From NCBI GenBank assembly GCA_040772725.1, contig JAXGXR010000002.1, positions 559,217 to 623,216 on the forward strand: a DNA stretch of 64,000 bases, given 5' to 3'. The notes under the pieces were generated by a model. That model was given only the letters and a program-made list of their open reading frames with translations. It was not told where the DNA came from and ran no database searches. The translations under genes and the position numbers were made by a program. Source of the stretch: Clostridia bacterium. GTDB lineage: Bacteria > Bacillota > Clostridia > Saccharofermentanales > UBA5734. Positions 1 to 64,000 of the stretch are shown piece by piece; within the stretch, counting starts at the first letter, position 1; each line of letters starts with the position of its first letter.

Positions 1-36
1 AACGAAAAGCACCCCGAACACGAGGTGCCTTGCGTT

Positions 37-94
37 TGGCGGAGAGAGTGGGATTTGAACCCACGGTACGCTCACACGTACGCCGCATTTCGAG
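37..94 (-). pseudogene. 3' segment (anticodon loop through CCA) of a split host tRNA-Ser(CGA)
   Basis: rc reads CTCGAAATGCGGC..GTACG..CGTAC..GTGGGTTCAAATCCCAC TCTCTCC GCCA. It has a T-arm, a long variable arm and a 3' acceptor strand. It pairs perfectly with the 5' segment at 14664..14695 and ends abruptly at TTTCGAG (88..94). Confidence 0.85.
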
Positions 95-291
95 ACGTTC
101 ATTTCATTCATAAGATAATCACCTTTAGTCGACTTTAGTGGAAGATACCGGAACCTACAAACGCAGTATTATCAGGTGTCCTGGACGATAAAAACTCAAA
201 AAAGCCTCGAAACCCATGAGTTCGAATGGGTCCCGGAAATGCCCAATTTTAGGTCAAAAAGTTGATTTTTTTGCAGAAAAGAGAGAATTCA

Positions 292-366
292 GGAGAGAAC
301 TAATAGGAATTGAATCGCTTGAAAACAAATCCTTTCAGAGGATGAATTATTTTTTTAGGAGAGAAC
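292..366 (+). promoter_or_regulatory. Candidate integrase arm-type sites (2 x GGAGAGAAC) in the left arm
   Basis: GGAGAGAAC occurs at 292..300 and 358..366. The same 9-mer recurs in the right-end units at 14359, 14372 and, degenerate, at 14550 and 14563. Confidence 0.4.
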
Positions 367-444
367 AAGACACCAATTTAAGCCATTTCTCGAAAAAATG
401 GGCTTCACCTGCCGTTGACAGACAGAAAAGGAAGGGTGAAATCC

Positions 445-1020
445 ATGAAGAAAAAAAGCAAATATCAACTTCTCTATAAGCTGTATCCGCCTGTTATAAC
501 CAAGGATCAATTTTACAGAATCTGTAACATCAGCAAGAAAACTGCTGCCCATTTGCTGGACAACGGTCTGGTCCCCTGTGTGAACAGCGGCAAGAAAACA
601 AGGAAATACAAAATCAATTTGGAGGACGTCATCGAGTATTTGGAATCAAGAGAAAAAGATCCCGGACGATATGCTGCCCCATCCGGATGGTACAAGACCT
701 ATGGTAAACCTGATGAGAAGGATTTCTTGATGACACCTGCGAATATCCGAAAAATCAGTGCTCATTATCTAAAGAAGCTATCCAAGTATCCAGATGTTCT
801 TAGTGTCAATCAGTTGTCCAGCCTTACTGGGTATTCAACCACTACCCTACTTAAATGGATCAATAAGGGCGCAATTAAACACTTGGATATGGGAAATCGC
901 TATTTAGTACCAAAGGAATGGCTGCTCGACTTTCTGTCTGGTCCAGAATTCATGAAGGCACGCATTCCTTCTAAATATGGAGAAGAACAGATCAAGAAAA
1001 TTTTTAAAAGCAAGGAATAG
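445..1020 (+). CDS. Tandem helix-turn-helix (excisionase/MerR-like) DNA-binding protein
   Basis: RBS aaggaagggtg precedes ATG 445. Two HTH-like segments are present (ITKDQFYRICNISKKTAAHLLDNGLVP and LSVNQLSSLTGYSTTTLLKWINKGAIK). It is the first gene inside the left att junction. A hairpin plus T-run follows at about 1105..1135. Confidence 0.6.
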   Translation: MKKKSKYQLLYKLYPPVITKDQFYRICNISKKTAAHLLDNGLVPCVNSGKKTRKYKINLEDVIEYLESREKDPGRYAAPSGWYKTYGKPDEKDFLMTPANIRKISAHYLKKLSKYPDVLSVNQLSSLTGYSTTTLLKWINKGAIKHLDMGNRYLVPKEWLLDFLSGPEFMKARIPSKYGEEQIKKIFKSKE

Positions 1021-1183
1021 GAATACTCAAAGTGGTATATGCGAGAGGATGTCGGCATCAGAGCACTAAATAACGTCTACAATAACTGAGAAAAATCTCG
1101 ACATTAAACCGTCATATTCATGTTGTGACGGTTTATTCTTGAAGATTACTGCCCATACGCCGAAGAAAAAGTGTAAAACCTTC

Positions 1184-1238
1184 TTGACAGTGTGCGATTC
1201 TAGAATTATTATTAGTGTAAAGATATCTTTACACTAAT
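1184..1238 (+). promoter_or_regulatory. Promoter (TTGACA-N17-TATTAT) plus a 28-bp perfect palindromic operator
   Basis: ttgaca at 1184..1189, a 17-nt spacer, then tattat. ATTAGTGTAAAGAT|ATCTTTACACTAAT (1211..1238) is a perfect 14+14 palindrome that abuts the RBS of the XRE gene. Confidence 0.6.
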
Positions 1239-1244
1239 AGGAGC

Positions 1245-1466
1245 GTGTTGACTTTGCCAGTTCGAAACAGAATACAAGAAATACGGCTCGAACGAAAAAT
1301 TAGCCAAGTCAAGATGGCTGAGGATCTTAATGTGACCCGACAGACAATAAATGCCATTGAAAAAGAGCGTTATAATCCCAGTCTTGAGTTAACCCTAAAA
1401 ATCATCGAGTATTTTCAACTTCCGATTGAAGCAATATTTTATCTTGAGAAAGGTGATGCAGAATGA
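1245..1466 (+). CDS. XRE-family HTH transcriptional regulator
   Basis: The sequence RLERKISQVKMAEDLNVTRQTINAIEKERYNPSLELTLKI is a classic Cro/C1-type HTH. RBS aggag sits at 1239. Confidence 0.85.
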   Translation: MLTLPVRNRIQEIRLERKISQVKMAEDLNVTRQTINAIEKERYNPSLELTLKIIEYFQLPIEAIFYLEKGDAE

Positions 1467-1876
1467 ATAAAAAATATTCCATTTTACTATGGATCATAAT
1501 TTTTTTCGGAATGGCAGCAGGAGCCGTTTTGGCTGTTTACCTCGATGAAGGTTTGAACAAACAAGCTATTATAGTTTTTGCACTTCCTTTGTTGATCGGA
1601 GTCAGCGCCGCTGCCCTGGCTTCTCAGTTTGTTAGCAAATATAAGAGCATTGAGAACAGGAATGGAAAAGCAGCGTCTTATGATGAACGGACCGTATATA
1701 TGATGCAACGATACTCCATGATCATGCTGTACGTTTCTCAATTCATCCTGGCCGGCACAGTGTTAGCTCTTAAGATTATGAAAATTGAGTTTATCCCTGT
1801 AGATATTGCTTTACTAGGACTTTTCGGATTTATTGTGATTAATGGCCTTGGAATTATCATTATAAGGAGCAGATAG
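1463..1876 (+). CDS. Small multi-pass membrane protein paired with the XRE regulator (DUF2178-like)
   Basis: The start overlaps the XRE stop (ATGA). Four hydrophobic segments are present. The family assignment is from memory of the common XRE + membrane-protein pair. Confidence 0.55.
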   Translation: MNKKYSILLWIIIFFGMAAGAVLAVYLDEGLNKQAIIVFALPLLIGVSAAALASQFVSKYKSIENRNGKAASYDERTVYMMQRYSMIMLYVSQFILAGTVLALKIMKIEFIPVDIALLGLFGFIVINGLGIIIIRSR

Positions 1877-2027
1877 AAAAATCAAATCAAATGACCAAAT
1901 AAAGCTGTTTCTGTATTCAGATATAATTCTGGCTTTCAAAAAATCAAAATAACGCTGCCCGTTACTTTCAACGAAACGCCTTCCTCGCGAAGGTGTTTTT
2001 TGTTTCAACAAATATAAGGAGGTCGCT

Positions 2028-2369
2028 ATGAAAGAAACGTTTAATCATCGCTACAAGCAGGTCTGCCATCTGGCTGAAATGCAAGGCGAAGCCTTTGCCG
2101 AGGTAGTAACTGAATCCTTTGATGATCTGGATAGCCTGGGTGAGTTCGTCGATACCCTTTTCTACATGCATTCCATCACGGATGATGAGCAATTCGCTGT
2201 TTTCCTTGGGATGATGTACGAGATCATGGGCAGCCAGATGCCTGAAGAGATCGACTACCAAATTGTCATGGAACAGAGGCCCAGCATTTTTTACAGCTGC
2301 TTCCTGTCCTCATTCCTGACAGGAATTTTGAATCGGATCGGAGGTGATTTTCCTTGCCCTGTAATGTGA
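2028..2369 (+). CDS. Hypothetical protein (ICE-borne)
   Basis: RBS taaggagg precedes the ATG. An acidic 113-aa ORF with no family I recognise. Confidence 0.45.
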   Translation: MKETFNHRYKQVCHLAEMQGEAFAEVVTESFDDLDSLGEFVDTLFYMHSITDDEQFAVFLGMMYEIMGSQMPEEIDYQIVMEQRPSIFYSCFLSSFLTGILNRIGGDFPCPVM

Positions 2370-3175
2370 TCGCTATTGCCAATCAGAAAGGTGGAGTCGG
2401 CAAGACCACCACCTGCACCAATCTGGGCATCGGATTGGCCGCCGAAGGCAAGAAGGTTTTGCTTGTAGATTGTGATCCCCAGGGTAGCCTGACGATCAGC
2501 TTGGGGCATCCTCAGCCGGATCAACTACCGGTAACACTCTCCTCTATCTTAGGAAAAACCATGAATGACACAGCGCTTTCTCCACAGGAAGGCATCCTGC
2601 ATCATTGTGAAGGTGTGGATCTGATGCCCGCCAACATTGAGCTGTCCGGACTTGAGGTCTCGCTGGTCAATATTATGAGCCGGGAAAAGATCCTGAAACA
2701 GTATCATGATGATATTAAATCCAGCTACGAATACATCCTGCTCGACTGTATGCCTTCTCTCGGCATGCTGACGGTCAATACTCTGGCTGCCGCAGACAGT
2801 GTTCTAGTCCCTGTACAGGCTCAGTATCTGTCCGCCAAAGGCCTGGAGCAGCTACTTCAAACCATCAACAAAGTTCGCAAGCAAATCAATCCCAAGCTGA
2901 AGATCGACGGTATTTTGCTGACCATGGTAGATAACAGAACCAATGACGCCAAGGAAATCAGTGCTCTTTTGCGAGAAACCTACGGAACCAAGCTGACGGT
3001 GTTTGACTCGGTCATCCCCCACTCCGTCAGGGCGGCAGAGATTGCTTCCTATGGGAAAAGCATCTTCGCCCATGATCCCAAGGGTAAAGTGGCAGAAGCT
3101 TATAGAAATCTGACGAAGGAGGTGCTGAAGCTTGAAACCCAGCGGCAGAAATCTAAATCTGACCTCCTACGATGA
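2354..3175 (+). CDS. parA: ParA/Soj-family partition ATPase
   Basis: Deviant Walker A IAIANQKGGVGKTTT. Also LLVDCDPQGS. RBS ggagg lies 9 nt before TTG 2354. Confidence 0.9.
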   Translation: MPCNVIAIANQKGGVGKTTTCTNLGIGLAAEGKKVLLVDCDPQGSLTISLGHPQPDQLPVTLSSILGKTMNDTALSPQEGILHHCEGVDLMPANIELSGLEVSLVNIMSREKILKQYHDDIKSSYEYILLDCMPSLGMLTVNTLAAADSVLVPVQAQYLSAKGLEQLLQTINKVRKQINPKLKIDGILLTMVDNRTNDAKEISALLRETYGTKLTVFDSVIPHSVRAAEIASYGKSIFAHDPKGKVAEAYRNLTKEVLKLETQRQKSKSDLLR

Positions 3176-4058
3176 GATCTTTCAGACTGAAGAAACCAAG
3201 ATCGAAACATCCCAGGAGAAGGTCATCGATATTCCTTTGACAGATTTGCATCCGTTCAAAAATCACCCCTTCAAGGTGACAGATGACGAATCAATGCTGG
3301 AAACCGCCGAGAGCATCACCAAACACGGCGTCCTGGTGCCGGTCATTGCCCGTCCCCGTGAAGAAGGTGGATATGAGTTGATCTCCGGACACCGGCGCAA
3401 GCGTGCAAGTGAGCTGGCCGGTAAGGAGACTCTTCCTTGCATCGTCCGCAATCTCGACGATGACGCTGCCACCATCATCATGGTTGACAGCAATATTCAG
3501 CGTGAGAACATCCTGCCTAGTGAACGCGCCTTCGCCTATAAACTCAAACTGGAGGCGATAAAGCACCAAGGACGGAGGAACGATTTAACTTCTGACCAAG
3601 TTGAACACAAGTTAAAAGCTAGGGATGTTGTAGCAAAGGAAGCTGGAGAAAGCTCTGTTCAAGTCCAACGCTTTATCCGCCTGACAGAGCTCGTTCCTGA
3701 GCTGTTAGATATGGTCGATGCCAAGAATATCGCTTTCAATCCTGCTGTTGAGCTTTCCTACCTCATGCCTCATGAACAGGTCCAGCTGATGGAAGCCATG
3801 GACATGGAGCAGGCTACACCTTCCTTGTCTCAGGCTCAGCGCTTGAAGAAGTACAGTCAGGATGGCAAGCTGACCTTTGATGTTATGACCGCCATCATGT
3901 CTGAAGATAAAAAAGGTGAACTGGATAAAGTGACGCTCACCGGTGAGAAGCTCAAAAAGTATTTTCCTAAATCCTACACGCCCCAGCAGATGGAGGAAAC
4001 CATTATCAAACTGCTGGAAGGCTGGTCACGGAAGCGCCAGCAATCACAGGAACGGTAA
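3132..4058 (+). CDS. parB: ParB/Spo0J-family partition protein
   Basis: Motifs LISGHRRKRASELAG and IVRNLDDDAATIIMVDSNIQRE are present. RBS aaggaggtg is upstream. The gene overlaps the parA 3' end. Confidence 0.9.
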   Translation: MKPSGRNLNLTSYDEIFQTEETKIETSQEKVIDIPLTDLHPFKNHPFKVTDDESMLETAESITKHGVLVPVIARPREEGGYELISGHRRKRASELAGKETLPCIVRNLDDDAATIIMVDSNIQRENILPSERAFAYKLKLEAIKHQGRRNDLTSDQVEHKLKARDVVAKEAGESSVQVQRFIRLTELVPELLDMVDAKNIAFNPAVELSYLMPHEQVQLMEAMDMEQATPSLSQAQRLKKYSQDGKLTFDVMTAIMSEDKKGELDKVTLTGEKLKKYFPKSYTPQQMEETIIKLLEGWSRKRQQSQER

Positions 4059-4118
4059 TTCCCCTCCGAGGTGCTTCGATGAGAAGCGCTTTTTTTATTC
4101 AACCGGCCGAAGGGAGGG

Positions 4119-5303
4119 ATGCAAATGGCTGTATTTCGAGTTGAGAAAACGAGGGACTACACCGTTATGGCGAATCATCATCTGAAGAATAAGGATCTGT
4201 CACTGAAGTCCAAGGGGCTTCTATCTCAGATGTTATCACTCCCGGAAGACTGGGATTACACCCTCAAGGGGCTTTCTATGATCAACCGGGAGAGCATCGA
4301 TGCCATTCGGGAAGCGGTCCGTGAACTGGAACGGGCAGGATACATCGTCCGAACCAGAGAGAGAAATGAGTTTGGTCACCTTAAGGGTACGGATTACACG
4401 ATTTATGAAAAGCCTCACATGGCGGTAGACCACTCAGCAATCAGCGAGCCTATATCGGAGAAGCCAGTATTGGAAAGACCTATGTTGGAAAATCCAATCT
4501 TGGAGAATCCAGTGTTGGATAAACCTACGTTGGAAAATCCAACGCAATTAAATACTAAGAAAACAAATAAAGATCCATTAATGACTAAGGGATTAAGTAA
4601 ACATCCATCAATCCCTGATCCATCAAGAGAAGCCAAGATCGAGAAGGATGAGATTGGATTGGACGCTCATTCCATCAAGGAGGCCATCCAGGAGAAAATC
4701 GAATACAAGTTTATTGTTCAGCGTTATGACAAAGATCGTCTTGATGAAATCGTGGACCTGATGGTGGAGACTCTCTGTTCCAAGCGAGAATACATCACCG
4801 TTGCCGGGGATGATTATCCTGCATCATTGGTCAAGGAACGGCTGCAGCGCATCGACAGCACCCACATCGAATATGTCTTTGAATGCCTGGATAAAAACAC
4901 CACCTTCATTCGGAACATCAAGAAATACCTCCTGACGACGTTATTCAATGCACCATCCACCATCGACAGCTATTACACCGCTTCCTGGGGTGTTGATCCA
5001 ACTGAAAATACTGAGATTGCTGCTAAATACAGCAGGAAAGTATTCGATGCTGGCTACAATCCCATCTGTCCAATCCTGATGCTCTCAAACTTCATAGATG
5101 ACGGCATCCCCCAGGAACATAAGGACAGACAGGATATTGAGCTTGATTACCTGAGACGCTCCAATGTCCTGGTAGTATGCGGCTCTCGGATCGACGAAGC
5201 CGTGAAAAACGACATTGCCATTGCTGAGCGCTATCGAATTCCGGCAACTACTTTAAGCGGCATCCTGACCGTTAAAAGCCACGGTCAGAAGGCAACAAAA
5301 TAG
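4119..5303 (+). CDS. ICE replication-initiator-like protein (N-terminal wHTH, DUF6017-like middle) with an extra C-terminal domain
   Basis: The N-terminus FRVEKTRDYTVMANHHLKNKDLSLKSKGLLSQMLSLPEDWDY is typical of clostridial ICE Rep proteins. A peptide repeat PVLERPMLENPILENPVLDKPTLENPTQLNT follows. About 105 aa continue after DSYYTA. Confidence 0.7.
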   Translation: MQMAVFRVEKTRDYTVMANHHLKNKDLSLKSKGLLSQMLSLPEDWDYTLKGLSMINRESIDAIREAVRELERAGYIVRTRERNEFGHLKGTDYTIYEKPHMAVDHSAISEPISEKPVLERPMLENPILENPVLDKPTLENPTQLNTKKTNKDPLMTKGLSKHPSIPDPSREAKIEKDEIGLDAHSIKEAIQEKIEYKFIVQRYDKDRLDEIVDLMVETLCSKREYITVAGDDYPASLVKERLQRIDSTHIEYVFECLDKNTTFIRNIKKYLLTTLFNAPSTIDSYYTASWGVDPTENTEIAAKYSRKVFDAGYNPICPILMLSNFIDDGIPQEHKDRQDIELDYLRRSNVLVVCGSRIDEAVKNDIAIAERYRIPATTLSGILTVKSHGQKATK

Positions 5304-5457
5304 CTATGCGTATAGTCATTGTGACATCTCCGGCTCACCTGTGAAGAGCCTAATTGTAAGAATTTTAACCTATACCTTAATGGGTGTAATATAATACTTA
5401 TAAGTACGGAAGAATATGTTGCTATGAGAAAAATAATTTAGAAAGGAGAACTGAATA

Positions 5458-6084
5458 ATGAAAAAGAGAACGAAGCGACTTGTTGGTGTTATAGGATTTC
5501 TTCTCCTTACGGCACTTGCCTTCGTGTTCTATTTCTATATGACTTTTTCAGGTAACATCATTGAGCGATTCAGCCAGCAAAGAGCAATCATTAAGGCATA
5601 TGAAACAAGATATGATGAAGATTTTGAGATTGTAAGTTCAAGCTATGGTTATAAACGCAAGGAATTTTCATTCAGGATATCTTCAAAGAGTGAGCCTGAA
5701 ATAGTGTTCACTTCGACTCTGGATGAAGCGGACAGTATCGATCGATATGCGGCTGCCCGCAGTATAGATTATTTTCGTAAAGTCATATCTGAAGCATTTG
5801 GTAATGACTTTGATGATCTGCAATACAAAGTCAACATCTTTGAGGAGTACAATTCACCGGGTCTTCTCGAGCGTGACGTGACCACTCGCCTAAGCCAGAA
5901 CCAATATGTTGTTGATTTATCATGGGATCCGCCTGTCCTTGATACTTTGCAGGTTGATACCATTTTTAATGATATGACGCAACGGATCTCGGCGCGTCTG
6001 GATACATCCATTGGCGGGCTTAAGATCCGCGCTGGAGTGTATGACGGAAAAGATTACTATATCACTGAGGTTGATCTGAGGTAA
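5458..6084 (+). CDS. Hypothetical membrane-anchored or secreted protein (AT-rich cargo)
   Basis: RBS aaaggagaa is upstream. The N-terminal TM segment is LVGVIGFLLLTALAFVFYFYMTF. No recognisable family. Two hairpin/T-run terminators lie downstream (about 6124..6155 and 6203..6228). Confidence 0.5.
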   Translation: MKKRTKRLVGVIGFLLLTALAFVFYFYMTFSGNIIERFSQQRAIIKAYETRYDEDFEIVSSSYGYKRKEFSFRISSKSEPEIVFTSTLDEADSIDRYAAARSIDYFRKVISEAFGNDFDDLQYKVNIFEEYNSPGLLERDVTTRLSQNQYVVDLSWDPPVLDTLQVDTIFNDMTQRISARLDTSIGGLKIRAGVYDGKDYYITEVDLR

Positions 6085-6363
6085 TAATTAATGAGTAGGA
6101 CGGAAGGGCGAATGCATCTTAATGAACTGCCGTAACGAGGCCGGCAGTTCTTTTTTATCCTGACATAGTGAACACAGCTATAAAAAACATGATTGATATT
6201 CCAAACCACCTGAAAAGGTGGTTTTTTTAAATTAAATGGCATCCGGACCGTTAAAAACCACGGACAGTAGACCTCTAAATAGCATAATTCCTGATTATGC
6301 ACAAAACATTGGAAAAAAGGAATGTTTCGTGCAATTTCAAAAACAGAAAAGGAGAAGAAATCT

Positions 6364-6768
6364 ATGGACGTATTGATTGTTGAACCTGAAAAAGCGCCGC
6401 GTATGGCTAGTATCACCGGTGACCTGAACTCCCTGCAGCAGGTTGTCGGTGGCTACATCGAAGCCGTCTATCCCTATGATGACCCGGTTGCCATTGTCTG
6501 TCATGAAGAGGGCAAACTCATTGGCCCCCCCCTTAACCGAAAACTTGAGGACTACGACATTATCGCAGGAACCTTCATCGTCTGTGGGCTTGGCGAAGAG
6601 GATTTTGATTCCCTCACACCAGAACTGGCCGAGAAGTACCGCGAGAAATTTGCTGATCCTGAGATCTTCATGAAGATGGGCAGCAGAATCGTCGCCATCC
6701 CCATCAAACCCAAAGACGATCTGTATGTGGCCAAACCGAAACAGAAGTCCACGGAACCTGAACTTTAG
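6364..6768 (+). CDS. DUF3846 domain protein (common ICE/plasmid accessory gene)
   Basis: MDVLIVEPEKAPRMASITGDLNSLQQVVGGYIEAVYPYDDPVAIVCHEEGKL matches my memory of DUF3846 N-termini. Confidence 0.65.
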   Translation: MDVLIVEPEKAPRMASITGDLNSLQQVVGGYIEAVYPYDDPVAIVCHEEGKLIGPPLNRKLEDYDIIAGTFIVCGLGEEDFDSLTPELAEKYREKFADPEIFMKMGSRIVAIPIKPKDDLYVAKPKQKSTEPEL

Positions 6769-6886
6769 TTGCTTCAAAAATGAAGAAGCCTTCTCAAACG
6801 AAATAAATTTGAGGAGGCATTCTTTCATTAACAAGAATACTTAAACCATCCGCCTGATAAGTATTTTTGTAAAACTGACTTTCAAA

Positions 6887-7717
6887 TTAGAGACTTTTAA
6901 TCAATTCCCTGATAGCATCCAGGACATCTTCGTAAGTGATTCCATCCGCATACCTGTAATCCTTTGTGTACTTTAACCACCTGGATCTCAAGGCTTCACT
7001 ATCGCTGATTTCTTCCAGGCGTTTGCTTATGCTATTAAAAATGTGAGTCGTTTCCCTGTGTGTGGCCGTGGATCTCAAGGCTTCAACAAAAACGGAATAA
7101 TCAAAACTTTGGGTTTTCGTCAGGATATATACATCGTAAAAATCTCTGGGTCTTGTGTTCAACTCGCCTCGCCTCAAAATGGTTTCCACTTTTTCTGCTA
7201 AGACGGTCTCAATGTTATAAGCCCAAACACCAAAACTGCCTTCTTCAAAAATCATCTTGAACTCATATAGGATTTCCTTAGGAGTGATTGCATCCCCTGT
7301 AGTGATATCAATCTGCATGGGAGTCGTGATCGTATCGTATTCAGAAGTAATACTCACTCGATAGCCACCATAAGCATCATCGTCTCTAATGGCTTCGATT
7401 CCAGAAAACGAGAAAGACACGTCATCATCGATGACGATACTGCAGATATCATTAATAGCTTTGGTCAACGATTCAACATTGATGGGATAATTCTTGATCG
7501 TGGCATCCATGTCCATTGTTGCTCGGTTATCAATGCCGACAAGCGCTGCAATCAGCATTCCGCCTTTTAGGATGAATTTATCCTTGTACTTAGATTTAGA
7601 AAGCCTTTCTATGAACCGTTCAAACATGTAGTTTTGGAGTACGACCTGAGCGGACATATCCTTCTTCCTGGCCAAATTCCGAATTTTTGCCTTCAAGCTC
7701 ATGGCTTTTCCACTCAT
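6887..7717 (-). CDS. abiEii: AbiEii/AbiGii-family nucleotidyltransferase toxin (type IV TA / abortive infection)
   Basis: Contains QNYMFERFIERLSKSKYKDKFILKGGMLI...DMDATI (NTase fold motif). Overlaps the upstream antitoxin gene by 4 nt. Confidence 0.85.
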   Translation of the reverse strand: MSGKAMSLKAKIRNLARKKDMSAQVVLQNYMFERFIERLSKSKYKDKFILKGGMLIAALVGIDNRATMDMDATIKNYPINVESLTKAINDICSIVIDDDVSFSFSGIEAIRDDDAYGGYRVSITSEYDTITTPMQIDITTGDAITPKEILYEFKMIFEEGSFGVWAYNIETVLAEKVETILRRGELNTRPRDFYDVYILTKTQSFDYSVFVEALRSTATHRETTHIFNSISKRLEEISDSEALRSRWLKYTKDYRYADGITYEDVLDAIRELIKSL

Positions 7718-8316
7718 AGCAACACCTCCAGGTAATTTTTGAGTACAGCATCAATTCTGAGCTTTTTGGCATAATCCATGAGCATCGAGAGATCCGCTGA
7801 CTTCAATTTTACAAATCGTTTTAAGGCTTCATTCAGGATTTGGACGTCAATGCGATTTCTGCTTCTAATCAGGTCGCAGATTGTCCTTTCGATGTTGTAG
7901 GTCTTAATTGGATTGCCGTGCGAGCTTTGGACAGTTTCGACGCCAAGCTCATGAAGCTCCTTTTTGATGTAGTAGATTTTGAATCGTTCGGCCATTGACC
8001 CAACCACTTTATAACCGCTTGGTACAGAAGCTGAATACTCAAAGGGTGTCCGATCCGAAAGACCATGCAAATACAGAGCTGTTTCATGAGAATAGATCAG
8101 TTTCGGATACTTCGTTTGCATGGAATACATCTCATCTTCAATGGCATCGGTGGAAACATAAATACCACGATCAACTCTTTCCAGTTTCCCATCGGCTACC
8201 ATCATCTGAAGATAAGTTCTGGGAATTTCATATAAATCCAGATCGGCACTTAATACTGTGCCGTGTTGCTTCTGAATGAGTTTTTCAAGCTTTTCCAGGT
8301 AATTCATCATCATCAC
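7714..8316 (-). CDS. abiEi: AbiEi-family antitoxin / transcriptional autoregulator
   Basis: The N-terminal wHTH is HGTVLSADLDLYEIPRTYLQMMVADGKLERVDRGIYV. The gene is paired with abiEii. The true start is probably MNYLEKL (8304). Confidence 0.8.
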   Translation of the reverse strand: MMMMNYLEKLEKLIQKQHGTVLSADLDLYEIPRTYLQMMVADGKLERVDRGIYVSTDAIEDEMYSMQTKYPKLIYSHETALYLHGLSDRTPFEYSASVPSGYKVVGSMAERFKIYYIKKELHELGVETVQSSHGNPIKTYNIERTICDLIRSRNRIDVQILNEALKRFVKLKSADLSMLMDYAKKLRIDAVLKNYLEVLL

Positions 8317-8326
8317 CTCGCTTTAC

Positions 8327-8374
8327 AAGTATACTTATATTATAGTCCATTTAAGTATATTTGTAAATATACTT
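8327..8374. promoter_or_regulatory. Candidate AbiEi operator palindromes in the abiE promoter
   Basis: AAGTATACTT (8327..8336) is a perfect palindrome. AAGTATATTT-GT-AAATATACTT (8353..8374) is a 10-2-10 palindrome. Both lie directly upstream of the abiEi start. Confidence 0.5.
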
Positions 8375-8486
8375 TTCAATACAATGCACAACGTTTAAGG
8401 CCAACTTGATTGTTGCTGACCTAAGTTGTAGATAGCACAAACTGAGGTTTATAAAAATTTAGTACCACGTTAAGGAGGAATTTTTC

Positions 8487-8966
8487 ATGCAGGAAGAAGT
8501 GGAAAACAGGACCGTTGCCCTGGCTGTCAGTACCACCCGAATGACCGGTCGTGTTCTGAAGGCCGCACTCATCAAGCTCTTGGCTGAAATGAAGAAGAGC
8601 CGGGACAGTCCGCCACAGATCCCCCACGGCAAGCAGACCGTAAAAGAGCTCATCGGTCAGAATGCCGGAGTCTCCAACATTGAGATTACGGACAAGAACA
8701 TCAAGTCCTTTGAGCAGGTCGCCAGAAAATACGGCGTAGACTATGCCCTCAAGAAGGATACCGCCGGGGAGAAGCCTAAATATCTGGTCTTCTTCAAGGC
8801 CCGGGACGCCGATGCCCTCACCGCAGCCTTCACAGAATATACGGCGAAGGTCCTCAAAAAGGACAAGCAGCCTTCCATCCTGGAACAGCTTGCCAAATTT
8901 AAGGCTCTGGTTCAGACCAAGGTCATGGACCGGGTGAAAAACAAAGACAAGGAGCTGACGCGATGA
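8487..8966 (+). CDS. PcfB-family (DUF3801) conjugation protein
   Basis: Contains VALAVSTTRMTGRVLKAAL...KYGVDYALKKD...YLVFFKARDADALTAAF. RBS aaggagg is upstream. Confidence 0.75.
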   Translation: MQEEVENRTVALAVSTTRMTGRVLKAALIKLLAEMKKSRDSPPQIPHGKQTVKELIGQNAGVSNIEITDKNIKSFEQVARKYGVDYALKKDTAGEKPKYLVFFKARDADALTAAFTEYTAKVLKKDKQPSILEQLAKFKALVQTKVMDRVKNKDKELTR

Positions 8967-10738
8967 TAGGAAAAATCAAGCGGATGCTCCTTTTAAACCT
9001 TCCCTATGTTCTCATAGCGCTAGGTACGACCAAGATTGGTGAAGCCTGGCGCTTTTCTGTTGGAGTAGATATTTCTCAGAAGGTACTGCACCTGATGGAC
9101 GGCTTTGCTTTATCTTTCCAATCCCCATGGCCGAGCCTGCTCCCGCAGGACCTGATACTGGGCATTGTGATTGCTGGTGGAATTAAGCTGGCAGTCTATG
9201 TGAAAGGCAGGAACGCCAAAAGATACCGCAAAAACATCGAATACGGCTCAGCCCGCTGGGGCAGACCTGAGGACATCAAGCCCTTTATTGATCCCACCTT
9301 TCGCAATAACATCATCCTTACGGAGACGGAGCGCCTGACCATGAACAACCGCCCTAGGGACCCAAGGCTCGCACGCAACAAAAACGTCATGGTGGTGGGA
9401 GGTTCCGGATCTGGTAAGACGCGGTTTTGGCTGAAGCCAAATCTTATGCAGTGCCATTCCAGCTATGTGGTCACCGATCCCAAGGGCAGCGTCGTGGTGG
9501 AATGCGGACAGCTTCTCGTTCGGGAAGGCTATAAGATCAAGATCCTCAATACCATCAACTTCAGCAAATCCATGCACTACAACCCCTTTGCCTACATCAG
9601 GAGTGAAAAGGACATCCTCAAGCTGGTGACGGCCCTCATCGCCAACACCAAGGGTGAAGGCAAAGCTGGAGACGATTTCTGGGTGAAGGCGGAGACTCTG
9701 CTATATACCGCGCTCATGGGCTACATCCATTATGAAGCACCGGAAAGCGAGCGGAACTTCACGACCCTCATCGAGCTCATCAATGCCTCAGAAGTCCGGG
9801 AGGACGACGAGGACTTTCAGAACCCGGTGGATCTGATGTTCGCCGCTCTGGAGGAACATGACTCGGAGCATTTTGCAGTCCGGCAGTACAAGAAATACAA
9901 GCTGGCAGCCGGAAAGACCGCCAAATCCATCCTCATCAGCTGCGGGGCCCGTCTGGCATCCTTTGATATCAAAGAGCTCAGAGATCTGACGGCCTATGAC
10001 GAAATGGAACTGGATGCCCTAGGTGACCGGAAAACGGCGCTGTTCATCATCATCAGCGACACTGATGACACCTTCAACTTCCTGGTTTCCATGGCGTACA
10101 CGCAGCTCTTCAATCTGCTGTGCGACAAGGCAGATGACGTCTATGGCGGACGTCTGCCTGTGCATGTGCGCTGTCTCATTGATGAGGCGGCGAATATCGG
10201 TCAAATTCCCAAACTGGAAAAGCTCGTGGCCACCATCCGAAGCCGGGAGATCTCGGCCTGTCTGGTACTGCAGGCCCAATCCCAGCTGAAGGCTCTTTAT
10301 AAAGATCACTGCGATACCATCATCGGCAATATGGACAGCACGATCTTTCTGGGCGGCAAGGAGCGCACCACATTAAAGGAGCTTTCAGAAACCCTTGGGA
10401 AGGAGACCATCGACACCTTCAATACCGGGGAAAGCCGAGGCCGTGAAGTTTCCCACAGTCTGAACTACCAGAAACTCGGAAAGGAGCTGATGAGCATCGA
10501 CGAACTGGCCGTGCTGGACGGCGGCAAGTGCATTCTGCAGCTGCGCGGGGTACGGCCTTTTCTCTCCAACAAGTACGACATCACCAAACACCCCAACTAC
10601 AAGTACCTCTCCGATGCGGACCCGCGAAACGCCTTCAACATCGAGAAGTACCTGTCCACCCGTCTCAAGCCCAAACCGGATGAAATCTATGAGGTCTACC
10701 ACATGGATCTGTCCAACCAACCCGAAGCCGCCGAATGA
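8963..10738 (+). CDS. Type IV coupling protein (VirD4/TraG family, CD1115-type)
   Basis: Has N-terminal TM segments. Walker A is VVGGSGSGKTRF. Walker B-like is HVRCLIDEAANIG. A terminator hairpin plus T-run lies at about 10725..10750. Confidence 0.9.
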   Translation: MIGKIKRMLLLNLPYVLIALGTTKIGEAWRFSVGVDISQKVLHLMDGFALSFQSPWPSLLPQDLILGIVIAGGIKLAVYVKGRNAKRYRKNIEYGSARWGRPEDIKPFIDPTFRNNIILTETERLTMNNRPRDPRLARNKNVMVVGGSGSGKTRFWLKPNLMQCHSSYVVTDPKGSVVVECGQLLVREGYKIKILNTINFSKSMHYNPFAYIRSEKDILKLVTALIANTKGEGKAGDDFWVKAETLLYTALMGYIHYEAPESERNFTTLIELINASEVREDDEDFQNPVDLMFAALEEHDSEHFAVRQYKKYKLAAGKTAKSILISCGARLASFDIKELRDLTAYDEMELDALGDRKTALFIIISDTDDTFNFLVSMAYTQLFNLLCDKADDVYGGRLPVHVRCLIDEAANIGQIPKLEKLVATIRSREISACLVLQAQSQLKALYKDHCDTIIGNMDSTIFLGGKERTTLKELSETLGKETIDTFNTGESRGREVSHSLNYQKLGKELMSIDELAVLDGGKCILQLRGVRPFLSNKYDITKHPNYKYLSDADPRNAFNIEKYLSTRLKPKPDEIYEVYHMDLSNQPEAAE

Positions 10739-10784
10739 GCGGCTTTTTTCATCTCAAAAATCAAAAATAATTGGAGGTAATTTA

Positions 10785-11000
10785 ATGGAATTCTTTAACA
10801 GTGCAGTAGATGTACTACAGACTCTCGTCGTCGCTCTCGGTGCGGGCCTTGCCATCTGGGGCGTCATCAACCTTCTCGAAGGCTACGGTAACGATAACCC
10901 CGGTGCCAAGTCCCAGGGCATGAAGCAGCTTATGGCAGGCGGCGGTGTGGCCCTTATCGGTATCGTGCTGGTGCCGCTGCTCTCCGGTCTCTTCGGTTAA
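10785..11000 (+). CDS. Maff2-family small membrane protein
   Basis: MEFFNSAVDVLQTLVVALGAGLAIWGVINLLEGYGNDNPGAKSQGMKQLMAGGG. RBS ggagg lies 8 nt upstream. Confidence 0.75.
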   Translation: MEFFNSAVDVLQTLVVALGAGLAIWGVINLLEGYGNDNPGAKSQGMKQLMAGGGVALIGIVLVPLLSGLFG

Positions 11001-11014
11001 TCGGGTAGAACGCG

Positions 11015-11403
11015 ATGGATAGCATACTCGACAAAATCACCGAATGGCTGAAGACGATGCTTGTAGAAGGCATCATCACAAATTTGTCGGGGATGTTTGA
11101 TAACGTCAATCAGCAGGTTGGCGAAATCGCAGGTGAAGTGGGACTGACGCCGGCGGCATGGAATGCCGGCGTCTTTTCCATGATCCGCAGCCTCTCCGAA
11201 AGTGTCATCATCCCCATCGCGGGTGTGATCCTTGCCTTTGTGATGACCTACGAGCTCATCCAAATGGTCATCGACCGGAATAATCTTCATGACATCGACA
11301 CCTGGATCTTCTTCAAATGGATCTTTAAAACCTTTGTGGCCGTTCTTCTGGTCACCCATACCTTTGATATCGTCATGGGCATCTTCGATATGGCGCAGTC
11401 GGT
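11015..11403 (+). pseudogene. VirB6/TrbL-like conjugal transfer protein (CD1112-type), 3'-truncated by IS21
   Basis: The N-terminal ~130 aa (MDSILDKITEWLKTMLVEGI...TFVAVLLVTHTFDIVMGIFDMAQSVV) run straight into the IS21 left end. The ORF tail SAKLEIPEAIK is IS-encoded. Confidence 0.75.
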
Positions 11404-11594
11404 TGTGTCTGCTAAACTAGAAATACCAGAAGCGATCAAGTAAAAATCCCAGAATCGATCACTTGGAATTCCCTGGAAAAATCAAGGACTAAAAGGAGGG
11501 ACAGTTGAACAACTGTCCCCTGAATCATTATCCTTTGTTGTGAGCGCGACCACACAGCAGAGGAGGAATAGGAGAGATGCTCAACGTGTCTTAA

Positions 11595-13043
11595 GTGAAT
11601 CATATCAGGGATTTGGCCCAAAGTGGGAAATGTCCGGCACAAATCAGCCGCGAAACCGGACGGGATATCAAGACCGTCAACAAGTACCTGGAGGACAGGG
11701 ACTATTCGCCAAGGCCACTGAAGGTTATAAGGAAGCCGTCAAAGCTCGACCCCTACAAGGAGACGATTGACAAATGGCTGGAGTCGGACCAGACACGTTG
11801 GCACAAGCAGCGCCATACGGCCAAGCGCGTCTACGACCGGCTCAGGGAACGCCATCCCGAATTCGACTGCTCCTACCCGACCGTGGGGCGCTACGTGCGC
11901 GAGAAGAACGATGCCCTGAAAGCGGGCAAGGCGTTCCAGGAACTGGTCTGGCATCCCGGCGAGGCGCAGGTCGACTTTGGCGAGGCGGACTTTGTCGAGC
12001 GCCAGGCGATGGTGCGGAAGAAGTATCTGACGGTGTCGTTTCCCTACAGCAATGACAGCTTCACGCAGGTGTTCGGCGGCGAGACGGCCGAGTGCGTCTG
12101 CCAGGGACTGAAGGATATTTTTGCCTACATCGGCGGCGTACCGGGGATTTTGGTATTCGACAACGCCACCGGCGTCGGGCGACGGGTTGGGGAAATAATC
12201 CGCGAGGCGAAACTGTTCGGGCAGTTTCGGGCCCACTACGGATTTCTGCTCCGGTTCTGCAACCCGAACGCCGGCCACGAGAAGGGCAATGTGGAAAACA
12301 AGGTCGGCTTCACGCGCCGGAACCTGTTCGTGCCGCCGCTTGCCTATGACGACATCGAAGTTTTCAACCAACAACTTCTGGATCGGCATCAGGATAAGTC
12401 GGAGGAACCGCACTACAAGAAGCTCTTGCCGATCAAGGAGTTGTTCAAGGAAGACCGGCAGGCGTTAAGGCCGCTGCCGTCGCACCCGTTCAACGTCTGC
12501 CGCTACGAGACCGTCCATGCCGACAACTACGGCAAGGTCTGCCTCGACGAGCGCCACCGCTATGCCACCTGCCCCGAGTATGGCGGCAAAAAGGTCATGG
12601 TGGGGCTTCGGGCGCACACGGTCGAGATCCTAGCGGACGACCTGTCGGTCCTGACGGTCTATGACCGGATGTTCGGCGCCGAACGCACCGACACGACCGA
12701 CTACCGCACGACGCTGGCGACACTTCTCAAAAATGTCGGCGCCTGGAGAAACAGCGGCATCCGGGAAAAACTGCCGGACCCATTGCGCCAGGCGTTGGAT
12801 GCGCAGCCGAAAGAAGCGTTGCGCCAGTCGCTTCGGGCGCTCGAGCAGCTGAGCCAAACCTACGATTTTGAGACGGCGGTCGCTGCGCTCGAAGAGGGCT
12901 TGCGCCTGGACCGCACGCGGCTGTCGGACACGGCGGTGCTGGCGGCCCGGATTCGCGGCTACGGCCTGATGCGGGCGCCGGAGAAGGGCCCGGACCTTAG
13001 AGTCTATGACCGGTTGTTGAAGGGAGACGGAGCATGCTCATGA
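11595..13043 (+). CDS. istA: IS21-family transposase IstA
   Basis: The N-terminal HTH is IRDLAQSGKCPAQISRETGRDIKTVNKYL. The DDE core region includes WHPGEAQVDFGEA...LVFDNATG...GHEKGNVENKV. Confidence 0.9.
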   Translation: MNHIRDLAQSGKCPAQISRETGRDIKTVNKYLEDRDYSPRPLKVIRKPSKLDPYKETIDKWLESDQTRWHKQRHTAKRVYDRLRERHPEFDCSYPTVGRYVREKNDALKAGKAFQELVWHPGEAQVDFGEADFVERQAMVRKKYLTVSFPYSNDSFTQVFGGETAECVCQGLKDIFAYIGGVPGILVFDNATGVGRRVGEIIREAKLFGQFRAHYGFLLRFCNPNAGHEKGNVENKVGFTRRNLFVPPLAYDDIEVFNQQLLDRHQDKSEEPHYKKLLPIKELFKEDRQALRPLPSHPFNVCRYETVHADNYGKVCLDERHRYATCPEYGGKKVMVGLRAHTVEILADDLSVLTVYDRMFGAERTDTTDYRTTLATLLKNVGAWRNSGIREKLPDPLRQALDAQPKEALRQSLRALEQLSQTYDFETAVAALEEGLRLDRTRLSDTAVLAARIRGYGLMRAPEKGPDLRVYDRLLKGDGACS

Positions 13044-13843
13044 CGCAAAGGACACGTGACGATGCCCGGGGCGCCATCGCCGCCTGCTGCAAGACGCTTT
13101 ACCTCTCGAAGAACGTCCTGCGCCTGTGCGAGGACGAGGCCACCCCCAAGCAGGAGGAGTTTTTGCTCAGGGTCCTCGAGCAGGAGCTTCAGCAACGCGA
13201 AAAGAATCGGATCGCCAGGCTCCTGAACCGCGCTGGCTTTCCGACGCTCAAGGGTTTTTCCGACTACGACTTCACCAACGTGCGCTTCCCGCCGACGCTT
13301 TCCAGGGACGAGCTTTTGACGGCTGGGTTTATTTCGGAGCAGAAGAACCTGGTGCTTTACGGCCCGGTCGGCACTGGAAAAACCCACCTGGCGATCGCCC
13401 TGGGCTTGAAAGCATGCGAGATGGGGCTCCGGGTCCGCTTCTATTCGGTCACAGCCCTGGTCCTGAAGCTGGGCGAGGCCTTTAAGGACGGCACGCTGGA
13501 AAAACTCGTGCGCGACCTTCTGAACCTGGACCTGCTGATCCTCGATGAATGGGGCTATGTCCCGGTCGACAAGGAAGGCTCGCAGCTTCTGTTCCGCGTC
13601 GTCGCCGACAGCTACGAGCAGAAGAGCCTCATCCTGACCACCAACCTCGAGTTCTCCAAATGGGGTTCGATCTTTACTGATGAGCAGATGGCCGCTGCCA
13701 TGATTGACCGCCTGGTGCACCATGGCCATCTCCTGATCTTCGACGGCGAAAGCTACCGCATGAAGCATGCGCTGATGCGACAGACGCAACGGCCGCCTGC
13801 CGACAAGGGGGTGAGAATGGCTGCCTCAATGGCCGATGATTAA
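13034..13843 (+). CDS. istB: IS21-family helper ATPase IstB
   Basis: Walker A is LVLYGPVGTGKTHLAIALG. Walker B is LLILDEWGY. The gene overlaps the istA stop. Confidence 0.9.
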   Translation: MLMTQRTRDDARGAIAACCKTLYLSKNVLRLCEDEATPKQEEFLLRVLEQELQQREKNRIARLLNRAGFPTLKGFSDYDFTNVRFPPTLSRDELLTAGFISEQKNLVLYGPVGTGKTHLAIALGLKACEMGLRVRFYSVTALVLKLGEAFKDGTLEKLVRDLLNLDLLILDEWGYVPVDKEGSQLLFRVVADSYEQKSLILTTNLEFSKWGSIFTDEQMAAAMIDRLVHHGHLLIFDGESYRMKHALMRQTQRPPADKGVRMAASMADD

Positions 13844-13920
13844 AACAGGGAATTCCCAGTGATTACGAATGGGATTTTTTGTTGATCATTTATGGGAAAA
13901 GCTGTTGACAAAACACACAC

Positions 13921-14139
13921 GATCTTCGACATAGCTGCGCTAGCTTACTACTGGCAAACAACGTTCCGATGAAACAGATCCAGGACTGGTTAGGCCATAG
14001 TGATTTTTCAACGACGGCCAATATCTACGCTCACTTGGATTACAATTCAAAGCTTTCGTCGGCTCAAGCTATGATTGAAGGATTAAATTTTGTCAGTATC
14101 GGAGAAAGCAGATCGAATAATGAGTCATGTACGGATTAG
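13921..14139 (+). pseudogene. Tyrosine recombinase/integrase, C-terminal 72 codons only (5' part removed at the IS21 end)
   Basis: The frame starting at 13921 reads DLRHSCASLLLANNVPMKQIQDWLGHSDFSTTANIYAHLDY. This covers the box II R-H...H..Y catalytic region. It begins exactly at the IS21 right end and its stop is at 14137..14139. Confidence 0.8.
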
Positions 14140-14174
14140 AATAGTAAAAAAACAAGTCTTTCCTGCACACAAGC

Positions 14175-14219
14175 AGAAAAAAGCGGTTCCCCTCAAACTG
14201 AGGAAAACCGCGGGTTTTC
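14175..14219. terminator. Bidirectional hairpin terminator (integrase stub / element tRNA-Ser)
   Basis: Stem GCGGTT..CCTC / GAGG..AACCGC (14183..14211). It is flanked by an A-run on the left and a T-run on the right. Confidence 0.6.
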
Positions 14220-14313
14220 TGGCGGAGAAGGAGGGATTTGAACCCTCGCGACGGCTCTAAACCGTCCTACTGCATTTCGAGTGCAGACCCTTCAGCCACT
14301 TGGGTACTTCTCC
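14220..14313 (-). tRNA. tRNA-Ser (anticodon CGA), complete, element-borne
   Basis: rc = GGAGAAGTACCCAAGTGGCTGAAGGGTCTGCA CTCGAAA TGCAG..variable arm..GAGGGTTCAAATCCCTC CTTCTCC GCCA. The acceptor stem GGAGAAG/CTTCTCC pairs. The anticodon stem CTGCA/TGCAG pairs. The loop CU-CGA-AA gives anticodon CGA. Length is 94 nt. Confidence 0.9.
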
Positions 14314-14358
14314 GTGTTATATCTCCAAACATCAGGTCTCATATATCCCTCAGAAAAA

Positions 14359-14571
14359 GGAGAGAACTGATGGAGAGAACTTGGGGTATTAAGTTGTCAA
14401 GGCGACTCAGCAAAGCGAGTCATATCAATGGTTTGAAGTTTTAGGCTTCCAGATATCTCATTCGGTTTCGAGTGCAGACCCTTCAGCCACTTGGGTACTT
14501 CTCCGTGTAATATTTCCAAACATCAGGTCTCAGAAACTCTTCGGAAAAAGTAGAGAACTGATGTAGAGAAC
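14359..14571 (+). promoter_or_regulatory. Candidate integrase arm-type sites in the right-end units
   Basis: GGAGAGAAC at 14359 and 14372. GTAGAGAAC at 14550 and 14563. Each pair is spaced 13 bp and has the same orientation as the left-arm copies. Confidence 0.4.
14473..14504 (-). pseudogene. Orphan 5' half of an element-type tRNA-Ser(CGA)
   Basis: Identical to the 5' 32 nt of the intact tRNA at 14220..14313. After the TTTCGAG core it is followed by non-tRNA arm sequence. Confidence 0.8.
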
Positions 14572-14663
14572 GTAGGGTATTCAGTTTTCAAGGCGACTCG
14601 GCAAAGCAAGTCAGATCAGTAGATCGGTGTTCACGGCTTCCCAAACTCTTGTTCGCTTTCGAG

Positions 14664-14695
14664 TGCGGTGCCTTCGGCCACTCAGCCATCTCTCC
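14664..14695 (-). pseudogene. 5' half of the split host tRNA-Ser(CGA)
   Basis: rc = GGAGAGATGGCTGAGTGGCCGAAGGCACCGCA. Its acceptor and anticodon-stem strands complement the 3' segment at 37..94. Confidence 0.85.
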
Positions 14696-14750
14696 AATTG
14701 TCGGATTTGAATGCTAAAACCGCGAAAATCCTGCCGTTGAAAGCCTCTCG

Positions 14751-14779
14751 ATTATAAAATAGGCGGTTGGCCACGTCAA
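14751..14779 (-). promoter_or_regulatory. Consensus sigma-70-type promoter of the (now split) host tRNA-Ser
   Basis: The minus strand reads TTGACG-N17-TATAAT (rc of 14774..14779 and 14751..14756). The -10 element lies ~55 nt upstream of the tRNA 5' end at 14695. Confidence 0.7.
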
Positions 14780-14786
14780 GGGCGCG

Positions 14787-14997
14787 GTGGACACTTGGCG
14801 GTGCCAGACGGGATTTCGGAACCAGCGCGGTGTCGCTACTGGGAGCACTACAGCCACAGCGGTTATCAGTTGAGCTCGTGAATTGGTACCGAAACAGCAA
14901 CTGGCACCAACCCGGTACTCGACGGAATTTACAAGCAGCGGGATACTCACCACGAGGCTAGGCAGCCGCCTCACCCCGGAACTAACTAAGTGTCCAC
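14787..14997. ncRNA. Candidate structured RNA (class and strand unknown)
   Basis: Nested perfect complementarity. GTGGACACTT (14787..14796) pairs with AAGTGTCCAC (14988..14997). GGTGCCAG (14800..14807) pairs with CTGGCACC (14901..14908). No convincing ORF. The region lies between the stop of the 15086 gene and the tRNA promoter. Confidence 0.3.
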
Positions 14998-15085
14998 TTA
15001 ATGGAATTCATCTTGCTTCGGGGCGAAGCCACTTGCAAAGTCTTCATCATCGGCACAACCCACTTCGCCTTGCGCTCGTAGCAGG

Positions 15086-16366
15086 TTATAGGAGATCTCG
15101 TCGGGACTGCTTTTGGGCCCGCAACCGGCTAATCCCGGTAAGTGGCCTGAAACGACTGAGGCAGTAGTCGAGGAAAACCGCACTCTGGCGGATGCCATGA
15201 GGGTCGAGCGGCAGCAGGACACGGCCGGCTCCGCTTGATGTTCGGATTGCGTCCATGGGCAGTCGATGTGGGCGCCTGGGGTCGGCCAGGCTGATTTCCG
15301 GGTGGCTGTCACCGGGATCGCGATGTTCGCGCGGGTTGTCCGGGTTTTCGTCATGGTCGCGGTACATGGCCGAGTCTGCCCAGCGGTGGCAGTGGGTGAC
15401 TGAAAAGCCTGGAAAGTGCATGTCGATGGTTTCCGGCGACACTTCAGTCACGGAGGAAAGGTACCGGCGGTAGCCAAGAAAGAAGCGCGCCATGTTTGGA
15501 TCGGCTTTGAAATGGGAGCCGATCGTGGCTTCGCGGATCCAGGCGGCATAGCGGACCATGTCTTTTGGTCGGACGTGATCCCAGGCGGGCAGATTGTCAG
15601 CTGGCTCGCCCAGATGCTCATAGATGACCTGGCAGTATTGGTCGAAGATTTGCGGGGCCAATCGCTCCAGTTTGAAAAAGCGGTTCAGGATCGCAGCCTG
15701 GTTTTCCGAGCCGCAGCGCAAGAGAACCTGTTCAAACAGAAGCACGCTGTCCTGATAGACTGTTTCATCACCGATCCGGAACAAATAGGTGCAAAGCCGC
15801 TCGCCGAAGGGCAGCAGAGGATCGACACGGTACCTGATCAGAAACTCGTGGAGTGAAAATTGCTTGTCCAGGACTTTGCGCGCGCACCGGCTGACCACGG
15901 AACGTGTGTTGACTCGCAGGAAATCGTTGATGGTGAGGTCGTGGGCGACCTCCCTGACCCGGATGATTCCGCTCAGGACATCGAGGGCATGGGTGACCAG
16001 CGGGTGGGGGAACGTGCGCTGGAAAACGAGGTAGCCGACCTGCAGCAGTGAGTCGCAGGCCCGTTCCCGGATAATGAGCAGCAGACGATCCGTCAGTTCA
16101 CTTCTGGCCGTTTGGGCACCGAGGGCAGGGAAAACGAGCATGAGCTGACGTGATGGCATGGCACGGGCGAATTGAAGCAGTCGGGCCGTATCGGGCATTT
16201 GCAGGATTGTTGAAGCCAATGTCTGCAGATCGTCCGCCCGGATCTTTCCCACCCATTCATCCGGGTAAGGGAAGTGCTGACGGACAGACTGCAGGGTTTC
16301 CTGGAAACGGCTGCCCGTCACGCTTGCGCCTTGGGCGCTATTCGCATTGGCAACCGACGGCCCCAT
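15086..16366 (-). CDS. Hypothetical soluble protein, possibly EH-signature (ZorC-like) domain
   Basis: A 426-aa ORF with host-like composition, translationally coupled to the upstream gene (TAA-GG-ATG). Contains the motifs IYEHLGEP, ADPNMARFFLGYRRYL and MHFPGFSVTHCHRWADSAMY. The family call is from memory and was not computed. Confidence 0.45.
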   Translation of the reverse strand: MGPSVANANSAQGASVTGSRFQETLQSVRQHFPYPDEWVGKIRADDLQTLASTILQMPDTARLLQFARAMPSRQLMLVFPALGAQTARSELTDRLLLIIRERACDSLLQVGYLVFQRTFPHPLVTHALDVLSGIIRVREVAHDLTINDFLRVNTRSVVSRCARKVLDKQFSLHEFLIRYRVDPLLPFGERLCTYLFRIGDETVYQDSVLLFEQVLLRCGSENQAAILNRFFKLERLAPQIFDQYCQVIYEHLGEPADNLPAWDHVRPKDMVRYAAWIREATIGSHFKADPNMARFFLGYRRYLSSVTEVSPETIDMHFPGFSVTHCHRWADSAMYRDHDENPDNPREHRDPGDSHPEISLADPRRPHRLPMDAIRTSSGAGRVLLPLDPHGIRQSAVFLDYCLSRFRPLTGISRLRAQKQSRRDLL

Positions 16367-16368
16367 CC

Positions 16369-18006
16369 TTATTTGAAGTCGGCGCTGCGGCGCAGGACCT
16401 GCGGCAGGGCATCGACGGCGTCGCGGATTTCACTGGCCGCGCTGGCCAGCCGGCCGACCACATCGGCCAATCCGTCATCAAATGACTTGAGGGTGTCATG
16501 GACATACTGACCGGATTCAGCGGCGAACTGCCGGCTGGCGTGCTCCATCAGGGCGTTCAGTTCGCTGAACCGCTGATTGATGGCGGTCGACTGCAAGGTC
16601 AGCTGGCCTGTTTCCTGACGCATCTGGTCGAGCAGCAGGCCAGTCTCGCGCCTCAGCCCCTCGGTCAGGCGCGAGATTTGCTCGCGCATGTCAGCGACAT
16701 ACTGGCCGGATGTTTCAGACTGGCTGTGGGCGGCCTCCTGAGCCTCCCTCAGGAAACGGCCGGACTCGGCGACCAGTCCGGCCAGACGCTGGGCATATTG
16801 GCCCATCTGGCCGTTCAGGTCCGCAATGGTGCGGGTCAAGGCCGCTTCGTTTCCGCCATAGACCTCGGCCATGCCGGCTGTGGCATCCGAGAGCCTGCCG
16901 ATCTGTTCCTTCATGCTGGCCATGTCGTCGGCAAAGTCCTGGCGTGCCTTGGCAAGTTCGCGGATGGAACCGTCCGTCTGGCGGACCAGCGCGTCGACCT
17001 CCGTGCGGGCCGTCTGCAGAGAGCGAAGCGCCACCTCGACATAGTTCTTCACATCGCCCATCAGAGGGGTCAGATTCGCCAATTGCTGGTAAATCGGTTC
17101 CAGGTGCGAAGCCAGTTCTTCAGACAAGGCGGTCGCGAACCGGACGGCCAGATCCTGCATGCCCTTTTCCTGCCGCCCGGCCAATTCAGTCGAAAGGTCG
17201 GTCAGTGTGCTGGCTGCCTGTGCGATCGATGGCGAGACCGTCTCCATGAGGACGCGCTCGACGCTGCGCTTCACACCGTCTGCCATGTCGGATTCGGCGA
17301 TCCGGGCAGCCGTTTCATTGAAATTGTTCAGGGCCCCCTGCATATGGCGGTCATAGATCAAAAAGGAATTGACCAGGGCGGAAAGGCCACTTTGGGTGCC
17401 AAAGGCCGGCACGTGTCGGCAGACTGCCTCACTGAGCCGGGTTGTCCGGTCTTTGAGGTCTGTCTTGCGATGAGCCGCAAGCCAGGCCAGTGTCAAGGCT
17501 CCGGCGGTGCCGACGGTGAGTGGCAGCAGGGAGAAGAGAATGACAGTCGGCCCTTCCGGCAGGGGTAGCCGGATCTGGGTGATCAGGCTGCTCAGGCTGG
17601 CGACGATGCCGATCAGGAACACAGTCAGGGCGGGCTTTTGACTGAGCAGATTTTGTTCTGAAGGTTTCAGGACCCGCTCAAAGGTCAGCGCAGGCGCGGG
17701 ATCGGGCAGCCATTGGCCCTGGTGGAGCATGGCCGAGTCGGCATGAAGCCGGGCAAAGCAGCTGCGAAGCGCAGGTGATTCGCTGTTTTCCGACAGGACC
17801 AGCATCGGATCCAGATTGTCCGGTCCATATCCCTCCAGCTGGTCCATTTCATCCGCGAGTCCGGAGATTGCCTGGGCGGTGCGACTGCGAACCTGCCAGC
17901 CGACCAGCGCGTAAAGGAGGGTCACGATGACCAGGATGGCCGCGATGAAGGGGGAAATCACCCAGTGGATGACCGGGATCCCGAAAAGTGCGGATGTCAG
18001 AACCAT
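16369..18006 (-). CDS. Membrane protein with 3 TM segments and a ~360-aa coiled-coil tail (ZorA/MotA-like architecture?)
   Basis: TM1 covers aa ~5-36 and a TM2/TM3 hairpin covers aa ~124-180 (..LLPLTVGTAGALTLAWL..). The rest is a heptad-rich Q/A/E/L tail with internal repeats (SGQYV x2, GQYAQ). Confidence 0.45.
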   Translation of the reverse strand: MVLTSALFGIPVIHWVISPFIAAILVIVTLLYALVGWQVRSRTAQAISGLADEMDQLEGYGPDNLDPMLVLSENSESPALRSCFARLHADSAMLHQGQWLPDPAPALTFERVLKPSEQNLLSQKPALTVFLIGIVASLSSLITQIRLPLPEGPTVILFSLLPLTVGTAGALTLAWLAAHRKTDLKDRTTRLSEAVCRHVPAFGTQSGLSALVNSFLIYDRHMQGALNNFNETAARIAESDMADGVKRSVERVLMETVSPSIAQAASTLTDLSTELAGRQEKGMQDLAVRFATALSEELASHLEPIYQQLANLTPLMGDVKNYVEVALRSLQTARTEVDALVRQTDGSIRELAKARQDFADDMASMKEQIGRLSDATAGMAEVYGGNEAALTRTIADLNGQMGQYAQRLAGLVAESGRFLREAQEAAHSQSETSGQYVADMREQISRLTEGLRRETGLLLDQMRQETGQLTLQSTAINQRFSELNALMEHASRQFAAESGQYVHDTLKSFDDGLADVVGRLASAASEIRDAVDALPQVLRRSADFK

Positions 18007-18052
18007 GTTGGTGCCTCCTTGGATTTGGCGCGCCGTAAAGGGCTTTTAGTCA

Positions 18053-19174
18053 TCATGGATTCAGGCCGGACAGTTCCGGCAAGATAAAAAGCCCGTCTTT
18101 GCGGACCAGGATGTCATCAAACCAGATCTCTCCCCCGCCGTATTCCGGACGCTGGATCAGGACCAGATCCCAGTGGATGCTGGAATCATTGCCATTTGAG
18201 GCTTCGTCATAGCAGGCCCCGGGGGTGAAGTGGAACGAGCCGCAGATTTTTTCGTCGAAAAGGGTGTTCATGAACGGCTCACGGATTTTTGGATTGATAC
18301 CCAGCGCGAACTCGCCGATATACCGGGCCCCTTCGTCGGTGTCGAGGACTTTGTTCAAGGTTTCCTGGTTTGTATCGGACATCGCGTTTACAATACGACC
18401 ATTTTCGAACTCGAATCGAATGCCGGCGATTGTCTTGCCCCAGTAGACCGTGGGCGTATTGAACGTGATCGTGCCATTGACGGAGTCACGGACCGGTGCG
18501 GTGAACACTTCTCCGTCGGGGATGTTGCTCTCGCCGCAGCAGGGGATGACCGGTATGCCCTGGATCGAGAAGGACAGGTCGGTCCCCGGGCCGACAATGC
18601 GGACACGGTCCGTGTACTGCATCCGTTCGACGAGCGGCTTCACATCCTGGCTCATCTTGCCGTAATCGACCAGAGAGACATCAAATACAAAGTCAAAGAA
18701 CCGGTCATACGGCATGCCGGCCCGCTGGGCCTGGGCGGGGGTCGGGTATTCGAACAGGACCCAGCGTCGTTCGTTGATGATCAGGTCCTTGAGCGGTTTG
18801 CCGATCCGGGCCTCCATTTGACGCACAGCCGGCGGAACCGAGGAGAGCTCCTGATCATTGGCAAAAGCGCGCAGATAGATGTTGGCGCATACGTCCTCAT
18901 ACTTTCTCAGGCCCCAGGCGGTGCGCTTGGCCAGAAAAGCCTCGGACACACCGCTGTCATCGGTTCTGAGGCCTTCGAGACCAAGCCGGGACAACTTCTG
19001 GGATGACAGCTCGACCTGGGTGAAAATGCCCAGCTGGTTTGCCCTCTGGACGATCGCCTCAGCCAGGGGAAGAGCGACGATGTCCGCGTTGATGTTGACG
19101 ATTTCGGCTGGCTGCAGCCGCAGGGAATGGTTCAGGATGAGACCGGCCAGATCATCGTGACGTGGATCTTGCAT
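18053..19174 (-). CDS. M29-family aminopeptidase (AmpS/PepS-like)
   Basis: The C-terminus ...GSFHFTPGACYDEASNGNDSSIHWDLV is typical of M29 peptidases. RBS gaggagga precedes ATG (MQDPRHD) at 19174. Confidence 0.8.
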   Translation of the reverse strand: MQDPRHDDLAGLILNHSLRLQPAEIVNINADIVALPLAEAIVQRANQLGIFTQVELSSQKLSRLGLEGLRTDDSGVSEAFLAKRTAWGLRKYEDVCANIYLRAFANDQELSSVPPAVRQMEARIGKPLKDLIINERRWVLFEYPTPAQAQRAGMPYDRFFDFVFDVSLVDYGKMSQDVKPLVERMQYTDRVRIVGPGTDLSFSIQGIPVIPCCGESNIPDGEVFTAPVRDSVNGTITFNTPTVYWGKTIAGIRFEFENGRIVNAMSDTNQETLNKVLDTDEGARYIGEFALGINPKIREPFMNTLFDEKICGSFHFTPGACYDEASNGNDSSIHWDLVLIQRPEYGGGEIWFDDILVRKDGLFILPELSGLNP

Positions 19175-19282
19175 GCTGTCCTCCTCGGTCGACACACAAA
19201 CACGGCGCCCGGTCAACGGGCAGCCGGCTGGCTTGATAGTCATGATTAGGGACATTATAGCAGATGCGTCCGGCTTGTTACG

Positions 19283-20221
19283 TCAAACTTTAAGTGTCTC
19301 CACGACATTGCGCAGGGTTTTTTCATCGTCCACGGGCGAAACGGAAAGCGTCGCGTCGATCTTTCGGATCAGACCGCTGAGGACTTTCCCTGGACCACAC
19401 TCGACAAAATGAGTGAAGCCGTCTGTTTTCATATTCAGAACGGTACGGGTCCACAGCACGGGGCTGCACAGGTGTTCGGCCAGATGGGACGGGAGATCAA
19501 CACTGTCCGGAATCAATTGACCGGATCGATTGCTGTATAGTGGATGAGATGACGAATGATAGGGCAATGTCCGGGCAAATTCGGCCAGGGGAGATGCTGC
19601 CGAAGCCATCAGCCGGGTGTGAAAGGCGCCACTGACAGCCAGCGGAACAACACGACGGGCACCCGCGGATTTCAAGGCCTCCACGCAGGCGGCCATCGCG
19701 GCCGCCTCTCCCGCGATGACCAGTTGGCCAGGTGCGTTGTAGTTGACAGCAAATACCTTTCCTCTGAAATCAGGCTGATCCAGCACGGCGATCACTGCCT
19801 CGTCCTTGAGTCCGAGCACCGCGGCCATCGCTCCAGGATTGGCATCGGAAGCCTCCTGCATGAGCTCGGAGCGCTTCGTCACCAGTCGCATGGTGTTGGC
19901 CAGTGACAATCGTCCGGACGCGCAAAGGGCGGTGTACTCACCCAGCGAAAAACCGGCGAAAGCCAATGTGGCGGGATCGGTCGTCCGAAGCGATGGCATG
20001 TGCTCCAGCAGCGCGGCATGTGCGGCCAGGCTGTGGGCCACGATGGCCATCTGGGCGTATCGGGTCTGGGACAATGCGGATTCATCCAGGCTGGCCAGAT
20101 CGATACCTGCCGCATCAGAAGCCTCGGCCAGCACTCGGGATGCGGCTGCGCTGGCTGCAAGAATGCCGGTGCCCATGCCGACAGACTGGGATCCTTGTCC
20201 TGGAAATACAAAGGCAATCAT
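19283..20221 (-). CDS. fabD: Malonyl-CoA:ACP transacylase
   Basis: Contains MIAFVFPGQGSQSVGMG and the active-site motif GFSLGEYTAL. Confidence 0.9.
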   Translation of the reverse strand: MIAFVFPGQGSQSVGMGTGILAASAAASRVLAEASDAAGIDLASLDESALSQTRYAQMAIVAHSLAAHAALLEHMPSLRTTDPATLAFAGFSLGEYTALCASGRLSLANTMRLVTKRSELMQEASDANPGAMAAVLGLKDEAVIAVLDQPDFRGKVFAVNYNAPGQLVIAGEAAAMAACVEALKSAGARRVVPLAVSGAFHTRLMASAASPLAEFARTLPYHSSSHPLYSNRSGQLIPDSVDLPSHLAEHLCSPVLWTRTVLNMKTDGFTHFVECGPGKVLSGLIRKIDATLSVSPVDDEKTLRNVVETLKV

Positions 20222-20290
20222 AACTTCTCCTGATTTTGGAACCGGCGCATCATCTTGACAGAAAGGGATGGCTCAGGTATCCTGTTATTA

Positions 20291-20307
20291 ATTTTGATAA
20301 TCAAAAT
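20291..20307. promoter_or_regulatory. FabT-type palindrome in the fabD/fabH divergent promoter region
   Basis: ATTTTGAT-A-ATCAAAAT is a perfect 8-1-8 palindrome in an AT-rich island. It resembles the streptococcal FabT box (..TTTGATTATCAAA..) as I recall it. Confidence 0.45.
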
Positions 20308-20374
20308 ATTTGATAAACTAATTATAAATCAGGAATGGCCGTTTGCCAAGACCAGTCCTGTCGGAGGAAAAACC

Positions 20375-21394
20375 ATGAGGCCAATGACCCTGTTGGGAAC
20401 CGGCGCCTATCTGCCGGAACTGACCGTTGACAACCACCGTATGTCCGGCATCGTTGAAACCAGCGATGCCTGGATTCTCAGCCGGACCGGCATTTCCAGC
20501 CGGCACCTGAGCGCCGGCGAAAGCACCGCGGACATGGGCGAGATGGCCGCGCTCCGCGCGATCGAGGCAGCCGGCATCGCACCGGAGCAGATCAGCGCGA
20601 TCATCGTGACGACCTTGACACCGGACCATTACACCCCCTCCACAGCTTGTCTGATCCAGGCACGGATCGGGGCGACCAATGCCTTCTGCTATGATCTTAA
20701 CGCCGCCTGCACCGGCTTTGTCTATGCCCTGGACGTGGCGTCCCGCTATCTGCTCGATCCCGAGATGGGACCGATCCTGATCATCAGCAGCGAGACGCTG
20801 AGCAAGATCGTCGATTATTCCGACCGGACCACCTGTGTCCTGTTTGGCGATGCCGCTGCCGCCGTTGTGGTTGCCCGGCCCGAACCCGGACAGATGGATG
20901 AGTCCACTATTCCGGGCGTCCTGTCATCCTTCATGCGGGCCGAGGGCGAGAGCGGGGGCGCGCTGGTCAGCGCAGCCCTTCCGGTCAGCCATCCGTTCCT
21001 GAAAACCGAGGACATCCGCCCCGATCCGTTTGGCCATACGATCGGTCGTTTCCTGTCCATGAACGGTCAGGAAGTGTTCCGTTTCGCAGTCCGCGCGCTG
21101 TCGGATTCTGTGACCATCGCTGCTGAAAAGGCAGGTCTTTCAGTCGATGACATCGACTGGATCGTGCCGCACCAGGCCAACAGCCGCATCATGGACGCTG
21201 CGGTCAGAAGACTGCAGGTTGATCCGGAAAAGGTGATTTCCCGCATGCGTGACCTGGGGAACACCTCATCGGCCAGCATTCCGATCTGCCTGGATGAACT
21301 GGTCCGTGATGGTCGCCTCAAACGGGGACAGATGGTCGCGGTCACTGGTTTCGGCGGCGGTCTGACCTATGGCGCCGCGATCTTCCGGTACTGA
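20375..21394 (+). CDS. fabH: 3-oxoacyl-ACP synthase III
   Basis: RBS ggagg precedes ATG 20375. Contains SDAWILSRTGISSRH, the active-site Cys context NAACTGFVYAL, and HQANSRI. Confidence 0.9.
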   Translation: MRPMTLLGTGAYLPELTVDNHRMSGIVETSDAWILSRTGISSRHLSAGESTADMGEMAALRAIEAAGIAPEQISAIIVTTLTPDHYTPSTACLIQARIGATNAFCYDLNAACTGFVYALDVASRYLLDPEMGPILIISSETLSKIVDYSDRTTCVLFGDAAAAVVVARPEPGQMDESTIPGVLSSFMRAEGESGGALVSAALPVSHPFLKTEDIRPDPFGHTIGRFLSMNGQEVFRFAVRALSDSVTIAAEKAGLSVDDIDWIVPHQANSRIMDAAVRRLQVDPEKVISRMRDLGNTSSASIPICLDELVRDGRLKRGQMVAVTGFGGGLTYGAAIFRY

Positions 21395-21429
21395 GCCTGT
21401 TGGGAAAGAAACAAGGAAGGGTTGAAATC

Positions 21430-22377
21430 ATGAGTGAAAACCGCGTCTGTCAATTATTGAATATTGAATATCCGCTGATCCAGGGGGGCATGGCCTGGGT
21501 CGCCAACGCCGAGCTGGCCGCTGCAGTGTCCAATGGGGGCGGACTGGGCTTGATTGCCGCCGGCTCGATGGATGGCGAACGCCTCCGTCAGGAGATCCGC
21601 AAGGCAAAAGGCATGACCGACAAACCATTCGGCGTGAACATCATGCTGATGAACCCGGTGTCCGATGACCTGGCCAAGGTGGTCATCGAGGAGCAAGTTC
21701 CGGTGGTCACCACCGGTGCGGGTTCACCGGGAAAATACATGGAAGCCTGGAAAAAGGCCGGTATCAGGATTGTCCCGGTCATTCCATCTGTCGCGTACGC
21801 GAAACGGATGGAAAGCCTTGGCGCTGACGCGATCGTGGCGGAAGGCACTGAGGCAGGCGGCCATATCGGCGAGCTGACGACCATGGTGCTGATTCCCCAG
21901 ATCGTCGACGCGGTCAGCATCCCGGTCATCGCGGCAGGCGGGATGGCGGACGGTCGTGGCGTTGCCGCGGCCTTCATGCTCGGGGCGGAAGGCGTCCAGG
22001 TCGGAACCCGTTTCCTTGCCAGCACGGAGTGCACGATCCATGACCATTACAAGCAAATGGTCCTGAAAGCCCGGGATATCGACACCACGGTGACAGGCCG
22101 CAGCGGCGGTCACCCTGTCCGCGTGCTCAAGAACAAACTGACACGACATCTGCAGGAACTGGAAAAGCGTGGTGCCACGTTTGAGGAAATGGAATCGATC
22201 ACGATCGGTTCCCTGCGCAAGGCGGTCCTCGATGGCAATCTGGAGGAAGGTTCCTTCATGGCCGGACAGTCTGCCGGCCTGGTCAGTTCGATCGAACCGG
22301 CCGCGGTGATTATCCGCATCCTGTTCGAGCAGGCGAGCGACCGGATGAATCAGATCCGCCCCGAGGTGCTCCGATGA
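21430..22377 (+). CDS. fabK: Enoyl-ACP reductase II (FMN-dependent, NPD family)
   Basis: Contains IEYPLIQGGMAWVANAELAAAVSNGGGLG and AEGTEAGGHIG. Its position inside the fab operon supports the call. Confidence 0.85.
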   Translation: MSENRVCQLLNIEYPLIQGGMAWVANAELAAAVSNGGGLGLIAAGSMDGERLRQEIRKAKGMTDKPFGVNIMLMNPVSDDLAKVVIEEQVPVVTTGAGSPGKYMEAWKKAGIRIVPVIPSVAYAKRMESLGADAIVAEGTEAGGHIGELTTMVLIPQIVDAVSIPVIAAGGMADGRGVAAAFMLGAEGVQVGTRFLASTECTIHDHYKQMVLKARDIDTTVTGRSGGHPVRVLKNKLTRHLQELEKRGATFEEMESITIGSLRKAVLDGNLEEGSFMAGQSAGLVSSIEPAAVIIRILFEQASDRMNQIRPEVLR

Positions 22378-23102
22378 TCGCGCTGGTCACCGGTGGCTCG
22401 CGCGGGATTGGCGCGGCGATCGCGAAAAAACTGGCCGCTGAAGGTCATGATATTGCCATCACCTATCGCGGACGGGCCGACGCGGCTCAAGCCACCGTAC
22501 AGGCCTGTCAGGCGTTGGGGGTCCGTGCGCTTGCCGTCCAGGCGGACATAGCCAGTGAAGAGGATAGTGTCCGGGTGTTCGGGCAGATCCGGCGTGAACT
22601 CGGACCCATCGGGATCCTGGTCAACAATGCCGGCATCACCCGCGACGGCCTGCTGGTCCGGATGAAAACCGAACAGTTCAATGACGTGCTGTCGACCAAT
22701 CTGACCGGCGCGTTCATCATGAGCCGACTGGTGGTTCCGGACATGATGAAGGCTCGCAGTGGACGAATTATCAACATCACGTCGGTCGCTGGCTTGTACG
22801 GCAACGCCGGACAGGCCAACTACAGCGCGGCAAAGGCCGGACTCATCGGACTCACCCGGTCGATGGCCCGCGAACTGGGCAGTCGGGGCATCACCGTCAA
22901 CGCGGTCGCGCCGGGTTTCATTGACACGGAGATGACGGCCGGACTGCCGGAAAACCTGCGCTCGGGTGTCATTGGCCGCATTGCGCTCGGACGCCTTGGG
23001 CTGCCGGAGGACATCGCCGCGGCGGTCGCCTATCTCGCGTCGCCGGAAGCCGGTTATGTGACCGGACAGGTGCTGGAAGTGTCCGGCGGACTTTCGCTAT
23101 AA
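22374..23102 (+). CDS. fabG: 3-oxoacyl-ACP reductase
   Basis: SDR motifs VTGGSRGIGAAIA, NNAG and YSAAKAG are present. Confidence 0.9.
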   Translation: MIALVTGGSRGIGAAIAKKLAAEGHDIAITYRGRADAAQATVQACQALGVRALAVQADIASEEDSVRVFGQIRRELGPIGILVNNAGITRDGLLVRMKTEQFNDVLSTNLTGAFIMSRLVVPDMMKARSGRIINITSVAGLYGNAGQANYSAAKAGLIGLTRSMARELGSRGITVNAVAPGFIDTEMTAGLPENLRSGVIGRIALGRLGLPEDIAAAVAYLASPEAGYVTGQVLEVSGGLSL

Positions 23103-23118
23103 ACGAGGAGAAACACAT

Positions 23119-24378
23119 ATGTCAAACAAAAGCATGGATACAAGACGGGTTGTCGTGACGGGCATGGGTGTCATCAGCCCGATCGGGCTGGATGTCAGCG
23201 CCTTCCGCGACAGCCTGATGGCCGGTGTGATCGGGATCAGGCCAATCACCAATCCGGATATCGCGATTGAAAAAGTCGGTGTGACCGCCCATATTGATTC
23301 ATTTGATCCACTGAAATTCCTGGATCGCAAAGAGGCCCGGCGGATGGACCGCTATTGCCAGTTTGCGCTGGCCGCGACAAAAGAAGCGGTCGACCAGGCG
23401 GCGGGACTGATGGAATCCTACTCGCCGGAACGGGTTGGCACCGTCATCGGCAGCGGAGTTGGTGGCCTGGAGACCATGGAGTCCGAGTACAAGAAACTGC
23501 TGCTCAAGGGAGGACCCGGCCGTGTTTCGCCCCTGTTCATCCCCATGATGATTTCCAATATGGCTGCTGGACACGTTTCCATGGCCTACGGGACAAAGGG
23601 AGCCAGTTATTGCGTGACCACCGCGTGCGCTTCCGGAGCGCACGCGATCGGAGAAGCCTTCCGGGCGATCAAGCACGGTTATCTGGACGCCTGCATTGCG
23701 GGTGGCGCTGAAGCGCCGATCACGACGATCGCGGTGGCCGGATTCGCCAATATGACCGCTCTGAGCAGCCAGAAGGACCCGACCCTGGCATCGATCCCCT
23801 TTGACCGTCGCCGGAGCGGATTCGTCATCGGCGAAGGGGCCGGCATCGTGGTCCTGGAAGAACTGGAGTCCGCCCGCCGCCGGGGCGCGGCGATCATCTG
23901 CGAGATCGCCGGGTATGGATCCACATCGGATGCCTACCACATCACCAGCCCGGATCCTGAGGGTGCCGGTGCGGCCCTGGCGATGACCCTGGCCATGGAG
24001 GAAGCCGGTGAACAGCCCGGGACCGTCGATTACATCAATGCCCACGGCACCAGCACCCCACTGAATGACAAATACGAGACCCTCGCGATCAAAAAGGCGC
24101 TCGGTGACCATGCAGCCACGACACCGGTCAGCTCCACCAAATCGATGACCGGCCATCTGCTGGGCGCGGCCGGTGCGGTTGAGGCCATTGCCTGTGCTCT
24201 GGCCATCACCGGCGGAACGATCCCGCCCACGGTCGGACTGAACGAGCCGGACCCTGAATGCGATCTGGACTATGTGCCCCATGCAGCCAGGCAGGCCGAT
24301 GTCCGGGTCGCGCTGAGCAATTCGTTGGGATTTGGCGGGCATAATGCGACTTTGCTGCTGAGACGACTGGAGGATTGA
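23119..24378 (+). CDS. fabF: 3-oxoacyl-ACP synthase II
   Basis: Contains [15 protein letters not shown], the active-site context [12 protein letters not shown], plus HGTSTP and GFGGHNA. Confidence 0.9.
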
Positions 24379-24380
24379 CC

Positions 24381-24881
24381 ATGGATGTGACAGCCATTCT
24401 GAAACTGATGAAGGAAATGAAGAACAGCGGTATTTCAACGCTTGAATGGTCGGCGGACGGCCAGAAACTGACCCTGACCCGTCCGGATGAACCGACGGGA
24501 CCGGATGTGTCATCCGCCCTGGCTCAAGCGATCGGGCAACTCAGGACCACGGATCTTCCCCGGATGGACGGGCCAACGATCGGCGAAACATCTGACACGA
24601 CGGAAGCATCCGAAGAAAAGACAGCCCGGCCTGCCGGCCGTATCGTTGCCTCGCCGGTCGTCGGCATTTTCTACGCGGCTCCGTCACCGGACCAGGATCC
24701 GTTTGTCACCATTGGCAAATCGGTCGAGGCCGGCACCCCGCTTGGCATCATCGAGGCCATGAAGCTCATGAACGAAGTGGTCAGCCCTTGTCCGGGCGTC
24801 ATCGTCGACATCCTGGTCGAAAACGCGCAGCGGGTGGAATACGGACAGCCCCTGTTTGTCATCGAGGAGCGCCAGTCATGA
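24381..24881 (+). CDS. accB: Biotin carboxyl carrier protein of acetyl-CoA carboxylase
   Basis: The biotinylation motif [10 protein letters not shown] is present. RBS ggagga precedes ATG 24381. Confidence 0.9.
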
Positions 24882-25309
24882 TCATGAACCAGGAACAGAT
24901 CAAGACAATCATTCCGCATCGTGACCCCATGCTGCTGCTCGACCGCGTGCTCGAAATGGAAGGTGACCGGATTGTCTGTGAAAAGCGCCTGACCGGCGAA
25001 GAAGACTTCTTTCGTGGCCATTTCCCGGACTATCCGGTCATGCCGGGCGTCCTGATCATCGAAGCCATGGCCCAGGCGGCGGCAGTCAACGTCCTGAGCC
25101 GCCCTGAATTCGCCGGTCGGATCGGTTTTTTCGGCGGCATCGACAAAGCGCGCTTCAAGCGCCAGGTCCGGCCGGGCGACACGCTGAGGCTGGAGGTCGT
25201 CATGACCCGGATGCGTGGCACGATCGGTTTCGCCAAAGGAGAAGCGACGGTTGATGGTCAGATGGCCTGCTCGGCAGACATGATCCTTGCCATTGAACGG
25301 GAGAAATGA
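24878..25309 (+). CDS. fabZ: 3-hydroxyacyl-ACP dehydratase
   Basis: Contains [13 protein letters not shown] and [23 protein letters not shown]. Confidence 0.9.
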
Positions 25310-26691
25310 ACATGTTCAACAAAATCCTGATAGCCAATCGGGGAGAAATCGCCGTCACGATCATCCGGGCCTGCCGCGACATGGGGATCCGTACGGTGGC
25401 CATCTGCTCGGAAGCCGACCGCAAGGCGCTGCACACGCAGCTGGCGGACGAATGCCTCTGCATTGGGCCGGCCGCGTCGCGAGACAGTTATCTGAACGCG
25501 CAGGCGATCCTGACGGCGTGCACGATCACCGGCGCCGAAGCGATCCATCCGGGATTCGGCTTTTTATCGGAGAATGCTGCTTTCGCGCGGATGTGTGAGA
25601 AATGCGGCATCCAGTTCATCGGTCCCAAACCGGAGACGATCGAGCGGATGGGCGACAAGGCGACTGCCCGGAAAACGGCCATGGAGGCCGGTGTCCCGGT
25701 CATTCCGGGATCGCCGGATGTGGTCGCCGACCTGGCTGAAGCGTTCAAGGCTTCCGAGAAGATCGGCTATCCAGTCCTGGTCAAGGCCTCTGCCGGCGGC
25801 GGTGGCCGAGGCATGCGCATCGCCATGGTACCGGATGATCTGCCGGGGGCGTTGTCGACCGCCAAGGCGGAAGCCCGAGCCTGTTTCGGCGACGACCGTG
25901 TGTATCTGGAACGCTTTGTCAAAAACCCGCGGCACGTTGAAATCCAGTTGATGGCGGACCGGCACGGTCAGGTTGTCCATCTGGGCGATCGGGACTGCTC
26001 GATCCAGCGGCGCAACCAGAAGATCCTTGAGGAGGCCTTGTCGCCGATCAGTGACGTGGAACTTCGCGACCGGATGGGGACAGCCGCCACTCGCCTGGCT
26101 TCGTCGGTCGGATATGAAGGAGCCGGCACGATCGAATTTCTGGTCGACCAGGACAAGAACTTCTATTTCATGGAAATGAACACCCGGATCCAGGTCGAGC
26201 ACCCGGTGACCGAAGCGATCACGGGCATCAACCTGATCCAGGAACAGATCCGGGTGGCCGCGGGCGAACCCTTGTCATTCACCCAGCAGGACATTGATTT
26301 CAAGGGCCACTCGATTGAGTGCCGCATCAACGCGGAAGATCCCCGGCACGGCTTCAGACCTTCACCAGGCACGATCACAGCCCTGCATCTGCCAGGAGGG
26401 CCCGGGGTGCGCGTCGACAGTGCGATTTACCAGGGTTACACGATCCCGCCGGACTATGACTCCCTGATTGCCAAACTGATCGTGTACGCTCCGGACCGGC
26501 CTCGGGCGATCGCCCGGATGCGCCGGGCCTTGATGGAGTTTCTGATCACCGGTGTGGAAACCAACATCGACTTTCACCTGGCGATCCTTCGGGAGGCCGA
26601 TTTCATCGCCGGCGACTACCATATTGGCTATCTTGGCCAGAAGACAGAACAGCTGCTGGCGCAATGCGCCCCCAGCGAGGCATCTGAGTAA
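25306..26691 (+). CDS. accC: Biotin carboxylase subunit of acetyl-CoA carboxylase
   Basis: Contains ILIANRGEIAVTIIRAC, the ATP-grasp motif KASAGGGGRGMR, and EMNTRIQVEHPVTE. Confidence 0.9.
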   Translation: MNMFNKILIANRGEIAVTIIRACRDMGIRTVAICSEADRKALHTQLADECLCIGPAASRDSYLNAQAILTACTITGAEAIHPGFGFLSENAAFARMCEKCGIQFIGPKPETIERMGDKATARKTAMEAGVPVIPGSPDVVADLAEAFKASEKIGYPVLVKASAGGGGRGMRIAMVPDDLPGALSTAKAEARACFGDDRVYLERFVKNPRHVEIQLMADRHGQVVHLGDRDCSIQRRNQKILEEALSPISDVELRDRMGTAATRLASSVGYEGAGTIEFLVDQDKNFYFMEMNTRIQVEHPVTEAITGINLIQEQIRVAAGEPLSFTQQDIDFKGHSIECRINAEDPRHGFRPSPGTITALHLPGGPGVRVDSAIYQGYTIPPDYDSLIAKLIVYAPDRPRAIARMRRALMEFLITGVETNIDFHLAILREADFIAGDYHIGYLGQKTEQLLAQCAPSEASE

Positions 26692-26703
26692 GGAGGCTGA
26701 AGG

Positions 26704-28482
26704 ATGGTTGTCGACACATTACGCGCCATGCGGGAACGGCTGGAAGCGGAAGCACGCTTCACACGGCCGCAGACCATTGAAAGCCATGACATCCAGGACA
26801 TTACCACGGAAAGCCGGCCGATACCGGATGACCTGTGGGTACGCTGCCCGCGCTGCGGGACAGCCATGTTCCGCGATGATTTTCTGAAGGCGGCATCGAT
26901 ATGCACCCATTGCGGTTACCACGACCGGCTGCCTGCCCGTGCCAGGCTCGACCTGGTTGTCGATCCCGGCTCCAGTGAAGAGCTGGATGCTGACCTGTTC
27001 AGTGAGAATCCGATTGATTTCCCCGGCTATCCGGAAAAGGTCGCCAAGCTTTCAACCCAGACCGGGCTCAAGGACGCCGTCGTCTGTGTCCGCGCGGCGA
27101 TCGGTGGCATGGCCTGCATGATGGCGGCGATGGACAGCCGTTTCCTCATGGGGTCCATGGGGTCGGTTGTCGGAGAAAAGATCACCCGGCTTTTTGAGCG
27201 CGCGACAAAGGAGCGTCTGCCGGTGATCGTGTTTTCCTGCTCGGGCGGTGCCCGCATGCAGGAGGGGATCGTATCCTTGATGCAGATGGCCAAGACCGCC
27301 GCGGCCTGCGGACGGCACCACGAGGCAGGGCTTTTGTACATCTCGGTCCTCACCGACCCGACGACCGGTGGCGTGACGGCCAGCTTTGCCAGCCTGGGGG
27401 ACATCCTGATTTCGGAACCCGGCACGCTGATCGGATTTGCCGGAAGAAGGGTCATAGAGGACACGATCGCCCAGGAACTGCCGTCCGGCTTCCAGAAAGC
27501 GGAATTTTTACTCGAACACGGATTTCTGGACCTGATTGTGCCCAGGAGCCGGATGCGGGAAACCCTCCGCGACCTGCTGGCCCTGCACCAGCCCCCGGCC
27601 ATGCCAGCCCCGGGAAACGCATTGCCTGCCATGCCCCCGGCACGGCTGCCTTTGCGATCGGATGAGAATGGGGAAAGTGTTTTTCACACGGCAGAGGAAT
27701 GTCTGGATCTCATTCGCCAGAAAGGCCGTCCGGTCATCGGGGATTATTTGCCCCTGGTCTTTGACCAGGCCATTGAACTGCATGGCGACCGGCTTTATCG
27801 GGAAGACCCGGCCCTGTACGGCGGGATTGGTCGACTCGATGGGCAGCCGGTCACGATTATCGCGCATCGCAAAGGACGCACGCTGGATGAAAACACGCGA
27901 GCCAATTTCGGGATGCCCCATCCCGAAGGCTATCGGAAAGCCATGCGGCTCATGCGCCAGGCGGAAAAATTCGGCCGTCCGGTGATCTGCTTCATCGACA
28001 CGGCCGGCGCCTACTGCGGTGTCGGGGCGGAGGAGCGCGGGCAGGGCGAGGCGATCGCGCGCAACCTGATGGACATGATGTCCCTGAAGGTCCCGGTGGT
28101 TGCCATCGTCATGGGCGAAGGTGGCAGCGGCGGAGCCTTGGCGATTGGCGTGGCCGATGAACTGGCCATGCTGAGCAACACGATCTACTCGGTCATATCG
28201 CCGAGAGGATTTGCCTCCATCCTATGGAAAGACCCGCAAAGGGAACGGGAGGCTGCCAATCTGCTGAAGATCACCGCCAGGGACCTGAAACGCCTGGGTG
28301 TCTGCGACACGATCCTGATGGAACCGGAGGGCGGAGCCCATCTCGACTTGACAGCCATGGCGGCATCCATTCGCCAGTATCTGACCACCGCAGTCGAGCG
28401 AGTCGGCCGGAGCGGGGCGGATGAACTGCTTGAGAACCGCTATCAGCGCTTCCGCCGCATCGGGATGTACCACGAATCCTGA
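26704..28482 (+). CDS. accD-accA: Acetyl-CoA carboxylase carboxyltransferase, beta (AccD) and alpha (AccA) fused in one 592-aa polypeptide
   Basis: The N-terminal Zn ribbon is CPRCGTAMF..CTHCGYH and an AccD core follows. A Pro/Ala-rich linker intervenes. The AccA motif FIDTAGAYCGVGAEERGQGEAIARNL lies in the C-terminal part. A terminator is at 28502..28542. Confidence 0.85.
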   Translation: MVVDTLRAMRERLEAEARFTRPQTIESHDIQDITTESRPIPDDLWVRCPRCGTAMFRDDFLKAASICTHCGYHDRLPARARLDLVVDPGSSEELDADLFSENPIDFPGYPEKVAKLSTQTGLKDAVVCVRAAIGGMACMMAAMDSRFLMGSMGSVVGEKITRLFERATKERLPVIVFSCSGGARMQEGIVSLMQMAKTAAACGRHHEAGLLYISVLTDPTTGGVTASFASLGDILISEPGTLIGFAGRRVIEDTIAQELPSGFQKAEFLLEHGFLDLIVPRSRMRETLRDLLALHQPPAMPAPGNALPAMPPARLPLRSDENGESVFHTAEECLDLIRQKGRPVIGDYLPLVFDQAIELHGDRLYREDPALYGGIGRLDGQPVTIIAHRKGRTLDENTRANFGMPHPEGYRKAMRLMRQAEKFGRPVICFIDTAGAYCGVGAEERGQGEAIARNLMDMMSLKVPVVAIVMGEGGSGGALAIGVADELAMLSNTIYSVISPRGFASILWKDPQREREAANLLKITARDLKRLGVCDTILMEPEGGAHLDLTAMAASIRQYLTTAVERVGRSGADELLENRYQRFRRIGMYHES

Positions 28483-28604
28483 TCCAAGGAAAACGACAAT
28501 CAACCGACTGCGGTGATCAAGACGGTCCGTGGTCGGTTTTTTGCTGTGCTCGTCAGATTGCATGCATGCTGGAAAGAGGGTAAACTGCTAGGAGTCAAGA
28601 CTTC

Positions 28605-29900
28605 ATGAAAGTTGGGGCAAGAACGATGACAACCACGAATGACCGCTTCCGAGAGACCCTTTCCCGCGGCTATTTCACCCATAACCGGCTGACGTTTGCC
28701 GAATCACTTCCGCAGCCCGCTGCGGCTGTGTTTTTCGCAGGACTTGCGCCACATAAGACAGCCGATGAAAACTACCCGTTTTTTGCCAACCGGAATTTCT
28801 TCTACCTATGCGGCATCGAGCAGGAGGAAAGCGCCCTTCTGATCGAAAAATCCGCTGATGGCATCCGGTCAACGCTTTTCATCCGGCCTCGCGAGGCGAT
28901 GGCAGAGCGTTGGACAGGCCGTCGTCTGAGCCAGGAAGAAGCCCGTGAACGATCAGGTGTCGATGAGGTGCTGTCCCTTGAGAACCTTCAGCTTCGTCTG
29001 GACCAGGTTTTCGTGTCGCCGGACATCTGCCTGGCCCTGGACCAGAAAGCGCAGGACGCTGCCGCGCAGGCCTTCAGGAAAATGGCGACTGAGAAGTGGC
29101 CCGGACTCGAGATCAAGGATGTCTCGTCAAAGCTGATCCAGACGCGCATGGTCAAGCAGGCGGAAGAAATCGAGTTGATCCGCCGGGCAGTCGAATTGAC
29201 GCACGAAGGCTGTGAAGCGATCATGAAGTCGATCCGGCCGGGGGCCTTTGAGTACCAGGTCTGGGGCGCTTTCCAGCGCGCGCTTGATGAGCATGGCTGT
29301 CTGACCACCGCGTTCCCCTCGATCGTCGCGACCGGTGAGAACGCCTTTTGCCTTCATTACATGACCCCTTTCAGCCAGATCGCGGATGGGGATCTTGTCC
29401 TGGTCGATGTCGGTGCGACAGTTGGCGGACTGAACGCGGACATTTCCAGAGTCTATCCTGCCACCGGACGGTTTTCAGATCGGCAGCGCCAGATCTATCA
29501 ATTGGTGCGCGAATGCCAGGAGACGGCGTTCGCGGCGATCCAGCCGGGTCTTCAAATCAAGGAGATCAACGAGGCATGCAAAGAGACGGCGCGAAAAGGA
29601 CTGGTCGCCCTGGGCATCCTGCCCGAGGACGGTTCTGCTTCGGACTATTATTGGCACAATGTGTCGCACCACCTGGGGCTGGATGTCCACGATCCGGCTG
29701 ACCGGGAAGCGCCATTGGTGCCCGGCATGGTCCTGACCGTCGAGCCGGGCGTCTATGTGCCTGAATGGGGTGTCGGAATCCGGATCGAGGACGATGTGGT
29801 TGTGACGGACCGGGGCTGTGAACTGCTGTCCCCGCAGATTCCCCGGGAATTCTGGGAAATCGAGGATCTGATGGGACGGTTCCATTCAATTGACAGGTGA
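28605..29900 (+). CDS. M24-family Xaa-Pro aminopeptidase
   Basis: Metal-ligand motifs LVDVGA..ADISR, HHLGLDVHD, TVEPGVY and IRIEDDV are present. Confidence 0.85.
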   Translation: MKVGARTMTTTNDRFRETLSRGYFTHNRLTFAESLPQPAAAVFFAGLAPHKTADENYPFFANRNFFYLCGIEQEESALLIEKSADGIRSTLFIRPREAMAERWTGRRLSQEEARERSGVDEVLSLENLQLRLDQVFVSPDICLALDQKAQDAAAQAFRKMATEKWPGLEIKDVSSKLIQTRMVKQAEEIELIRRAVELTHEGCEAIMKSIRPGAFEYQVWGAFQRALDEHGCLTTAFPSIVATGENAFCLHYMTPFSQIADGDLVLVDVGATVGGLNADISRVYPATGRFSDRQRQIYQLVRECQETAFAAIQPGLQIKEINEACKETARKGLVALGILPEDGSASDYYWHNVSHHLGLDVHDPADREAPLVPGMVLTVEPGVYVPEWGVGIRIEDDVVVTDRGCELLSPQIPREFWEIEDLMGRFHSIDR

Positions 29901-30033
29901 CAGTCAAGTATTTAGAATATCATCTAACATTTCTGGCCTCGAAGCGTCAGTCCCGCAGTGGATGCGGCATCCTGAAGGCCAATGACCACCATTTTCCAGG
30001 TGAATGGGAATCACCCATGACAAGGGGGAACGT

Positions 30034-31641
30034 ATGGCGACCAAGTTCATATTTGTGACCGGAGGCGTTGTTTCCGGCCTCGGCAAGGGCATCACGGCAG
30101 CAGCGATCGGGCGGCTTCTGAAAGCGAGAGGTCTTCGGGTCCGCAACCAGAAGTTCGACCCGTACATCAACGTCGATCCGGGCCTGATGAGTCCAACCCA
30201 GCATGGAGAGGTGTTCATCACAGAAGATGGCGCGGAGACGGATCTGGACATTGGTCATTATGAGCGTTTCACCGATGAGAACCTGGACATCGAAAGCGAC
30301 ATCACGACCGGCATGATTTACCGGGACGTCATCGCGCGAGAGCGGGAGGGCGGCTATCAAGGCACGACCGTGCAGGTTGTCCCCCATATCATCAATGAGA
30401 TCAAGGAACACCTGTTCCGGCTTTCCGGGCCGGAGGGGCCGGATGTGGTCATCACCGAGATTGGCGGCACCATCGGCGACATGGAAAGCCAGCCCTATAT
30501 CGAAGCCATCCGCCAGGCGAGCTACCAGGTCGGCCGGGAAAACGTGCTCTTCGTGCATGTGACACTGATCCCCTACCTGCGCAAGGCCGGCGAGATCAAG
30601 ACAAAGCCGACCCAGCACAGTGTCCGGACCCTGCTGTCGCTCGGGATCCAGCCGGACATCCTAGTCTGCCGTTCGGAAGTGCCGATCGACACCGGTGTCA
30701 AGAACAAGATCGCCCTTTACTGCAACATCCCGCAGGACTGTGTCATCGAGAATCTCGATGTCGACACGGTCTACGAACTGCCCTTGCGGTTCGAGGCGGA
30801 AGGACTGGCCCGGGTCATCTGCCGCAAGCTTCGGATCGCTGAAGGTGTCGAGCCGGACCTTGCGGACTGGACGCGCATCGTCGACAAATTCCAGAAGGCC
30901 CGCCGCAAACTCGATATCGCGATCGTCGGCAAGTATGTCTCGCTGCACGACGCGTACCTGAGCGTTGCGGAAGCGCTTCGCCATGCGGCCATCCACGCCG
31001 ACATTTCCGTTTCCATCCGCTACGTCAGTTCAGAGGACATCGAGGACAAAGGCCCCGGTGCATTGCTGGAGACGGCCGACGCGATCCTGGTGCCCGGCGG
31101 CTTCGGTCCGCGCGGCATGGACGGGATGGTGACCACGGCCCGCTACGCGCGTGAAAAAGGCGTCCCGTTCATGGGCATCGGACTGGGCATGCAGATGGCT
31201 GTCGTTGACGCGGCCAGGCTCGGGGGTATCGCCAACGCCCACTCGTCAGAATACGAAGGCCATTGCGCACCGGTCTTCTCCATGCCGGAAAACGGCTCCG
31301 ACCCCAATGTCCGGCCCATGTGCGGTGGCGCAAAGGATTGTGCCCTCACACCGGGCTCACGGCTGTATGACATATACGGCAAACCGGTCATTTCGGAAAG
31401 ACATCATCATCGTTGGATGTTTGACATGAATTACCGTGAGGCTGTCGAAAAAGTCGGCCTTGTGCTGAGCGGACTGTCGCTGGATGGCAATGAACTGCAG
31501 GCGGTCGAACTCAAGGGCCATCCGTTCTTCATCGGCGTCATCTTCCATCCCGAATTCAAATCCAGGCCGACCCGTCCGCACCCCCTGTTCCTGGCCCTCA
31601 TCGACGCGGTTGCCCTTCACAAGTTCAAAGACATCGGATGA
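30034..31641 (+). CDS. pyrG: CTP synthase
   Basis: Contains KFIFVTGGVVSGLGKGI and the glutamine amidotransferase domain GFGPRG...MGIGLGMQ. Confidence 0.92.
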   Translation: MATKFIFVTGGVVSGLGKGITAAAIGRLLKARGLRVRNQKFDPYINVDPGLMSPTQHGEVFITEDGAETDLDIGHYERFTDENLDIESDITTGMIYRDVIAREREGGYQGTTVQVVPHIINEIKEHLFRLSGPEGPDVVITEIGGTIGDMESQPYIEAIRQASYQVGRENVLFVHVTLIPYLRKAGEIKTKPTQHSVRTLLSLGIQPDILVCRSEVPIDTGVKNKIALYCNIPQDCVIENLDVDTVYELPLRFEAEGLARVICRKLRIAEGVEPDLADWTRIVDKFQKARRKLDIAIVGKYVSLHDAYLSVAEALRHAAIHADISVSIRYVSSEDIEDKGPGALLETADAILVPGGFGPRGMDGMVTTARYAREKGVPFMGIGLGMQMAVVDAARLGGIANAHSSEYEGHCAPVFSMPENGSDPNVRPMCGGAKDCALTPGSRLYDIYGKPVISERHHHRWMFDMNYREAVEKVGLVLSGLSLDGNELQAVELKGHPFFIGVIFHPEFKSRPTRPHPLFLALIDAVALHKFKDIG

Positions 31642-31659
31642 TACATGGGAGGATGATAT

Positions 31660-33168
31660 ATGCCAGTCATTTTTGACAACGAATCCAGGACCTTCAGTGA
31701 ATACCTGCTGATTCCGAACCTGACGGAGCGGGATTGTGTCCCGGCCCGGGTCGACCTCTCGACTGCCATTGTCCGGTACCGGAAGGGCGAAGAGGAAAGC
31801 CGCATGCGCATCAACATACCGATCGTCTCCGCCATCATGCAGGCGGTTTCAGACAGTGGCATGGCCATCGCCCTGGCCCGCAGCGGCGGTCTTTCCTTCA
31901 TTTTCGCCTCGCAGTCGATCGACAGCCAGGTGGAAATGGTGCGCAAGGTCAAGAAATACAAGGCCGGGCTGGTCACCAGCGACTCCAACCTGAAGCCGGA
32001 TGCCACGCTGTCCGACGTCCTGGCCCTCAAGAAAAAGACCGGCCATTCGACGATCGCGATCACGGACGATGGCACATCGGCCGGCAAGCTGCTCGGCATC
32101 GTCACCAGCCGGGACTACCGGATCAGCCGGACGGATCTTTCCACTCCGGTGAAGGAGTTCATGACCCCGTTTGATCATCTTGTCTTCGCCCGGGAGGGCA
32201 TCACGCTGACCGAAGCCAACGATGTCATCTGGGATCACAAACTGAATCAGCTGCCGATCGTCACACAGGACGACCGCCTGGTCGGCATGGTGTTCCGGAA
32301 GGACTATGATGAGCACAAGGAGAACCCGGAGGAACTGCTCGACCAGGACAAGCGCCTGATGGTCGGCGCCGGCATCAACACCAGGGACTACGAACAGCGT
32401 GTCCCTGCCCTGCTGGAAGCCGGAGCGGACATCCTGTGCGTCGACTCATCGGATGGATTCAGCGAATGGCAGGCCGATACCCTGCGTTGGATCCGAGATG
32501 TGTATGGTGACAAAGTGATGGTTGGCGCTGGCAATGTCGTTGACGCCGAAGGCTTCCGATTCCTGGTCCGGGCCGGCGCCGATTTTGTCAAAGTCGGCAT
32601 CGGCGGTGGTTCGATCTGCATCACCCGCGAGCAGAAAGGCATCGGCACCGGCCAGGCTTCCGCAGTTCTCGCGGTTGCCGCCGCTCGCGACGAATATTAT
32701 CGTGAAACGGGCATCTACGTCCCGATCTGCTCCGATGGGGGCATTGTCTATGACTATCACATGACCATGGCTTTGGCCATGGGTGCTGATTTCATCATGC
32801 TGGGCCGGTATTTCGCCCGATTTGATGAAAGTCCGACCCGCAAGCTGCTGGTGAATGGCACCTATGTCAAGGAGTACTGGGGTGAGGGCTCGAACCGGGC
32901 CCGCAACTGGCAGCGGTACGACGACGGGACTGAGGCCGGCCGCATGGCCTTTGAGGAGGGTGTCGATTCATATGTCCCGTATGCCGGCAAGCTGAAGGAC
33001 AATCTCGACACGTCGCTTGCCAAGATCAAGTCCACCATGTGCGCCTGCGGCAGCCTGAGCATCGAGGAACTGCAGCAGAAAGCCCGTCTGGTGGTCGTTT
33101 CCGCGACAAGCATTGTCGAGGGCGGCGCCCATGATGTCATCCAGAAGGAAAGTGAACGACGTCCATGA
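31660..33168 (+). CDS. guaB: IMP dehydrogenase-family protein with a CBS pair
   Basis: The TIM-barrel motif [27 protein letters not shown] and ICSDGGI are present. A CBS-like insert covers aa ~100-220. The catalytic-loop sequence deviates from the canonical GIGPGSICTTR. Confidence 0.7.
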
Positions 33169-33218
33169 CCCCGGCCGGAAACCGGCTTTCAGGCAGGACG
33201 CGATGAAAGGAGACCCCA

Positions 33219-33701
33219 ATGGCCAAGGAAATTTATGAAATGACCTATGACGGCATCAAGAAATACCAGGAGGAGCTGGAAAACCGGAAAACCAATATCG
33301 CCTCCGAGATTTCGGAACGGCTCAAGGAGGCCAGGGCGCTCGGCGACCTGTCCGAGAACTCGGAGTATGATGACGCGAAAAACGCCCAGGCGGAAAATGA
33401 AGCCCGCATCATGGAGATCGAGGCGATTCTGAAGAACGCCAAGGTGATCGACGAAGATGAGATCAGCAAGACCAAGGTGTCGCTCGGATCCCTCGTCAAG
33501 CTCCGCGACGAGGAAACCCGCGAAGAGATGGAGTTCACCCTGGTCAGCGCCAAGGAAGAAGATATCTTCAACAACAAGATTTCGAGCGATTCACCGGTTG
33601 GCGCCGCGATCATCGGCAAGAAACGCGCTCAAGTCGTCGACGTGAAAACGCCGGCCGGCATCCTGAAGTACAAGATCGTCAAGATCGACAAACCGTCCTG
33701 A
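33219..33701 (+). CDS. greA: Transcription elongation factor GreA
   Basis: Contains ARALGDLSENSEYDDAKNAQA. The 160-aa length fits GreA. A terminator is at 33727..33767. Confidence 0.9.
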   Translation: MAKEIYEMTYDGIKKYQEELENRKTNIASEISERLKEARALGDLSENSEYDDAKNAQAENEARIMEIEAILKNAKVIDEDEISKTKVSLGSLVKLRDEETREEMEFTLVSAKEEDIFNNKISSDSPVGAAIIGKKRAQVVDVKTPAGILKYKIVKIDKPS

Positions 33702-33783
33702 CGGTTTCAGACGAGATAACGAGGGCAGGCACCGGAGCATGATGGATGGCTGCGGTGCCTTGCTTTGATGAAAGGGACCTGAC

Positions 33784-35307
33784 ATGAAAGAATCCGGACA
33801 AAATGGGCCGATTGACACGGCCGGTGCGGTCGACCAGAATGTCGACCAGATGAACGAACAGATGAGGATCCGCCTTGGCAAACTGACCGAGTTGAGAGAG
33901 ACAGACGGGGATCCATTTGAACAGGTGAAATTCCCCGTAACGGCACATAGTGCGGACATCATCGACCGGTTCGAGGAACTGGAGGGCACCACCGTTTCCG
34001 TGGCGGGCCGTCTGATGAGCAAACGGGGCATGGGCAAGGTCAGTTTCTGCGATCTGGCCGACCGAAGGGGCAAGATTCAATTGTTCACCCGCATCGATGA
34101 AATCGGACCGGAGGCATATGAACAATGGCAGCGCCTCGACCTGGGCGACTTGGTCGGTGTGACCGGCGATGTTTACCGGACCCAGCGAGGCGAGATTTCC
34201 GTACGGACGAAGGCTTATACCCTGCTGGCCAAGGCTCTGCGGCCGCTTCCCGAGAAATATCACGGGCTGAAGGACACGGATACCCGTTATCGCCAGCGTT
34301 ATCTGGACTTGATCGTCAACCCGGAAGTCAAAGAGACTTTTGAAAAACGCAGCCTGATCATCCGCACGATCCGCAATGTGCTGGAAGAGCAGGGGTTCAT
34401 TGAAGTCGAAACACCGATCCTGAACCAGATTCCGGGCGGCGCGACCGCTCGACCGTTTGTCACGCACCATAACGCGCTGGACATCGACCTGTTTCTGCGC
34501 ATCGCGCCCGAGTTGTATCTGAAGCGCCTGATTGTGGGCGGATTTGAGCGCGTATTCGAAATTGGCCGTCAGTTCCGCAATGAAGGGCTTTCGATCAAGC
34601 ACAATCCGGAATTCACACTCCTGGAAGCCTATCAGGCTTACACAGATTATCACGGCATGATGGACCTGACCGAAAAGCTCATTGAAACCGCTGCCCTGGC
34701 GGTCAATAAAACGACCCGGACCACTTTCCAGGGAATTGACATCGATCTGACACCGCCATTTACCCGCCTGACCATGGTGGAGGCAGTCAGACTCCACGCC
34801 GGTATTGATTTTGCCTTGATTGAAACGGATGAACAGGCGCGTGAGGCCGCCCGGGCCAGGAATCTGCCCGATTTCAAGCCTGCAATGACGAGGGGGGAGA
34901 TCCTCAATCTGTTCTTTGAAGCCGATTGTGAGGAGAAACTGGTCCAGCCAACCTTCATCTATGACTACCCGATCGAGATCTCGCCGCTGACCAAGAAAAA
35001 ACCCGGCAGCAATGGATTGACCGAGCGGTTCGAGCTGTTCATCAACGGGCGTGAATATGCCAATGCCTATTCTGAACTCAACGATCCGATCGATCAGCGC
35101 GAACGCTTCGCCGCCCAGCTCAAGAAAAGGGAGGCCGGTGACGAAGAGGCCAATCTGCTGGATGAAGATTTCTGCGCGTCACTGGAATATGGCATGCCGC
35201 CAACCGGTGGCATGGGCATGGGTATCGACCGGCTGGTGATGCTGCTGACCGACCAGAACTCGATCCGGGATGTGCTCCTGTTCCCGACCATGAAGCCGAT
35301 CCGATAG
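33784..35307 (+). CDS. lysS: Lysine--tRNA ligase (class II)
   Basis: Contains YRQRYLDLI, FIEVETPIL and FRNEGLSIKHNPEFTLLE, plus the C-terminal GMGIDRLVMLLT. Confidence 0.92.
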   Translation: MKESGQNGPIDTAGAVDQNVDQMNEQMRIRLGKLTELRETDGDPFEQVKFPVTAHSADIIDRFEELEGTTVSVAGRLMSKRGMGKVSFCDLADRRGKIQLFTRIDEIGPEAYEQWQRLDLGDLVGVTGDVYRTQRGEISVRTKAYTLLAKALRPLPEKYHGLKDTDTRYRQRYLDLIVNPEVKETFEKRSLIIRTIRNVLEEQGFIEVETPILNQIPGGATARPFVTHHNALDIDLFLRIAPELYLKRLIVGGFERVFEIGRQFRNEGLSIKHNPEFTLLEAYQAYTDYHGMMDLTEKLIETAALAVNKTTRTTFQGIDIDLTPPFTRLTMVEAVRLHAGIDFALIETDEQAREAARARNLPDFKPAMTRGEILNLFFEADCEEKLVQPTFIYDYPIEISPLTKKKPGSNGLTERFELFINGREYANAYSELNDPIDQRERFAAQLKKREAGDEEANLLDEDFCASLEYGMPPTGGMGMGIDRLVMLLTDQNSIRDVLLFPTMKPIR

Positions 35308-35319
35308 CGGTTCACCGCT

Positions 35320-36051
35320 TCAGCGGGGCCTTGCCAGCTTCACAGCCGCATATAGCGCGTCCACCTCCTGATCGCTGAGTTCGCGAATGCCGCCGACACC
35401 AATTGACGGGTCGATGGAGACCGGACCAATCGACAGGCGGCGAAGGGCGGTGACCGTTCGACCGGTTGCCGCCATCATGCGCTTGACCTGATGGAACTTG
35501 CCTTCGTGGATGGTCAGAAGGGCATGGTCTGCGGCCAGGATGCAGATGGTGGCCGGCTTGCATTCGAGACCGTCCGGCAGAACCAATCCGGCAGCAAAAA
35601 CCGCCGGATCCCGATCCGCATGAAAAGGATTGCCCGTTATGCGGACATCGTACACTTTGTCGGTGCCGTAACGAGGGCTTGCCAGTCGATGGCCCAGCGT
35701 TCCTTCATTGGTCAGGATCATCAGGCCTGTCGTGTCCCGATCGAGGCGTCCAACCGGGAAAAGCCCGGCATGGACGTATTTTTCCGGTATCAGTTCCGCG
35801 ATCGTCCGATGTCTTGGATCGTCCATCGCCGTAATCAGCCCCTCGGGCTTGTCCATCATCAGGTAATGAAACCGCTGGATAGGCGCAGGCCTGCCGCTGA
35901 GACCAATCCGGGACCAGTCCTCATCGCGTACATCATGCGCCGGGTCATGAATGATCTGATCATCCAAAGTGACCCGTCCTTTGCGAATGAGGTCCTTGAC
36001 CTCACTCCTCGAACCATATCCGGAATTTGCCAGCAGTCGATCCAGTCGCAT
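35320..36051 (-). CDS. RsuA/RluB-family pseudouridine synthase with an S4 domain
   Basis: The likely start is MRLDRLLANSGYGSRSEVKDLIRKGRV (S4 domain). The catalytic motif is GRLDRDTTGLMILT. Confidence 0.85.
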   Translation of the reverse strand: MRLDRLLANSGYGSRSEVKDLIRKGRVTLDDQIIHDPAHDVRDEDWSRIGLSGRPAPIQRFHYLMMDKPEGLITAMDDPRHRTIAELIPEKYVHAGLFPVGRLDRDTTGLMILTNEGTLGHRLASPRYGTDKVYDVRITGNPFHADRDPAVFAAGLVLPDGLECKPATICILAADHALLTIHEGKFHQVKRMMAATGRTVTALRRLSIGPVSIDPSIGVGGIRELSDQEVDALYAAVKLARPR

Positions 36052-36219
36052 GAAGCCATTATAGCCAATTGGAGCCTGTTCCGAAATCCCGCTCACACTG
36101 ACGCTGTCACGATCTGTGCACGACAACTGTCATGAGTTTCCAAATTGTGCTAGAATGAAAAGTGATCATTTTCCCATAAATGGCGTCATATCAAGACATT
36201 TCAAGAAAGCGGGGCGCAC

Positions 36220-36561
36220 ATGGCGGCGAGCATCATCAATCTGGAAAGCGGAATGCCCAAGACCGAGGCGGCCATGATGCGTTTGAAACTGGAACTGGCG
36301 ACATTGCGTCGCTGTGGGATCCGCAGTATCAAGATCATTCACGGCTATGGCTCGACCGGCTCGGGTGGCTCGATTCGCATCGCGACCCGCAATTATCTGC
36401 ACGATCAGCTGCGGCAGGGCCGGATCAGGGCCTTTTGCCCGGGCGAGCAGTTTGGACCTTTTGAAGCGAATGGGCGAAAAGCCATCCAGCTGATGCCCTC
36501 TTTCCGGACCGATCCGGATTGGGGCCGTCAGAACGAGGGGATCACCATTGTCGTTGTCTGA
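36220..36561 (+). CDS. Smr-domain protein
   Basis: Contains IKIIHGYGSTGSGG (Smr HGxG-type motif) in a 113-aa ORF. Confidence 0.65.
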   Translation: MAASIINLESGMPKTEAAMMRLKLELATLRRCGIRSIKIIHGYGSTGSGGSIRIATRNYLHDQLRQGRIRAFCPGEQFGPFEANGRKAIQLMPSFRTDPDWGRQNEGITIVVV

Positions 36562-37330
36562 ACCGCTCATCATCATCGTGGAGGATGACTCGGTCATTGC
36601 CGAACTGCTTGAATTCAACCTGCAGAACAATGGCTACAGGACCCGGAGCTTTCGCGACGGTCCAGCGATGCTGGCCGAACTGTCCAGTCTCATGCCGGTG
36701 TCCCTGTTCATTCTCGACATCATGCTGCCGGGACCGGACGGCTTTGAAATCTGCCGACTGCTGAAAAACGATGCCGCGTCGGCGCCGGTCCCCGTTCTCA
36801 TGCTCACAGCCAGAAGCACCGAAAGCGACAAGGTGCGCGGCTTGACGATCGGAGCGGATGATTACATCACCAAGCCGTTTGGTGTCCGTGAGTTCCTGGC
36901 TCGCGTCGCGGCTCTCCTGCGCCGATATGGCAACGCCCCACGGCCGGCCGTCTCGCCTGACGCTGAATCAGGCGCGTCTCTGCCGCAACAGGATGAGAAG
37001 GGTTTCACATCGGAAACGATCCAGTTCGGACCGATCCGGATCGATGATCAACGACATCGTGTGTTTCTCAAGGGCAATGAAATCAACATGACAAACCGGG
37101 AATACGAATTGCTCAAGTTCCTGATCGTGAACCGTGGGATTGCCTTTACACGTGACGAACTTCTCAATGCGGTCTGGGGCTTTGAATACAGCGGGGAAAC
37201 CCGGACAGTCGATGTTCATGTCCGTCAGTTGCGGAGAAAGATCGAGGAAGATGACGCCAACCCGATGTTCATCCAGACAGTCCGGGGTCGCGGGTATCGA
37301 TTCACCGATCGTAACGAACCGCCATTGTGA
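36548..37330 (+). CDS. OmpR-family response regulator (no kinase gene nearby)
   Basis: The receiver domain shows IIIVEDD, FILDIMLPGPDG, LTAR and ITKPF. A ~40-aa linker follows. The winged helix reads REYELLKFL...TVDVHVRQLRRKI...VRGRGYRF. Confidence 0.88.
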   Translation: MSLSEPLIIIVEDDSVIAELLEFNLQNNGYRTRSFRDGPAMLAELSSLMPVSLFILDIMLPGPDGFEICRLLKNDAASAPVPVLMLTARSTESDKVRGLTIGADDYITKPFGVREFLARVAALLRRYGNAPRPAVSPDAESGASLPQQDEKGFTSETIQFGPIRIDDQRHRVFLKGNEINMTNREYELLKFLIVNRGIAFTRDELLNAVWGFEYSGETRTVDVHVRQLRRKIEEDDANPMFIQTVRGRGYRFTDRNEPPL

Positions 37331-37393
37331 TAGAATATGGAAGACCCGGTCAGACTGCAGTCTGGCTTCCAGGGTCAGATCATACCGGAGGCG

Positions 37394-38053
37394 ATGATGG
37401 ACCAGCAATCAACGGAGTTTGAAAAGCAGGACGATTCGGCTGGCAGGACAACAGACTCCTGGCCGAGATTCCTTGAAGATTGCGCGCGGTGCCGCCAGTG
37501 CGCGCTGGGTGAGACGCGCCAGCAGGTTGTGGTTCACCGGGGCGCGATCCGGGCGCCCTTGATGATCATTGGCGAGGGCCCCGGTGCCGAAGAGGACATC
37601 CAGGGAAAACCCTTCGTCGGCGCGGCCGGCCGGCTGCTGGACCTGCTTCTGACAGCCTTGGGTTTTTCCGAGGATGACTTCCACATCGCGAACATCGTCA
37701 AATGCAGACCACCGGACAACCGGGTGCCGACCCCGGACGAAGCCAAGGCGTGCAGGCCCCTGTTCGCCCGCCAGTTCCGGTTTGCCAAGCCAGTCTACAT
37801 AGTTCTGTTAGGGGCGACTGCTTACAAATATTTCACCGGAATGAACGATGGCATTTCAAAAGTGCGAGGCCGTTTCATTAAAAAAAACGGGTATCGCATC
37901 ATGCCGACCTTCCATCCGGCTTATATCCTGAGAAATGACCGGGAGCGGGTTTCTCTATTTCAAGACCTGGCAACCGTTCGCTCAGCCATGGAGACGGATG
38001 GTCTGCTGGAACCGCTTGATGGTCCGCCAGCCATGCCGACGGGCCGTCGTTGA
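37394..38053 (+). CDS. Uracil-DNA glycosylase, family 4
   Basis: Contains CRQCALGETR...MIIGEGPGAEEDIQGKPFVGAAGRLLD...HPAYILRN. Confidence 0.85.
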   Translation: MMDQQSTEFEKQDDSAGRTTDSWPRFLEDCARCRQCALGETRQQVVVHRGAIRAPLMIIGEGPGAEEDIQGKPFVGAAGRLLDLLLTALGFSEDDFHIANIVKCRPPDNRVPTPDEAKACRPLFARQFRFAKPVYIVLLGATAYKYFTGMNDGISKVRGRFIKKNGYRIMPTFHPAYILRNDRERVSLFQDLATVRSAMETDGLLEPLDGPPAMPTGRR

Positions 38054-38069
38054 CAAGGAGCGATCCGAC

Positions 38070-38564
38070 ATGTACTTGGAAAACAACCAGATCCGTCGTT
38101 TTCCTCTGAAAGGTATCCTGGCCTGGAGTGCTGTGGTGGTCTGGATGGGCCTGATCTTTTACCTGTCCCATCAGCCAGCCACCGAGTCGTCCGGGTTAAG
38201 CCGGATGGTCTCGGAAAATCTGCTTCGACTCATCGGCAGAGGCCAGGACATCATGCTTGTCGAGTTGGTCAACCACTGGATCCGGATCCTGGCCCATGGG
38301 TTCTCTTTCTTTGTCCTGGCCTTGCTGGTGAGCATTGCCTTCAGGAAGGTCCAGGTCATTGATCTGCCAAACGCCCTGCTGACACTGATCTTTTCGTTGC
38401 TTTACGCCGCGTTGGACGAATGGCACCAGTCAGCCGTGCCGGGCCGGAGCAGCGAGTGGGTGGATTTTTTCACGGATGCGGGCGGCATTGTCCTGGCGGT
38501 GATCATCCTGCAAGTTTATTGGACCTTGAAAAGGGTCAACGCCGAGCTTTCGGTCGACGTCTGA
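38070..38564 (+). CDS. VanZ-family membrane protein
   Basis: Multi-TM. Contains LIFYLSHQPATESS and DEWHQSAVPGRSSEWVDFFTD, typical VanZ motifs. Confidence 0.75.
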   Translation: MYLENNQIRRFPLKGILAWSAVVVWMGLIFYLSHQPATESSGLSRMVSENLLRLIGRGQDIMLVELVNHWIRILAHGFSFFVLALLVSIAFRKVQVIDLPNALLTLIFSLLYAALDEWHQSAVPGRSSEWVDFFTDAGGIVLAVIILQVYWTLKRVNAELSVDV

Positions 38565-39882
38565 ACAGTCGTCTGTCAAGGGACAGGACGACGATCAGGC
38601 CCAGGAGCGTACCGATCAGGATCCCGACGATCACACCCGCCATTGAAAACGATACTTGACTCATTCCGAACTGTACACGCAATTCTTCCAGAAAACCGGC
38701 AAGAGCCGGATCCTTGACACCTCCCGGCTCGACGCTTTCAGAAGTTGTCGGCAATGATCCCGTCTGGCTTTCGTCGATCGGGTCAGTTTGCGACCGGGTT
38801 GTTTGAGTTGTATCAGTGGCAGGCGTGGACGGGGTCGGGGCAATCGTCGGTGCAGGGGTGGGGGTTGGCGTGACTGTGGGAGAAGGCTTGCTGCTGTCAT
38901 GCAAGATCGCGCCCTCCTCAAGAAGTGTCCTCATGTAGGCAAACTTGTTGGTGTCACGCAGGGAAGCAGGAACCTTGAGGATCACACCGATCAGCTCGGT
39001 TCCGTCTTCGGTCGTCGCAGCGGCGACCAGACAGTCCCCGGCCGCGTTGGTGTAACCGGTTTTCACACCGATGATGTCTGTCAGCCGGTCAGACGCGTAA
39101 TAACTGTCATCAAAAACCATCAGGCGGTTTGTACTGCTCAGGATGGCCCATCCGTTGTATGGATGCAGGTTCGTCGCCGGCATGGAGCAGGTTTTGAGAG
39201 AAACCAGTTCCCGGAAACGACTGTCGGCCAGTGCATCAGACGTGATCAAGGCCAGGTCTCGTGCGGTCGTGATATGCTGTTCCTGATGGATTCCGGAAGG
39301 GTTGAGAAAATTTGTCCGGGTCGCGCCCGCTTTTCGCGCCCGTTCGTTCATCAGTGCCGCGAACCGGTCGATTGAGCCGCCGACCGCTTCGGCGACTGCA
39401 TTGGCCGCGTCATTGCCGGAGGCCACCATGAGGCCGGCCAGCAGGTCCTTGACAACAACCTGCTCTCCCGCTTTGAACCCGACCTTGGTGTATCCGGATG
39501 GCAGGTTGACCGCTTCGGCCGAGATCTTGACCGTATCCTCCGGATCAAGCCGCTCCAGCCCGAGCAAGGCGGTGACAATCTTGGTCGTGCTGGCCGGATA
39601 CAGTTTGAGATCGGCCTCTTTTTCCAGAAGGACGGTGCCGCTTTGCCGCTCAAGAACAATATAGGCACCGCACTGGATGTCGGCAAGTTCCGGCCATTTG
39701 CCGGATCCATTGGCAGTTTCAGCATCCGTCGGCCATGCGATGGCCGAGGGTGCTGTTGCCGCTTCAACTGCCAGTGGTGACGATCCGGCCGGCAGTATGG
39801 CCAGGCACAGGGCGAGAACGAACAGCCAGACCGGTTTCTTCCGATTTGGGCTCAATGACCGGGATGGGGATTTCATAAGCAT
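38536..39882 (-). CDS. D-alanyl-D-alanine carboxypeptidase (S11, PBP5-type) with a Thr/Pro linker and C-terminal TM anchor
   Basis: A signal peptide follows MLMKSP. The motifs SxxK (ASTTKIV), SGN and KTGYT are present. The C-terminus has a TPTPTPAPT linker and the TM segment IVGILIGTLLGLIVVL. Confidence 0.85.
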   Translation of the reverse strand: MLMKSPSRSLSPNRKKPVWLFVLALCLAILPAGSSPLAVEAATAPSAIAWPTDAETANGSGKWPELADIQCGAYIVLERQSGTVLLEKEADLKLYPASTTKIVTALLGLERLDPEDTVKISAEAVNLPSGYTKVGFKAGEQVVVKDLLAGLMVASGNDAANAVAEAVGGSIDRFAALMNERARKAGATRTNFLNPSGIHQEQHITTARDLALITSDALADSRFRELVSLKTCSMPATNLHPYNGWAILSSTNRLMVFDDSYYASDRLTDIIGVKTGYTNAAGDCLVAAATTEDGTELIGVILKVPASLRDTNKFAYMRTLLEEGAILHDSSKPSPTVTPTPTPAPTIAPTPSTPATDTTQTTRSQTDPIDESQTGSLPTTSESVEPGGVKDPALAGFLEELRVQFGMSQVSFSMAGVIVGILIGTLLGLIVVLSLDRRLFRRRPKARR

Positions 39883-39925
39883 CAGCTCAAGACCTCGTTC
39901 TCGCGCCGGAGCGGGAGCGCATTCG

Positions 39926-40612
39926 TCAATCCAGGGGTGCCGGAGGGTATTCCGTGCAAAGCAACCTGAACGGCGGCTCATCTTCTTCGATTGCCGGGAA
40001 CCGACCAACAGGCTCAAGAAAACGGTTGTCGGTCTCGTCGTCATTGCAAAGCGACACCTCACCGATCAGGACGGGGCCAAGGCCGTCCTCGACATGGATA
40101 TTGTGGTAGGTGCCCTTGCGCAACGTAATGCTTTCACCGGGCACGAGCCGAATCGTGGTGCCGGCCGGCACCTGGTAGTTTCGACCATCCTGGCTGACCG
40201 CGACCTCCGTGTCAGCCAGCAGACCTTCTTCGGTGGCATTGTACAGGTCCAGAAGCAGGTTGCCCCCGCCACGATTGATGATGTCCTCCATTTTGTACCA
40301 ATGGAAGTGCATGGGGGACAGCTGGCCCTCCTTCAAGACAAGCAGTTTTTCAGCGTAAGGCTTGTCATACCGGGGGTCTCGCTGATTGCCGTTTCTGATC
40401 GTCACCAGCGCCATGCCGACTTTGTCAAAGTCGCCCAGACCATAGTCCGTGATATCCCAACCGAGCCGGTTGTCACGGATTTCGTCGTATTCATGACCTT
40501 TGTCAGCCCAGACCTCAGGCGACCAGGCGGTGAACGGCGGCAGCCGGAAACCTGATCGTTGTGCAAAATCCAGCGTCTCACGGATGACCGCATTGATTTG
40601 TGACCGTTTCAT
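39926..40612 (-). CDS. D-lyxose/D-mannose-family sugar isomerase (cupin)
   Basis: Contains LSPMHFHWYKMEDIINRGGGNLL and GESITLRKGTYH. Confidence 0.75.
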   Translation of the reverse strand: MKRSQINAVIRETLDFAQRSGFRLPPFTAWSPEVWADKGHEYDEIRDNRLGWDITDYGLGDFDKVGMALVTIRNGNQRDPRYDKPYAEKLLVLKEGQLSPMHFHWYKMEDIINRGGGNLLLDLYNATEEGLLADTEVAVSQDGRNYQVPAGTTIRLVPGESITLRKGTYHNIHVEDGLGPVLIGEVSLCNDDETDNRFLEPVGRFPAIEEDEPPFRLLCTEYPPAPLD

Positions 40613-40674
40613 GAAAACCTCCATAAATCTCACATTGGAATCACTTCCGCTGGTGCATGAAGGAACGGCTTGCT

Positions 40675-41013
40675 CTAAAGGGTGATCACCTGATAACCCT
40701 GTTCAAGGTATAAGGCCATCGACGGGTGGCCGTTCATGTCATCCCCCAGCGGTATGCCGCAGGTCTCATTGTAATCGAGAACCCCCATTTTAGCTGAGCA
40801 GGCCCGGCAGACACTGGCGAACAAACCTGCCTCCTTCACCTTTCCATAAAGCGGATTGGCGGACTCCTCGAGCTCCCGGATCAGCTTGACGGCTTCCCCT
40901 TCCATGACGATCCTGGCCTCATGGCCCTTCTGGCTGAGGTCAAGCGCGTTCAACAGAACATGGATAAAGCACATCGGGTCGCCCCTGAACGCGAAAATGA
41001 CAAATTTGCCCAT
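40675..41013 (-). CDS. DsrE-family (sulfur-relay-like) small protein
   Basis: MGKFVIFAFRGDPMCFIHVLLNALDL...VCRACSAKMG matches my memory of clostridial DsrE-family proteins. Confidence 0.55.
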   Translation of the reverse strand: MGKFVIFAFRGDPMCFIHVLLNALDLSQKGHEARIVMEGEAVKLIRELEESANPLYGKVKEAGLFASVCRACSAKMGVLDYNETCGIPLGDDMNGHPSMALYLEQGYQVITL

Positions 41014-41356
41014 TGATCAGCACCTCGCTTTCCTTTCCATTATATCAATGAAAAAAACTGATGACAGACTGTTTTCAGTGTGAGATGATAAAACAGTCTG
41101 TCTACCTTGGATCACATTCCAGAATTCTACCAGACCGGTCTATTCGTTGTTGACATCGCCAATACCTAGTGTTACCATTGTTTTGATATTGTGTAATATG
41201 TCAATTCTATTACACTTTTAACGATAAACCGCCTATACTTCGGCCGTCGGCCGATCTGACATCACCGATTCTGCAGCAAAGGGGGGATATTCGTAAACAC
41301 ATTCATATTTTGTCGTTTCCAATTGTCCCAAAATAAAAGTCAGAAAAGGAGAAACC

Positions 41357-42628
41357 ATGAGTAAAAAGATTCTTGCCTTGATTCTTGCCATTTCCATGCT
41401 CGCGGCCCTGGTTGGCTGCGGCAGCACCGCCACAACGACCGCGGCGACGACCGCCGCGACCACCGCCGGCACTACCGCTGGCACGACGGGCGGCACGACT
41501 GCTGCTCCCGCCGGCGAATTCCTGATCGGCACTTACCTGCAGCTGTCCGGCGCCAACCAGGTTGCTGGCGATGACGGCAAGCGCGGCATCGAAATCGCGA
41601 TCAAGCAGATCAACGCTGCTGGCGGATTCAATGGCGCGAAAGTTGTCACCAAGCATTACGACACCACCGGTAAGCCGGAAGAGGCTGTCAAAGTGGTCCA
41701 GAAGATGCTCGCCAGCGACAACGTCGACGCGATCATCGGCTCCATCAACTCCAACGAAGTATCGGCCTGTATCTCCTACATCAATGACGCCAAGGTCTTC
41801 AATTTCGGCCTCGGCACCTCCGCCACCTGGATGGCTGACACCAGCCGCATCTGGACCTTCCGCGCAAGCGCAAACAACAACCGTATCGTCCCACAGAAGG
41901 CCGACCTGATTAAGAGGCTTGGCTACAAAACCGTCGCCGTCATCAACGGCACGGACGACACCGGCAAGTCCACTGCTGACGCGTTCATCGAGGCCTGCCA
42001 AGAAAAGGGTATCGAAGTGGTTGCCCGTGAGCAGACAAATCAGAACGACACAGATTTTTCCGGTCAGATCTCCAGACTTCTTGCCAAGGACCCTGATACC
42101 ATCTTCATGTCGCTGATCGGCACCACCTTCGGACCGTTCGTCAAGCAGCTCCGTGACAAAGGCTACAAGGGCATGATCGCCTGCAAGGAGACCTTCTCCC
42201 CGATCTACCAGCAGACCGCTGGCGTGCAGAACTCCAACTACATCTACTATGCATATCCTTATGTCACCTATGCCAAGATCGAAGACTGCGAAATCCCGAA
42301 CATGAAGGCCTTCCTGGAACTGTATTATGCAGATTACAATGAAATGCCCCGTCATGAAGGTGCCTACCGTGGTTATGACACCATGATGGCCATGTGGGAA
42401 GCCGCAAAGATCGCTGGCAAGAATGACGACGAATCCTTGCGTCAGGCCATGCACAAGGTCAAGATCGAAGGCCTCGGCGGTACATTGGACTACACCAAGG
42501 GCGACCGCGAAGGCTACAGCGAATTCAAAGAATTCATCCTGATCGATGGCAAAGACATCCCGATGGATCAGTGGCTGGCGTCCGGCGGCTATGAAGCTTA
42601 CAAGGCCGCGACAGGCCGCGACAGATAA
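41357..42628 (+). CDS. ABC transporter substrate-binding lipoprotein (branched-chain amino acid, LivK-like)
   Basis: The lipobox is LVGCGS. A Thr/Ala-rich linker follows. The type-I periplasmic binding fold is supported by GIEIAIKQINAAGG. The gene heads a livHMGF-like operon. Confidence 0.85.
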   Translation: MSKKILALILAISMLAALVGCGSTATTTAATTAATTAGTTAGTTGGTTAAPAGEFLIGTYLQLSGANQVAGDDGKRGIEIAIKQINAAGGFNGAKVVTKHYDTTGKPEEAVKVVQKMLASDNVDAIIGSINSNEVSACISYINDAKVFNFGLGTSATWMADTSRIWTFRASANNNRIVPQKADLIKRLGYKTVAVINGTDDTGKSTADAFIEACQEKGIEVVAREQTNQNDTDFSGQISRLLAKDPDTIFMSLIGTTFGPFVKQLRDKGYKGMIACKETFSPIYQQTAGVQNSNYIYYAYPYVTYAKIEDCEIPNMKAFLELYYADYNEMPRHEGAYRGYDTMMAMWEAAKIAGKNDDESLRQAMHKVKIEGLGGTLDYTKGDREGYSEFKEFILIDGKDIPMDQWLASGGYEAYKAATGRDR

Positions 42629-42792
42629 TCAATCGGACTCAGACTTGTTGTAGAGTCTATTTCAAGCTTCGCTGACAACGCCTGTTAGTATTGCTTTATG
42701 AAAAGGGCGGGCAAAACAAGAATATGTTTTGCCCGCCCTCGTTCAAGCAAATCATGAAGTAGGCGTGATTTGTCAGAATAGGGGGAATATGA

Positions 42793-43674
42793 ATGACCCA
42801 GTTTATTGATCTGCTGGTCAGCGGTCTGATCATCGGCTCGATCTATGGCCTGATTGCCCTCGGCTATAGCCTGATTTACCGGGCATCTGGTCTGATGAGC
42901 TTCGTTCAAGGTGATATGATCACGCTTGGCGCTTATTTAGGCATCACCTTTTTCAAAGTACTCGGTTTGCCGATCTATCTTTCGCTCCTGCTGACCTTCC
43001 TGGCAGCTTTCGCTTTCGGCATGCTGCTGGAGAAAGGCATCATCAGGATCATGCTGAACAGGAACATCATCACCATCTATATTGTCCTCGCGACCATCGC
43101 GGTTTCCTATATCATCCAGAATGCCGCACAGGCAGCCTATGGATCCGCGCCCCAGGTATTCCCGCAGGTGTTCCAAAAACCCACCCTGACCATTATCGGC
43201 GTCACATCCCAGACTGAAGCCTGGGTTGCCTTGGCCGTTTCCCTGGTCCTCATGATGATATTGCACTTCTTCATGACCAAAACCAAATTTGGCACGGCCA
43301 TGCGCGGCTCCGCGATGGATGCGATGGCCGCAGAATCTCTTGGGATCAACACATCCTTGAGCATTGGCATCACTTGGGGGCTGTCAGCAGCGATTGCTTC
43401 TATTGCGGGTATGTTGCTGGGACCCATGTACGGTGTCTATACCACCTTAGGTTCGACCATCGGACGCAAAGGTTTTGCCGGTGCGGTCATGGGTGGATAC
43501 GGCAACATGTACGGTGCCATGGTTGGCGGACTGCTGCTCGGTATGGCCGAGACTTTCGTTGCCGGCTACTGGAGTGGCACCTATAAGGACCTCATCGCCT
43601 ATACGCTCCTGATTCTCTTCCTGTTTGTCAAGCCCACCGGTATCTTCAACGAGCGGGCTATCCAGGATGTATAA
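42793..43674 (+). CDS. livH: Branched-chain amino acid ABC permease
   Basis: A multi-TM LivH-type sequence (LVSGLIIGSIYGLIALGYSLIY...). Confidence 0.85.
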   Translation: MTQFIDLLVSGLIIGSIYGLIALGYSLIYRASGLMSFVQGDMITLGAYLGITFFKVLGLPIYLSLLLTFLAAFAFGMLLEKGIIRIMLNRNIITIYIVLATIAVSYIIQNAAQAAYGSAPQVFPQVFQKPTLTIIGVTSQTEAWVALAVSLVLMMILHFFMTKTKFGTAMRGSAMDAMAAESLGINTSLSIGITWGLSAAIASIAGMLLGPMYGVYTTLGSTIGRKGFAGAVMGGYGNMYGAMVGGLLLGMAETFVAGYWSGTYKDLIAYTLLILFLFVKPTGIFNERAIQDV

Positions 43675-43693
43675 GGAGAGGGGGGTTCATCAG

Positions 43694-44677
43694 TTGAAAA
43701 ATCAGAATATCCAAAAGCGATTGCCCTTGTTGGGGATCCTTGCGGCAGTAGTCCTTGCACTGCCTTTCCTGCTAAAACTGACGTCTGGCAATGATTACTT
43801 GACCACTATTGCATGCTTTGCCCTGCTATATATCATTGCTGTCAATGGACTGGATATCCTGTTCGGTTATAGCGGCCAGATTTCCCTAGGCCATGCCGCT
43901 TTCTTTTCGATCGGCGGCTATACCACAGGTATGTTAGCCAAATATTTTCAAATTCCTCTTTACTTCACGATCCCAATCGCAGCGATATTGGCCTGTGCCA
44001 TCGGCGCGTTGCTGGCCTATCCGGCCTCCAAACTCAAATTCCACTTCCTGTCGCTGGCAACGATTGCTTTTGGTGAAATCATCCTCAACCTCGCCAATGT
44101 TTCTCCGGGAGGTGTGACAGGCGACAATCTGGGCATGCCGGTTATTGGTATAAAATTCCTGTCCAACACGACCCGATGGTATTATTTTCTATTGTTCTTT
44201 GTCGTTATTGCGCTCCTGTACAAGACATCGCTGGTCAAGTCCCGTGTCGGCCGCGCATTTATGGCGATCCGCGAGAACACGCATGCCGCGGACGGCATGG
44301 GTGTCAATGTCCACAAATACAAGATTATCGCCTTTGCGATCAGTGCTTTCTACACCGGTTTCGCGGGTGCCATGTATGCCCATTTTATGAAATACATGAA
44401 TCCCAATAACGCGGAGTTGACCCAGTCGGTTATGTTCCTGACCATGCTGTTGTTTGGCGGTACTGCTTCGCTGGTTGGACCGATCCTGGGCGTTGTCCTG
44501 ATCACTGTTCTGATGGAACTCATCCGGCCGTTGCAGGAGTATCAGATGCTGTTCTTCGGTGTCTTGCTTCTGGTTGTTATCATTGCCTTGCCGGGCGGGT
44601 TCTACGGTGGTATCAAAGATGCAAGAGAGTCCATTGAGAAGCGTAAACTGCAAAAAGCCCAACTGGGGCGTAAATAG
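43694..44677 (+). CDS. livM: Branched-chain amino acid ABC permease
   Basis: Multi-TM with GYSGQISLGHAAFFSIGGY. A TTG start at 43694 lies behind RBS aaggagag. An alternative ATG is at 43667. Confidence 0.8.
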   Translation: MKNQNIQKRLPLLGILAAVVLALPFLLKLTSGNDYLTTIACFALLYIIAVNGLDILFGYSGQISLGHAAFFSIGGYTTGMLAKYFQIPLYFTIPIAAILACAIGALLAYPASKLKFHFLSLATIAFGEIILNLANVSPGGVTGDNLGMPVIGIKFLSNTTRWYYFLLFFVVIALLYKTSLVKSRVGRAFMAIRENTHAADGMGVNVHKYKIIAFAISAFYTGFAGAMYAHFMKYMNPNNAELTQSVMFLTMLLFGGTASLVGPILGVVLITVLMELIRPLQEYQMLFFGVLLLVVIIALPGGFYGGIKDARESIEKRKLQKAQLGRK

Positions 44678-44695
44678 GAAGGACGGTGAGTGATC

Positions 44696-45454
44696 ATGCT
44701 GGAAACAAACAAGGTCACCATCAAGTTCGGCGGCCTGACTGCAGTCAATGAGGTCAGTATCAAAGTTCAGCCGAATTTAATCACCGCTCTGATTGGCCCG
44801 AACGGTGCGGGCAAGACCACACTATTCAACTGCATCAGCGGTGTTTATAAAATCAACAGCGGTGAAGTTCTGCTGGATGACAAGCACCTTGAGGGCAAGC
44901 GCGGATTCCAGATCAATGAAGCGGGCATTGCCCGGACATATCAGGTTATCAACCTGTTCTGGAAAATGAGTGTGATTGAAAATGTGCTGGTCGGCATGCA
45001 GTCCCGTCTTAAAGCCAATTTCTGGGACAGTCTGCTGCATACGAAGAAGAAGCGGGAAGAGGAGGCCCGAATCTATGCCCGAGCCCATGAACTGTTGCAG
45101 TTCGTCGGCTTGGACGAGTTCGCGAATGCCCCTGCGGGCAGTCTGTCGTATGGCAAGCAGAGACTGCTCGAAATCGTTCGCGGTCTGGCTGGTGATCCCA
45201 AAGTCATCCTGCTGGACGAGCCTGCTGCAGGCATGAATTCTGCAGAAAAGCTGGAGCTCGACGGCCTTCTCCAAAAAATCCTGAAGACCGGTGTCACGAT
45301 TCTGGTTGTTGAGCACGACATGAAGCTGATCATGAACATCAGCGACTACATTTATGTGCTGAACAGCGGCAAGCTCTTGGCTCAAGGAACTCCAACCGAG
45401 ATCCAGAACAATCCGGATGTCATAGCGGCATATCTCGGGGGTGAAGACGAATGA
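44696..45454 (+). CDS. livG: Branched-chain amino acid ABC transporter ATP-binding protein
   Basis: Walker A is GPNGAGKTT. The signature is LSYGKQRLLEI. Walker B is ILLDEPAAG. Confidence 0.88.
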   Translation: MLETNKVTIKFGGLTAVNEVSIKVQPNLITALIGPNGAGKTTLFNCISGVYKINSGEVLLDDKHLEGKRGFQINEAGIARTYQVINLFWKMSVIENVLVGMQSRLKANFWDSLLHTKKKREEEARIYARAHELLQFVGLDEFANAPAGSLSYGKQRLLEIVRGLAGDPKVILLDEPAAGMNSAEKLELDGLLQKILKTGVTILVVEHDMKLIMNISDYIYVLNSGKLLAQGTPTEIQNNPDVIAAYLGGEDE

Positions 45455-46170
45455 CAAAGATGCTTGAATTGATTGATTTCCATTACTACTATGGCAACAT
45501 CCACTCCGTCAAGGGCATCAGCTTGTATGTCGACGAGGGGGAAATGGTAGCCATGATCGGTGCCAACGGTGCCGGTAAAACCACGACCATGCAGACGATA
45601 TCGGGTCTGACCAAACGGCGTGGTGTCCAGGGTAAAATCCTCTTCAAAGGAATGGAGATACAGCATTACCCTGGTTACAAAGTGGCAAGCCTTGGTATCT
45701 CCCAGGCACTTGAGGGACGTCACGTCTTTGCGAAATTATCTGTAGAGGAAAACCTGATGCTGGGTGCGTACCTTCGTAAGGACAAGACGGGCATCAAGAA
45801 AGACATGGACAAGGTGTTCGAACGTTTCCCCCGTTTACTTGAACGTCGCGCCCAGATGGGAGGCACGCTTTCGGGCGGCGAGCAGCAGATGCTGGCCATT
45901 GGGCGCGCCCTGATCAATCGTCCGAAGCTCATGCTGATGGATGAGCCGTCGCTTGGACTCGCGCCGCTGATCACAAGGGAAATTTTTAAAGCGGTCCGTG
46001 AAATCAACGCCGAAGGAACAACAGTCCTGTTCGTCGAACAAAACTCAAAAATCGCGCTCTCAGTCGCACACCGGGCCTATGTCATGCAGACCGGCAAGAT
46101 AGTCATGACTGACAAATGCGAGAACCTGCTGGCGAACGATGACGTCAAGAAAGCATACCTTGGCGTCTGA
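45451..46170 (+). CDS. livF: Branched-chain amino acid ABC transporter ATP-binding protein
   Basis: Walker A is GANGAGKTT. The signature is LSGGEQQMLAIGRAL. Walker B is LMLMDEPSLGL. Confidence 0.88.
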   Translation: MTKMLELIDFHYYYGNIHSVKGISLYVDEGEMVAMIGANGAGKTTTMQTISGLTKRRGVQGKILFKGMEIQHYPGYKVASLGISQALEGRHVFAKLSVEENLMLGAYLRKDKTGIKKDMDKVFERFPRLLERRAQMGGTLSGGEQQMLAIGRALINRPKLMLMDEPSLGLAPLITREIFKAVREINAEGTTVLFVEQNSKIALSVAHRAYVMQTGKIVMTDKCENLLANDDVKKAYLGV

Positions 46171-46260
46171 CCTGCAACAAAGCATGTTATGATTGAAAAG
46201 GGGATGGCACTTCACCAAGCGCCACCCCCTTTTTCCTTTCTTGGTGCGCACCATGCAAAA

Positions 46261-46293
46261 GCCCCGTAACAGCAATGGTTACGGGGCTTTTTT
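46261..46293. terminator. Bidirectional rho-independent terminator (liv operon / tRNA-Gln)
   Basis: GCCCCGTAAC-agcaatg-GTTACGGGGC followed by TTTTTT. The complementary strand also ends in a T-run. Confidence 0.75.
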
Positions 46294-46366
46294 GGCTGCC
46301 GGACTAGGATTTGAACCCAGACAGACTGATCCAGAGTCAGTAGTGCTACCCTTACACAATCCGGCA
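46293..46366 (-). tRNA. tRNA-Gln (anticodon CTG)
   Basis: rc = TGCCGGA TT GTGTAAGGGTAGCAC T ACTGA CTCTGGA TCAGT CTGT CTGGGTTCAAATCCTAG TCCGGCA G CCA. It has a U1-A72 pair and discriminator G73, typical of tRNA-Gln. The anticodon loop is CU-CUG-GA. Confidence 0.88.
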
Positions 46367-46384
46367 AAGATGTCAGCGAATGAA

Positions 46385-46413
46385 ATTATAACATCTGACC
46401 GCCATGTGTGCAA
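46385..46413 (-). promoter_or_regulatory. Promoter of tRNA-Gln
   Basis: The minus strand reads TTGCAC-N17-TATAAT with an extended -10 (TGTTATAAT), about 20 nt upstream of the tRNA 5' end. Confidence 0.6.
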
Positions 46414-46440
46414 CCCTGGTTCCGACAATGCACGAATGAC

Positions 46441-48099
46441 GGTGATTTGAAATCTTTATTTCCCATCGAGGCAGGAAATAAGCATTGCAAACCATATGCA
46501 GGCGTTTCGTTATTCAAATGATGAGATCTGCTACACTCAGGATAGTCTTCTCTGGGCCAACCAAAGGAGGATCGGATTATGGCCCGATTCAAACATCTAT
46601 CCTTGAGTGAACGAATTACCATCCACAGCATGCTCTCCGGCTCCAATGGGTTAAGCGCTATCGCCAAGGAACTGGGGCGTGACCGAAAGACGATCGTCCG
46701 GGAGATCCTGCAAAACCGTACATCTGTCTTCAGCGGTACACTCGGCACCCCCAAAAACAACTGTGCCCGGCGCAAGGGATGCAAGATACGCCACCTCTGT
46801 CAACGTTGCCTCAACCGGCGCGGACTCTGTCACCTGTGCGGGTCGTGCAACGAACTCTGCAAAGACTATGTGCCAGCACGGTGTGAGCGGCTTGAACACC
46901 CGCCCTTTTGCTGCAACGGTTGCGCAAAGCCATGCAACTGCACCATCAGGCGCTATGTCTATGACGCCGAAAAAGCCCACGCCAAGGCCTTGACCAGGCT
47001 CAAGGATATCAGGAGCGGCATTCTTTTGTCCCAAGCCGAACTCGAGCGCACCGACCTGCTGGTGTCTCCGCTCCTCAAGAAAGGCCAGTCAGTCCACCAC
47101 ATCTATCTCAACCATGCCGATGAACTGTTCTGCTCAGAGCGCACCCTCTACTCCCTCATCGGCAGCAACCGACTGACCGCTCGAAACCTCGACCTCAGGC
47201 TTACTGTCAGACGCAAGGTCAAGCGTCCCAAGCCCGAGCACAAAGTCGACCGGGCTTGTCGTCATGGCCGTACCTACGCCGAATTTCTCGCCTTTGCCCG
47301 TGACCGACCAGATACTGTCGTGGCCCAGATGGACAGCGTCGTCGGCTGCGAGGACAGTCGCAAGGTGCTCCTCACCCTCTTCCTCCCTCAGGCCCAGTTC
47401 CTGCTTTGCCGCATCCGCGATTACAATACCGCCCGCTCCGTCCTCGAGGTCTTTGACACCCTCGAACAGACCCTCGGCAAGGAGACCTTCCATCGCTTGT
47501 TCCCGGTCATCCTGACCGACAATGGCTCCGAGTTCAGCAACCCCTGTGCCCTCGAGCGCGACGGCCGCACCCGCATCTTCTATTGCGACCCGATGCAGTC
47601 CAACCAGAAGTCCGGCATCGAGCGCGCCCACGAATTCATCCGCATGGTGCGCCCGAAAGGTTCGTCTTTCGACGATCTCCGCCAATGCGACATTGACCGG
47701 CTCTGCTCACACATCAACAGTTACCGCCGCGACAGCCTTCTGGGCAAATGTCCCATCGACGCCTTTGTGTTCCTCTACGGGCCCGGGATCCTCGAACGCC
47801 TCGGTATCCAAAAAATAGAAGCAGACGAGATCCTCTTAACCCCTCGCCTGCTCCCGTAAAACCACTGCCGGTTTCATCCGGCCCAGAGAAGATCGCCACC
47901 CAATTCAAAAATCCGGACGGGCATTTTGCTCTGCAAAACCCATGCCCAATCGCTGGATCTGTGTTCAGGTCGCTCTTTTCTCTGTTCTGTACACCCAGAA
48001 TAGCACGTTTTCGTTGACCTGCATAAGCTGACAAGCGTCGATTAATCTGCTTCTTGGGACTTTACTTCTGCAAATGGGAATTAGCGATTGCAATCAACC
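46441..48099 (+). mobile_element. IS30-family insertion sequence flanked by a 13-bp direct repeat
   Basis: ATGCACGAATGAC occurs at 46428..46440 and 48100..48112. The imperfect terminal IRs are GGTGATTTGAAATC..ATTTCCCAT and the rc of the right end, GGTTGATTGCAATC..AATTCCCAT. There is a single transposase ORF. Confidence 0.8.
46579..47859 (+). CDS. IS30-family transposase
   Basis: The N-terminal HTH is LSLSERITIHSMLSGSNGLSAIAKELGRDRKTIVREI. A Cys-rich insert follows. The DDE region includes QMDSV...LTDNGSEF...GIERAHEFIR. Confidence 0.85.
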   Translation: MARFKHLSLSERITIHSMLSGSNGLSAIAKELGRDRKTIVREILQNRTSVFSGTLGTPKNNCARRKGCKIRHLCQRCLNRRGLCHLCGSCNELCKDYVPARCERLEHPPFCCNGCAKPCNCTIRRYVYDAEKAHAKALTRLKDIRSGILLSQAELERTDLLVSPLLKKGQSVHHIYLNHADELFCSERTLYSLIGSNRLTARNLDLRLTVRRKVKRPKPEHKVDRACRHGRTYAEFLAFARDRPDTVVAQMDSVVGCEDSRKVLLTLFLPQAQFLLCRIRDYNTARSVLEVFDTLEQTLGKETFHRLFPVILTDNGSEFSNPCALERDGRTRIFYCDPMQSNQKSGIERAHEFIRMVRPKGSSFDDLRQCDIDRLCSHINSYRRDSLLGKCPIDAFVFLYGPGILERLGIQKIEADEILLTPRLLP

Positions 48100-48215
48100 A
48101 TGCACGAATGACACATGTTGGCCATAATTCTTTTAATTTCTGTTTCATTTATGCCTATCGCCTGACAAACACCTGGTGTATAAAAGAATCAAAATGATTG
48201 AAAGAGGCGATTCCA

Positions 48216-49784
48216 ATGATCGATTCTGAAAAATATCGCGATGAGTCTTTGGAAGACACAAATTCGACGCAACCGTTCGATGGACAGGGCGTGGATAACA
48301 GGCAAGTTGATGCCAAGACTGGCGATTCTTCGGGTCCGGTCATGGAGCAGTCCGCCCAGCAGCCACCGGTGTATCAGCGACCGCCGGAGATGACGTATGA
48401 ACAGTCAGCGCCCTACAAGCCCTATCAGCCGACAAGCCAGCAGTCGCCGTACCGCTATGTTCATGCAACTGCGCCTGAGGAAGATCCACATTCGAAGAAG
48501 AAGCGCACACGCATGATCGTCGGACTGACAGCCTTGTTCCTGTCTGTCACCATTGTCCTGACGGCGTTGACGGCCGCGGTCGTTTATCGAGTGGCCAATC
48601 GGGACAGGGATACGGCGGGCACAACGACTAATACAACCGTGACAGCTTCTTCAGGCGGTCAATTTGGCCGGCCAAACCAGACAACGGCACCGACGTCTGG
48701 CCAGACGACAACACCCGGCGGCCAGACCCAGGCAACGACGGCGGTAAGCGGCAATGCGACGGACAAGCACTTCAGCCTTCAGGACGCGGCATCCAAACAA
48801 GCGGATGGCAAGACAACCCTGAGCATCATGCAGATCGCCGCGCTGGCCAAGCCGGCGGTTGTTGCCATTTCGACCGAAACAAAGGTTTTCAATCCATTTG
48901 GGCAGTCTGGAATTGTACCGGCGGCGGGTTCCGGTTTTATCATTACAGCCAATGGCTACATTGTGACCAATTACCATGTCATAGAAGGAGCGCAATCGAT
49001 CACGGCTGCGCTTGATGACGGACAGATTTACAAAGCGGTCGTGGTAGGGTCTGACCAAAGAAATGATTTGGCGGTTTTGAAGATCGATGGGACAAATCTG
49101 CCGACAGTTGTCCTCGGAAATTCGAGCGAGCTGGAAGTTGGTGAACTGGCGGTTGCGATCGGCAATCCGCTTGGTGAACTAAGCGGCACGGTTACGGCCG
49201 GCATCATCAGTGCGCTTGATCGTGAAGTGACGATTGATGGCATCACTATGAACCTGCTCCAGACGGACGCAGCGATCAACTCCGGCAATTCCGGCGGCGC
49301 CCTGATCAATTCCTTTGGTGAAGTCATAGGCATCAATAACGCGAAAAACGCGGGGACAGGCATTGAAGGACTTGGATTCGCGATTCCGATCGATACAGCC
49401 AAACCGATCATTGAGAGCCTGATTCGTCATGGATATGTGGCAGGCCGGCCCAAAATCGGGATTGGGACACGAGACATCAGCGCTGAAATGGCGCAGTATT
49501 ACAATGTGCCGGAAGGCATCTATGTCAGCTCGGTCGAGTCTGATAGTGCCGCCGATATCGCGGGAATCCAGGTCGGGGATGTGATCATCGGGGCGGATGG
49601 GCAGGAAGCGCTGACCACGGATGCGTTGAATGATCTCAAATCGAATCATCAAGTGGGTGACAGGATGACCATCACGTTCATTCGAGAAGGGAAAGAGATG
49701 ACAGCCGAGTTGATCCTGAAGGAGGATTTACCGGCTGAAATCAGGCCGGCATCCTACCGGGAATCCAATGGCAATGTCGTATAA
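48216..49784 (+). CDS. htrA: HtrA/DegP-family serine protease (S1C + PDZ) with a long disordered N-terminus and a TM anchor
   Basis: The catalytic triad context is TNYHVIEGA, NDLAVLKI and GNSGGALIN. A C-terminal PDZ domain is present. RBS agagg precedes ATG 48216. A terminator is at 49850..49878. Confidence 0.88.
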   Translation: MIDSEKYRDESLEDTNSTQPFDGQGVDNRQVDAKTGDSSGPVMEQSAQQPPVYQRPPEMTYEQSAPYKPYQPTSQQSPYRYVHATAPEEDPHSKKKRTRMIVGLTALFLSVTIVLTALTAAVVYRVANRDRDTAGTTTNTTVTASSGGQFGRPNQTTAPTSGQTTTPGGQTQATTAVSGNATDKHFSLQDAASKQADGKTTLSIMQIAALAKPAVVAISTETKVFNPFGQSGIVPAAGSGFIITANGYIVTNYHVIEGAQSITAALDDGQIYKAVVVGSDQRNDLAVLKIDGTNLPTVVLGNSSELEVGELAVAIGNPLGELSGTVTAGIISALDREVTIDGITMNLLQTDAAINSGNSGGALINSFGEVIGINNAKNAGTGIEGLGFAIPIDTAKPIIESLIRHGYVAGRPKIGIGTRDISAEMAQYYNVPEGIYVSSVESDSAADIAGIQVGDVIIGADGQEALTTDALNDLKSNHQVGDRMTITFIREGKEMTAELILKEDLPAEIRPASYRESNGNVV

Positions 49785-49973
49785 TGGGAAGCATTGAACA
49801 ATCCATATAATGAAGGTTTGAACATTCAAACCTTGATCGTGAAAATGAGAGCCCGCCGATGACCGGCGGGCTTCTTTCATGGTAAAATGAAACGAACGTC
49901 GTCTTGTCTCTATGGTCGTTTTCTAGAAGACGGGTTGGACGGATCATCTGATGGCTTCTGGGGAGGTAGACAC

Positions 49974-50786
49974 ATGCGGATCGCTCGATGGCTGCGCAGA
50001 GAAGTGATGATGCCGCTTCTGTTTTTGGCAGCAGCCGGCGTGGCGCTTTACTGGCTGACCCAAAAGCTTGACCAGCTTGGCTGGCTGGAGGAGCAGGGAT
50101 TTGCATTCTGGCTCCTGGCCGCCTGTTATGTCATCTATGTGATCCTGGCTGTCATCTCGGTCCGCCATATCGCAACCACCTATCTGTTGGAACGCTATCA
50201 TCCCGGTGACCCGCGCAGTGTCCGCCGGTTGCAGCGCAAGTTGCGCTTTCGGCTGCCAAGGCAGTGGCAGGGTGATGGGTTGGTGCATTTTTTATCGATC
50301 CGGCTTGAGCAGGACGGCTTCAACAGGGAGGGTGGTGATCGAAGGACCGGCATTGTCTATTCCAGGGACAGCCGTCATTTATGGACCAGGCGGCGCCGCA
50401 CGGATCGGGTGATCATGCTTGAATCATCGTCCATCAATATTTTCCAGGTCGACCAGATGCTCAAGGACTGCATATACCAGCTCGACCGGGTTGAACGCAA
50501 GTCTGAACGCAACATTCTGGTCATTGCGGTCCGCATGGAGCAGTCAGCCGATGTGGCCTCTGCTGCAGCCGGTTGCGTCAATTATCTCGGGCTTTTCCAG
50601 AGTGGGACGCTATTTCCGGTGCTTGTCGACCTGAATGGCCGTCGGTTCTATTACCCGGCGAACCGCAGTGCGATCAAGCGAAGCCACCGGTTTTTCCAGA
50701 ACAGGATGCTGTTTTTGATCCGTCAGATTGGTCTGGTGAGTGCTTCAGACAAACTTCAGGATATCGCTGAGAAAGCGGAAAAATAG
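49974..50786 (+). CDS. Hypothetical 2-TM membrane protein with an Arg-rich cytoplasmic domain
   Basis: RBS ggagg precedes ATG 49974. The TM segments are MMPLLFLAAAGVALYWL and FAFWLLAACYVIYVILAVISV. I recognise no family. Confidence 0.45.
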   Translation: MRIARWLRREVMMPLLFLAAAGVALYWLTQKLDQLGWLEEQGFAFWLLAACYVIYVILAVISVRHIATTYLLERYHPGDPRSVRRLQRKLRFRLPRQWQGDGLVHFLSIRLEQDGFNREGGDRRTGIVYSRDSRHLWTRRRRTDRVIMLESSSINIFQVDQMLKDCIYQLDRVERKSERNILVIAVRMEQSADVASAAAGCVNYLGLFQSGTLFPVLVDLNGRRFYYPANRSAIKRSHRFFQNRMLFLIRQIGLVSASDKLQDIAEKAEK

Positions 50787-51536
50787 CAGGAGCAGGACGA
50801 TGATGATCACTGGCCGGATCAGGCGCGCGCCTTTGTGGATGGCCAGGTGAGAACCGATCAGGTTGCCCAGGATCGTAAACGCGGCAGCCGGCAGTCCAAT
50901 CATGAAAATGACTTTGCCATTGACGATGTAAGTGATCAGTGATGCGATATTGGAGGCCAGATTGACGATTTTGGCACTTCCGGAAGCATTGATCAGGTCA
51001 AGCCGCATCAGTCCCGTGAACACCAGGATCAAAAACGTTCCGGTGCCCGGGCCAATGAACCCGTCATACGCACCGATCACAAGACCGGCTGACAACCCAT
51101 AAAAAACGGTCTGACGGGTGGTCAGCTCCGGCTTCCGGACAGCCGACTGGCCGAAGTTCCGTCGCGTGAACAGGAAGATCGCCAGCAAGGGAAGCGCGAT
51201 CATGAGGACTATCTTCAGGTAGCGTTCGTCCAGAGCCAGAGCCAGTCGTGTGCCGCCATAGGCACCGGCCAGCGCTCCCGCAGCTGCCAACAGGCCCACC
51301 TTCAGATTGACATGGCCGCTTTTCAAGAATCGGCCGGCAGACGCGGTCGTTCCGAAAGCCATGGCGAACTTGTTTGTTCCGTAAGCCAGGTGGACCGGCA
51401 GACCGGCGATCAGATACGATGGGATGGAGATGATACCGCCGCCACCGGCGATCGAGTCGACAAAGCCGGCTGTCAGGCAAAGCGGACAGATGATGAGCAG
51501 TGTGACCAGATAGGAATAGGGCAGTTCAGGCGGCAT
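50745..51536 (-). CDS. TauE/SafE-family sulfite/anion exporter
   Basis: Multi-TM with GFVDSIAGGGGIISIPSYL and GPGTGTFLILVF, which are TauE hallmarks. RBS ggagga lies 7 nt before ATG 51536. Confidence 0.8.
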   Translation of the reverse strand: MPPELPYSYLVTLLIICPLCLTAGFVDSIAGGGGIISIPSYLIAGLPVHLAYGTNKFAMAFGTTASAGRFLKSGHVNLKVGLLAAAGALAGAYGGTRLALALDERYLKIVLMIALPLLAIFLFTRRNFGQSAVRKPELTTRQTVFYGLSAGLVIGAYDGFIGPGTGTFLILVFTGLMRLDLINASGSAKIVNLASNIASLITYIVNGKVIFMIGLPAAAFTILGNLIGSHLAIHKGARLIRPVIIIVLLLLFFRFLSDILKFV

Positions 51537-51588
51537 GGTCATATCCTCCGACCGACTGATCATAACACAAGGAAATCGAGGCAGGCAA

Positions 51589-52764
51589 ATGGCGACTGTG
51601 ATCCTGAAAGACGGGACTCAAAAGCGTAACCGGGAGGGGCACCCCTGGGTCTATCGCAACCAGATCGAACAGATTGATGGTCCTGTTCAGGATGGAGATG
51701 CGGTGACCGTAACCGACAGTCGCGGGAAGCCGTTGGGTACCGGACTCTTCAATGGCCGGTCCATGATCACGATCCGGATCATGAGTCATCGCCAGGAGCC
51801 GATTGATGACACGCTCATCCAGTCGCGCGTCCGGGAAGCCTTGAACTACCGGCAGATGTTCGAACGGGCTGACACGGACTGCCGTCGCCTGATTTTTGCC
51901 GAGGCGGACCGATTGCCGGGCATCATTGCCGATCAATTCGGCAAGGTCGTTGTGCTGCAGAACCTGTCGCTTGGCATGGAGCGGTTCCTGCCGGTGATCG
52001 CGCGGACCTTGCAGGAACAGGTTGGCTGTGAGACCTTGATTTTGAAAAATGACGATGCCATCCGTGAAAAGGAAGGATTGCCGCTGCAATACAAGACTTG
52101 GTTCGGTCCGGAAGTGGGTGAAACCCGGATCCTGGAGCGGGGGGTCATCCTGAATGTCGATGTTCGAGGCGGGCAGAAGACCGGATATTTTCTTGACCAG
52201 AAAGCGAATCATGCCTATATCGCGCGCTTCGCGGCCGGTCGCCGGGCGCTGGACTGTTTCACCTATATCGGAGGTTTCGCGCTGCACGCGGCCCGGTCCG
52301 GCGCGGTGTCGGTCACGGCTGTCGACAGTTCCGGTCCGGCCCTTGCGCTTGCGTCCCGCAATGAAAAAGACAATGGGCTGTCAGGAATTGACTGGCAGGA
52401 GGCCAACGCTTTTGATTTTCTGCGTGAGGCTGTTCGCGCCAGGTCCACTTACGACCTGATTGTGCTCGACCCGCCGGCTTTTGCCAAAAGTCACGCTGCC
52501 CTGGCATCCGCGACACGCGGGTACAAGGAGATCAACTTGTGCGCTTTGCGCCTGCTTTCGGCCGGGGGGATCCTCGCGACACACTCCTGTTCCTTTCATA
52601 TGCCGCAGGACCATTTTATCGCAACCGTTCTCGAAGCAGCCCGTGATGCCCGGCGTGTCGTGCGTGTGCTGGCGCTTCGTCGACAGGACCATGATCACCC
52701 GGTGCTGGCCGGATATCCGGAGTCCCACTATTTGAAAAGCCTGTGGCTGCAGGTGATTGAATGA
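51589..52764 (+). CDS. rlmI: Class I SAM-dependent rRNA methyltransferase with a PUA domain (RlmI-like)
   Basis: Contains GHPWVYRNQI (PUA), QKTGYFLDQK, the SAM motif LDCFTYIGGF and LDPPAFAKS. Confidence 0.8.
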   Translation: MATVILKDGTQKRNREGHPWVYRNQIEQIDGPVQDGDAVTVTDSRGKPLGTGLFNGRSMITIRIMSHRQEPIDDTLIQSRVREALNYRQMFERADTDCRRLIFAEADRLPGIIADQFGKVVVLQNLSLGMERFLPVIARTLQEQVGCETLILKNDDAIREKEGLPLQYKTWFGPEVGETRILERGVILNVDVRGGQKTGYFLDQKANHAYIARFAAGRRALDCFTYIGGFALHAARSGAVSVTAVDSSGPALALASRNEKDNGLSGIDWQEANAFDFLREAVRARSTYDLIVLDPPAFAKSHAALASATRGYKEINLCALRLLSAGGILATHSCSFHMPQDHFIATVLEAARDARRVVRVLALRRQDHDHPVLAGYPESHYLKSLWLQVIE

Positions 52765-52968
52765 TGAACACATTTTGCTGCCCGGGAAAATGGGATTGTG
52801 AAATTGATGCTGATCCAATTTTCGAACTCACAAAAACGTTTACGGGAAAACGGTTTTTGTGTGATAAAGTCACAGAACAGACATCCTGTACCTGCTAGAT
52901 TGTGAACGTTGGAAAAGACAGCCCGCGGCCTTCCGGCCCGGAGCGCCATGTACATGAGGTGGATTACG

Positions 52969-55458
52969 ATGAAGATTGTGATTGTGGGCGGTGTGGCCGG
53001 CGGTGCGTCCGCGGCCGCGAGACTGAGAAGACTGGATGAACGGGCGGAGATCATTCTCTTTGAAAAGGGCGAGTTCATATCCTATGCGAACTGTGGTCTG
53101 CCGTATTATATCGGCGATGTGATCACCGAGAAAGAGCGTCTTTTGGTCCAGACACCGGAGGAAATGCAGGAACGCTTCAACTTCGATGTCCGGACGTTTT
53201 CCGAGGTCATTTCAATCGACCGGAAGGCCAAGACCGTCACGGTTCGCGATCATCGGTCGCATCGTGATTACCAGGAGTCCTATGACCGCCTGATCCTGTC
53301 ACCGGGTGCCGAGCCAAAGCGGCCTCAGATGGAGGGGATCGATCTGCCCGGCATCTTCACGCTTCGAACCGTGCCGGACACCTACAAGATCCGCGAATTT
53401 GTCGACAAAAAGAACCCGAAGCACGCGGTTGTGATCGGTGGTGGCTTCATCGGTGTCGAAATGGCGGAAAATCTGCGCCATCGGGGCCTTGAAGTATCCA
53501 TGGTCGAATTCACGGATCAGCTGGTTGCCTCGATGGATCTGGACATGGCGATGTTCCTGCACGCCCATGTCCGTCAGCACGGGATCCGACTGTTCTTCAA
53601 GGCCGGTGCCGCCGGTTTTGCCAAAGATGAAAACGGACGCATCGCTGTCCGCCTGACCACAAGCCAGGTCCTGGTCTGCGATCTGGTGATCATGAGCATC
53701 GGCATCAGCCCGGACAGCCGTCTGGCCAAAGAGGCCGGGCTGGAGTTGGGTCTGGCCGGCAGCATCAAGGTGGATGAATTTTTGTTCACATCCGATCCGG
53801 ACATATTGGCGGTGGGTGATGCCATTGAGATCAAGAACCTTGTCAGCGGACAGCCGGGACTGATTCCACTCGCCGGACCGGCCAACAAGCAGGGCCGTAT
53901 TGCCGCTGAGAATGCGTTGGGCGGCCGGGTGTCGTTTGATGGCATCCAGGGAACGGCTGTGCTCAAGGTGTTTGACATGACCGCCGCTTCGACCGGACTG
54001 AATGAAAAGCAGCTGCGCAAAGACAAGATCGACTACCACAAGACCTACATTCATCCGCTCAATCATGCCGGATATTATCCCGGCGCGAGCCAGCTGTCGA
54101 TGAAGATGATGTACGAGCCAAGGACCGGTCGGATCCTCGGCGCCCAGGCTGTCGGCATCGAGGGTGTCGAAAAGCGGATTGACGTGCTGGCGACCGCGCA
54201 GCGGTTGGGTGCGACGGTGTTTGACCTTGAAAAGCTCGAACTGGCCTACGCGCCGCCATTCTCGTCCGCGAAAGATCCGGTCAACATGCTGGGGTTCACG
54301 GCTGTGAACGAGATCAAAGGCGATGTGAAAGTGTTCCATTATCATGATATCGCGGACCTGGATCTCGATGAGGTTTTTCTCGTCGATGTCCGTACGGAAG
54401 AGGAGTTTTCCATCGGTTCGATTCTGGAAGCGAAAAACATCCCGCTGGACTCGATTCGCAGCCGAATCGCCGAATTCCCGAAAAACAAGCCGATCTACCT
54501 GTTCTGCCAGGTCGGCATCCGTGGCTACCTGGCTTCCCGCATCCTGACGCAGAATGGCTTTGAAGACGTCTACAACCTGAGTGGCGGCTATAGGCTCTAC
54601 CACATGATGACCCGTGAGATCCAGCCGGACATCCCGTTCGATTGCTACGGTCAGGAAACATTCGAAGGCGAAGGGGAGAAACTGGCCATCTGTCCGACGA
54701 CTGAAGTGATCCCGGAAAAGCCGGTGGTCGAAGGCAAGACGGTCCGGGTCGACGCAATCGGCCTGCAATGCCCGGGTCCGATCCTCAAGCTGGCGGACGG
54801 AATCAAGAAGGCGGAAATCGGCGACACCGTTGTGGTCGAGGCGACGGACGCGGGATTTGCCTCCGATGTCGCAGTCTGGTGCGACCGGACCGGCCACACG
54901 CTCGTGTCGAATGTGTACGATAAGACCATATACCGGGCGGCAATCCGCAAAGAAGGCGCAAAAGCCGTTGAAGCCGGCGGGGAAATTCCGCATGACAAGG
55001 CGATCATCGTCTTCAGCGGGGATCTTGACAAGGCGCTGGCCTCGATGATCATCGCCAACGGAGCTGCTTCGATGAACCGCAAGGTGACGATGTTCTTCAC
55101 ATTCTGGGGCCTCAACATCCTGCGCAGGCATCAGGGGGTCAAGGTGAAAAAGACCTTCATCGAGTCGATGTTCGGCTGGATGATGCCGCGCGGAACGAAA
55201 AAGCTCGGCCTCTCCAAGATGCACATGGGCGGCATGGGATCCCAGATGATGCGAGGCATCATGAAGGCCAAGAACATCTCCTCGCTGGAGGAGCTGATTG
55301 AGACCGCGATGGCGCAAGGCATCCGGATCGTAGCCTGCCAGATGTCGATGGACGTCATGGGCCTTAAAAAGGAAGAGTTGATCGATGGCGTCGAGATCGG
55401 TGGTGTGGCCACCTTTATCGGAGCCGCTGAGCAATCAGACACGACACTGTTCATCTGA
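52969..55458 (+). CDS. CoA-disulfide/persulfide reductase fused to rhodanese, TusA-like and DsrE-like domains
   Basis: The FAD motif is IVIVGGVAGGASAAARL. The redox Cys context is SYANCGLPY. The rhodanese loop is FCQVGIRG. The TusA motif is GLQCPGPILK. The DsrE-like C-terminus is IIVFSGDLDKALASMIIANGAA. A terminator is at 55485..55513. Confidence 0.85.
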   Translation: MKIVIVGGVAGGASAAARLRRLDERAEIILFEKGEFISYANCGLPYYIGDVITEKERLLVQTPEEMQERFNFDVRTFSEVISIDRKAKTVTVRDHRSHRDYQESYDRLILSPGAEPKRPQMEGIDLPGIFTLRTVPDTYKIREFVDKKNPKHAVVIGGGFIGVEMAENLRHRGLEVSMVEFTDQLVASMDLDMAMFLHAHVRQHGIRLFFKAGAAGFAKDENGRIAVRLTTSQVLVCDLVIMSIGISPDSRLAKEAGLELGLAGSIKVDEFLFTSDPDILAVGDAIEIKNLVSGQPGLIPLAGPANKQGRIAAENALGGRVSFDGIQGTAVLKVFDMTAASTGLNEKQLRKDKIDYHKTYIHPLNHAGYYPGASQLSMKMMYEPRTGRILGAQAVGIEGVEKRIDVLATAQRLGATVFDLEKLELAYAPPFSSAKDPVNMLGFTAVNEIKGDVKVFHYHDIADLDLDEVFLVDVRTEEEFSIGSILEAKNIPLDSIRSRIAEFPKNKPIYLFCQVGIRGYLASRILTQNGFEDVYNLSGGYRLYHMMTREIQPDIPFDCYGQETFEGEGEKLAICPTTEVIPEKPVVEGKTVRVDAIGLQCPGPILKLADGIKKAEIGDTVVVEATDAGFASDVAVWCDRTGHTLVSNVYDKTIYRAAIRKEGAKAVEAGGEIPHDKAIIVFSGDLDKALASMIIANGAASMNRKVTMFFTFWGLNILRRHQGVKVKKTFIESMFGWMMPRGTKKLGLSKMHMGGMGSQMMRGIMKAKNISSLEELIETAMAQGIRIVACQMSMDVMGLKKEELIDGVEIGGVATFIGAAEQSDTTLFI

Positions 55459-55590
55459 TCAGGACAACCGATCATGGCACAGAAGGCGTCTCGGCCGCAC
55501 GGGACGCTTTTTGTTGTCTTCCCTTGCGGTATGTTATGATTCAGATAAGGAAGTTCGCAGGGCTTGGCCATTTTTCTGGAGGAGCTGAAC

Positions 55591-56466
55591 ATGAAAATTG
55601 ACACTTACCGGATCACGGATGGCGATTCTTTTTCCATTCGGAAATTCCCCACAAAGGACGATGGGGGACTTGAGCGTTACGGGGAGGCAGACCTGGCGCT
55701 GGAAAAAAACATCGAGGAACTGGCCCGCCTGCAGGACATGCTGTATGCGCACAACCAGTATGGCATCCTCCTGGTGCTTCAGGCCATGGATGCCGCCGGC
55801 AAGGACGGCGCGATCAAGCATGTCATGAGAGGCCTCAATCCGCAGGGCGTCCAGGTCAAGCCCTTCAAGGTCCCCTCGGCGGAAGAGACGGACCATGACT
55901 ACCTCTGGCGTTGCCAGCCCCATCTGCCGGCCAGGGGAAACATTGCCATTTTCAACCGTTCGTACTATGAAGATGTACTGGTGGTCAAAGTCCATCAGCT
56001 GCTGGAGGAGCAGAACCTGCCGGATCAGCTGATCAGTCCGAAAGTCTGGAAGGAACGGTATCGGCAATTGCGCGACTATGAACGTTACCTGACGGAAAAC
56101 GGCATTGTCGTCGTCAAGATTTTCCTGCATGTTTCGAAAAAAAAGCAGGAGAAGCGACTGCTGGAGCGGATCGACAATCCGGACAAGAACTGGAAATTTT
56201 CCGGTGGCGATGTCCATGAACGCAAGTATTGGGAGCAGTACATGGACGCATATGAGGAAATGATCCGGGGCACCGCGACAAAAGACGCCCCCTGGCATAT
56301 CGTCCCGGCTGACCGGAAGTGGTTTTCGAGGCTTCTGGTGTCGGAGATCCTGGTGAAAACATTGAAAAACCTGCCACTGGCTTATCCGGAACTGGATCCT
56401 GAAACGAAAAGTTCTCTTGCCGAATATCGACAAATGCTTGTCGATGAACCGTCAGACCGTTCCTGA
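55591..56466 (+). CDS. ppk2: Polyphosphate kinase 2-family protein
   Basis: Contains LLVLQAMDAAGKDGAIKHVM (Walker A-like), HDYLWR and IFNRSYYEDVLVVKV. Confidence 0.85.
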   Translation: MKIDTYRITDGDSFSIRKFPTKDDGGLERYGEADLALEKNIEELARLQDMLYAHNQYGILLVLQAMDAAGKDGAIKHVMRGLNPQGVQVKPFKVPSAEETDHDYLWRCQPHLPARGNIAIFNRSYYEDVLVVKVHQLLEEQNLPDQLISPKVWKERYRQLRDYERYLTENGIVVVKIFLHVSKKKQEKRLLERIDNPDKNWKFSGGDVHERKYWEQYMDAYEEMIRGTATKDAPWHIVPADRKWFSRLLVSEILVKTLKNLPLAYPELDPETKSSLAEYRQMLVDEPSDRS

Positions 56467-56476
56467 TGCCCGGCTG

Positions 56477-56520
56477 ATTGATTGAAACAGCCAGACGGAT
56501 AGCCTATAATGTCAATCAAT
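56477..56520 (+). promoter_or_regulatory. Promoter TTGAAA-N17-TATAAT bracketed by a 9-bp inverted repeat
   Basis: The -35 is at 56482..56487 and the -10 at 56505..56510. ATTGATTGA (56477..56485) and TCAATCAAT (56512..56520) are perfect reverse complements. Confidence 0.55.
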
Positions 56521-56645
56521 GACAGCCCGCTCTCTGAGAGACCCATTCTGAAATTCATCCTGTGCCAGACAGAGCGATTGCAATATTCATCTGGATGTAT
56601 AAATGACTTTGTCCTTGATAAACGGATGATAAGGAAGAGCCTTGC

Positions 56646-58100
56646 ATGATGGCAAAACAGGAACAGCCCGAGAAAGCGATCGAGTCCGAGCAGGAACTGT
56701 TGCGGTCAACCATTTTATCGATCGCGGACGGCATCATCGCCGTTGACAGCAATGAGCGAATTTTCCTCATCAACCACATGGCTCAGACCCTGACGGGCTG
56801 GTCTTTGCAGGAAGCCCAGGGCCGACCGTTCCACGAGGTTTACCGGATTGTCGACGAACGGACCCGGCAAACATTGGCAGATCCGTTGCATGATCTGCTG
56901 AACGGATCGAAAGACAGTCGCACCGCGCAGACCTTGCTGATCAGTCGGGAGGGTGATGAACTCCCGGTCTCCGGCAGCATGGCGCCGATCCGTCTTGAGG
57001 ATGGGACGACCCGTGGCTATGTCCTGGCATTTCGGGATGTCTCTGATGAAAGGACCCGGCAAAAGGCGATCGAATATCTAAGTTATCATGATCAATTGAC
57101 CGGTCTTTACAATCGGCACTTTTTTGAAGCCGAGAAAAAAAGGCTGGACACATCCCGCAATCTGCCACTCGCGATCATCATGGCGGATGTCGATGGTCTC
57201 AAGACGATGAACGATGCCTATGGGCATGCCGCCGGCGACCTGCTGCTCAAGCATGCTGCCGATGTCCTCAAGAGCCACTGCCGTGAGGATGACATCATCG
57301 CGCGTCTGGGCGGAGACGAGTTTGTCCTTCTGCTGCCGCATACCGACCAGGTCAGCGCGGAGGCAATTGTCCGCCGTATCCGTGAAGGCTGCGATAAAGT
57401 GGTCATCCAGTCAGAATCGTTGTCGATTTCGTTCGGTGTCGATGTCAAGACACAGCCGGAACGCTCAATCGATGAGGTCATGAAGCATGCCGAGGATCAC
57501 ATGTACCGGAACAAGCTTCTGGAAAGTCCGAACATGCGAAGCAGCCGGATCCAGACGATCATCCAGACTCTTTACGAGACCCATCCGGGGGAACGCGACC
57601 ATGCCGACCGGGTCAGTCACTTGAGTGTCCTGCTGGGCAAAGCCATCCGGCTGAGTGACACGGACCTCAATGACCTTCGGATCGTAAGCCTGCTGCATGA
57701 CATCGGCAAGATCAATATCGACCGTGAGATCCTTCAAAAAATGGGTCCGCTGACCGAGAAGGAGCTCGATGTGGTCCGACGTCATCCTGAAACCGGGCAT
57801 CGGATCCTCAGCACGGTGCACGCGCTGGCAAATCTGTCGAACCTGATCCTGGCCCATCATGAACGCTGGGATGGAGGCGGATATCCGCGAGGACTCAGAG
57901 GGGAAGAGATCCCGCTGGCCTCCCGGATCATCGCGATCACGGAGGCTTGCGATGCCTACAGCATTCGTCATGGGATTTCTGATCCCACCAAGGACCCGAT
58001 CGTGGCCGAGGAGATCCGTCGAAATGCCGGCACCCAATTCGATCCGGAATTGGCGGAAATATTTGTCCGGGCGGTCCTGATGAATCCTCTTTCTGCCTGA
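56646..58100 (+). CDS. PAS sensor - GGDEF diguanylate cyclase - HD-GYP phosphodiesterase
   Basis: The PAS region includes ILSIADGIIAVD. The GGDEF motif is ARLGGDEFVLLL. The HD motif is LLHDIGK. The GYP motif is HHERWDGGGYPRG. Confidence 0.9.
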   Translation: MMAKQEQPEKAIESEQELLRSTILSIADGIIAVDSNERIFLINHMAQTLTGWSLQEAQGRPFHEVYRIVDERTRQTLADPLHDLLNGSKDSRTAQTLLISREGDELPVSGSMAPIRLEDGTTRGYVLAFRDVSDERTRQKAIEYLSYHDQLTGLYNRHFFEAEKKRLDTSRNLPLAIIMADVDGLKTMNDAYGHAAGDLLLKHAADVLKSHCREDDIIARLGGDEFVLLLPHTDQVSAEAIVRRIREGCDKVVIQSESLSISFGVDVKTQPERSIDEVMKHAEDHMYRNKLLESPNMRSSRIQTIIQTLYETHPGERDHADRVSHLSVLLGKAIRLSDTDLNDLRIVSLLHDIGKINIDREILQKMGPLTEKELDVVRRHPETGHRILSTVHALANLSNLILAHHERWDGGGYPRGLRGEEIPLASRIIAITEACDAYSIRHGISDPTKDPIVAEEIRRNAGTQFDPELAEIFVRAVLMNPLSA

Positions 58101-58245
58101 ATAGACGTAGTTTTTGGTTAAAATGGATAAATTGAGATTCCAAACGAAACAAAAATACAGTATTTCAGCCGTTTGTATGCGAGTTGAAGGTTTATTATAA
58201 TACCTGATGGGCAGACGAATAGGGCTGCCGCATGGAGGATTGAAA

Positions 58246-58590
58246 ATGAACGTGAAAATTGGACGTAAAGTATATGATACAGATAAATCAAGACTGGTCG
58301 CTCAGAGAGCGCTCAGCTGCTACGGAGACCCGGCCGGGTTTGAAGAGCGCTTGTATGCAAAAGCCAAGGACGATTATTTCCTGTTCGGTCAGGGTGGCGA
58401 AACATCTGCTTATCCCCAGCCTTCCATCGTTGCGGTGACGGTTGACCAGGCCCGCGACTGGCTGTTGGCATACGCGGGCGAGGAAGCGGCCGCGGTTGAA
58501 TTTGCGGCTCCGGCTGTCCCGGCTGCCAAGAAGTCGACTGCCAAGAGCGCTCTGAAGACCACCGCGAAGAAGCCTTCGAAAAAGGCCTGA
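58246..58590 (+). CDS. Hypothetical small protein with a Lys/Ala-rich (histone-H1-like) tail
   Basis: RBS ggagg precedes ATG 58246. The upstream promoter is TTGTAT-N17-TATAAT. The C-terminus is PAAKKSTAKSALKTTAKKPSKKA. Confidence 0.5.
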   Translation: MNVKIGRKVYDTDKSRLVAQRALSCYGDPAGFEERLYAKAKDDYFLFGQGGETSAYPQPSIVAVTVDQARDWLLAYAGEEAAAVEFAAPAVPAAKKSTAKSALKTTAKKPSKKA

Positions 58591-58598
58591 TTCATCAT

Positions 58599-59981
58599 TC
58601 AGGCGCGGTTCTCTGGTCGGAAGCTGTTGATGAAGCGTTTGCGCTTGCGATTTCCTTCCGGCAAGGGAATGGGTGATATGTGCATGGTCAGTTGGCAATC
58701 GATGCCGAAGTTGTCTAGCTCATGCGAAAAGCGTTTCTTAAGCCGATTGCGGATATCGGCTGCATCCGGATGAGTCATGTTTTCCGGCTTTTCAGCATCC
58801 AGTTCGCCAAGGTCCAGCGTGACCGTCAGGTGATCCGGACCGTCCTGTTCGACGGTGAATTCACGGATCCGGTCATCGGTTGTGATGATCCAGCGGCTGA
58901 CCAGGTCAGGATAGACTGGCCTCGGGCCGCCTGATCGGGTCTGCAGATGCAGTACATCGTCGTTTCGCCCGATGACTCGGCCCAGGACCCTGAACCGGCT
59001 GCCGCATGGGCAAGGCTCGCCCAGTTCGACGATGTCGTTCATCTCATAGCGGATCAGGGGCTGGACATGGTTGACCAGATTGGTGACCAGCATCCGGTCG
59101 CACCGTTGACCCGGCTCATTTGGCGCGGGCTGACCTTTGGCGTCCAGCAATTCGAGATAGACCAGATCTTCATTGACATGTAGACTGCCATGACGGCATG
59201 GGCTGGCTATCTGGCCCTCACTGGCCTGGTAGATCTCGACGACTTCAGTGCGGAAAGCCTTGGCGAAACGCTCCTTTTCCAGCGGATCGAGCACTTCGGC
59301 GTAGGTGACGATCCGACGGATCGGCGCATTCAGTTTATTCTGGAAAGGGGTCAACTGGCGCAAGAAGGAGGGCGGAGCCATCAGGATGTTGGCCTGCATC
59401 TCGTTGCAGATCTCGACGATCGATGATGGTTCGGTCATGCTGGACCGGTAGTGAAGCCGGATGCCGGGGGCGTTGATGTCGTCGAACCCTTGGCTGAATA
59501 CGCGCAGGATGAACAGGATTCGCAGCGGCAAGTCTGAAAGCCTGACTCCACCCCGGGCCAGGAACACGCCCGGCAGGCGTTTTGTCAGTTCGCGAGGCGT
59601 GACATAGATGCCTTTATTGCCGCTCGTGCCGCTGGAAAGCCCTATGACGTAACGGTCCTGGAAATAGCCCAGGTAGTCCTGCGCCAGCTCTTTTCGCACG
59701 GCGAAGTCCATCACATCCGCAAGATGCAGACCGGCCGTGTTCAACTGATCGAAGTTAGCCATCATCACGGATTTGTCGATGGTGGGAAGACGCGAAAAAT
59801 CGTCCAGTGAATCGATGGTGAACCCCGAATACAACTTTTGGTAGAAGGGGCTTTCCCGACGGACCTCACTGACTAGGCCCAGGACGGCGCGCGTTTGCCA
59901 TCGCCGGATCTGATCCGTTGAAAAATGGTACAGGTGACGGTTCAGCGTCGTGTAGTCAAGCAGGCTGCGCAGGATGCCCAT
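58599..59981 (-). CDS. Adenylate-forming enzyme (F390 synthetase-related / PaaK-LuxE-like)
   Basis: The AMP-binding P-loop is SSGTSGNKGIYV. Also contains YQASEG. The 460-aa ORF overlaps the upstream gene by 26 nt. Confidence 0.65.
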   Translation of the reverse strand: MGILRSLLDYTTLNRHLYHFSTDQIRRWQTRAVLGLVSEVRRESPFYQKLYSGFTIDSLDDFSRLPTIDKSVMMANFDQLNTAGLHLADVMDFAVRKELAQDYLGYFQDRYVIGLSSGTSGNKGIYVTPRELTKRLPGVFLARGGVRLSDLPLRILFILRVFSQGFDDINAPGIRLHYRSSMTEPSSIVEICNEMQANILMAPPSFLRQLTPFQNKLNAPIRRIVTYAEVLDPLEKERFAKAFRTEVVEIYQASEGQIASPCRHGSLHVNEDLVYLELLDAKGQPAPNEPGQRCDRMLVTNLVNHVQPLIRYEMNDIVELGEPCPCGSRFRVLGRVIGRNDDVLHLQTRSGGPRPVYPDLVSRWIITTDDRIREFTVEQDGPDHLTVTLDLGELDAEKPENMTHPDAADIRNRLKKRFSHELDNFGIDCQLTMHISPIPLPEGNRKRKRFINSFRPENRA

Positions 59982-61230
59982 GGTCGCCTCTGCCCAGTTT
60001 CAGGGCTTTGCTGCTGGCATGTCCGAATCGGGTGACAATTCGGACATACAACGATTCGATCGTACCTGCGTACCGGAACCGTTCCCAGATCATCAAGAGC
60101 AGCCCCCAGAAAACCGCCAGGCTCGCCCCAAACAGCAACGATCCGGCGATGTCGAATCGCATGGCGGGGAAGAGGGCTTTCAAAGCGCGCCAGGCGATCG
60201 CCGCGACGACGCTCTCCCAGAAGAACGCGGTCAGGCCGGCCCGGCTGAAACGGCAGAAGAAAAGGGTCAACTGGTTGGGTGTCCGATGGGATCCGGATTG
60301 ATCGAACAGGCGGATGGCTGCCATGAAAATCAGGATGAACAGCCCAAACTGCGTGATCATGATGCTGTACCACTTCAGGTCGATTGCCCGTTGCAGCATG
60401 GTGTCCGGGAGGAGGATGTAAAGCGCCGCTCCGATCGTGAGCAGCACCAGGCCGAGCCATCGGGCCGGCCTCAACGACCGATCGCGTTCCAGCAAAAGCC
60501 CGAGCCAGGATCCCAGAAGCCCGAATGCGAAAAAGGGCAGGATGGGGTTGTTCTTGTTGACCAGACCATTCAGGAGGATCACCCACCCCCAATTCCCGCT
60601 TTCCAGATGATCGAGAAGGACCGGGTACAGCGGCAGGCGAAGCAGGGACAGCAGCATGACCCCACCAGCCATGGCCAGGACAATGGTTGGCTTCAAGTGG
60701 CCAACCTTGGCCAGCACCAGCCAGACCAGGGTGAGCAGCAGGATGTTGGTGCCGATCATGACGAGGCTGTCGATATACAGGATTCGATCAAGACTGAAAC
60801 CAGCCCAACGGCCGCTTTGGATCCATTCGACCAGAACGCTGTTGTCCATGCGCTGGTTTTCGAAATCGGACAGCCCCGGACCGGTGAACATGAAATAGAC
60901 ATAAGCCGTCAACAGAATGAAAAGTCCGGATGTCACTTTTTTGATGGCAATCTTGCGCAGGGTCCAGCCTGGCCTGCGCAGCAGCCGCTCGATGCCGATG
61001 CCATGCACCGCGCCGCTGATGATCGCGAACAGACCGGCAAACATCAGGAGGAAACCGATGATCGTGATGACCGGCGGCGGATTGGCCAGGTCGAGCGTCC
61101 AGAGCCCGTCATAGTAATAAAACGCCGAATGCAGGATCAGCAGCCCAAAAATGCCGCCGCCCCGGATCACATCCAGTCCGAGCCAGATTCGTTCCGGCCG
61201 TGGCTCGTATTTATCCATGGGGCAGGTCAT
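59956..61230 (-). CDS. Multi-pass membrane protein, acyltransferase-like (DUF1624 / heparan N-acetyltransferase-like)
   Basis: The N-terminus RIWLGLDVIRGGGIFGLLILHSAF is the family hallmark R..lD..RG....H. About 10 TM segments are present. The start is 61230 or 61218. Confidence 0.6.
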   Translation of the reverse strand: MTCPMDKYEPRPERIWLGLDVIRGGGIFGLLILHSAFYYYDGLWTLDLANPPPVITIIGFLLMFAGLFAIISGAVHGIGIERLLRRPGWTLRKIAIKKVTSGLFILLTAYVYFMFTGPGLSDFENQRMDNSVLVEWIQSGRWAGFSLDRILYIDSLVMIGTNILLLTLVWLVLAKVGHLKPTIVLAMAGGVMLLSLLRLPLYPVLLDHLESGNWGWVILLNGLVNKNNPILPFFAFGLLGSWLGLLLERDRSLRPARWLGLVLLTIGAALYILLPDTMLQRAIDLKWYSIMITQFGLFILIFMAAIRLFDQSGSHRTPNQLTLFFCRFSRAGLTAFFWESVVAAIAWRALKALFPAMRFDIAGSLLFGASLAVFWGLLLMIWERFRYAGTIESLYVRIVTRFGHASSKALKLGRGDHGHPAQPA

Positions 61231-62071
61231 GGAGCGGGTCGGGATGATCCCTGAACCAGCGGATCAGACGACCGGAAATGCTGACCGTGTTGGGGATCTC
61301 GGGCAGGTGCTCGCGGTAGAACCAGTCCGCATGCTCGATCTCCACGCCGTCGACCCGCAGCTCCCCACTGTCATATTCACCAAAAAAGCCGACCATGAGG
61401 GAATCGGGAAAGGGCCAGGGCTGGCTTGCGAAATAATGGATGTTCTTGATCCGGATGCCGACCTCTTCAAACACCTCCCGGCGGGCGGTGTCCTCGAATT
61501 CTTCACCTGGCTCCATGAAACCGGCCAGGACAGAGTACAGGCCCGGTTTGAAATTCCTGTTGTGCGCCAGAAGTATCTGGTCGTCCCGGATGATGGCGAT
61601 GATGATCGCCGGTGAAATCCGCGGGTAGATCACATTGCCGCAGGTGTCGCACTTCTTGGCCCGCTCGTCCTCCTTCATCCGGGTCGGCGCGCCGCAACGC
61701 CCACAATACCGGCTCAGTCGATCCCAATGCAGGATTTGTGACGCGCGGCCGGCGAGCATGAAGACCTCTTCGTCCACAAGTGAGCCGAACGCACGCAGGT
61801 TGAGGAATTCATAGCCCTCGGGCGGCTCGGCGTCAGACGGAACACTGACGCAATAACAGCCGTCGTGGTCGAGTTGGCCCAGATAATGGCGGTATTCCGG
61901 CTCAATGTTGAAATACTCCAGGATGTCCTGGTCGGGTATTTCAGGTGTGTTCGCGACAGTCCGGGTCAGGATCTGGTCCTTGCGGAAAACGAACCATCGT
62001 GCCGTGTTCGGATCAGGTGTTGACGGGATGTAGCCGGGGGTGTACCGCGTGTAGATGCTTCTTCCGTGCAT
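61211..62071 (-). CDS. nudC: NAD(H) pyrophosphatase / NAD-cap decapping Nudix hydrolase
   Basis: The Zn ribbon is CGRCGAPT...CDTCGN. The Nudix box is GFMEPGEEFEDTARREVFEEVGI. Confidence 0.88.
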   Translation of the reverse strand: MHGRSIYTRYTPGYIPSTPDPNTARWFVFRKDQILTRTVANTPEIPDQDILEYFNIEPEYRHYLGQLDHDGCYCVSVPSDAEPPEGYEFLNLRAFGSLVDEEVFMLAGRASQILHWDRLSRYCGRCGAPTRMKEDERAKKCDTCGNVIYPRISPAIIIAIIRDDQILLAHNRNFKPGLYSVLAGFMEPGEEFEDTARREVFEEVGIRIKNIHYFASQPWPFPDSLMVGFFGEYDSGELRVDGVEIEHADWFYREHLPEIPNTVSISGRLIRWFRDHPDPLHDLPHG

Positions 62072-62099
62072 GGAATGGTTGAACTCCTTTATTGCTCGT

Positions 62100-64000
62100 T
62101 CAGTCGATTTTTTTCAGGACGGTGGCTGTCCGGCAAGGACTGTAAATCAGGAACCCCTTGAAATCCGGGTGCGATGGCAGTTTTGCCGTCTCATAGACCG
62201 GGTCGTGCGCGATGCGTCCCTGTCCGCCGAAACGGGGTTCGTCCGTGTCCAGAACCACCTGGAACCGGCCATCCTCGTGGATAGGCAGCTCGAACGCGGA
62301 ATAGGACTCAGTCGGATGGAAGTTGAACAGGAAAACGTGGTTCTTCTTGCGGAAGGCGATGACCTTGCGGTCCTGGTCCAGCCAGAGCGGCTGCGGAATG
62401 CCCCCGCCCATCAGTGATTCCGAAGTCATGAGACCGATCATCGCGATGTCGAAATTTTTCAGGTCGGCGTACCGCAGGTAGGGACTGTCGGCAAGACTCC
62501 ACAGCCGCTGGCAATGCTTGAAGCTCCATCCGTTGCCTTCGCGCGGGAAGTCGATCCATTCGGGATGCCCGAATTCATTGCCCATGAAATTGAGATAGCC
62601 CTCGCACCCAAGCGAAATGGTGACGAACCGTGCCATTTTATGCAGGGCGATCGCCCGTTCGATCTCCAGGCTCTGGCTGTCTTTGTTCATGTGCCAGTAC
62701 ATTTCCTTGTCAGCCATCCGGAAGATCAGGGTCTTGTCACCGACCAGCGCCTGGTCATGGGATTCGACGTAATTGACGCGCTTTTCACCGGGTCGGCTGG
62801 TGGACAGCTCATGCCAGAGCTTGTGCATGTTCCAGTCGTCATCCTTGAGCTTGAGTGTGTTGACCCAAAAATCCGGCACGCCCATGGACAGCCGGAAATC
62901 GAAGCCGATGCCGCCGTCTTCCATCGGCAGGCACATACCGGGCATGCCGCTCATGTCTTCAGCGATACTGACCGAGTCCGGCCGGATCTCCTTGATCAGT
63001 TCGTTGGCGAGCTGCAGGTAGGTGAGCGCGTCGATGTCCGTGTTCATGCTGAAATATTTGCCATAGTCGGTGAAGGCCGTGCCCAGGCCATGGTCGAGAT
63101 AGATCATGGAGGTCACGCCATCAAAACGGAAACCATCGAAGTGGAATTCCTCCAGCCAGTATTTGATCGAAGACAGCAGGAAATGGATGACCTCATGCTT
63201 GCCGTAGTTGAACAGCTTGGAGTCCCAGGCGCTCTGGTCGCCACGGGGACCGGCGTGGAAAAACTGGTCGTTGGTGCCATCAAACGCGTTGATCCCTTCT
63301 GCGAAATTTTTGACGGCATGGGACTGGACGATGTCCATCAAGACGCAAAGGCCAAGCGCATGCGCCCGGTCGATGAGATACTTGAGGTCGTCCGGGGTGC
63401 CAAACCAGGAGGACGCGGCGAAGTAATTCGAGACATGGTAGCCGAATGAGGCGTAATATGGATGCTCCATGATCGCCATGATCTGGACCGTGTTGTAGCC
63501 CAGGCTTTTCACCCGGGGCAGGATGTTGTCGGCAAATTCGCGGTAGGTGCCGATGGCTTCCCTTTCCTGAGCCATGCCGACATGCGTCTCATAAATCAGG
63601 GGCGCCTGTCCGGGCGGAACACGAAAATCGCCGTCGGTCCAGGGGAAGGGCTGTGAAGGCGCCCAGATCTGCCCGCTGAAATCATGCGTCTGGGGATCCT
63701 GGACCACTTTGTGGATATAAAGGGGGATGCGGTCGCGCTCGATGCCGCCGTGACGGACCGTCACCTTGACACGGGACTGGTGTGAAAGCGCATCCTGACC
63801 CGGGATGAAAATCTCCCACACACCGCCGTCCTTGCGGGTCAGCGGATGAGATGAGCGGTTCCACTGGTTGAAATCGCCGATCAGATGGAGGGATTCCGCA
63901 GCCGGCGCCCATTCCCGATAAAACCATCCGTTGTCGACTTTGTGAAAACCAAAGTAATGATGTCCGTTGGCGAAACTGGAGAGTGACTGACTGCCCCCCA
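62100..64000 (-). CDS. glgB: 1,4-alpha-glucan branching enzyme (GH13), 5'-partial (continues past the window end)
   Basis: Contains DIVQSHAV, GFRFDGVTSM, IAEDMSGMPG and YVESHDQ. The frame stays open upstream of the GTG at 63821 (..GFHKVDNGWFYREWAPAAESLHLIGDFNQW..). Confidence 0.88.
   Translation of the reverse strand, partial: GGSQSLSSFANGHHYFGFHKVDNGWFYREWAPAAESLHLIGDFNQWNRSSHPLTRKDGGVWEIFIPGQDALSHQSRVKVTVRHGGIERDRIPLYIHKVVQDPQTHDFSGQIWAPSQPFPWTDGDFRVPPGQAPLIYETHVGMAQEREAIGTYREFADNILPRVKSLGYNTVQIMAIMEHPYYASFGYHVSNYFAASSWFGTPDDLKYLIDRAHALGLCVLMDIVQSHAVKNFAEGINAFDGTNDQFFHAGPRGDQSAWDSKLFNYGKHEVIHFLLSSIKYWLEEFHFDGFRFDGVTSMIYLDHGLGTAFTDYGKYFSMNTDIDALTYLQLANELIKEIRPDSVSIAEDMSGMPGMCLPMEDGGIGFDFRLSMGVPDFWVNTLKLKDDDWNMHKLWHELSTSRPGEKRVNYVESHDQALVGDKTLIFRMADKEMYWHMNKDSQSLEIERAIALHKMARFVTISLGCEGYLNFMGNEFGHPEWIDFPREGNGWSFKHCQRLWSLADSPYLRYADLKNFDIAMIGLMTSESLMGGGIPQPLWLDQDRKVIAFRKKNHVFLFNFHPTESYSAFELPIHEDGRFQVVLDTDEPRFGGQGRIAHDPVYETAKLPSHPDFKGFLIYSPCRTATVLKKID

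Follow-up and report, generated by a model that had tools for sequence, protein, structure and literature searches.

A tRNA-Ser(CGA) gene split at its anticodon loop by a composite insert that carries a complete tRNA-Ser(CGA)

The split tRNA gene and the insert

The window, a 64-kb stretch of DNA from a Clostridia bacterium, contains an insert flanked by the two parts of a host tRNA-Ser(CGA) gene (Table 1). The 3' part, H3, comprises the 3' strand of the anticodon stem, the variable arm, the T arm, the 3' strand of the acceptor stem and CCA, and the 5' half, H5, lies at the other end of the insert. It had been predicted that both belong to one gene broken in its anticodon loop; indeed, the joined reverse complements of 14664..14695 and 37..94 are recognized by ARAGORN as a 90-nt class II tRNA-Ser(CGA) with all stems paired, and the 7-nt loop TTTCGAG (+ strand; 88-94 and 14657-14663) is the only sequence common to both junctions. 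As also predicted, no tRNA is restored at either junction: neither ARAGORN nor Rfam detects one from position 95 onwards or ending at 14656. Since only the anticodon loop is common to the attachment site and the target, the target is split and not rebuilt. Uninterrupted tRNA genes that differ from the joined halves at one or two positions are present in four other loci (L149, L125, L143 and L150) and score 55.5-57.1 bits against the Rfam tRNA model (threshold 29). In the last three, which serve as empty sites from relatives, the unbroken gene is identical to the joined halves at 88/90 positions and adjoins homologues of the window genes at 15086-19255 in conserved order and orientation; no empty site of the same species was found, and the left flank within the window is only 36 nt long. 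Besides the complete tRNA-Ser(CGA) at 14220..14313, ARAGORN detects only one tRNA-Gln in the 64-kb window.

Table 1. Features of the insert and its borders
Feature	Position	Strand	Remarks
H3, orphan 3' part of host tRNA-Ser(CGA)	37..87	-	pairs with 14664-14695 plus loop into a perfect 90-nt tRNA
Left-junction loop copy, attR core	88..94	-	TTTCGAG on +, CTCGAAA in tRNA sense
X arm of element 1, non-tRNA	95..414	+	GGAGAGAAC at 292-300 and 358-366
Excisionase-family DNA-binding protein, two HTH_17 domains	415..1020	+	Pfam HTH_17 4.9e-15
Conjugative element 1 backbone	2354..10738	+	Pfam matches
ParA	2354-3175		Pfam
ParB	3132-4058		Pfam
DUF6017	4119-5303		Pfam
DUF3846	6322-6768		Pfam
AbiEii/AbiEi	6887-8316	-	Pfam
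DUF3801	8487-8966		Pfam
VirD4/TraG coupling protein	8963-10738		Pfam
VirB6/TrbL_2-like conjugation gene, cut off by IS21	11015..11405	+	Pfam TrbL_2 positions 1-103 of 174
IS21-family insertion sequence	~11406..13910	+	istA 11595-13043, istB 13034-13843
Element 2 tyrosine integrase stub	13918..14136	+	last 73 codons; HDLRH and IYAHL motifs kept
Intrinsic terminator of cargo tRNA	14183..14211	-	13-pair hairpin, then T run
E, complete cargo tRNA-Ser(CGA), sequence differs from host gene	14220..14313	-	ARAGORN; Rfam 56.5 bits
Y2 arm of element 2	14314..14465	-	GGAGAGAAC at 14359-14367 and 14372-14380
Loop copy (14466-14472) and E-type orphan 5' half (14473-14504)	14466..14504	-	100% identical to 14275-14313
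Y1 arm of element 1	14505..14656	-	GTAGAGAAC at 14550-14558 and 14563-14571
Loop copy (14657-14663, attL core) and H5, orphan 5' half of host tRNA-Ser(CGA) (14664-14695)	14657..14695	-	
Promoter-like site of host tRNA gene	14751..14779	-	TTGACG-17-TATAAT, 11/12 consensus matches

The left part of the insert begins with a non-tRNA arm and the gene of an HTH_17 protein (NCBIfam TIGR01764 'excisionase family', 44 bits at a cutoff of 28.8), which is a candidate directionality factor. It is followed by a conjugative backbone, whose GC content is 37-53% as compared to 58-60% in the right flank. The reading frame of the VirB6/TrbL_2-like gene enters the end of an IS21 element at ~11406. The insertion sequence (transposase, NCBIfam 234 bits; IstB_IS21, Pfam 4.9e-67) has the ends TGTC.../...GACA with matching sub-terminal blocks. 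Its flanks, CGGTTG and AAACAC, contain no target-site duplication, which marks it as a deletion junction. Behind it lies the integrase stub, which the original prediction had rightly taken for genuine: in tblastn searches it is 97% identical to residues 325-397 of the full-length integrase of L088, the first ~324 codons are absent and no second integrase match was found in the window. Its full-length relatives match Pfam Phage_integrase and SAM_3 as well as the solved structures 3nkh and the Int entries 6emy, 6en0 and 6emz, which we take to be the Tn1549 integrase. Most of both elements, together with 324 integrase codons, was lost in the deletion linked to IS21, and the insert therefore cannot move itself.

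The complete tRNA-Ser(CGA) that had been noted beside the stub, with its own terminator, is borne out by both tRNA searches, and the same cargo tRNA is carried by L088 and L112. Its 5' half is only 74% identical to that of the host over the loop plus half, and the acceptor stem of chimaeras between E and host halves contains A.C mismatches as well as G.U wobbles. A third 5' half is part of a 191-nt tandem unit, of which two are present with 83% mutual identity. The Y2 arm is 99.1% identical to L112 and contains blocks that are conserved across 106 distinct copies, and the topology of the X arm, in which the loop is followed by ~300 nt and an HTH_17 gene, is also found in L112 and L074. The motif GKAGAGAAC occurs six times in the window, as compared to 0.63 times expected by chance, and always at the ends of the insert. 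These copies are candidate arm-type integrase sites; the match of the integrase N-terminus to an arm-binding domain reaches E=0.12 only, and the exact motif is missing from most X arms.

A family of elements with a cargo tRNA

The arm motif was found in at least 119 DNA stretches, mostly from Clostridia. Family loci were chosen via the Y-arm motif, and the following frequencies hence apply to Y-bearing loci and not to all relatives of the integrase. The loop is present at the expected offset in 107 of 116 loci and is then followed by an orphan 5' half in 91 of the 107. An intact cargo tRNA in constant position and orientation was detected in 84 of the 99 assessable loci, and an integrase homologue adjoins in 60 loci. 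Among the 18 loci that have a left flank of at least 1.7 kb and no adjacent integrase, nearly all still possess an intact tRNA-Ser(CGA). One and the same cargo tRNA sequence is shared by as many as 9 genomes, where it adjoins up to 6 differing orphan halves. The 35 distinct cargo sequences keep their stems via compensatory changes, which affect 19 of 25 pairs, and all acceptor and anticodon pairs are preserved. Junctions of the attP or tandem type (Y, loop, X, HTH_17 gene) are present in L112 and L074, and L115 contains a 1.74-kb element with its own, different cargo tRNA, flanked by two orphan halves that together form a perfect tRNA. The architecture is also found in the isolates Acetatifactor muris DSM 23669, Eubacterium sp. 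OM08-24, Mordavella massiliensis An582 and Proteiniclasticum sediminis BAD-10. Splitting the target without repair and carrying a whole substitute tRNA-Ser(CGA) is thus a trait of the family; the predicted structure holds both in the window and across the family.

The original prediction placed the substitute in trans, which is misleading, since it lies behind the intact host promoter in the same orientation. This promoter is now followed by H5, Y1, the orphan E half, Y2 and finally the cargo tRNA, which is located 150-340 nt behind the orphan 5' half, and no terminator-like site was found between the promoter and position 14314. In the family, terminator-like sites are present in only 7 of 68 Y arms as compared to 65 of the 71 regions that follow the cargo tRNA in distinct members. 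About half of the family possesses a sigma-70-like site, which is found in neither the Y1 nor the Y2 arm of the window; expression of the cargo tRNA would here therefore rest on read-through or an unrecognised promoter.

Probable mode of integration and alternative readings

We consider it highly probable that the elements integrate via the loop only, do not restore their target and bring a whole tRNA along, and that the window contains the remains of two of them. A Tn916-like tyrosine integrase would recombine the attachment site of the element, in the order X arm, CTCGAAA and Y arm, with the host tRNA-Ser(CGA) gene. The cargo tRNA and its terminator would be located ~150 nt inside the integrase-proximal end in the orientation of the target, and integration would place the tRNA directly behind the host promoter and the orphan 5' half.

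The prediction of a single element does not stand, as the insert is made up of the decayed remains of two integrative conjugative elements that are related to each other. Positions 13918-14473 are 99.1% identical to L112 and only ~80% to L092, whereas 14466-14696 are 98.7% identical to L092, where the counterpart belongs to an intact cargo tRNA; the ends of the insert thus stem from different lineages. The order of the pieces, their orientation and their identities suggest the following history. Element 1 (X1 arm, backbone 95-11405 and Y1 arm) would have entered the host tRNA, and element 2 (Y2 arm, cargo tRNA and integrase) would then have entered the loop of the cargo tRNA of element 1, thereby leaving the extra orphan 5' half at 14466-14504. 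Finally, an IS21-associated deletion would have removed the DNA from the VirB6 gene of element 1 to codon ~324 of the element 2 integrase, including the diagnostic far junction (X2, loop and E 3' half). As a result, a foreign tRNA would substitute for the host gene.

It had further been proposed that, if the cargo copy is the only UCG decoder, loss of the element would be costly to the host, which would thereby be forced to keep it. Such an addiction is unlikely, although the target is inactivated, an intact substitute is present and the cargo tRNA outlived a deletion that ends ~80 nt from its terminator. The retention of tRNA-Ser(CGA) in integrase-less loci fits as well; however, plain functional replacement predicts it equally, and an element lacking its integrase could not leave by itself. 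Furthermore, loop-precise excision would rebuild the host gene, so that ordinary loss is free of penalty and only imprecise deletion would be punished. The proposal also presupposes that UCG is decoded by the cargo copy alone, which is more than 64 kb of sequence can show. In E. coli, serU, the single tRNA-Ser(CGA) gene, tolerates conversion to the suppressor supD because UCG is read by the UGA isoacceptor as well; if the same applies to Clostridia, the CGA isoacceptor would be dispensable.

The tRNA might also be an incidental passenger of this copy only, acquired in a single event when an element was imprecisely excised from a previous host. Orphan halves resembling E are found in L003, L052, L020, L084, L114 and L091, which indicates that E-like tRNAs are native targets elsewhere and that the cargo gene probably originated by capture. 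As a one-off event, this is very improbable and is contradicted at the family level by the constant placement in 84/99 loci, the compensatory changes in 19/25 pairs among 35 distinct sequences and the own terminator in 65/71 members; whatever its origin, the cargo tRNA is now a conserved module.

In a conventional island, 14220-14313 would be the regenerated target, composed of a host 5' and an element 3' half, and the remainder would be fragments of tandem insertions. The stub adjoining an intact tRNA and the crossover in the anticodon loop, a known sublocation, would suit this reading; it is hardly tenable, however, and is contradicted by the unlike 5' halves, by the Y1 arm instead of a 3' half after the host 5' half and by identical full-length tRNAs that move among genomes with differing orphan halves. 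Moreover, tandem insertion would stack 3' fragments, whereas the stacked pieces are 5' halves. A chimeric join or false duplication of the 191-nt unit is scarcely credible: the tRNA-like repeats are short (39-191 nt) and could mislead short-read assemblers, and many related loci come from metagenome assemblies, but erroneous collapse or duplication is not expected for units that are only 83% identical, the two junctions of the window are mutually consistent and the same arrangement is seen in over 100 independent assemblies, some of which are from isolates.

For loop-only integration with a whole cargo tRNA, host range is the likeliest reason why the complete gene is carried. tRNA-Ser(CGA) varies widely among Clostridia, and a borrowed 3' half would hence mismatch the 5' half of the host; with a whole gene and a crossover confined to the loop, the element could enter any host possessing this tRNA without loss of the decoder.

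Relation to known systems

Islands and prophages with tyrosine integrases in tRNA and tmRNA genes have been grouped into sublocation classes (Williams 2002) and collected in the Islander database (PMC4383910). They share with the present family an integrase gene adjoining the tRNA, crossover in the anticodon loop, tRNA fragments at the ends and tandem accretion; here, however, only the 7-nt loop is common to both sites, no gene is regenerated and the element brings an independent tRNA gene of full length. A complete replacement tRNA already has a phage precedent: temperate phages of the vTRX32-1 group of Rhizobium leguminosarum integrate into a tRNA gene via a short 12 bp core and encode a full tRNA of identical isotype (PMC8631192). 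According to the authors, this tRNA takes the place of the interrupted gene, and its lack of the core motif prevents super-integration. Unlike these phages, which likewise combine a short core with a complete same-isotype tRNA, the present elements are conjugative, and their core is the anticodon loop itself, which the cargo tRNA necessarily retains and which would have been struck by the second element in the window. Three diagnostic patterns gave no matches in a viral collection.

With the Tn916/Tn1549-type conjugative transposons of Firmicutes, the family shares a related integrase, an excisionase-family HTH_17 protein and Firmicutes-type conjugation genes (VirD4/TraG, TrbL_2/VirB6 and DUF3801). 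Tn916-type elements use many AT-rich insertion sites with non-identical coupling sequences, whereas integration of the family is confined to a specific 7-nt site of a single tRNA gene and a tRNA is carried along. In Anabaena variabilis, 5'-restoring and 3'-restoring elements in tRNA-Cys each duplicate one part of the tRNA and restore the gene by fusion (bioRxiv 10.64898/2025.12.09.693284). These are likewise stacked and flanked by orphan 5' and 3' fragments, with the anticodon loop as proposed att site, but such a gene-restoring fusion is absent here. Streptococcal ICEs undergo site-specific accretion and give rise to cis-mobilisable elements (CIMEs). Similarly, related elements stack at one att site in the family, and the window remnant, L115 and L031 lack an integrase yet are bounded by att sites. 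In contrast to streptococcal accretion, stacking would here also be possible inside a resident element, at its cargo tRNA, which leads to arrays of a Y arm and an orphan 5' half.

Anticodon-loop integration and the substitute tRNA

In the 64 kb of the window, ARAGORN calls two tRNA genes in all, a tRNA-Ser(CGA) and a tRNA-Gln. A second tRNA-Ser(CGA) appears when the reverse complements of 14664-14695 and 37-94 are joined in silico: ARAGORN calls the product as a 90-nt class II tRNA, whose acceptor, D, anticodon, variable and T stems are all fully paired. The two junctions of the insert have only TTTCGAG in common, the 7-nt anticodon loop (CTCGAAA in tRNA sense), which places the crossover within the tRNA gene, and neither ARAGORN nor Rfam finds a tRNA on the insert side of either junction. 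A partial tRNA copy that restores the split gene is absent from the window, where identity is limited to these 7 nt, from L115, a related stretch described below, and from 91 loci that have an orphan 5' half. Integration took place at the anticodon loop with an identity of 7 nt only, and the target was left unrebuilt.

The tRNA-Ser(CGA) called inside the right end of the insert scores 56.5 bits against the Rfam tRNA model (RF00005), which is over the gathering threshold, and its acceptor, D, anticodon and variable arms all differ throughout from those of the split host gene. The element thus brings a complete tRNA gene with its own terminator, located 150 nt from the crossover. These results agree with the original prediction, which had described two separated halves of a host tRNA-Ser(CGA), junctions with non-tRNA DNA on the element side and a sequence-distinct, complete tRNA-Ser(CGA) with a terminator. 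It had overlooked a third copy of loop and 5' half, which matches the intact tRNA's 5' half at 100% identity and lies in a 191-nt tandem unit, the two units being 83% identical overall. In tRNA sense, the order is host promoter, host 5' half, loop, Y1, cargo-type 5' half, loop, Y2, complete cargo tRNA and terminator, followed by the integrase stub, IS21, the conjugative backbone, the X arm, the loop and the host 3' half.

Features of the insert and its surroundings (positions in the window)
Feature	Position	Strand	Details
Host tRNA-Ser(CGA), 3' half	37-87	-	
Loop, left junction	88-94		TTTCGAG on +
X arm	95-414		element side of left junction
HTH_17, ParA, ParB, DUF6017, DUF3846 and DUF3801 proteins			HTH_17 protein of excisionase family; Pfam/NCBIfam
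VirD4/TraG coupling protein			insert backbone; Pfam 5.8e-53
VirB6/TrbL_2 gene			insert backbone; broken off at profile position 103 of 174
45-nt repeat	4449-4538		four overlapping copies, 15-nt period
52-nt direct repeat	5253-5304 and 6232-6283		81% identical; hairpin GACCGT…ACGGTC
AbiEii/AbiEi pair	6887-8316	-	type IV toxin-antitoxin (abortive infection); cargo of conjugative element
IS21 (IstA + IstB)	about 11406-13910		NCBIfam IS21 transposase 234 bits; IstB_IS21 4.9e-67; ends TGTC.../...GACA
Integrase stub	13918-14136		
Terminator of cargo tRNA	14183-14211		
Cargo tRNA-Ser(CGA)	14220-14313	-	
Y2 arm (element 2)	14314-14465		
Third loop and 5' half	14466-14504		
Y1 arm (element 1)	14505-14656		
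Tandem units	14275-14465 and 14466-14656		
Loop, right junction	14657-14663		TTTCGAG on +
Host tRNA-Ser(CGA), 5' half	14664-14695	-	
Host promoter	14779-14751		TTGACG-17-TATAAT, 11/12
Right-flank genes	15086-16366, 16369-18006, 18053-19255		last one Peptidase_M29
tRNA-Gln	46293-46366		
RF04351 (Plastid-psbl-rps4 3'UTR) matches	40-91 and 14223-14272	+	43.1 and 28.4 bits, threshold 68

A scan of metagenomes for the uninterrupted host junction returned 70 contigs. Five of them carry tRNAs that are 88-89/90 identical to the joined halves and intact according to both ARAGORN and Rfam (55.5-57.1 bits against RF00005); the window's exact flanks occur in none of the 70, most of which are soil tRNAs with an identity of 75-80/90 only. 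In L125, L143 and L150, homologs of the three right-flank genes listed in the table lie beside the tRNA with order and orientation kept, and the occupied loci L092, L086 and L003 have this right-flank gene order too. The left-flank terminator of L125 resembles positions 1-36 of the window. L125, L143 and L150 show the unoccupied site in related organisms of other species, and their uninterrupted tRNA is what the original prediction expected of relatives at this locus.

The surrounding sequence suggests how the cargo tRNA may be expressed. The host promoter is intact, no terminator was found between it and the cargo tRNA, terminator-like sites are present in 7/68 family Y arms versus 65/71 regions downstream of the cargo tRNA, and no promoter of its own for the window's cargo tRNA passed a scan of Y1 or Y2; the cargo tRNA of the window is therefore most likely transcribed by read-through that starts at the host promoter. 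A positionally fixed TTGATT-17-TATCAT is found in 56 of 106 distinct Y arms of the family, but in neither Y1 nor Y2 of the window. The earlier interpretation, a split target complemented in trans by a whole substitute, holds for the structure but not for "in trans", since the cargo gene lies downstream of the host's own promoter. Family cargo tRNAs look functional by their covariation: in 23 aligned sequences (of 35 distinct ones), double compensatory changes affect 19/25 predicted pairs, and none of the acceptor and anticodon pairs is broken.

Decay and proposed composite history of the window copy

The insert has a GC content of 37-53% over most of its length, compared with 58-60% in the right flank. 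The coupling protein and mating-pore genes of an integrative conjugative element are both present (VirD4/TraG and a truncated TrbL_2/VirB6), and no relaxase, VirB4-type ATPase or intact integrase was found among the scanned ORFs of 95-14656. The integrase stub noted originally is genuine: it codes for the 73 C-terminal residues of a tyrosine integrase, with 97% identity to the full-length protein of L088, and the remaining part of such an integrase is encoded nowhere else in the window. The window copy is a remnant of an integrative conjugative element. IS21 lacks a target-site duplication and is flanked by CGGTTG and AAACAC, with the VirB6 fragment on one side and integrase codon ~325 on the other; it therefore marks a deletion, and a deletion or inter-IS recombination happened at this position.

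Some minor features of the insert were also recorded. The 45-nt repeat lies within the DUF6017 gene and encodes a pentapeptide-like run (…EKPVLERPMLENPILENPVLDKPTLENP…). One copy of the 52-nt repeat spans the end of the same gene and the other lies about 150 nt beyond the next plus-strand ORF; this hairpin repeat could be a terminator or a transfer-related site. In an exact-protein look-up, the first gene of the element was without record, and the host flank gene was matched solely on a 1.7-kb contig. A quick look at the low-GC zone at 41-50 kb near the tRNA-Gln gene revealed nothing island-like.

The right end is a mosaic. Positions 14466-14696, comprising the cargo-type 5' half, Y1 and the host 5' half, are 98.7% identical to L092, in which this cargo-type 5' half belongs to a cargo tRNA that is intact and lies next to the same host half. 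The adjoining stretch 13918-14473, with the integrase stub, the cargo tRNA and Y2, is 99.1% identical to L112 and only about 80% to L092. A second element would thus have integrated into the cargo tRNA of the first one; the order of host 5' half, Y1, cargo-type 5' half, Y2, complete cargo tRNA and integrase fits such an event and does not fit an insertion at one of the outer junctions. Afterwards, the IS21-linked deletion would have fused the VirB6 gene of element 1 to integrase codon ~325 of element 2. Similar stacks exist elsewhere: in L073 (216-1040 of the oriented copy), four units of loop and orphan 5' half come one after another behind an intact tRNA-Ser(CGA); they are spaced by about 181-190 nt and represent at least three different sequence types, which suggests that the locus was invaded repeatedly or that alternative excisions left units in place. 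L009, L028, L034, L052, L058 and L077 each have two copies of the motif at a distance of about 180-193 nt.

The motif in question, GKAGAGAAC, marks candidate arm sites. It occurs six times in the 64 kb, where 0.63 occurrences are expected by chance, always on the plus strand and always at the insert ends, with two copies each in X, Y2 and Y1. The pair is conserved in the Y arms of the family, and the exact motif is missing from most X arms. Arm-DNA-bind_4, the candidate arm-binding domain, matches the integrase only weakly (E=0.12). In L031, L115, L076 and L027, one or two GGAGAGAAC copies are also present 85-105 nt 3' of the cargo tRNA, whose loop is therefore bracketed by the motif at distances like those in lambda, a possible reason for its use as a secondary integration site.

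Related elements across Clostridia

The insert in the window is a composite and decayed representative of conjugative elements that form a large family in Clostridia; these elements split tRNA-Ser(CGA) at the anticodon loop and substitute a complete tRNA. A scan for the paired Y-arm motif, restricted to one genome per species, yielded at least 119 stretches of DNA. The matches listed are nearly all from Clostridia, including Oscillospiraceae, Lachnospiraceae/Acetatifactor, Proteiniclasticum, Sedimentibacter, Eubacterium and others, several of them cultured isolates, among which are Acetatifactor muris DSM 23669 (L072), Eubacterium sp. OM08-24 (L027), Mordavella massiliensis An582 (L070), Proteiniclasticum sediminis BAD-10 (L091) and Colidextribacter sp. 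OB.20 (L100). Among these listed matches, an intact tRNA-Ser(CGA) ends at most 80 nt from the motif, oriented as in the window, in 84 of the 99 loci whose left flank is long enough; TTTCGAG follows 100-130 nt past the motif in 107 of the 116 loci whose right flank is long enough, and in 91 of those 107 a recognizable orphan tRNA 5' half comes next. The orphan half is mostly unlike the adjoining intact tRNA (36-100% identity between orphan and cargo 5' halves), and the same full-length cargo tRNA recurs in up to 9 genomes and next to as many as 6 different orphan halves. The tRNA therefore travels with the element, and the orphan half is of host origin. At 60 loci, the tRNA adjoins a tyrosine integrase of about 400 amino acids, which matches Pfam Phage_integrase and SAM_3 and whose solved relatives include 3nkh and the Int entries 6emy/6en0/6emz. 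In L112 and L074, integrase, tRNA, Y arm, loop, X arm (about 300 nt) and HTH_17 gene follow each other in this order, an arrangement that is the predicted circular-form or tandem junction of the window's two ends.

A second, complete example of a split gene is provided by L115: its orphan 3' half, at 750-805, and its orphan 5' half, which follows the loop at 2541, together form a perfect 89-nt tRNA-Ser(CGA). The halves enclose a 1.74-kb, integrase-less mini element (799-2547), which is bounded by two loop copies, carries its own, different cargo tRNA-Ser(CGA) and a Y arm, and has two small ORFs for an XRE-type HTH membrane protein and a lipoprotein-like protein; it could be mobilized in trans by a related integrase. 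L031, in which about 560 nt between two loop copies (4134-4790) consist of X arm, cargo tRNA and Y arm, was rejected as such an example: the orphan 3' and 5' halves on its two sides fail to pair with each other, and it is therefore a composite.

Among bins assigned outside Clostridia, L086 (Anaerolineaceae) and L039 (Sumerlaeota) have the full architecture, which could be due to real transfer or to contaminated bins. After its Y arm, L086 has a 5' half that resembles that of the window's host and is preceded by TTCATAA (tRNA sense), not CTCGAAA. Two other bins with such an assignment, L089 and L113, contain the motif without any tRNA and look like chance matches. In L003, from a Clostridiaceae MAG (1-231 and 1569-7152), the window's right-flank genes are kept in order at a DNA identity of about 65-71%. 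A Y1-type arm lies there beside an orphan 5' half that differs from the window's cargo tRNA at a single position. Some related hosts therefore have a tRNA-Ser(CGA) of this cargo type as their native gene.

Known systems, the question of host dependence, and possible tRNA replacement

In conventional islands, the split gene is, by definition, restored by a partial copy (PMC4383910). The window shares with them the tyrosine integrase at the tRNA-proximal end and the crossover within the tRNA, but restores nothing. Elements in tRNA-Cys of Anabaena follow the ordinary 3'- and 5'-restoring designs, and Tn916/Tn1549-type elements are similar in integrase and backbone and entirely different in target choice. 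The closest precedent found is the vTRX32-1 phage group of Rhizobium, which targets tRNA-Leu through a 12-bp core and carries a complete cargo tRNA-Leu without this core, read by the authors as replacement combined with protection from super-integration (PMC8631192). Both systems combine a short core inside a tRNA gene with a complete cargo tRNA of the same isotype. However, the elements described here have conjugative genes, and their cargo tRNA keeps CTCGAAA, through which a second element apparently entered; the core is the anticodon loop, so the cargo tRNA cannot lose it. Three scans of a viral collection, for the uninterrupted host junction, the junction of X arm and loop, and the Y motif, gave no match, which argues against a phage. 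No description of a tRNA-Ser(CGA)-replacing family of Clostridia was found in the literature searched, where most subscription journals were outside reach, and the family is apparently undescribed.

The design would suit a broad host range. Target tRNAs appear to vary strongly between hosts, and a whole tRNA gene with a crossover confined to the loop would avoid mismatched halves, because the element's tRNA half need not match that of the host; in chimaeras of cargo and host halves, the acceptor stem contains A.C mismatches and G.U wobbles. That the host becomes addicted to the element, with the cargo copy as its only UCG decoder, is improbable. An element that leaves precisely through the loop would restore the host tRNA gene, and its loss in the normal way therefore carries no cost. 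Only a decayed element such as that of the window could make the host dependent, provided that UCG is read by no further tRNA. In E. coli, the only serU gene can be turned into the supD suppressor, since UCG is also decoded by the isoacceptor with anticodon UGA. The cargo tRNA is kept in integrase-less remnants, which would fit dependence, but simple functional replacement explains this equally well.

There is about an even chance that the loop serves as a near-universal landing pad in Clostridia. On this landing-pad reading, the elements would drive horizontal tRNA replacement because they bring a whole tRNA gene, and a decayed element would leave a foreign decoder behind. The cargo tRNA would be the next landing pad, and invasions would therefore stack units of Y arm and orphan 5' half upstream of the current tRNA as a record of these events, with one extra orphan half in the window and four in L073. 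The tRNA-Ser(CGA) genes of gut and digester Clostridia may thus undergo horizontal replacement.

Textbooks and island finders such as Islander assume that the target is restored by a partial copy, and island finders map the ends from the regenerated gene and the displaced fragment. The family would be mis-delimited or missed by tools with this assumption. Orphan tRNA halves and arrays at the locus would be scars of these elements and should be annotated accordingly. The RF04351 model, whose matches in the window stay below threshold, seems to capture the antisense 3' half of tRNA-Ser and nothing window-specific.

Follow-up and report, generated by a model that had tools for sequence, protein, structure and literature searches.

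How does the anticodon-loop sequence of one tRNA gene come to be repeated, at an exact period, beside the remains of a mobile element? The question is raised by a 64,000-nucleotide stretch of a Clostridia bacterium genome (contig JAXGXR010000002.1; the whole of this stretch is called the window below), in which the plus strand carries the heptamer TTTCGAG at positions 88, 14275, 14466 and 14657, the last three exactly 191 bp apart. Since the heptamer itself is not enriched (12 occurrences in the window against 11.1 expected), the signal lies in the 191-bp repeat and its tRNA context rather than in the count of 7-mers. Here, we describe a sequence analysis of this locus and its relatives. We read the window as holding the decayed remains of integrative conjugative elements (ICEs) of a family that is common in the Oscillospiraceae and other Clostridia. 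We consider it probable that a host tRNA gene was split here by an ICE that supplied a replacement tRNA, and that serial entries of two such elements, ICE-1 and ICE-2, left the 191-bp units. A split host gene, a complete element tRNA, two units and arms originating from two lineages are apparent in the sequence itself.

Tandem Repeats Finder delimits the array at 14275-14682 (period 191 bp, matches 82-88%, indels 0, scores 557-569), and each unit is made up of the 7-bp core, a 32-nt tRNA 5' half and a 152-nt arm. The preliminary description of this DNA had arrived at the same four core positions, the same period and the same composition of the unit, and a plus-strand search bears it out. When the two units are aligned pairwise, 158/191 positions are identical, with 39/39 in the core and 5' half and 119/152 in the arms, which had been described, correctly, as homologous but diverged. 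At the third core (14657) the adjoining 5' half differs (29/39, core included) and the DNA beyond is unrelated (41/152). The 5' halves at 14282 and 14473 are thus the same and that at 14664 is of the host type, in agreement with the earlier reading.

ARAGORN and Rfam recognize a single complete tRNA-Ser(CGA), at 14220-14313 on the minus strand, with stems that pair internally. In this gene the anticodon loop (14275-14281) reproduces the attB core in full, and the 5' half is also present in three relatives from other hosts (L010, L105 and L117); we refer to this element gene as tRNA(E). Fusion in silico of positions 1-94 to the sequence from 14664 onward yields a perfectly paired tRNA-Ser(CGA), which identifies 38-94 and 14657-14695, both on the minus strand, as the halves of one split host gene. 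The former is an orphan 3' half that includes the attL copy of the core (88-94); the latter consists of the attR core (14657-14663) and an orphan host 5' half (14664-14695), which recurs with one mismatch in L010, a locus from a related host. Between tRNA(E) and attR lie, in order, arm 1 (14314-14465, plus strand), assigned as the P arm of ICE-2; a core (14466-14472) with an orphan 5' half of the element type (14473-14504), the two on the minus strand and 39/39 identical to tRNA(E); and arm 2 (14505-14656, plus strand), assigned as the P arm of ICE-1. We infer that 14466-14504 is the remainder of the ICE-1 tRNA after the entry of ICE-2. In comparisons of attL and attR with the host gene, element-side identity ends at the 7-bp TTTCGAG: the DNA after attL is non-tRNA sequence, and the DNA before attR is arm. 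Neither element junction forms a tRNA, as a junction of a classical tRNA-regenerating island would. The anticodon-loop sublocation and the 7-nt crossover segment correspond to Williams' class of anticodon-loop sites. Two features may bear on transcription across the array. A G+C-rich hairpin with a T run (14183-14211, minus strand), just past the 3' end of tRNA(E), is a putative terminator of the minus-strand tRNA and, judged by eye only, may in the opposite direction end int transcription. Upstream of the host tRNA gene, a strong promoter-like site (14751-14779, minus strand; TTGACG-17 nt-TATAAT) matches the consensus at 11/12 positions and is now directed through both units to tRNA(E).

The element enclosed by these junctions is incomplete. 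Positions 95-14656 are lower in G+C content than the host flank. In the left part of the ICE remnant (95-11403, plus strand), annotated from its open reading frames and Pfam matches, the values are 37-53%, compared with about 60% for the flanking host DNA. This part encodes an HTH_17 protein (445-1020), ParA (2354-3175), ParB (3132-4058), a DUF6017 protein (4119-5303), an AbiEii toxin/AbiEi antitoxin pair as ICE cargo (6887-8316, minus strand), a VirD4-type coupling protein (8963-10738) and a TrbL/VirB6-like gene (11015-11403) that is cut at about residue 130 and matches positions 1-103 of the 174 of the TrbL_2 profile. A small open reading frame between the last two genes is Maff2-like, a name assigned by eye from its sequence. 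Within the DUF6017 gene, a 45-bp tandem repeat of 1.9 copies (4457-4542) encodes a repeated PxLENP-type peptide. The left-end gene order is repeated in the relative L066; no identical record of the VirD4 protein was found.

An IS21-family element (11404-13917, plus strand; IstB_IS21 E=4.9e-67; istA 11595-13043, istB 13034-13843) is placed between the truncated TrbL gene and an integrase stub. Its G+C content of 57-62% is host-like inside the lower-G+C ICE, and its ends are imperfect inverted repeats starting TGTGT. No target-site duplication flanks it (TCGGT on the left, CACGA on the right), and the element therefore marks a deletion junction, which may reflect a deletion or an exchange between two IS copies; the window contains no second copy. 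The stub (13918-14141, plus strand) comprises the last 73 codons and the stop of a tyrosine integrase gene, with the motifs HDLRHSCAS...LGH...Y, and is 99% identical to the uninterrupted int of P0001/L089. Relaxase, VirB4 and most of int are absent from the element and were, we conclude, lost at the IS21 junction; for want of them the window copy is a remnant unable to transfer. The L089 contig, just 1 kb long, has int and terminator 99% the same as in the window and diverges exactly at the tRNA 3' end, so it is silent on the arm. Past the point of divergence (950-1030) it runs into an unrelated plus-strand tRNA-like sequence, a join that is either a rearrangement or an assembly chimera. The 120 proteins that best match the integrase C-terminus are short without exception (67-133 aa), and many of them are encoded on long contigs; integrase stubs of this ICE family seem to abound in gut metagenomes. 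An exact-protein look-up of the host flank gene at 15086-16366 returned only a 1.7-kb contig and recovered no empty site.

Is the structure of the right end peculiar to this genome? An alignment of integrase C-termini, scanned against one genome per species, gave 80 loci, picked by integrase similarity and drawn mostly from metagenome-assembled genomes, mostly of Oscillospiraceae and other Clostridia. A complete tRNA-Ser(CGA) with a TTTCGAG loop lies shortly downstream of int in 64 of the 80 (gaps of about 35-430 bp), and in 62 of these 64 an arm of 140-174 nt follows, with another TTTCGAG at +179 to +214. Past the second core, an orphan 5' half is found in 56 of the 62; the number of units per locus is one in 43 and two or more in 13. 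The int frame is at least 380 aa long in 54 of the 64 tRNA-bearing loci, and full-length integrase relatives match Phage_integrase and SAM_3. Apparently intact copies are present in the isolates Oscillibacter sp. MSJ-31 (L028), Lachnoanaerobaculum sp. OBRC5-5 (L034) and Pygmaiobacter massiliensis (L031). The preliminary description had proposed an ending in int, tRNA-Ser(CGA), arm and core for each ICE of the family and had named tandem arrays elsewhere as a point to check; the survey bears out both. The outermost 5' half is non-cognate to the int-side 3' half in 50 of 58 scored loci, and in five genomes (L008, L013, L014, L015 and L039) a single element tRNA 5' half is combined with five different outer halves. 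These family data assign both the complete tRNA and the arm to the element and indicate that the host gene is split, not rebuilt. Two relatives, L021 and L029, lie beside tRNA-Ser(UGA) and have the same order of int, tRNA, arm, core and 5' half with TTTCAAG as the second core; the core therefore follows the anticodon loop of the target. At L021 there are, in addition, extra repeat copies between int and the tRNA.

Some right ends depart from this layout. At six loci (L001, L002, L004, L005, L006 and L009) they are arm-less, int and tRNA being followed directly by host flank. A second, short unit type occurs at L040, L060, L073 (last two cores 78 bp apart) and L017 (89 bp); in it, about 38 nt (conserved ...TATTCAGTTTT...AACATGA) separate a tRNA 5' half from the core, and paired repeats are absent. 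This unit may be either an arm with an internal deletion or a trace left by some other element family. At L049 (Eubacterium sp. OM08-24), L053 and L084, the DNA past arm and core is no tRNA half and matches no recognised left end; integration here may have been at secondary sites.

The origin of the two units in the window can be traced through their arms. In 76 of 80 arms there is a pair of direct repeats of 7-10 nt, 13 bp apart and fixed in position, with lineage-specific variants that include GGAGAGAAC, GGGGAGAAC, GGAGAGACA, GGTAGAAC and GTAGAGAAC. Arm 1 has GGAGAGAAC at 14359-14367 and 14372-14380; arm 2 has the variant GTAGAGAAC at 14550-14558 and 14563-14571, and the occurrence of the same G-to-T change in both of its repeats marks a lineage variant rather than decay. 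Arm 1 is identical at 141/152 positions to the single arm of L010, a locus with a full-length integrase in a related, syntenic host. Arm 2 is identical at 152/152 positions to the arm of L105 and at 151/152 to that of L117. Both loci run from int through a complete tRNA with the same 5' half as tRNA(E) to the arm and then into a different host half and flank; the L117 integrase is a full 397 aa and differs in its C-terminal tail. A metagenome scan for the GTAGAGAAC pair gave 36 matches, of which two were true (L105 and L117) and 34 were unrelated simple repeats. Because each arm matches a different lineage, two distinct ICEs contributed to the array, and because arm 2 is almost identical in two contigs with different host flanks, the arms are element and not host DNA. 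The units are thus no host-encoded repeat, the finding on which the original interpretation would have foundered.

In the left (P') arm, positions 281-366 on the plus strand carry candidate arm-type integrase sites, GAGAGAAT at 281-288 and GGAGAGAAC at 292-300 and 358-366. Within the first 15 kb, GGAGAGAAC is confined to this left end (292, 358) and arm 1 (14359, 14372). As the left end has the repeat of arm 1 and not the GTAGAGAAC of arm 2, it more likely derives from ICE-2 than from ICE-1, and the body may be all ICE-2 rather than a chimera; GGAGAGAAC is the commonest repeat variant in the family, which makes this a weak indication. The proposal that a deletion fused the left part of ICE-1 to the tip of ICE-2 accordingly fares in two ways: a deletion is evident at the IS21 junction, and the chimera is disfavoured, at the same weak strength, by the GGAGAGAAC repeats of the left end. 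Agreement between the two ends is seen in L075, a complete 4.3-kb element with the same repeat variant in arm and left end and an orphan 3' half cognate to its outer 5' half. The exact 22-mer across the attL of the window (TTTCGAGACGTTCATTTCATTC) has no match in metagenome contigs, and so does not tell which arm is partnered with this left end elsewhere. A viral-contig scan for GGAGAGAAC pairs gave three matches, none with the int-tRNA-arm-core architecture. On the viral contig L128 a related integrase lies beside tRNA-Leu(CAA), apparently in a classical layout, with a GGAGAGAAC pair between int and tRNA; L044, L045 and L033 also have a GGAGAGAAC pair in this position, which may be the ancestral layout.

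If one element can enter the tRNA of another, tandem junctions are expected, and five loci have them. At L025 (Lawsonibacter sp. LCP25S3_F5, an isolate genome, on a 506-kb contig), L027, L044 (Merdimmobilis hominis An559), L066 and L080, int and a tRNA 3' half are followed by the core and then by the left end of another element, so that a recombination module abuts the far end of a second element, as in tandem accretion. At L025, L066 and L080 this left end is a homologue of the HTH_17 gene of the window, with a spacing close to that at the attL of the window; L027 and L044 have the same junction with other left ends. These five junctions have the structure predicted for the intermediate in which one element has entered the tRNA of another. 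Together with the two arm lineages, they favour the account first proposed, that ICE-1 entered the host tRNA and ICE-2 the tRNA of ICE-1. L044 and L047 have int ends that are 98% identical and a common downstream left end, and differ by exactly one unit of half, arm and core, absent from L044. L047 and L077 show arm, core and then a left end. They were considered as circular attP forms and rejected, since the repeat variants of arm and left end are mismatched, and they instead resemble accretion at a different att site. The analysis turned up no circular attP junction in which the repeats of arm and left end agree; the two junctions of arm, core and left end that were seen are those of L047 and L077.

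A difference of one unit is seen at one chromosomal locus, consisting of a DUF188 gene, an int stub, tRNA-Ser(CGA) and a PAP2 gene. It has no unit in L001, L002 and L004 and one in L003 (about 6249-6790), and the difference is exactly one 191-bp unit, the sequences coming from different samples. This host retains only the integrase stub and what seems to be the element-supplied tRNA. At another shared host locus, L117 has int, element tRNA, arm, core and host half, and L005 has a split int and a coherent host-type tRNA with no arm; the contrast is consistent with unit loss, or with excision via the inner core.

These observations suggest the following mechanism, in which catalysis, the order of events and the compensation for the host gene by the element tRNA are inferred. 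A tyrosine integrase would exchange strands within TTTCGAG between attP (arm, core and left end) and the anticodon loop of tRNA-Ser(CGA), with the paired repeats of the arm and of the left end serving as arm-type sites. As the attP core is flanked by an arm of about 150 nt and not by tRNA sequence, integration would split the host gene without rebuilding it, and the element tRNA-Ser(CGA), between int and arm, would stand in for it. Since the element tRNA holds an intact copy of the target, it could receive the next element. In the window, ICE-1 (with GTAGAGAAC, of the L105/L117 lineage) would have entered the host tRNA, and ICE-2 (with GGAGAGAAC, of the L010 lineage) would then have entered a tRNA with an ICE-1-derived 5' half, displacing outward the ICE-1 5' half, arm 2 and its core. 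The body of ICE-1 would have been lost, either by deletion between two attL-type sites after tandem formation or at an earlier time, leaving a hybrid tRNA and one unit that ICE-2 later entered; both routes lead to the same end structure and are indistinguishable here, and several orders of events could reach it. Finally, an IS21-linked deletion would have removed the bulk of the transfer genes together with the 5' part of int.

Serial entry has to be weighed against an array assembled elsewhere. ICE-2 might have entered the tRNA of ICE-1 in an earlier host, excised with both units by recombination between its attL and the outer attR, that of ICE-1, and integrated only once here. The cores are all direct repeats, which makes such an excision geometrically possible, and arm-less right ends such as those of L005, L006 and L009 are the leftover to be expected from it. 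The arm on the side of the host half would, however, have to be the working P arm, and that arm has GTAGAGAAC, whereas the int-stub lineage and the left end have GGAGAGAAC; this counts against it only weakly, and we regard a single integration of a pre-assembled array as improbable but worth keeping in mind. A simpler history would need no second element at all, one 191-bp unit having been duplicated locally by unequal crossing-over or by integrase-mediated exchange between the tRNA core and the attR core of sister chromosomes. One locus does exist with and without a unit (L003 against L001, L002 and L004), and arrays with identical or nearly identical arms are known (100% in L061 and L063, 97% in L017 and L065); these may be true duplications or re-entries of the same element. 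The arms within arrays elsewhere are often just 50-63% identical. In the window, 33 of the 152 arm positions differ while the 39 nt of core and half are identical, and at this level of divergence the probability that the 32-nt half would stay unchanged is about 0.0004. Furthermore, each arm is closer to an arm from another genome than to its neighbour, and the two repeats of arm 2 share their G-to-T change. Duplication, possible for the identical-arm arrays, is contradicted for the window, where arm 2 agrees with L105 at 152/152 positions, and we hold it to be very unlikely there.

The classical model, in which the element carries a tRNA 3' half and rebuilds the gene at attR, would make the units pre-existing host sequence. 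The six loci in which int and tRNA are followed by host flank have the form that it expects, but they could also have arisen if a unit was lost between identical repeats of 39 bp. Against this model, the arms are conserved together with int across hosts with different flanks, the outer halves are non-cognate in most of the scored loci, and lineage-specific repeats are common to the arms and the left ends of elements. The family data contradict it, and of the explanations considered we give it the least credence. Splitting of the host gene by an ICE that brings its own tRNA, followed by a second entry, thus remains the account that we prefer.

How does this account relate to known systems? In ICE accretion, a second element integrates at an att site of a resident one to give tandem elements, which decay to short, cis-mobilizable remnants flanked by att cores; the ICESt3/CIME elements of Streptococcus reportedly show both site-specific accretion and such decayed, cis-mobilizable remnants. 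Entry at an att site of the resident element and remnants flanked by att cores are common to accretion and to the family described here. The targets differ, being hybrid attL or attR sites at the junction there and, on our proposal, a complete, separate tRNA gene inside the resident element here. The remnants here are uniform, each measuring about 180-193 bp and combining a tRNA 5' half with an arm and a core.

In the islands mapped by Islander (PMC4383910) and in tycheposons (Hackl et al., 10.1101/2020.12.28.424599), integrations follow one another at a single tRNA gene and partial tRNA copies mark the older events; this is the feature that they share with the present family. In those systems a partial tRNA is carried and the gene is regenerated at the junction, whereas in the present family the two halves of the host gene become orphans and their place is taken by a complete, xenologous tRNA gene.

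The closest parallel is tRNA-dependent lysogeny, described for the actinobacteriophages Fionnbharth, Cluster L and Gaia (Guerrero-Bustamante and Hatfull 2024, PMC10865867), with the Lactobacillus johnsonii prophage Lj965 cited in the same work. There, the short common core does not restore the host tRNA, and experiments showed that a phage-encoded tRNA of matching isotype is needed; in Gaia the phage tRNA lies downstream of int. Both systems have a tyrosine integrase with arm-type sites (candidate sites in our case), attB in a host tRNA gene, a short common core (about 10 bp in the phages, 7 bp here) and a tRNA that is not rebuilt. Four of the five defining features of tRNA-dependent lysogeny are found in the window: an int stub with catalytic motifs, from which catalysis is deduced; a host tRNA split at the anticodon loop; a shared core of 7 bp; and a complete tRNA-Ser(CGA) in the element, as in 64 of 80 relatives. 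That the tRNA is required was shown by experiment in the phages and would be a prediction here. The two systems differ in that the elements there are phages and those here conjugative elements of Clostridia, that the core here is the anticodon loop, that the replacement tRNA immediately adjoins attP and belongs to a fixed int-tRNA-arm-core module, and that this tRNA appears to be a target in its own right, giving rise to scar arrays. PMC10865867 contains no mention of conjugative elements or of a phage tRNA as a target, and the titles and abstracts of papers citing tRNA-dependent lysogeny give no account of ICEs or of phage tRNAs in that role.

The preliminary description had suggested that an element which recreates its own attB, a self-propagating landing pad, had not been spelled out before for tRNA-targeting ICEs. 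The components of this idea are less new than was stated there: ICE accretion was already known, repeated integration at tRNA genes is known to leave partial tRNAs behind, and replacement of the tRNA has been shown for phages (PMC10865867). What stands as new is the combination of tRNA replacement with accretion in a widespread family of Clostridial ICEs, together with the fixed int-tRNA-arm-core module and the uniform scar arrays.

The finding extends target-tRNA replacement, described in 2024 for actinobacteriophages, to a large family of ICEs of gut Clostridia whose architecture recurs in the majority of the 80 species-level genomes surveyed. It also explains the orphan tRNA halves, the repeats of 180-193 bp and the many integrase stubs that lie beside tRNA-Ser(CGA) genes in these genomes. 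Island-mapping tools that expect a regenerated tRNA and one displaced fragment would set the element boundaries wrongly. From the scar arrays, the order in which integrations took place can be read. The element tRNA suggests itself as a predictable integration target that is independent of the host tRNA allele. We put forward, tentatively and as a reading that may well prove wrong, that this tRNA is a portable attB, that the arrays are an ordered record of colonisation and that foreign tRNA-Ser(CGA) alleles may replace those of the host. If this were true, any genome or mobile element holding one member of the family would be a target for all other members, irrespective of the host tRNA sequence. 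Each event would add one unit of half, arm and core, and an array would thus record past colonisations in order. Decay of an element would leave its host dependent on a foreign tRNA, as could be the case in L001-L004, which keep an int stub and the tRNA only, and tRNA-Ser(CGA) alleles would perhaps have been replaced horizontally across gut Clostridia by these ICEs.
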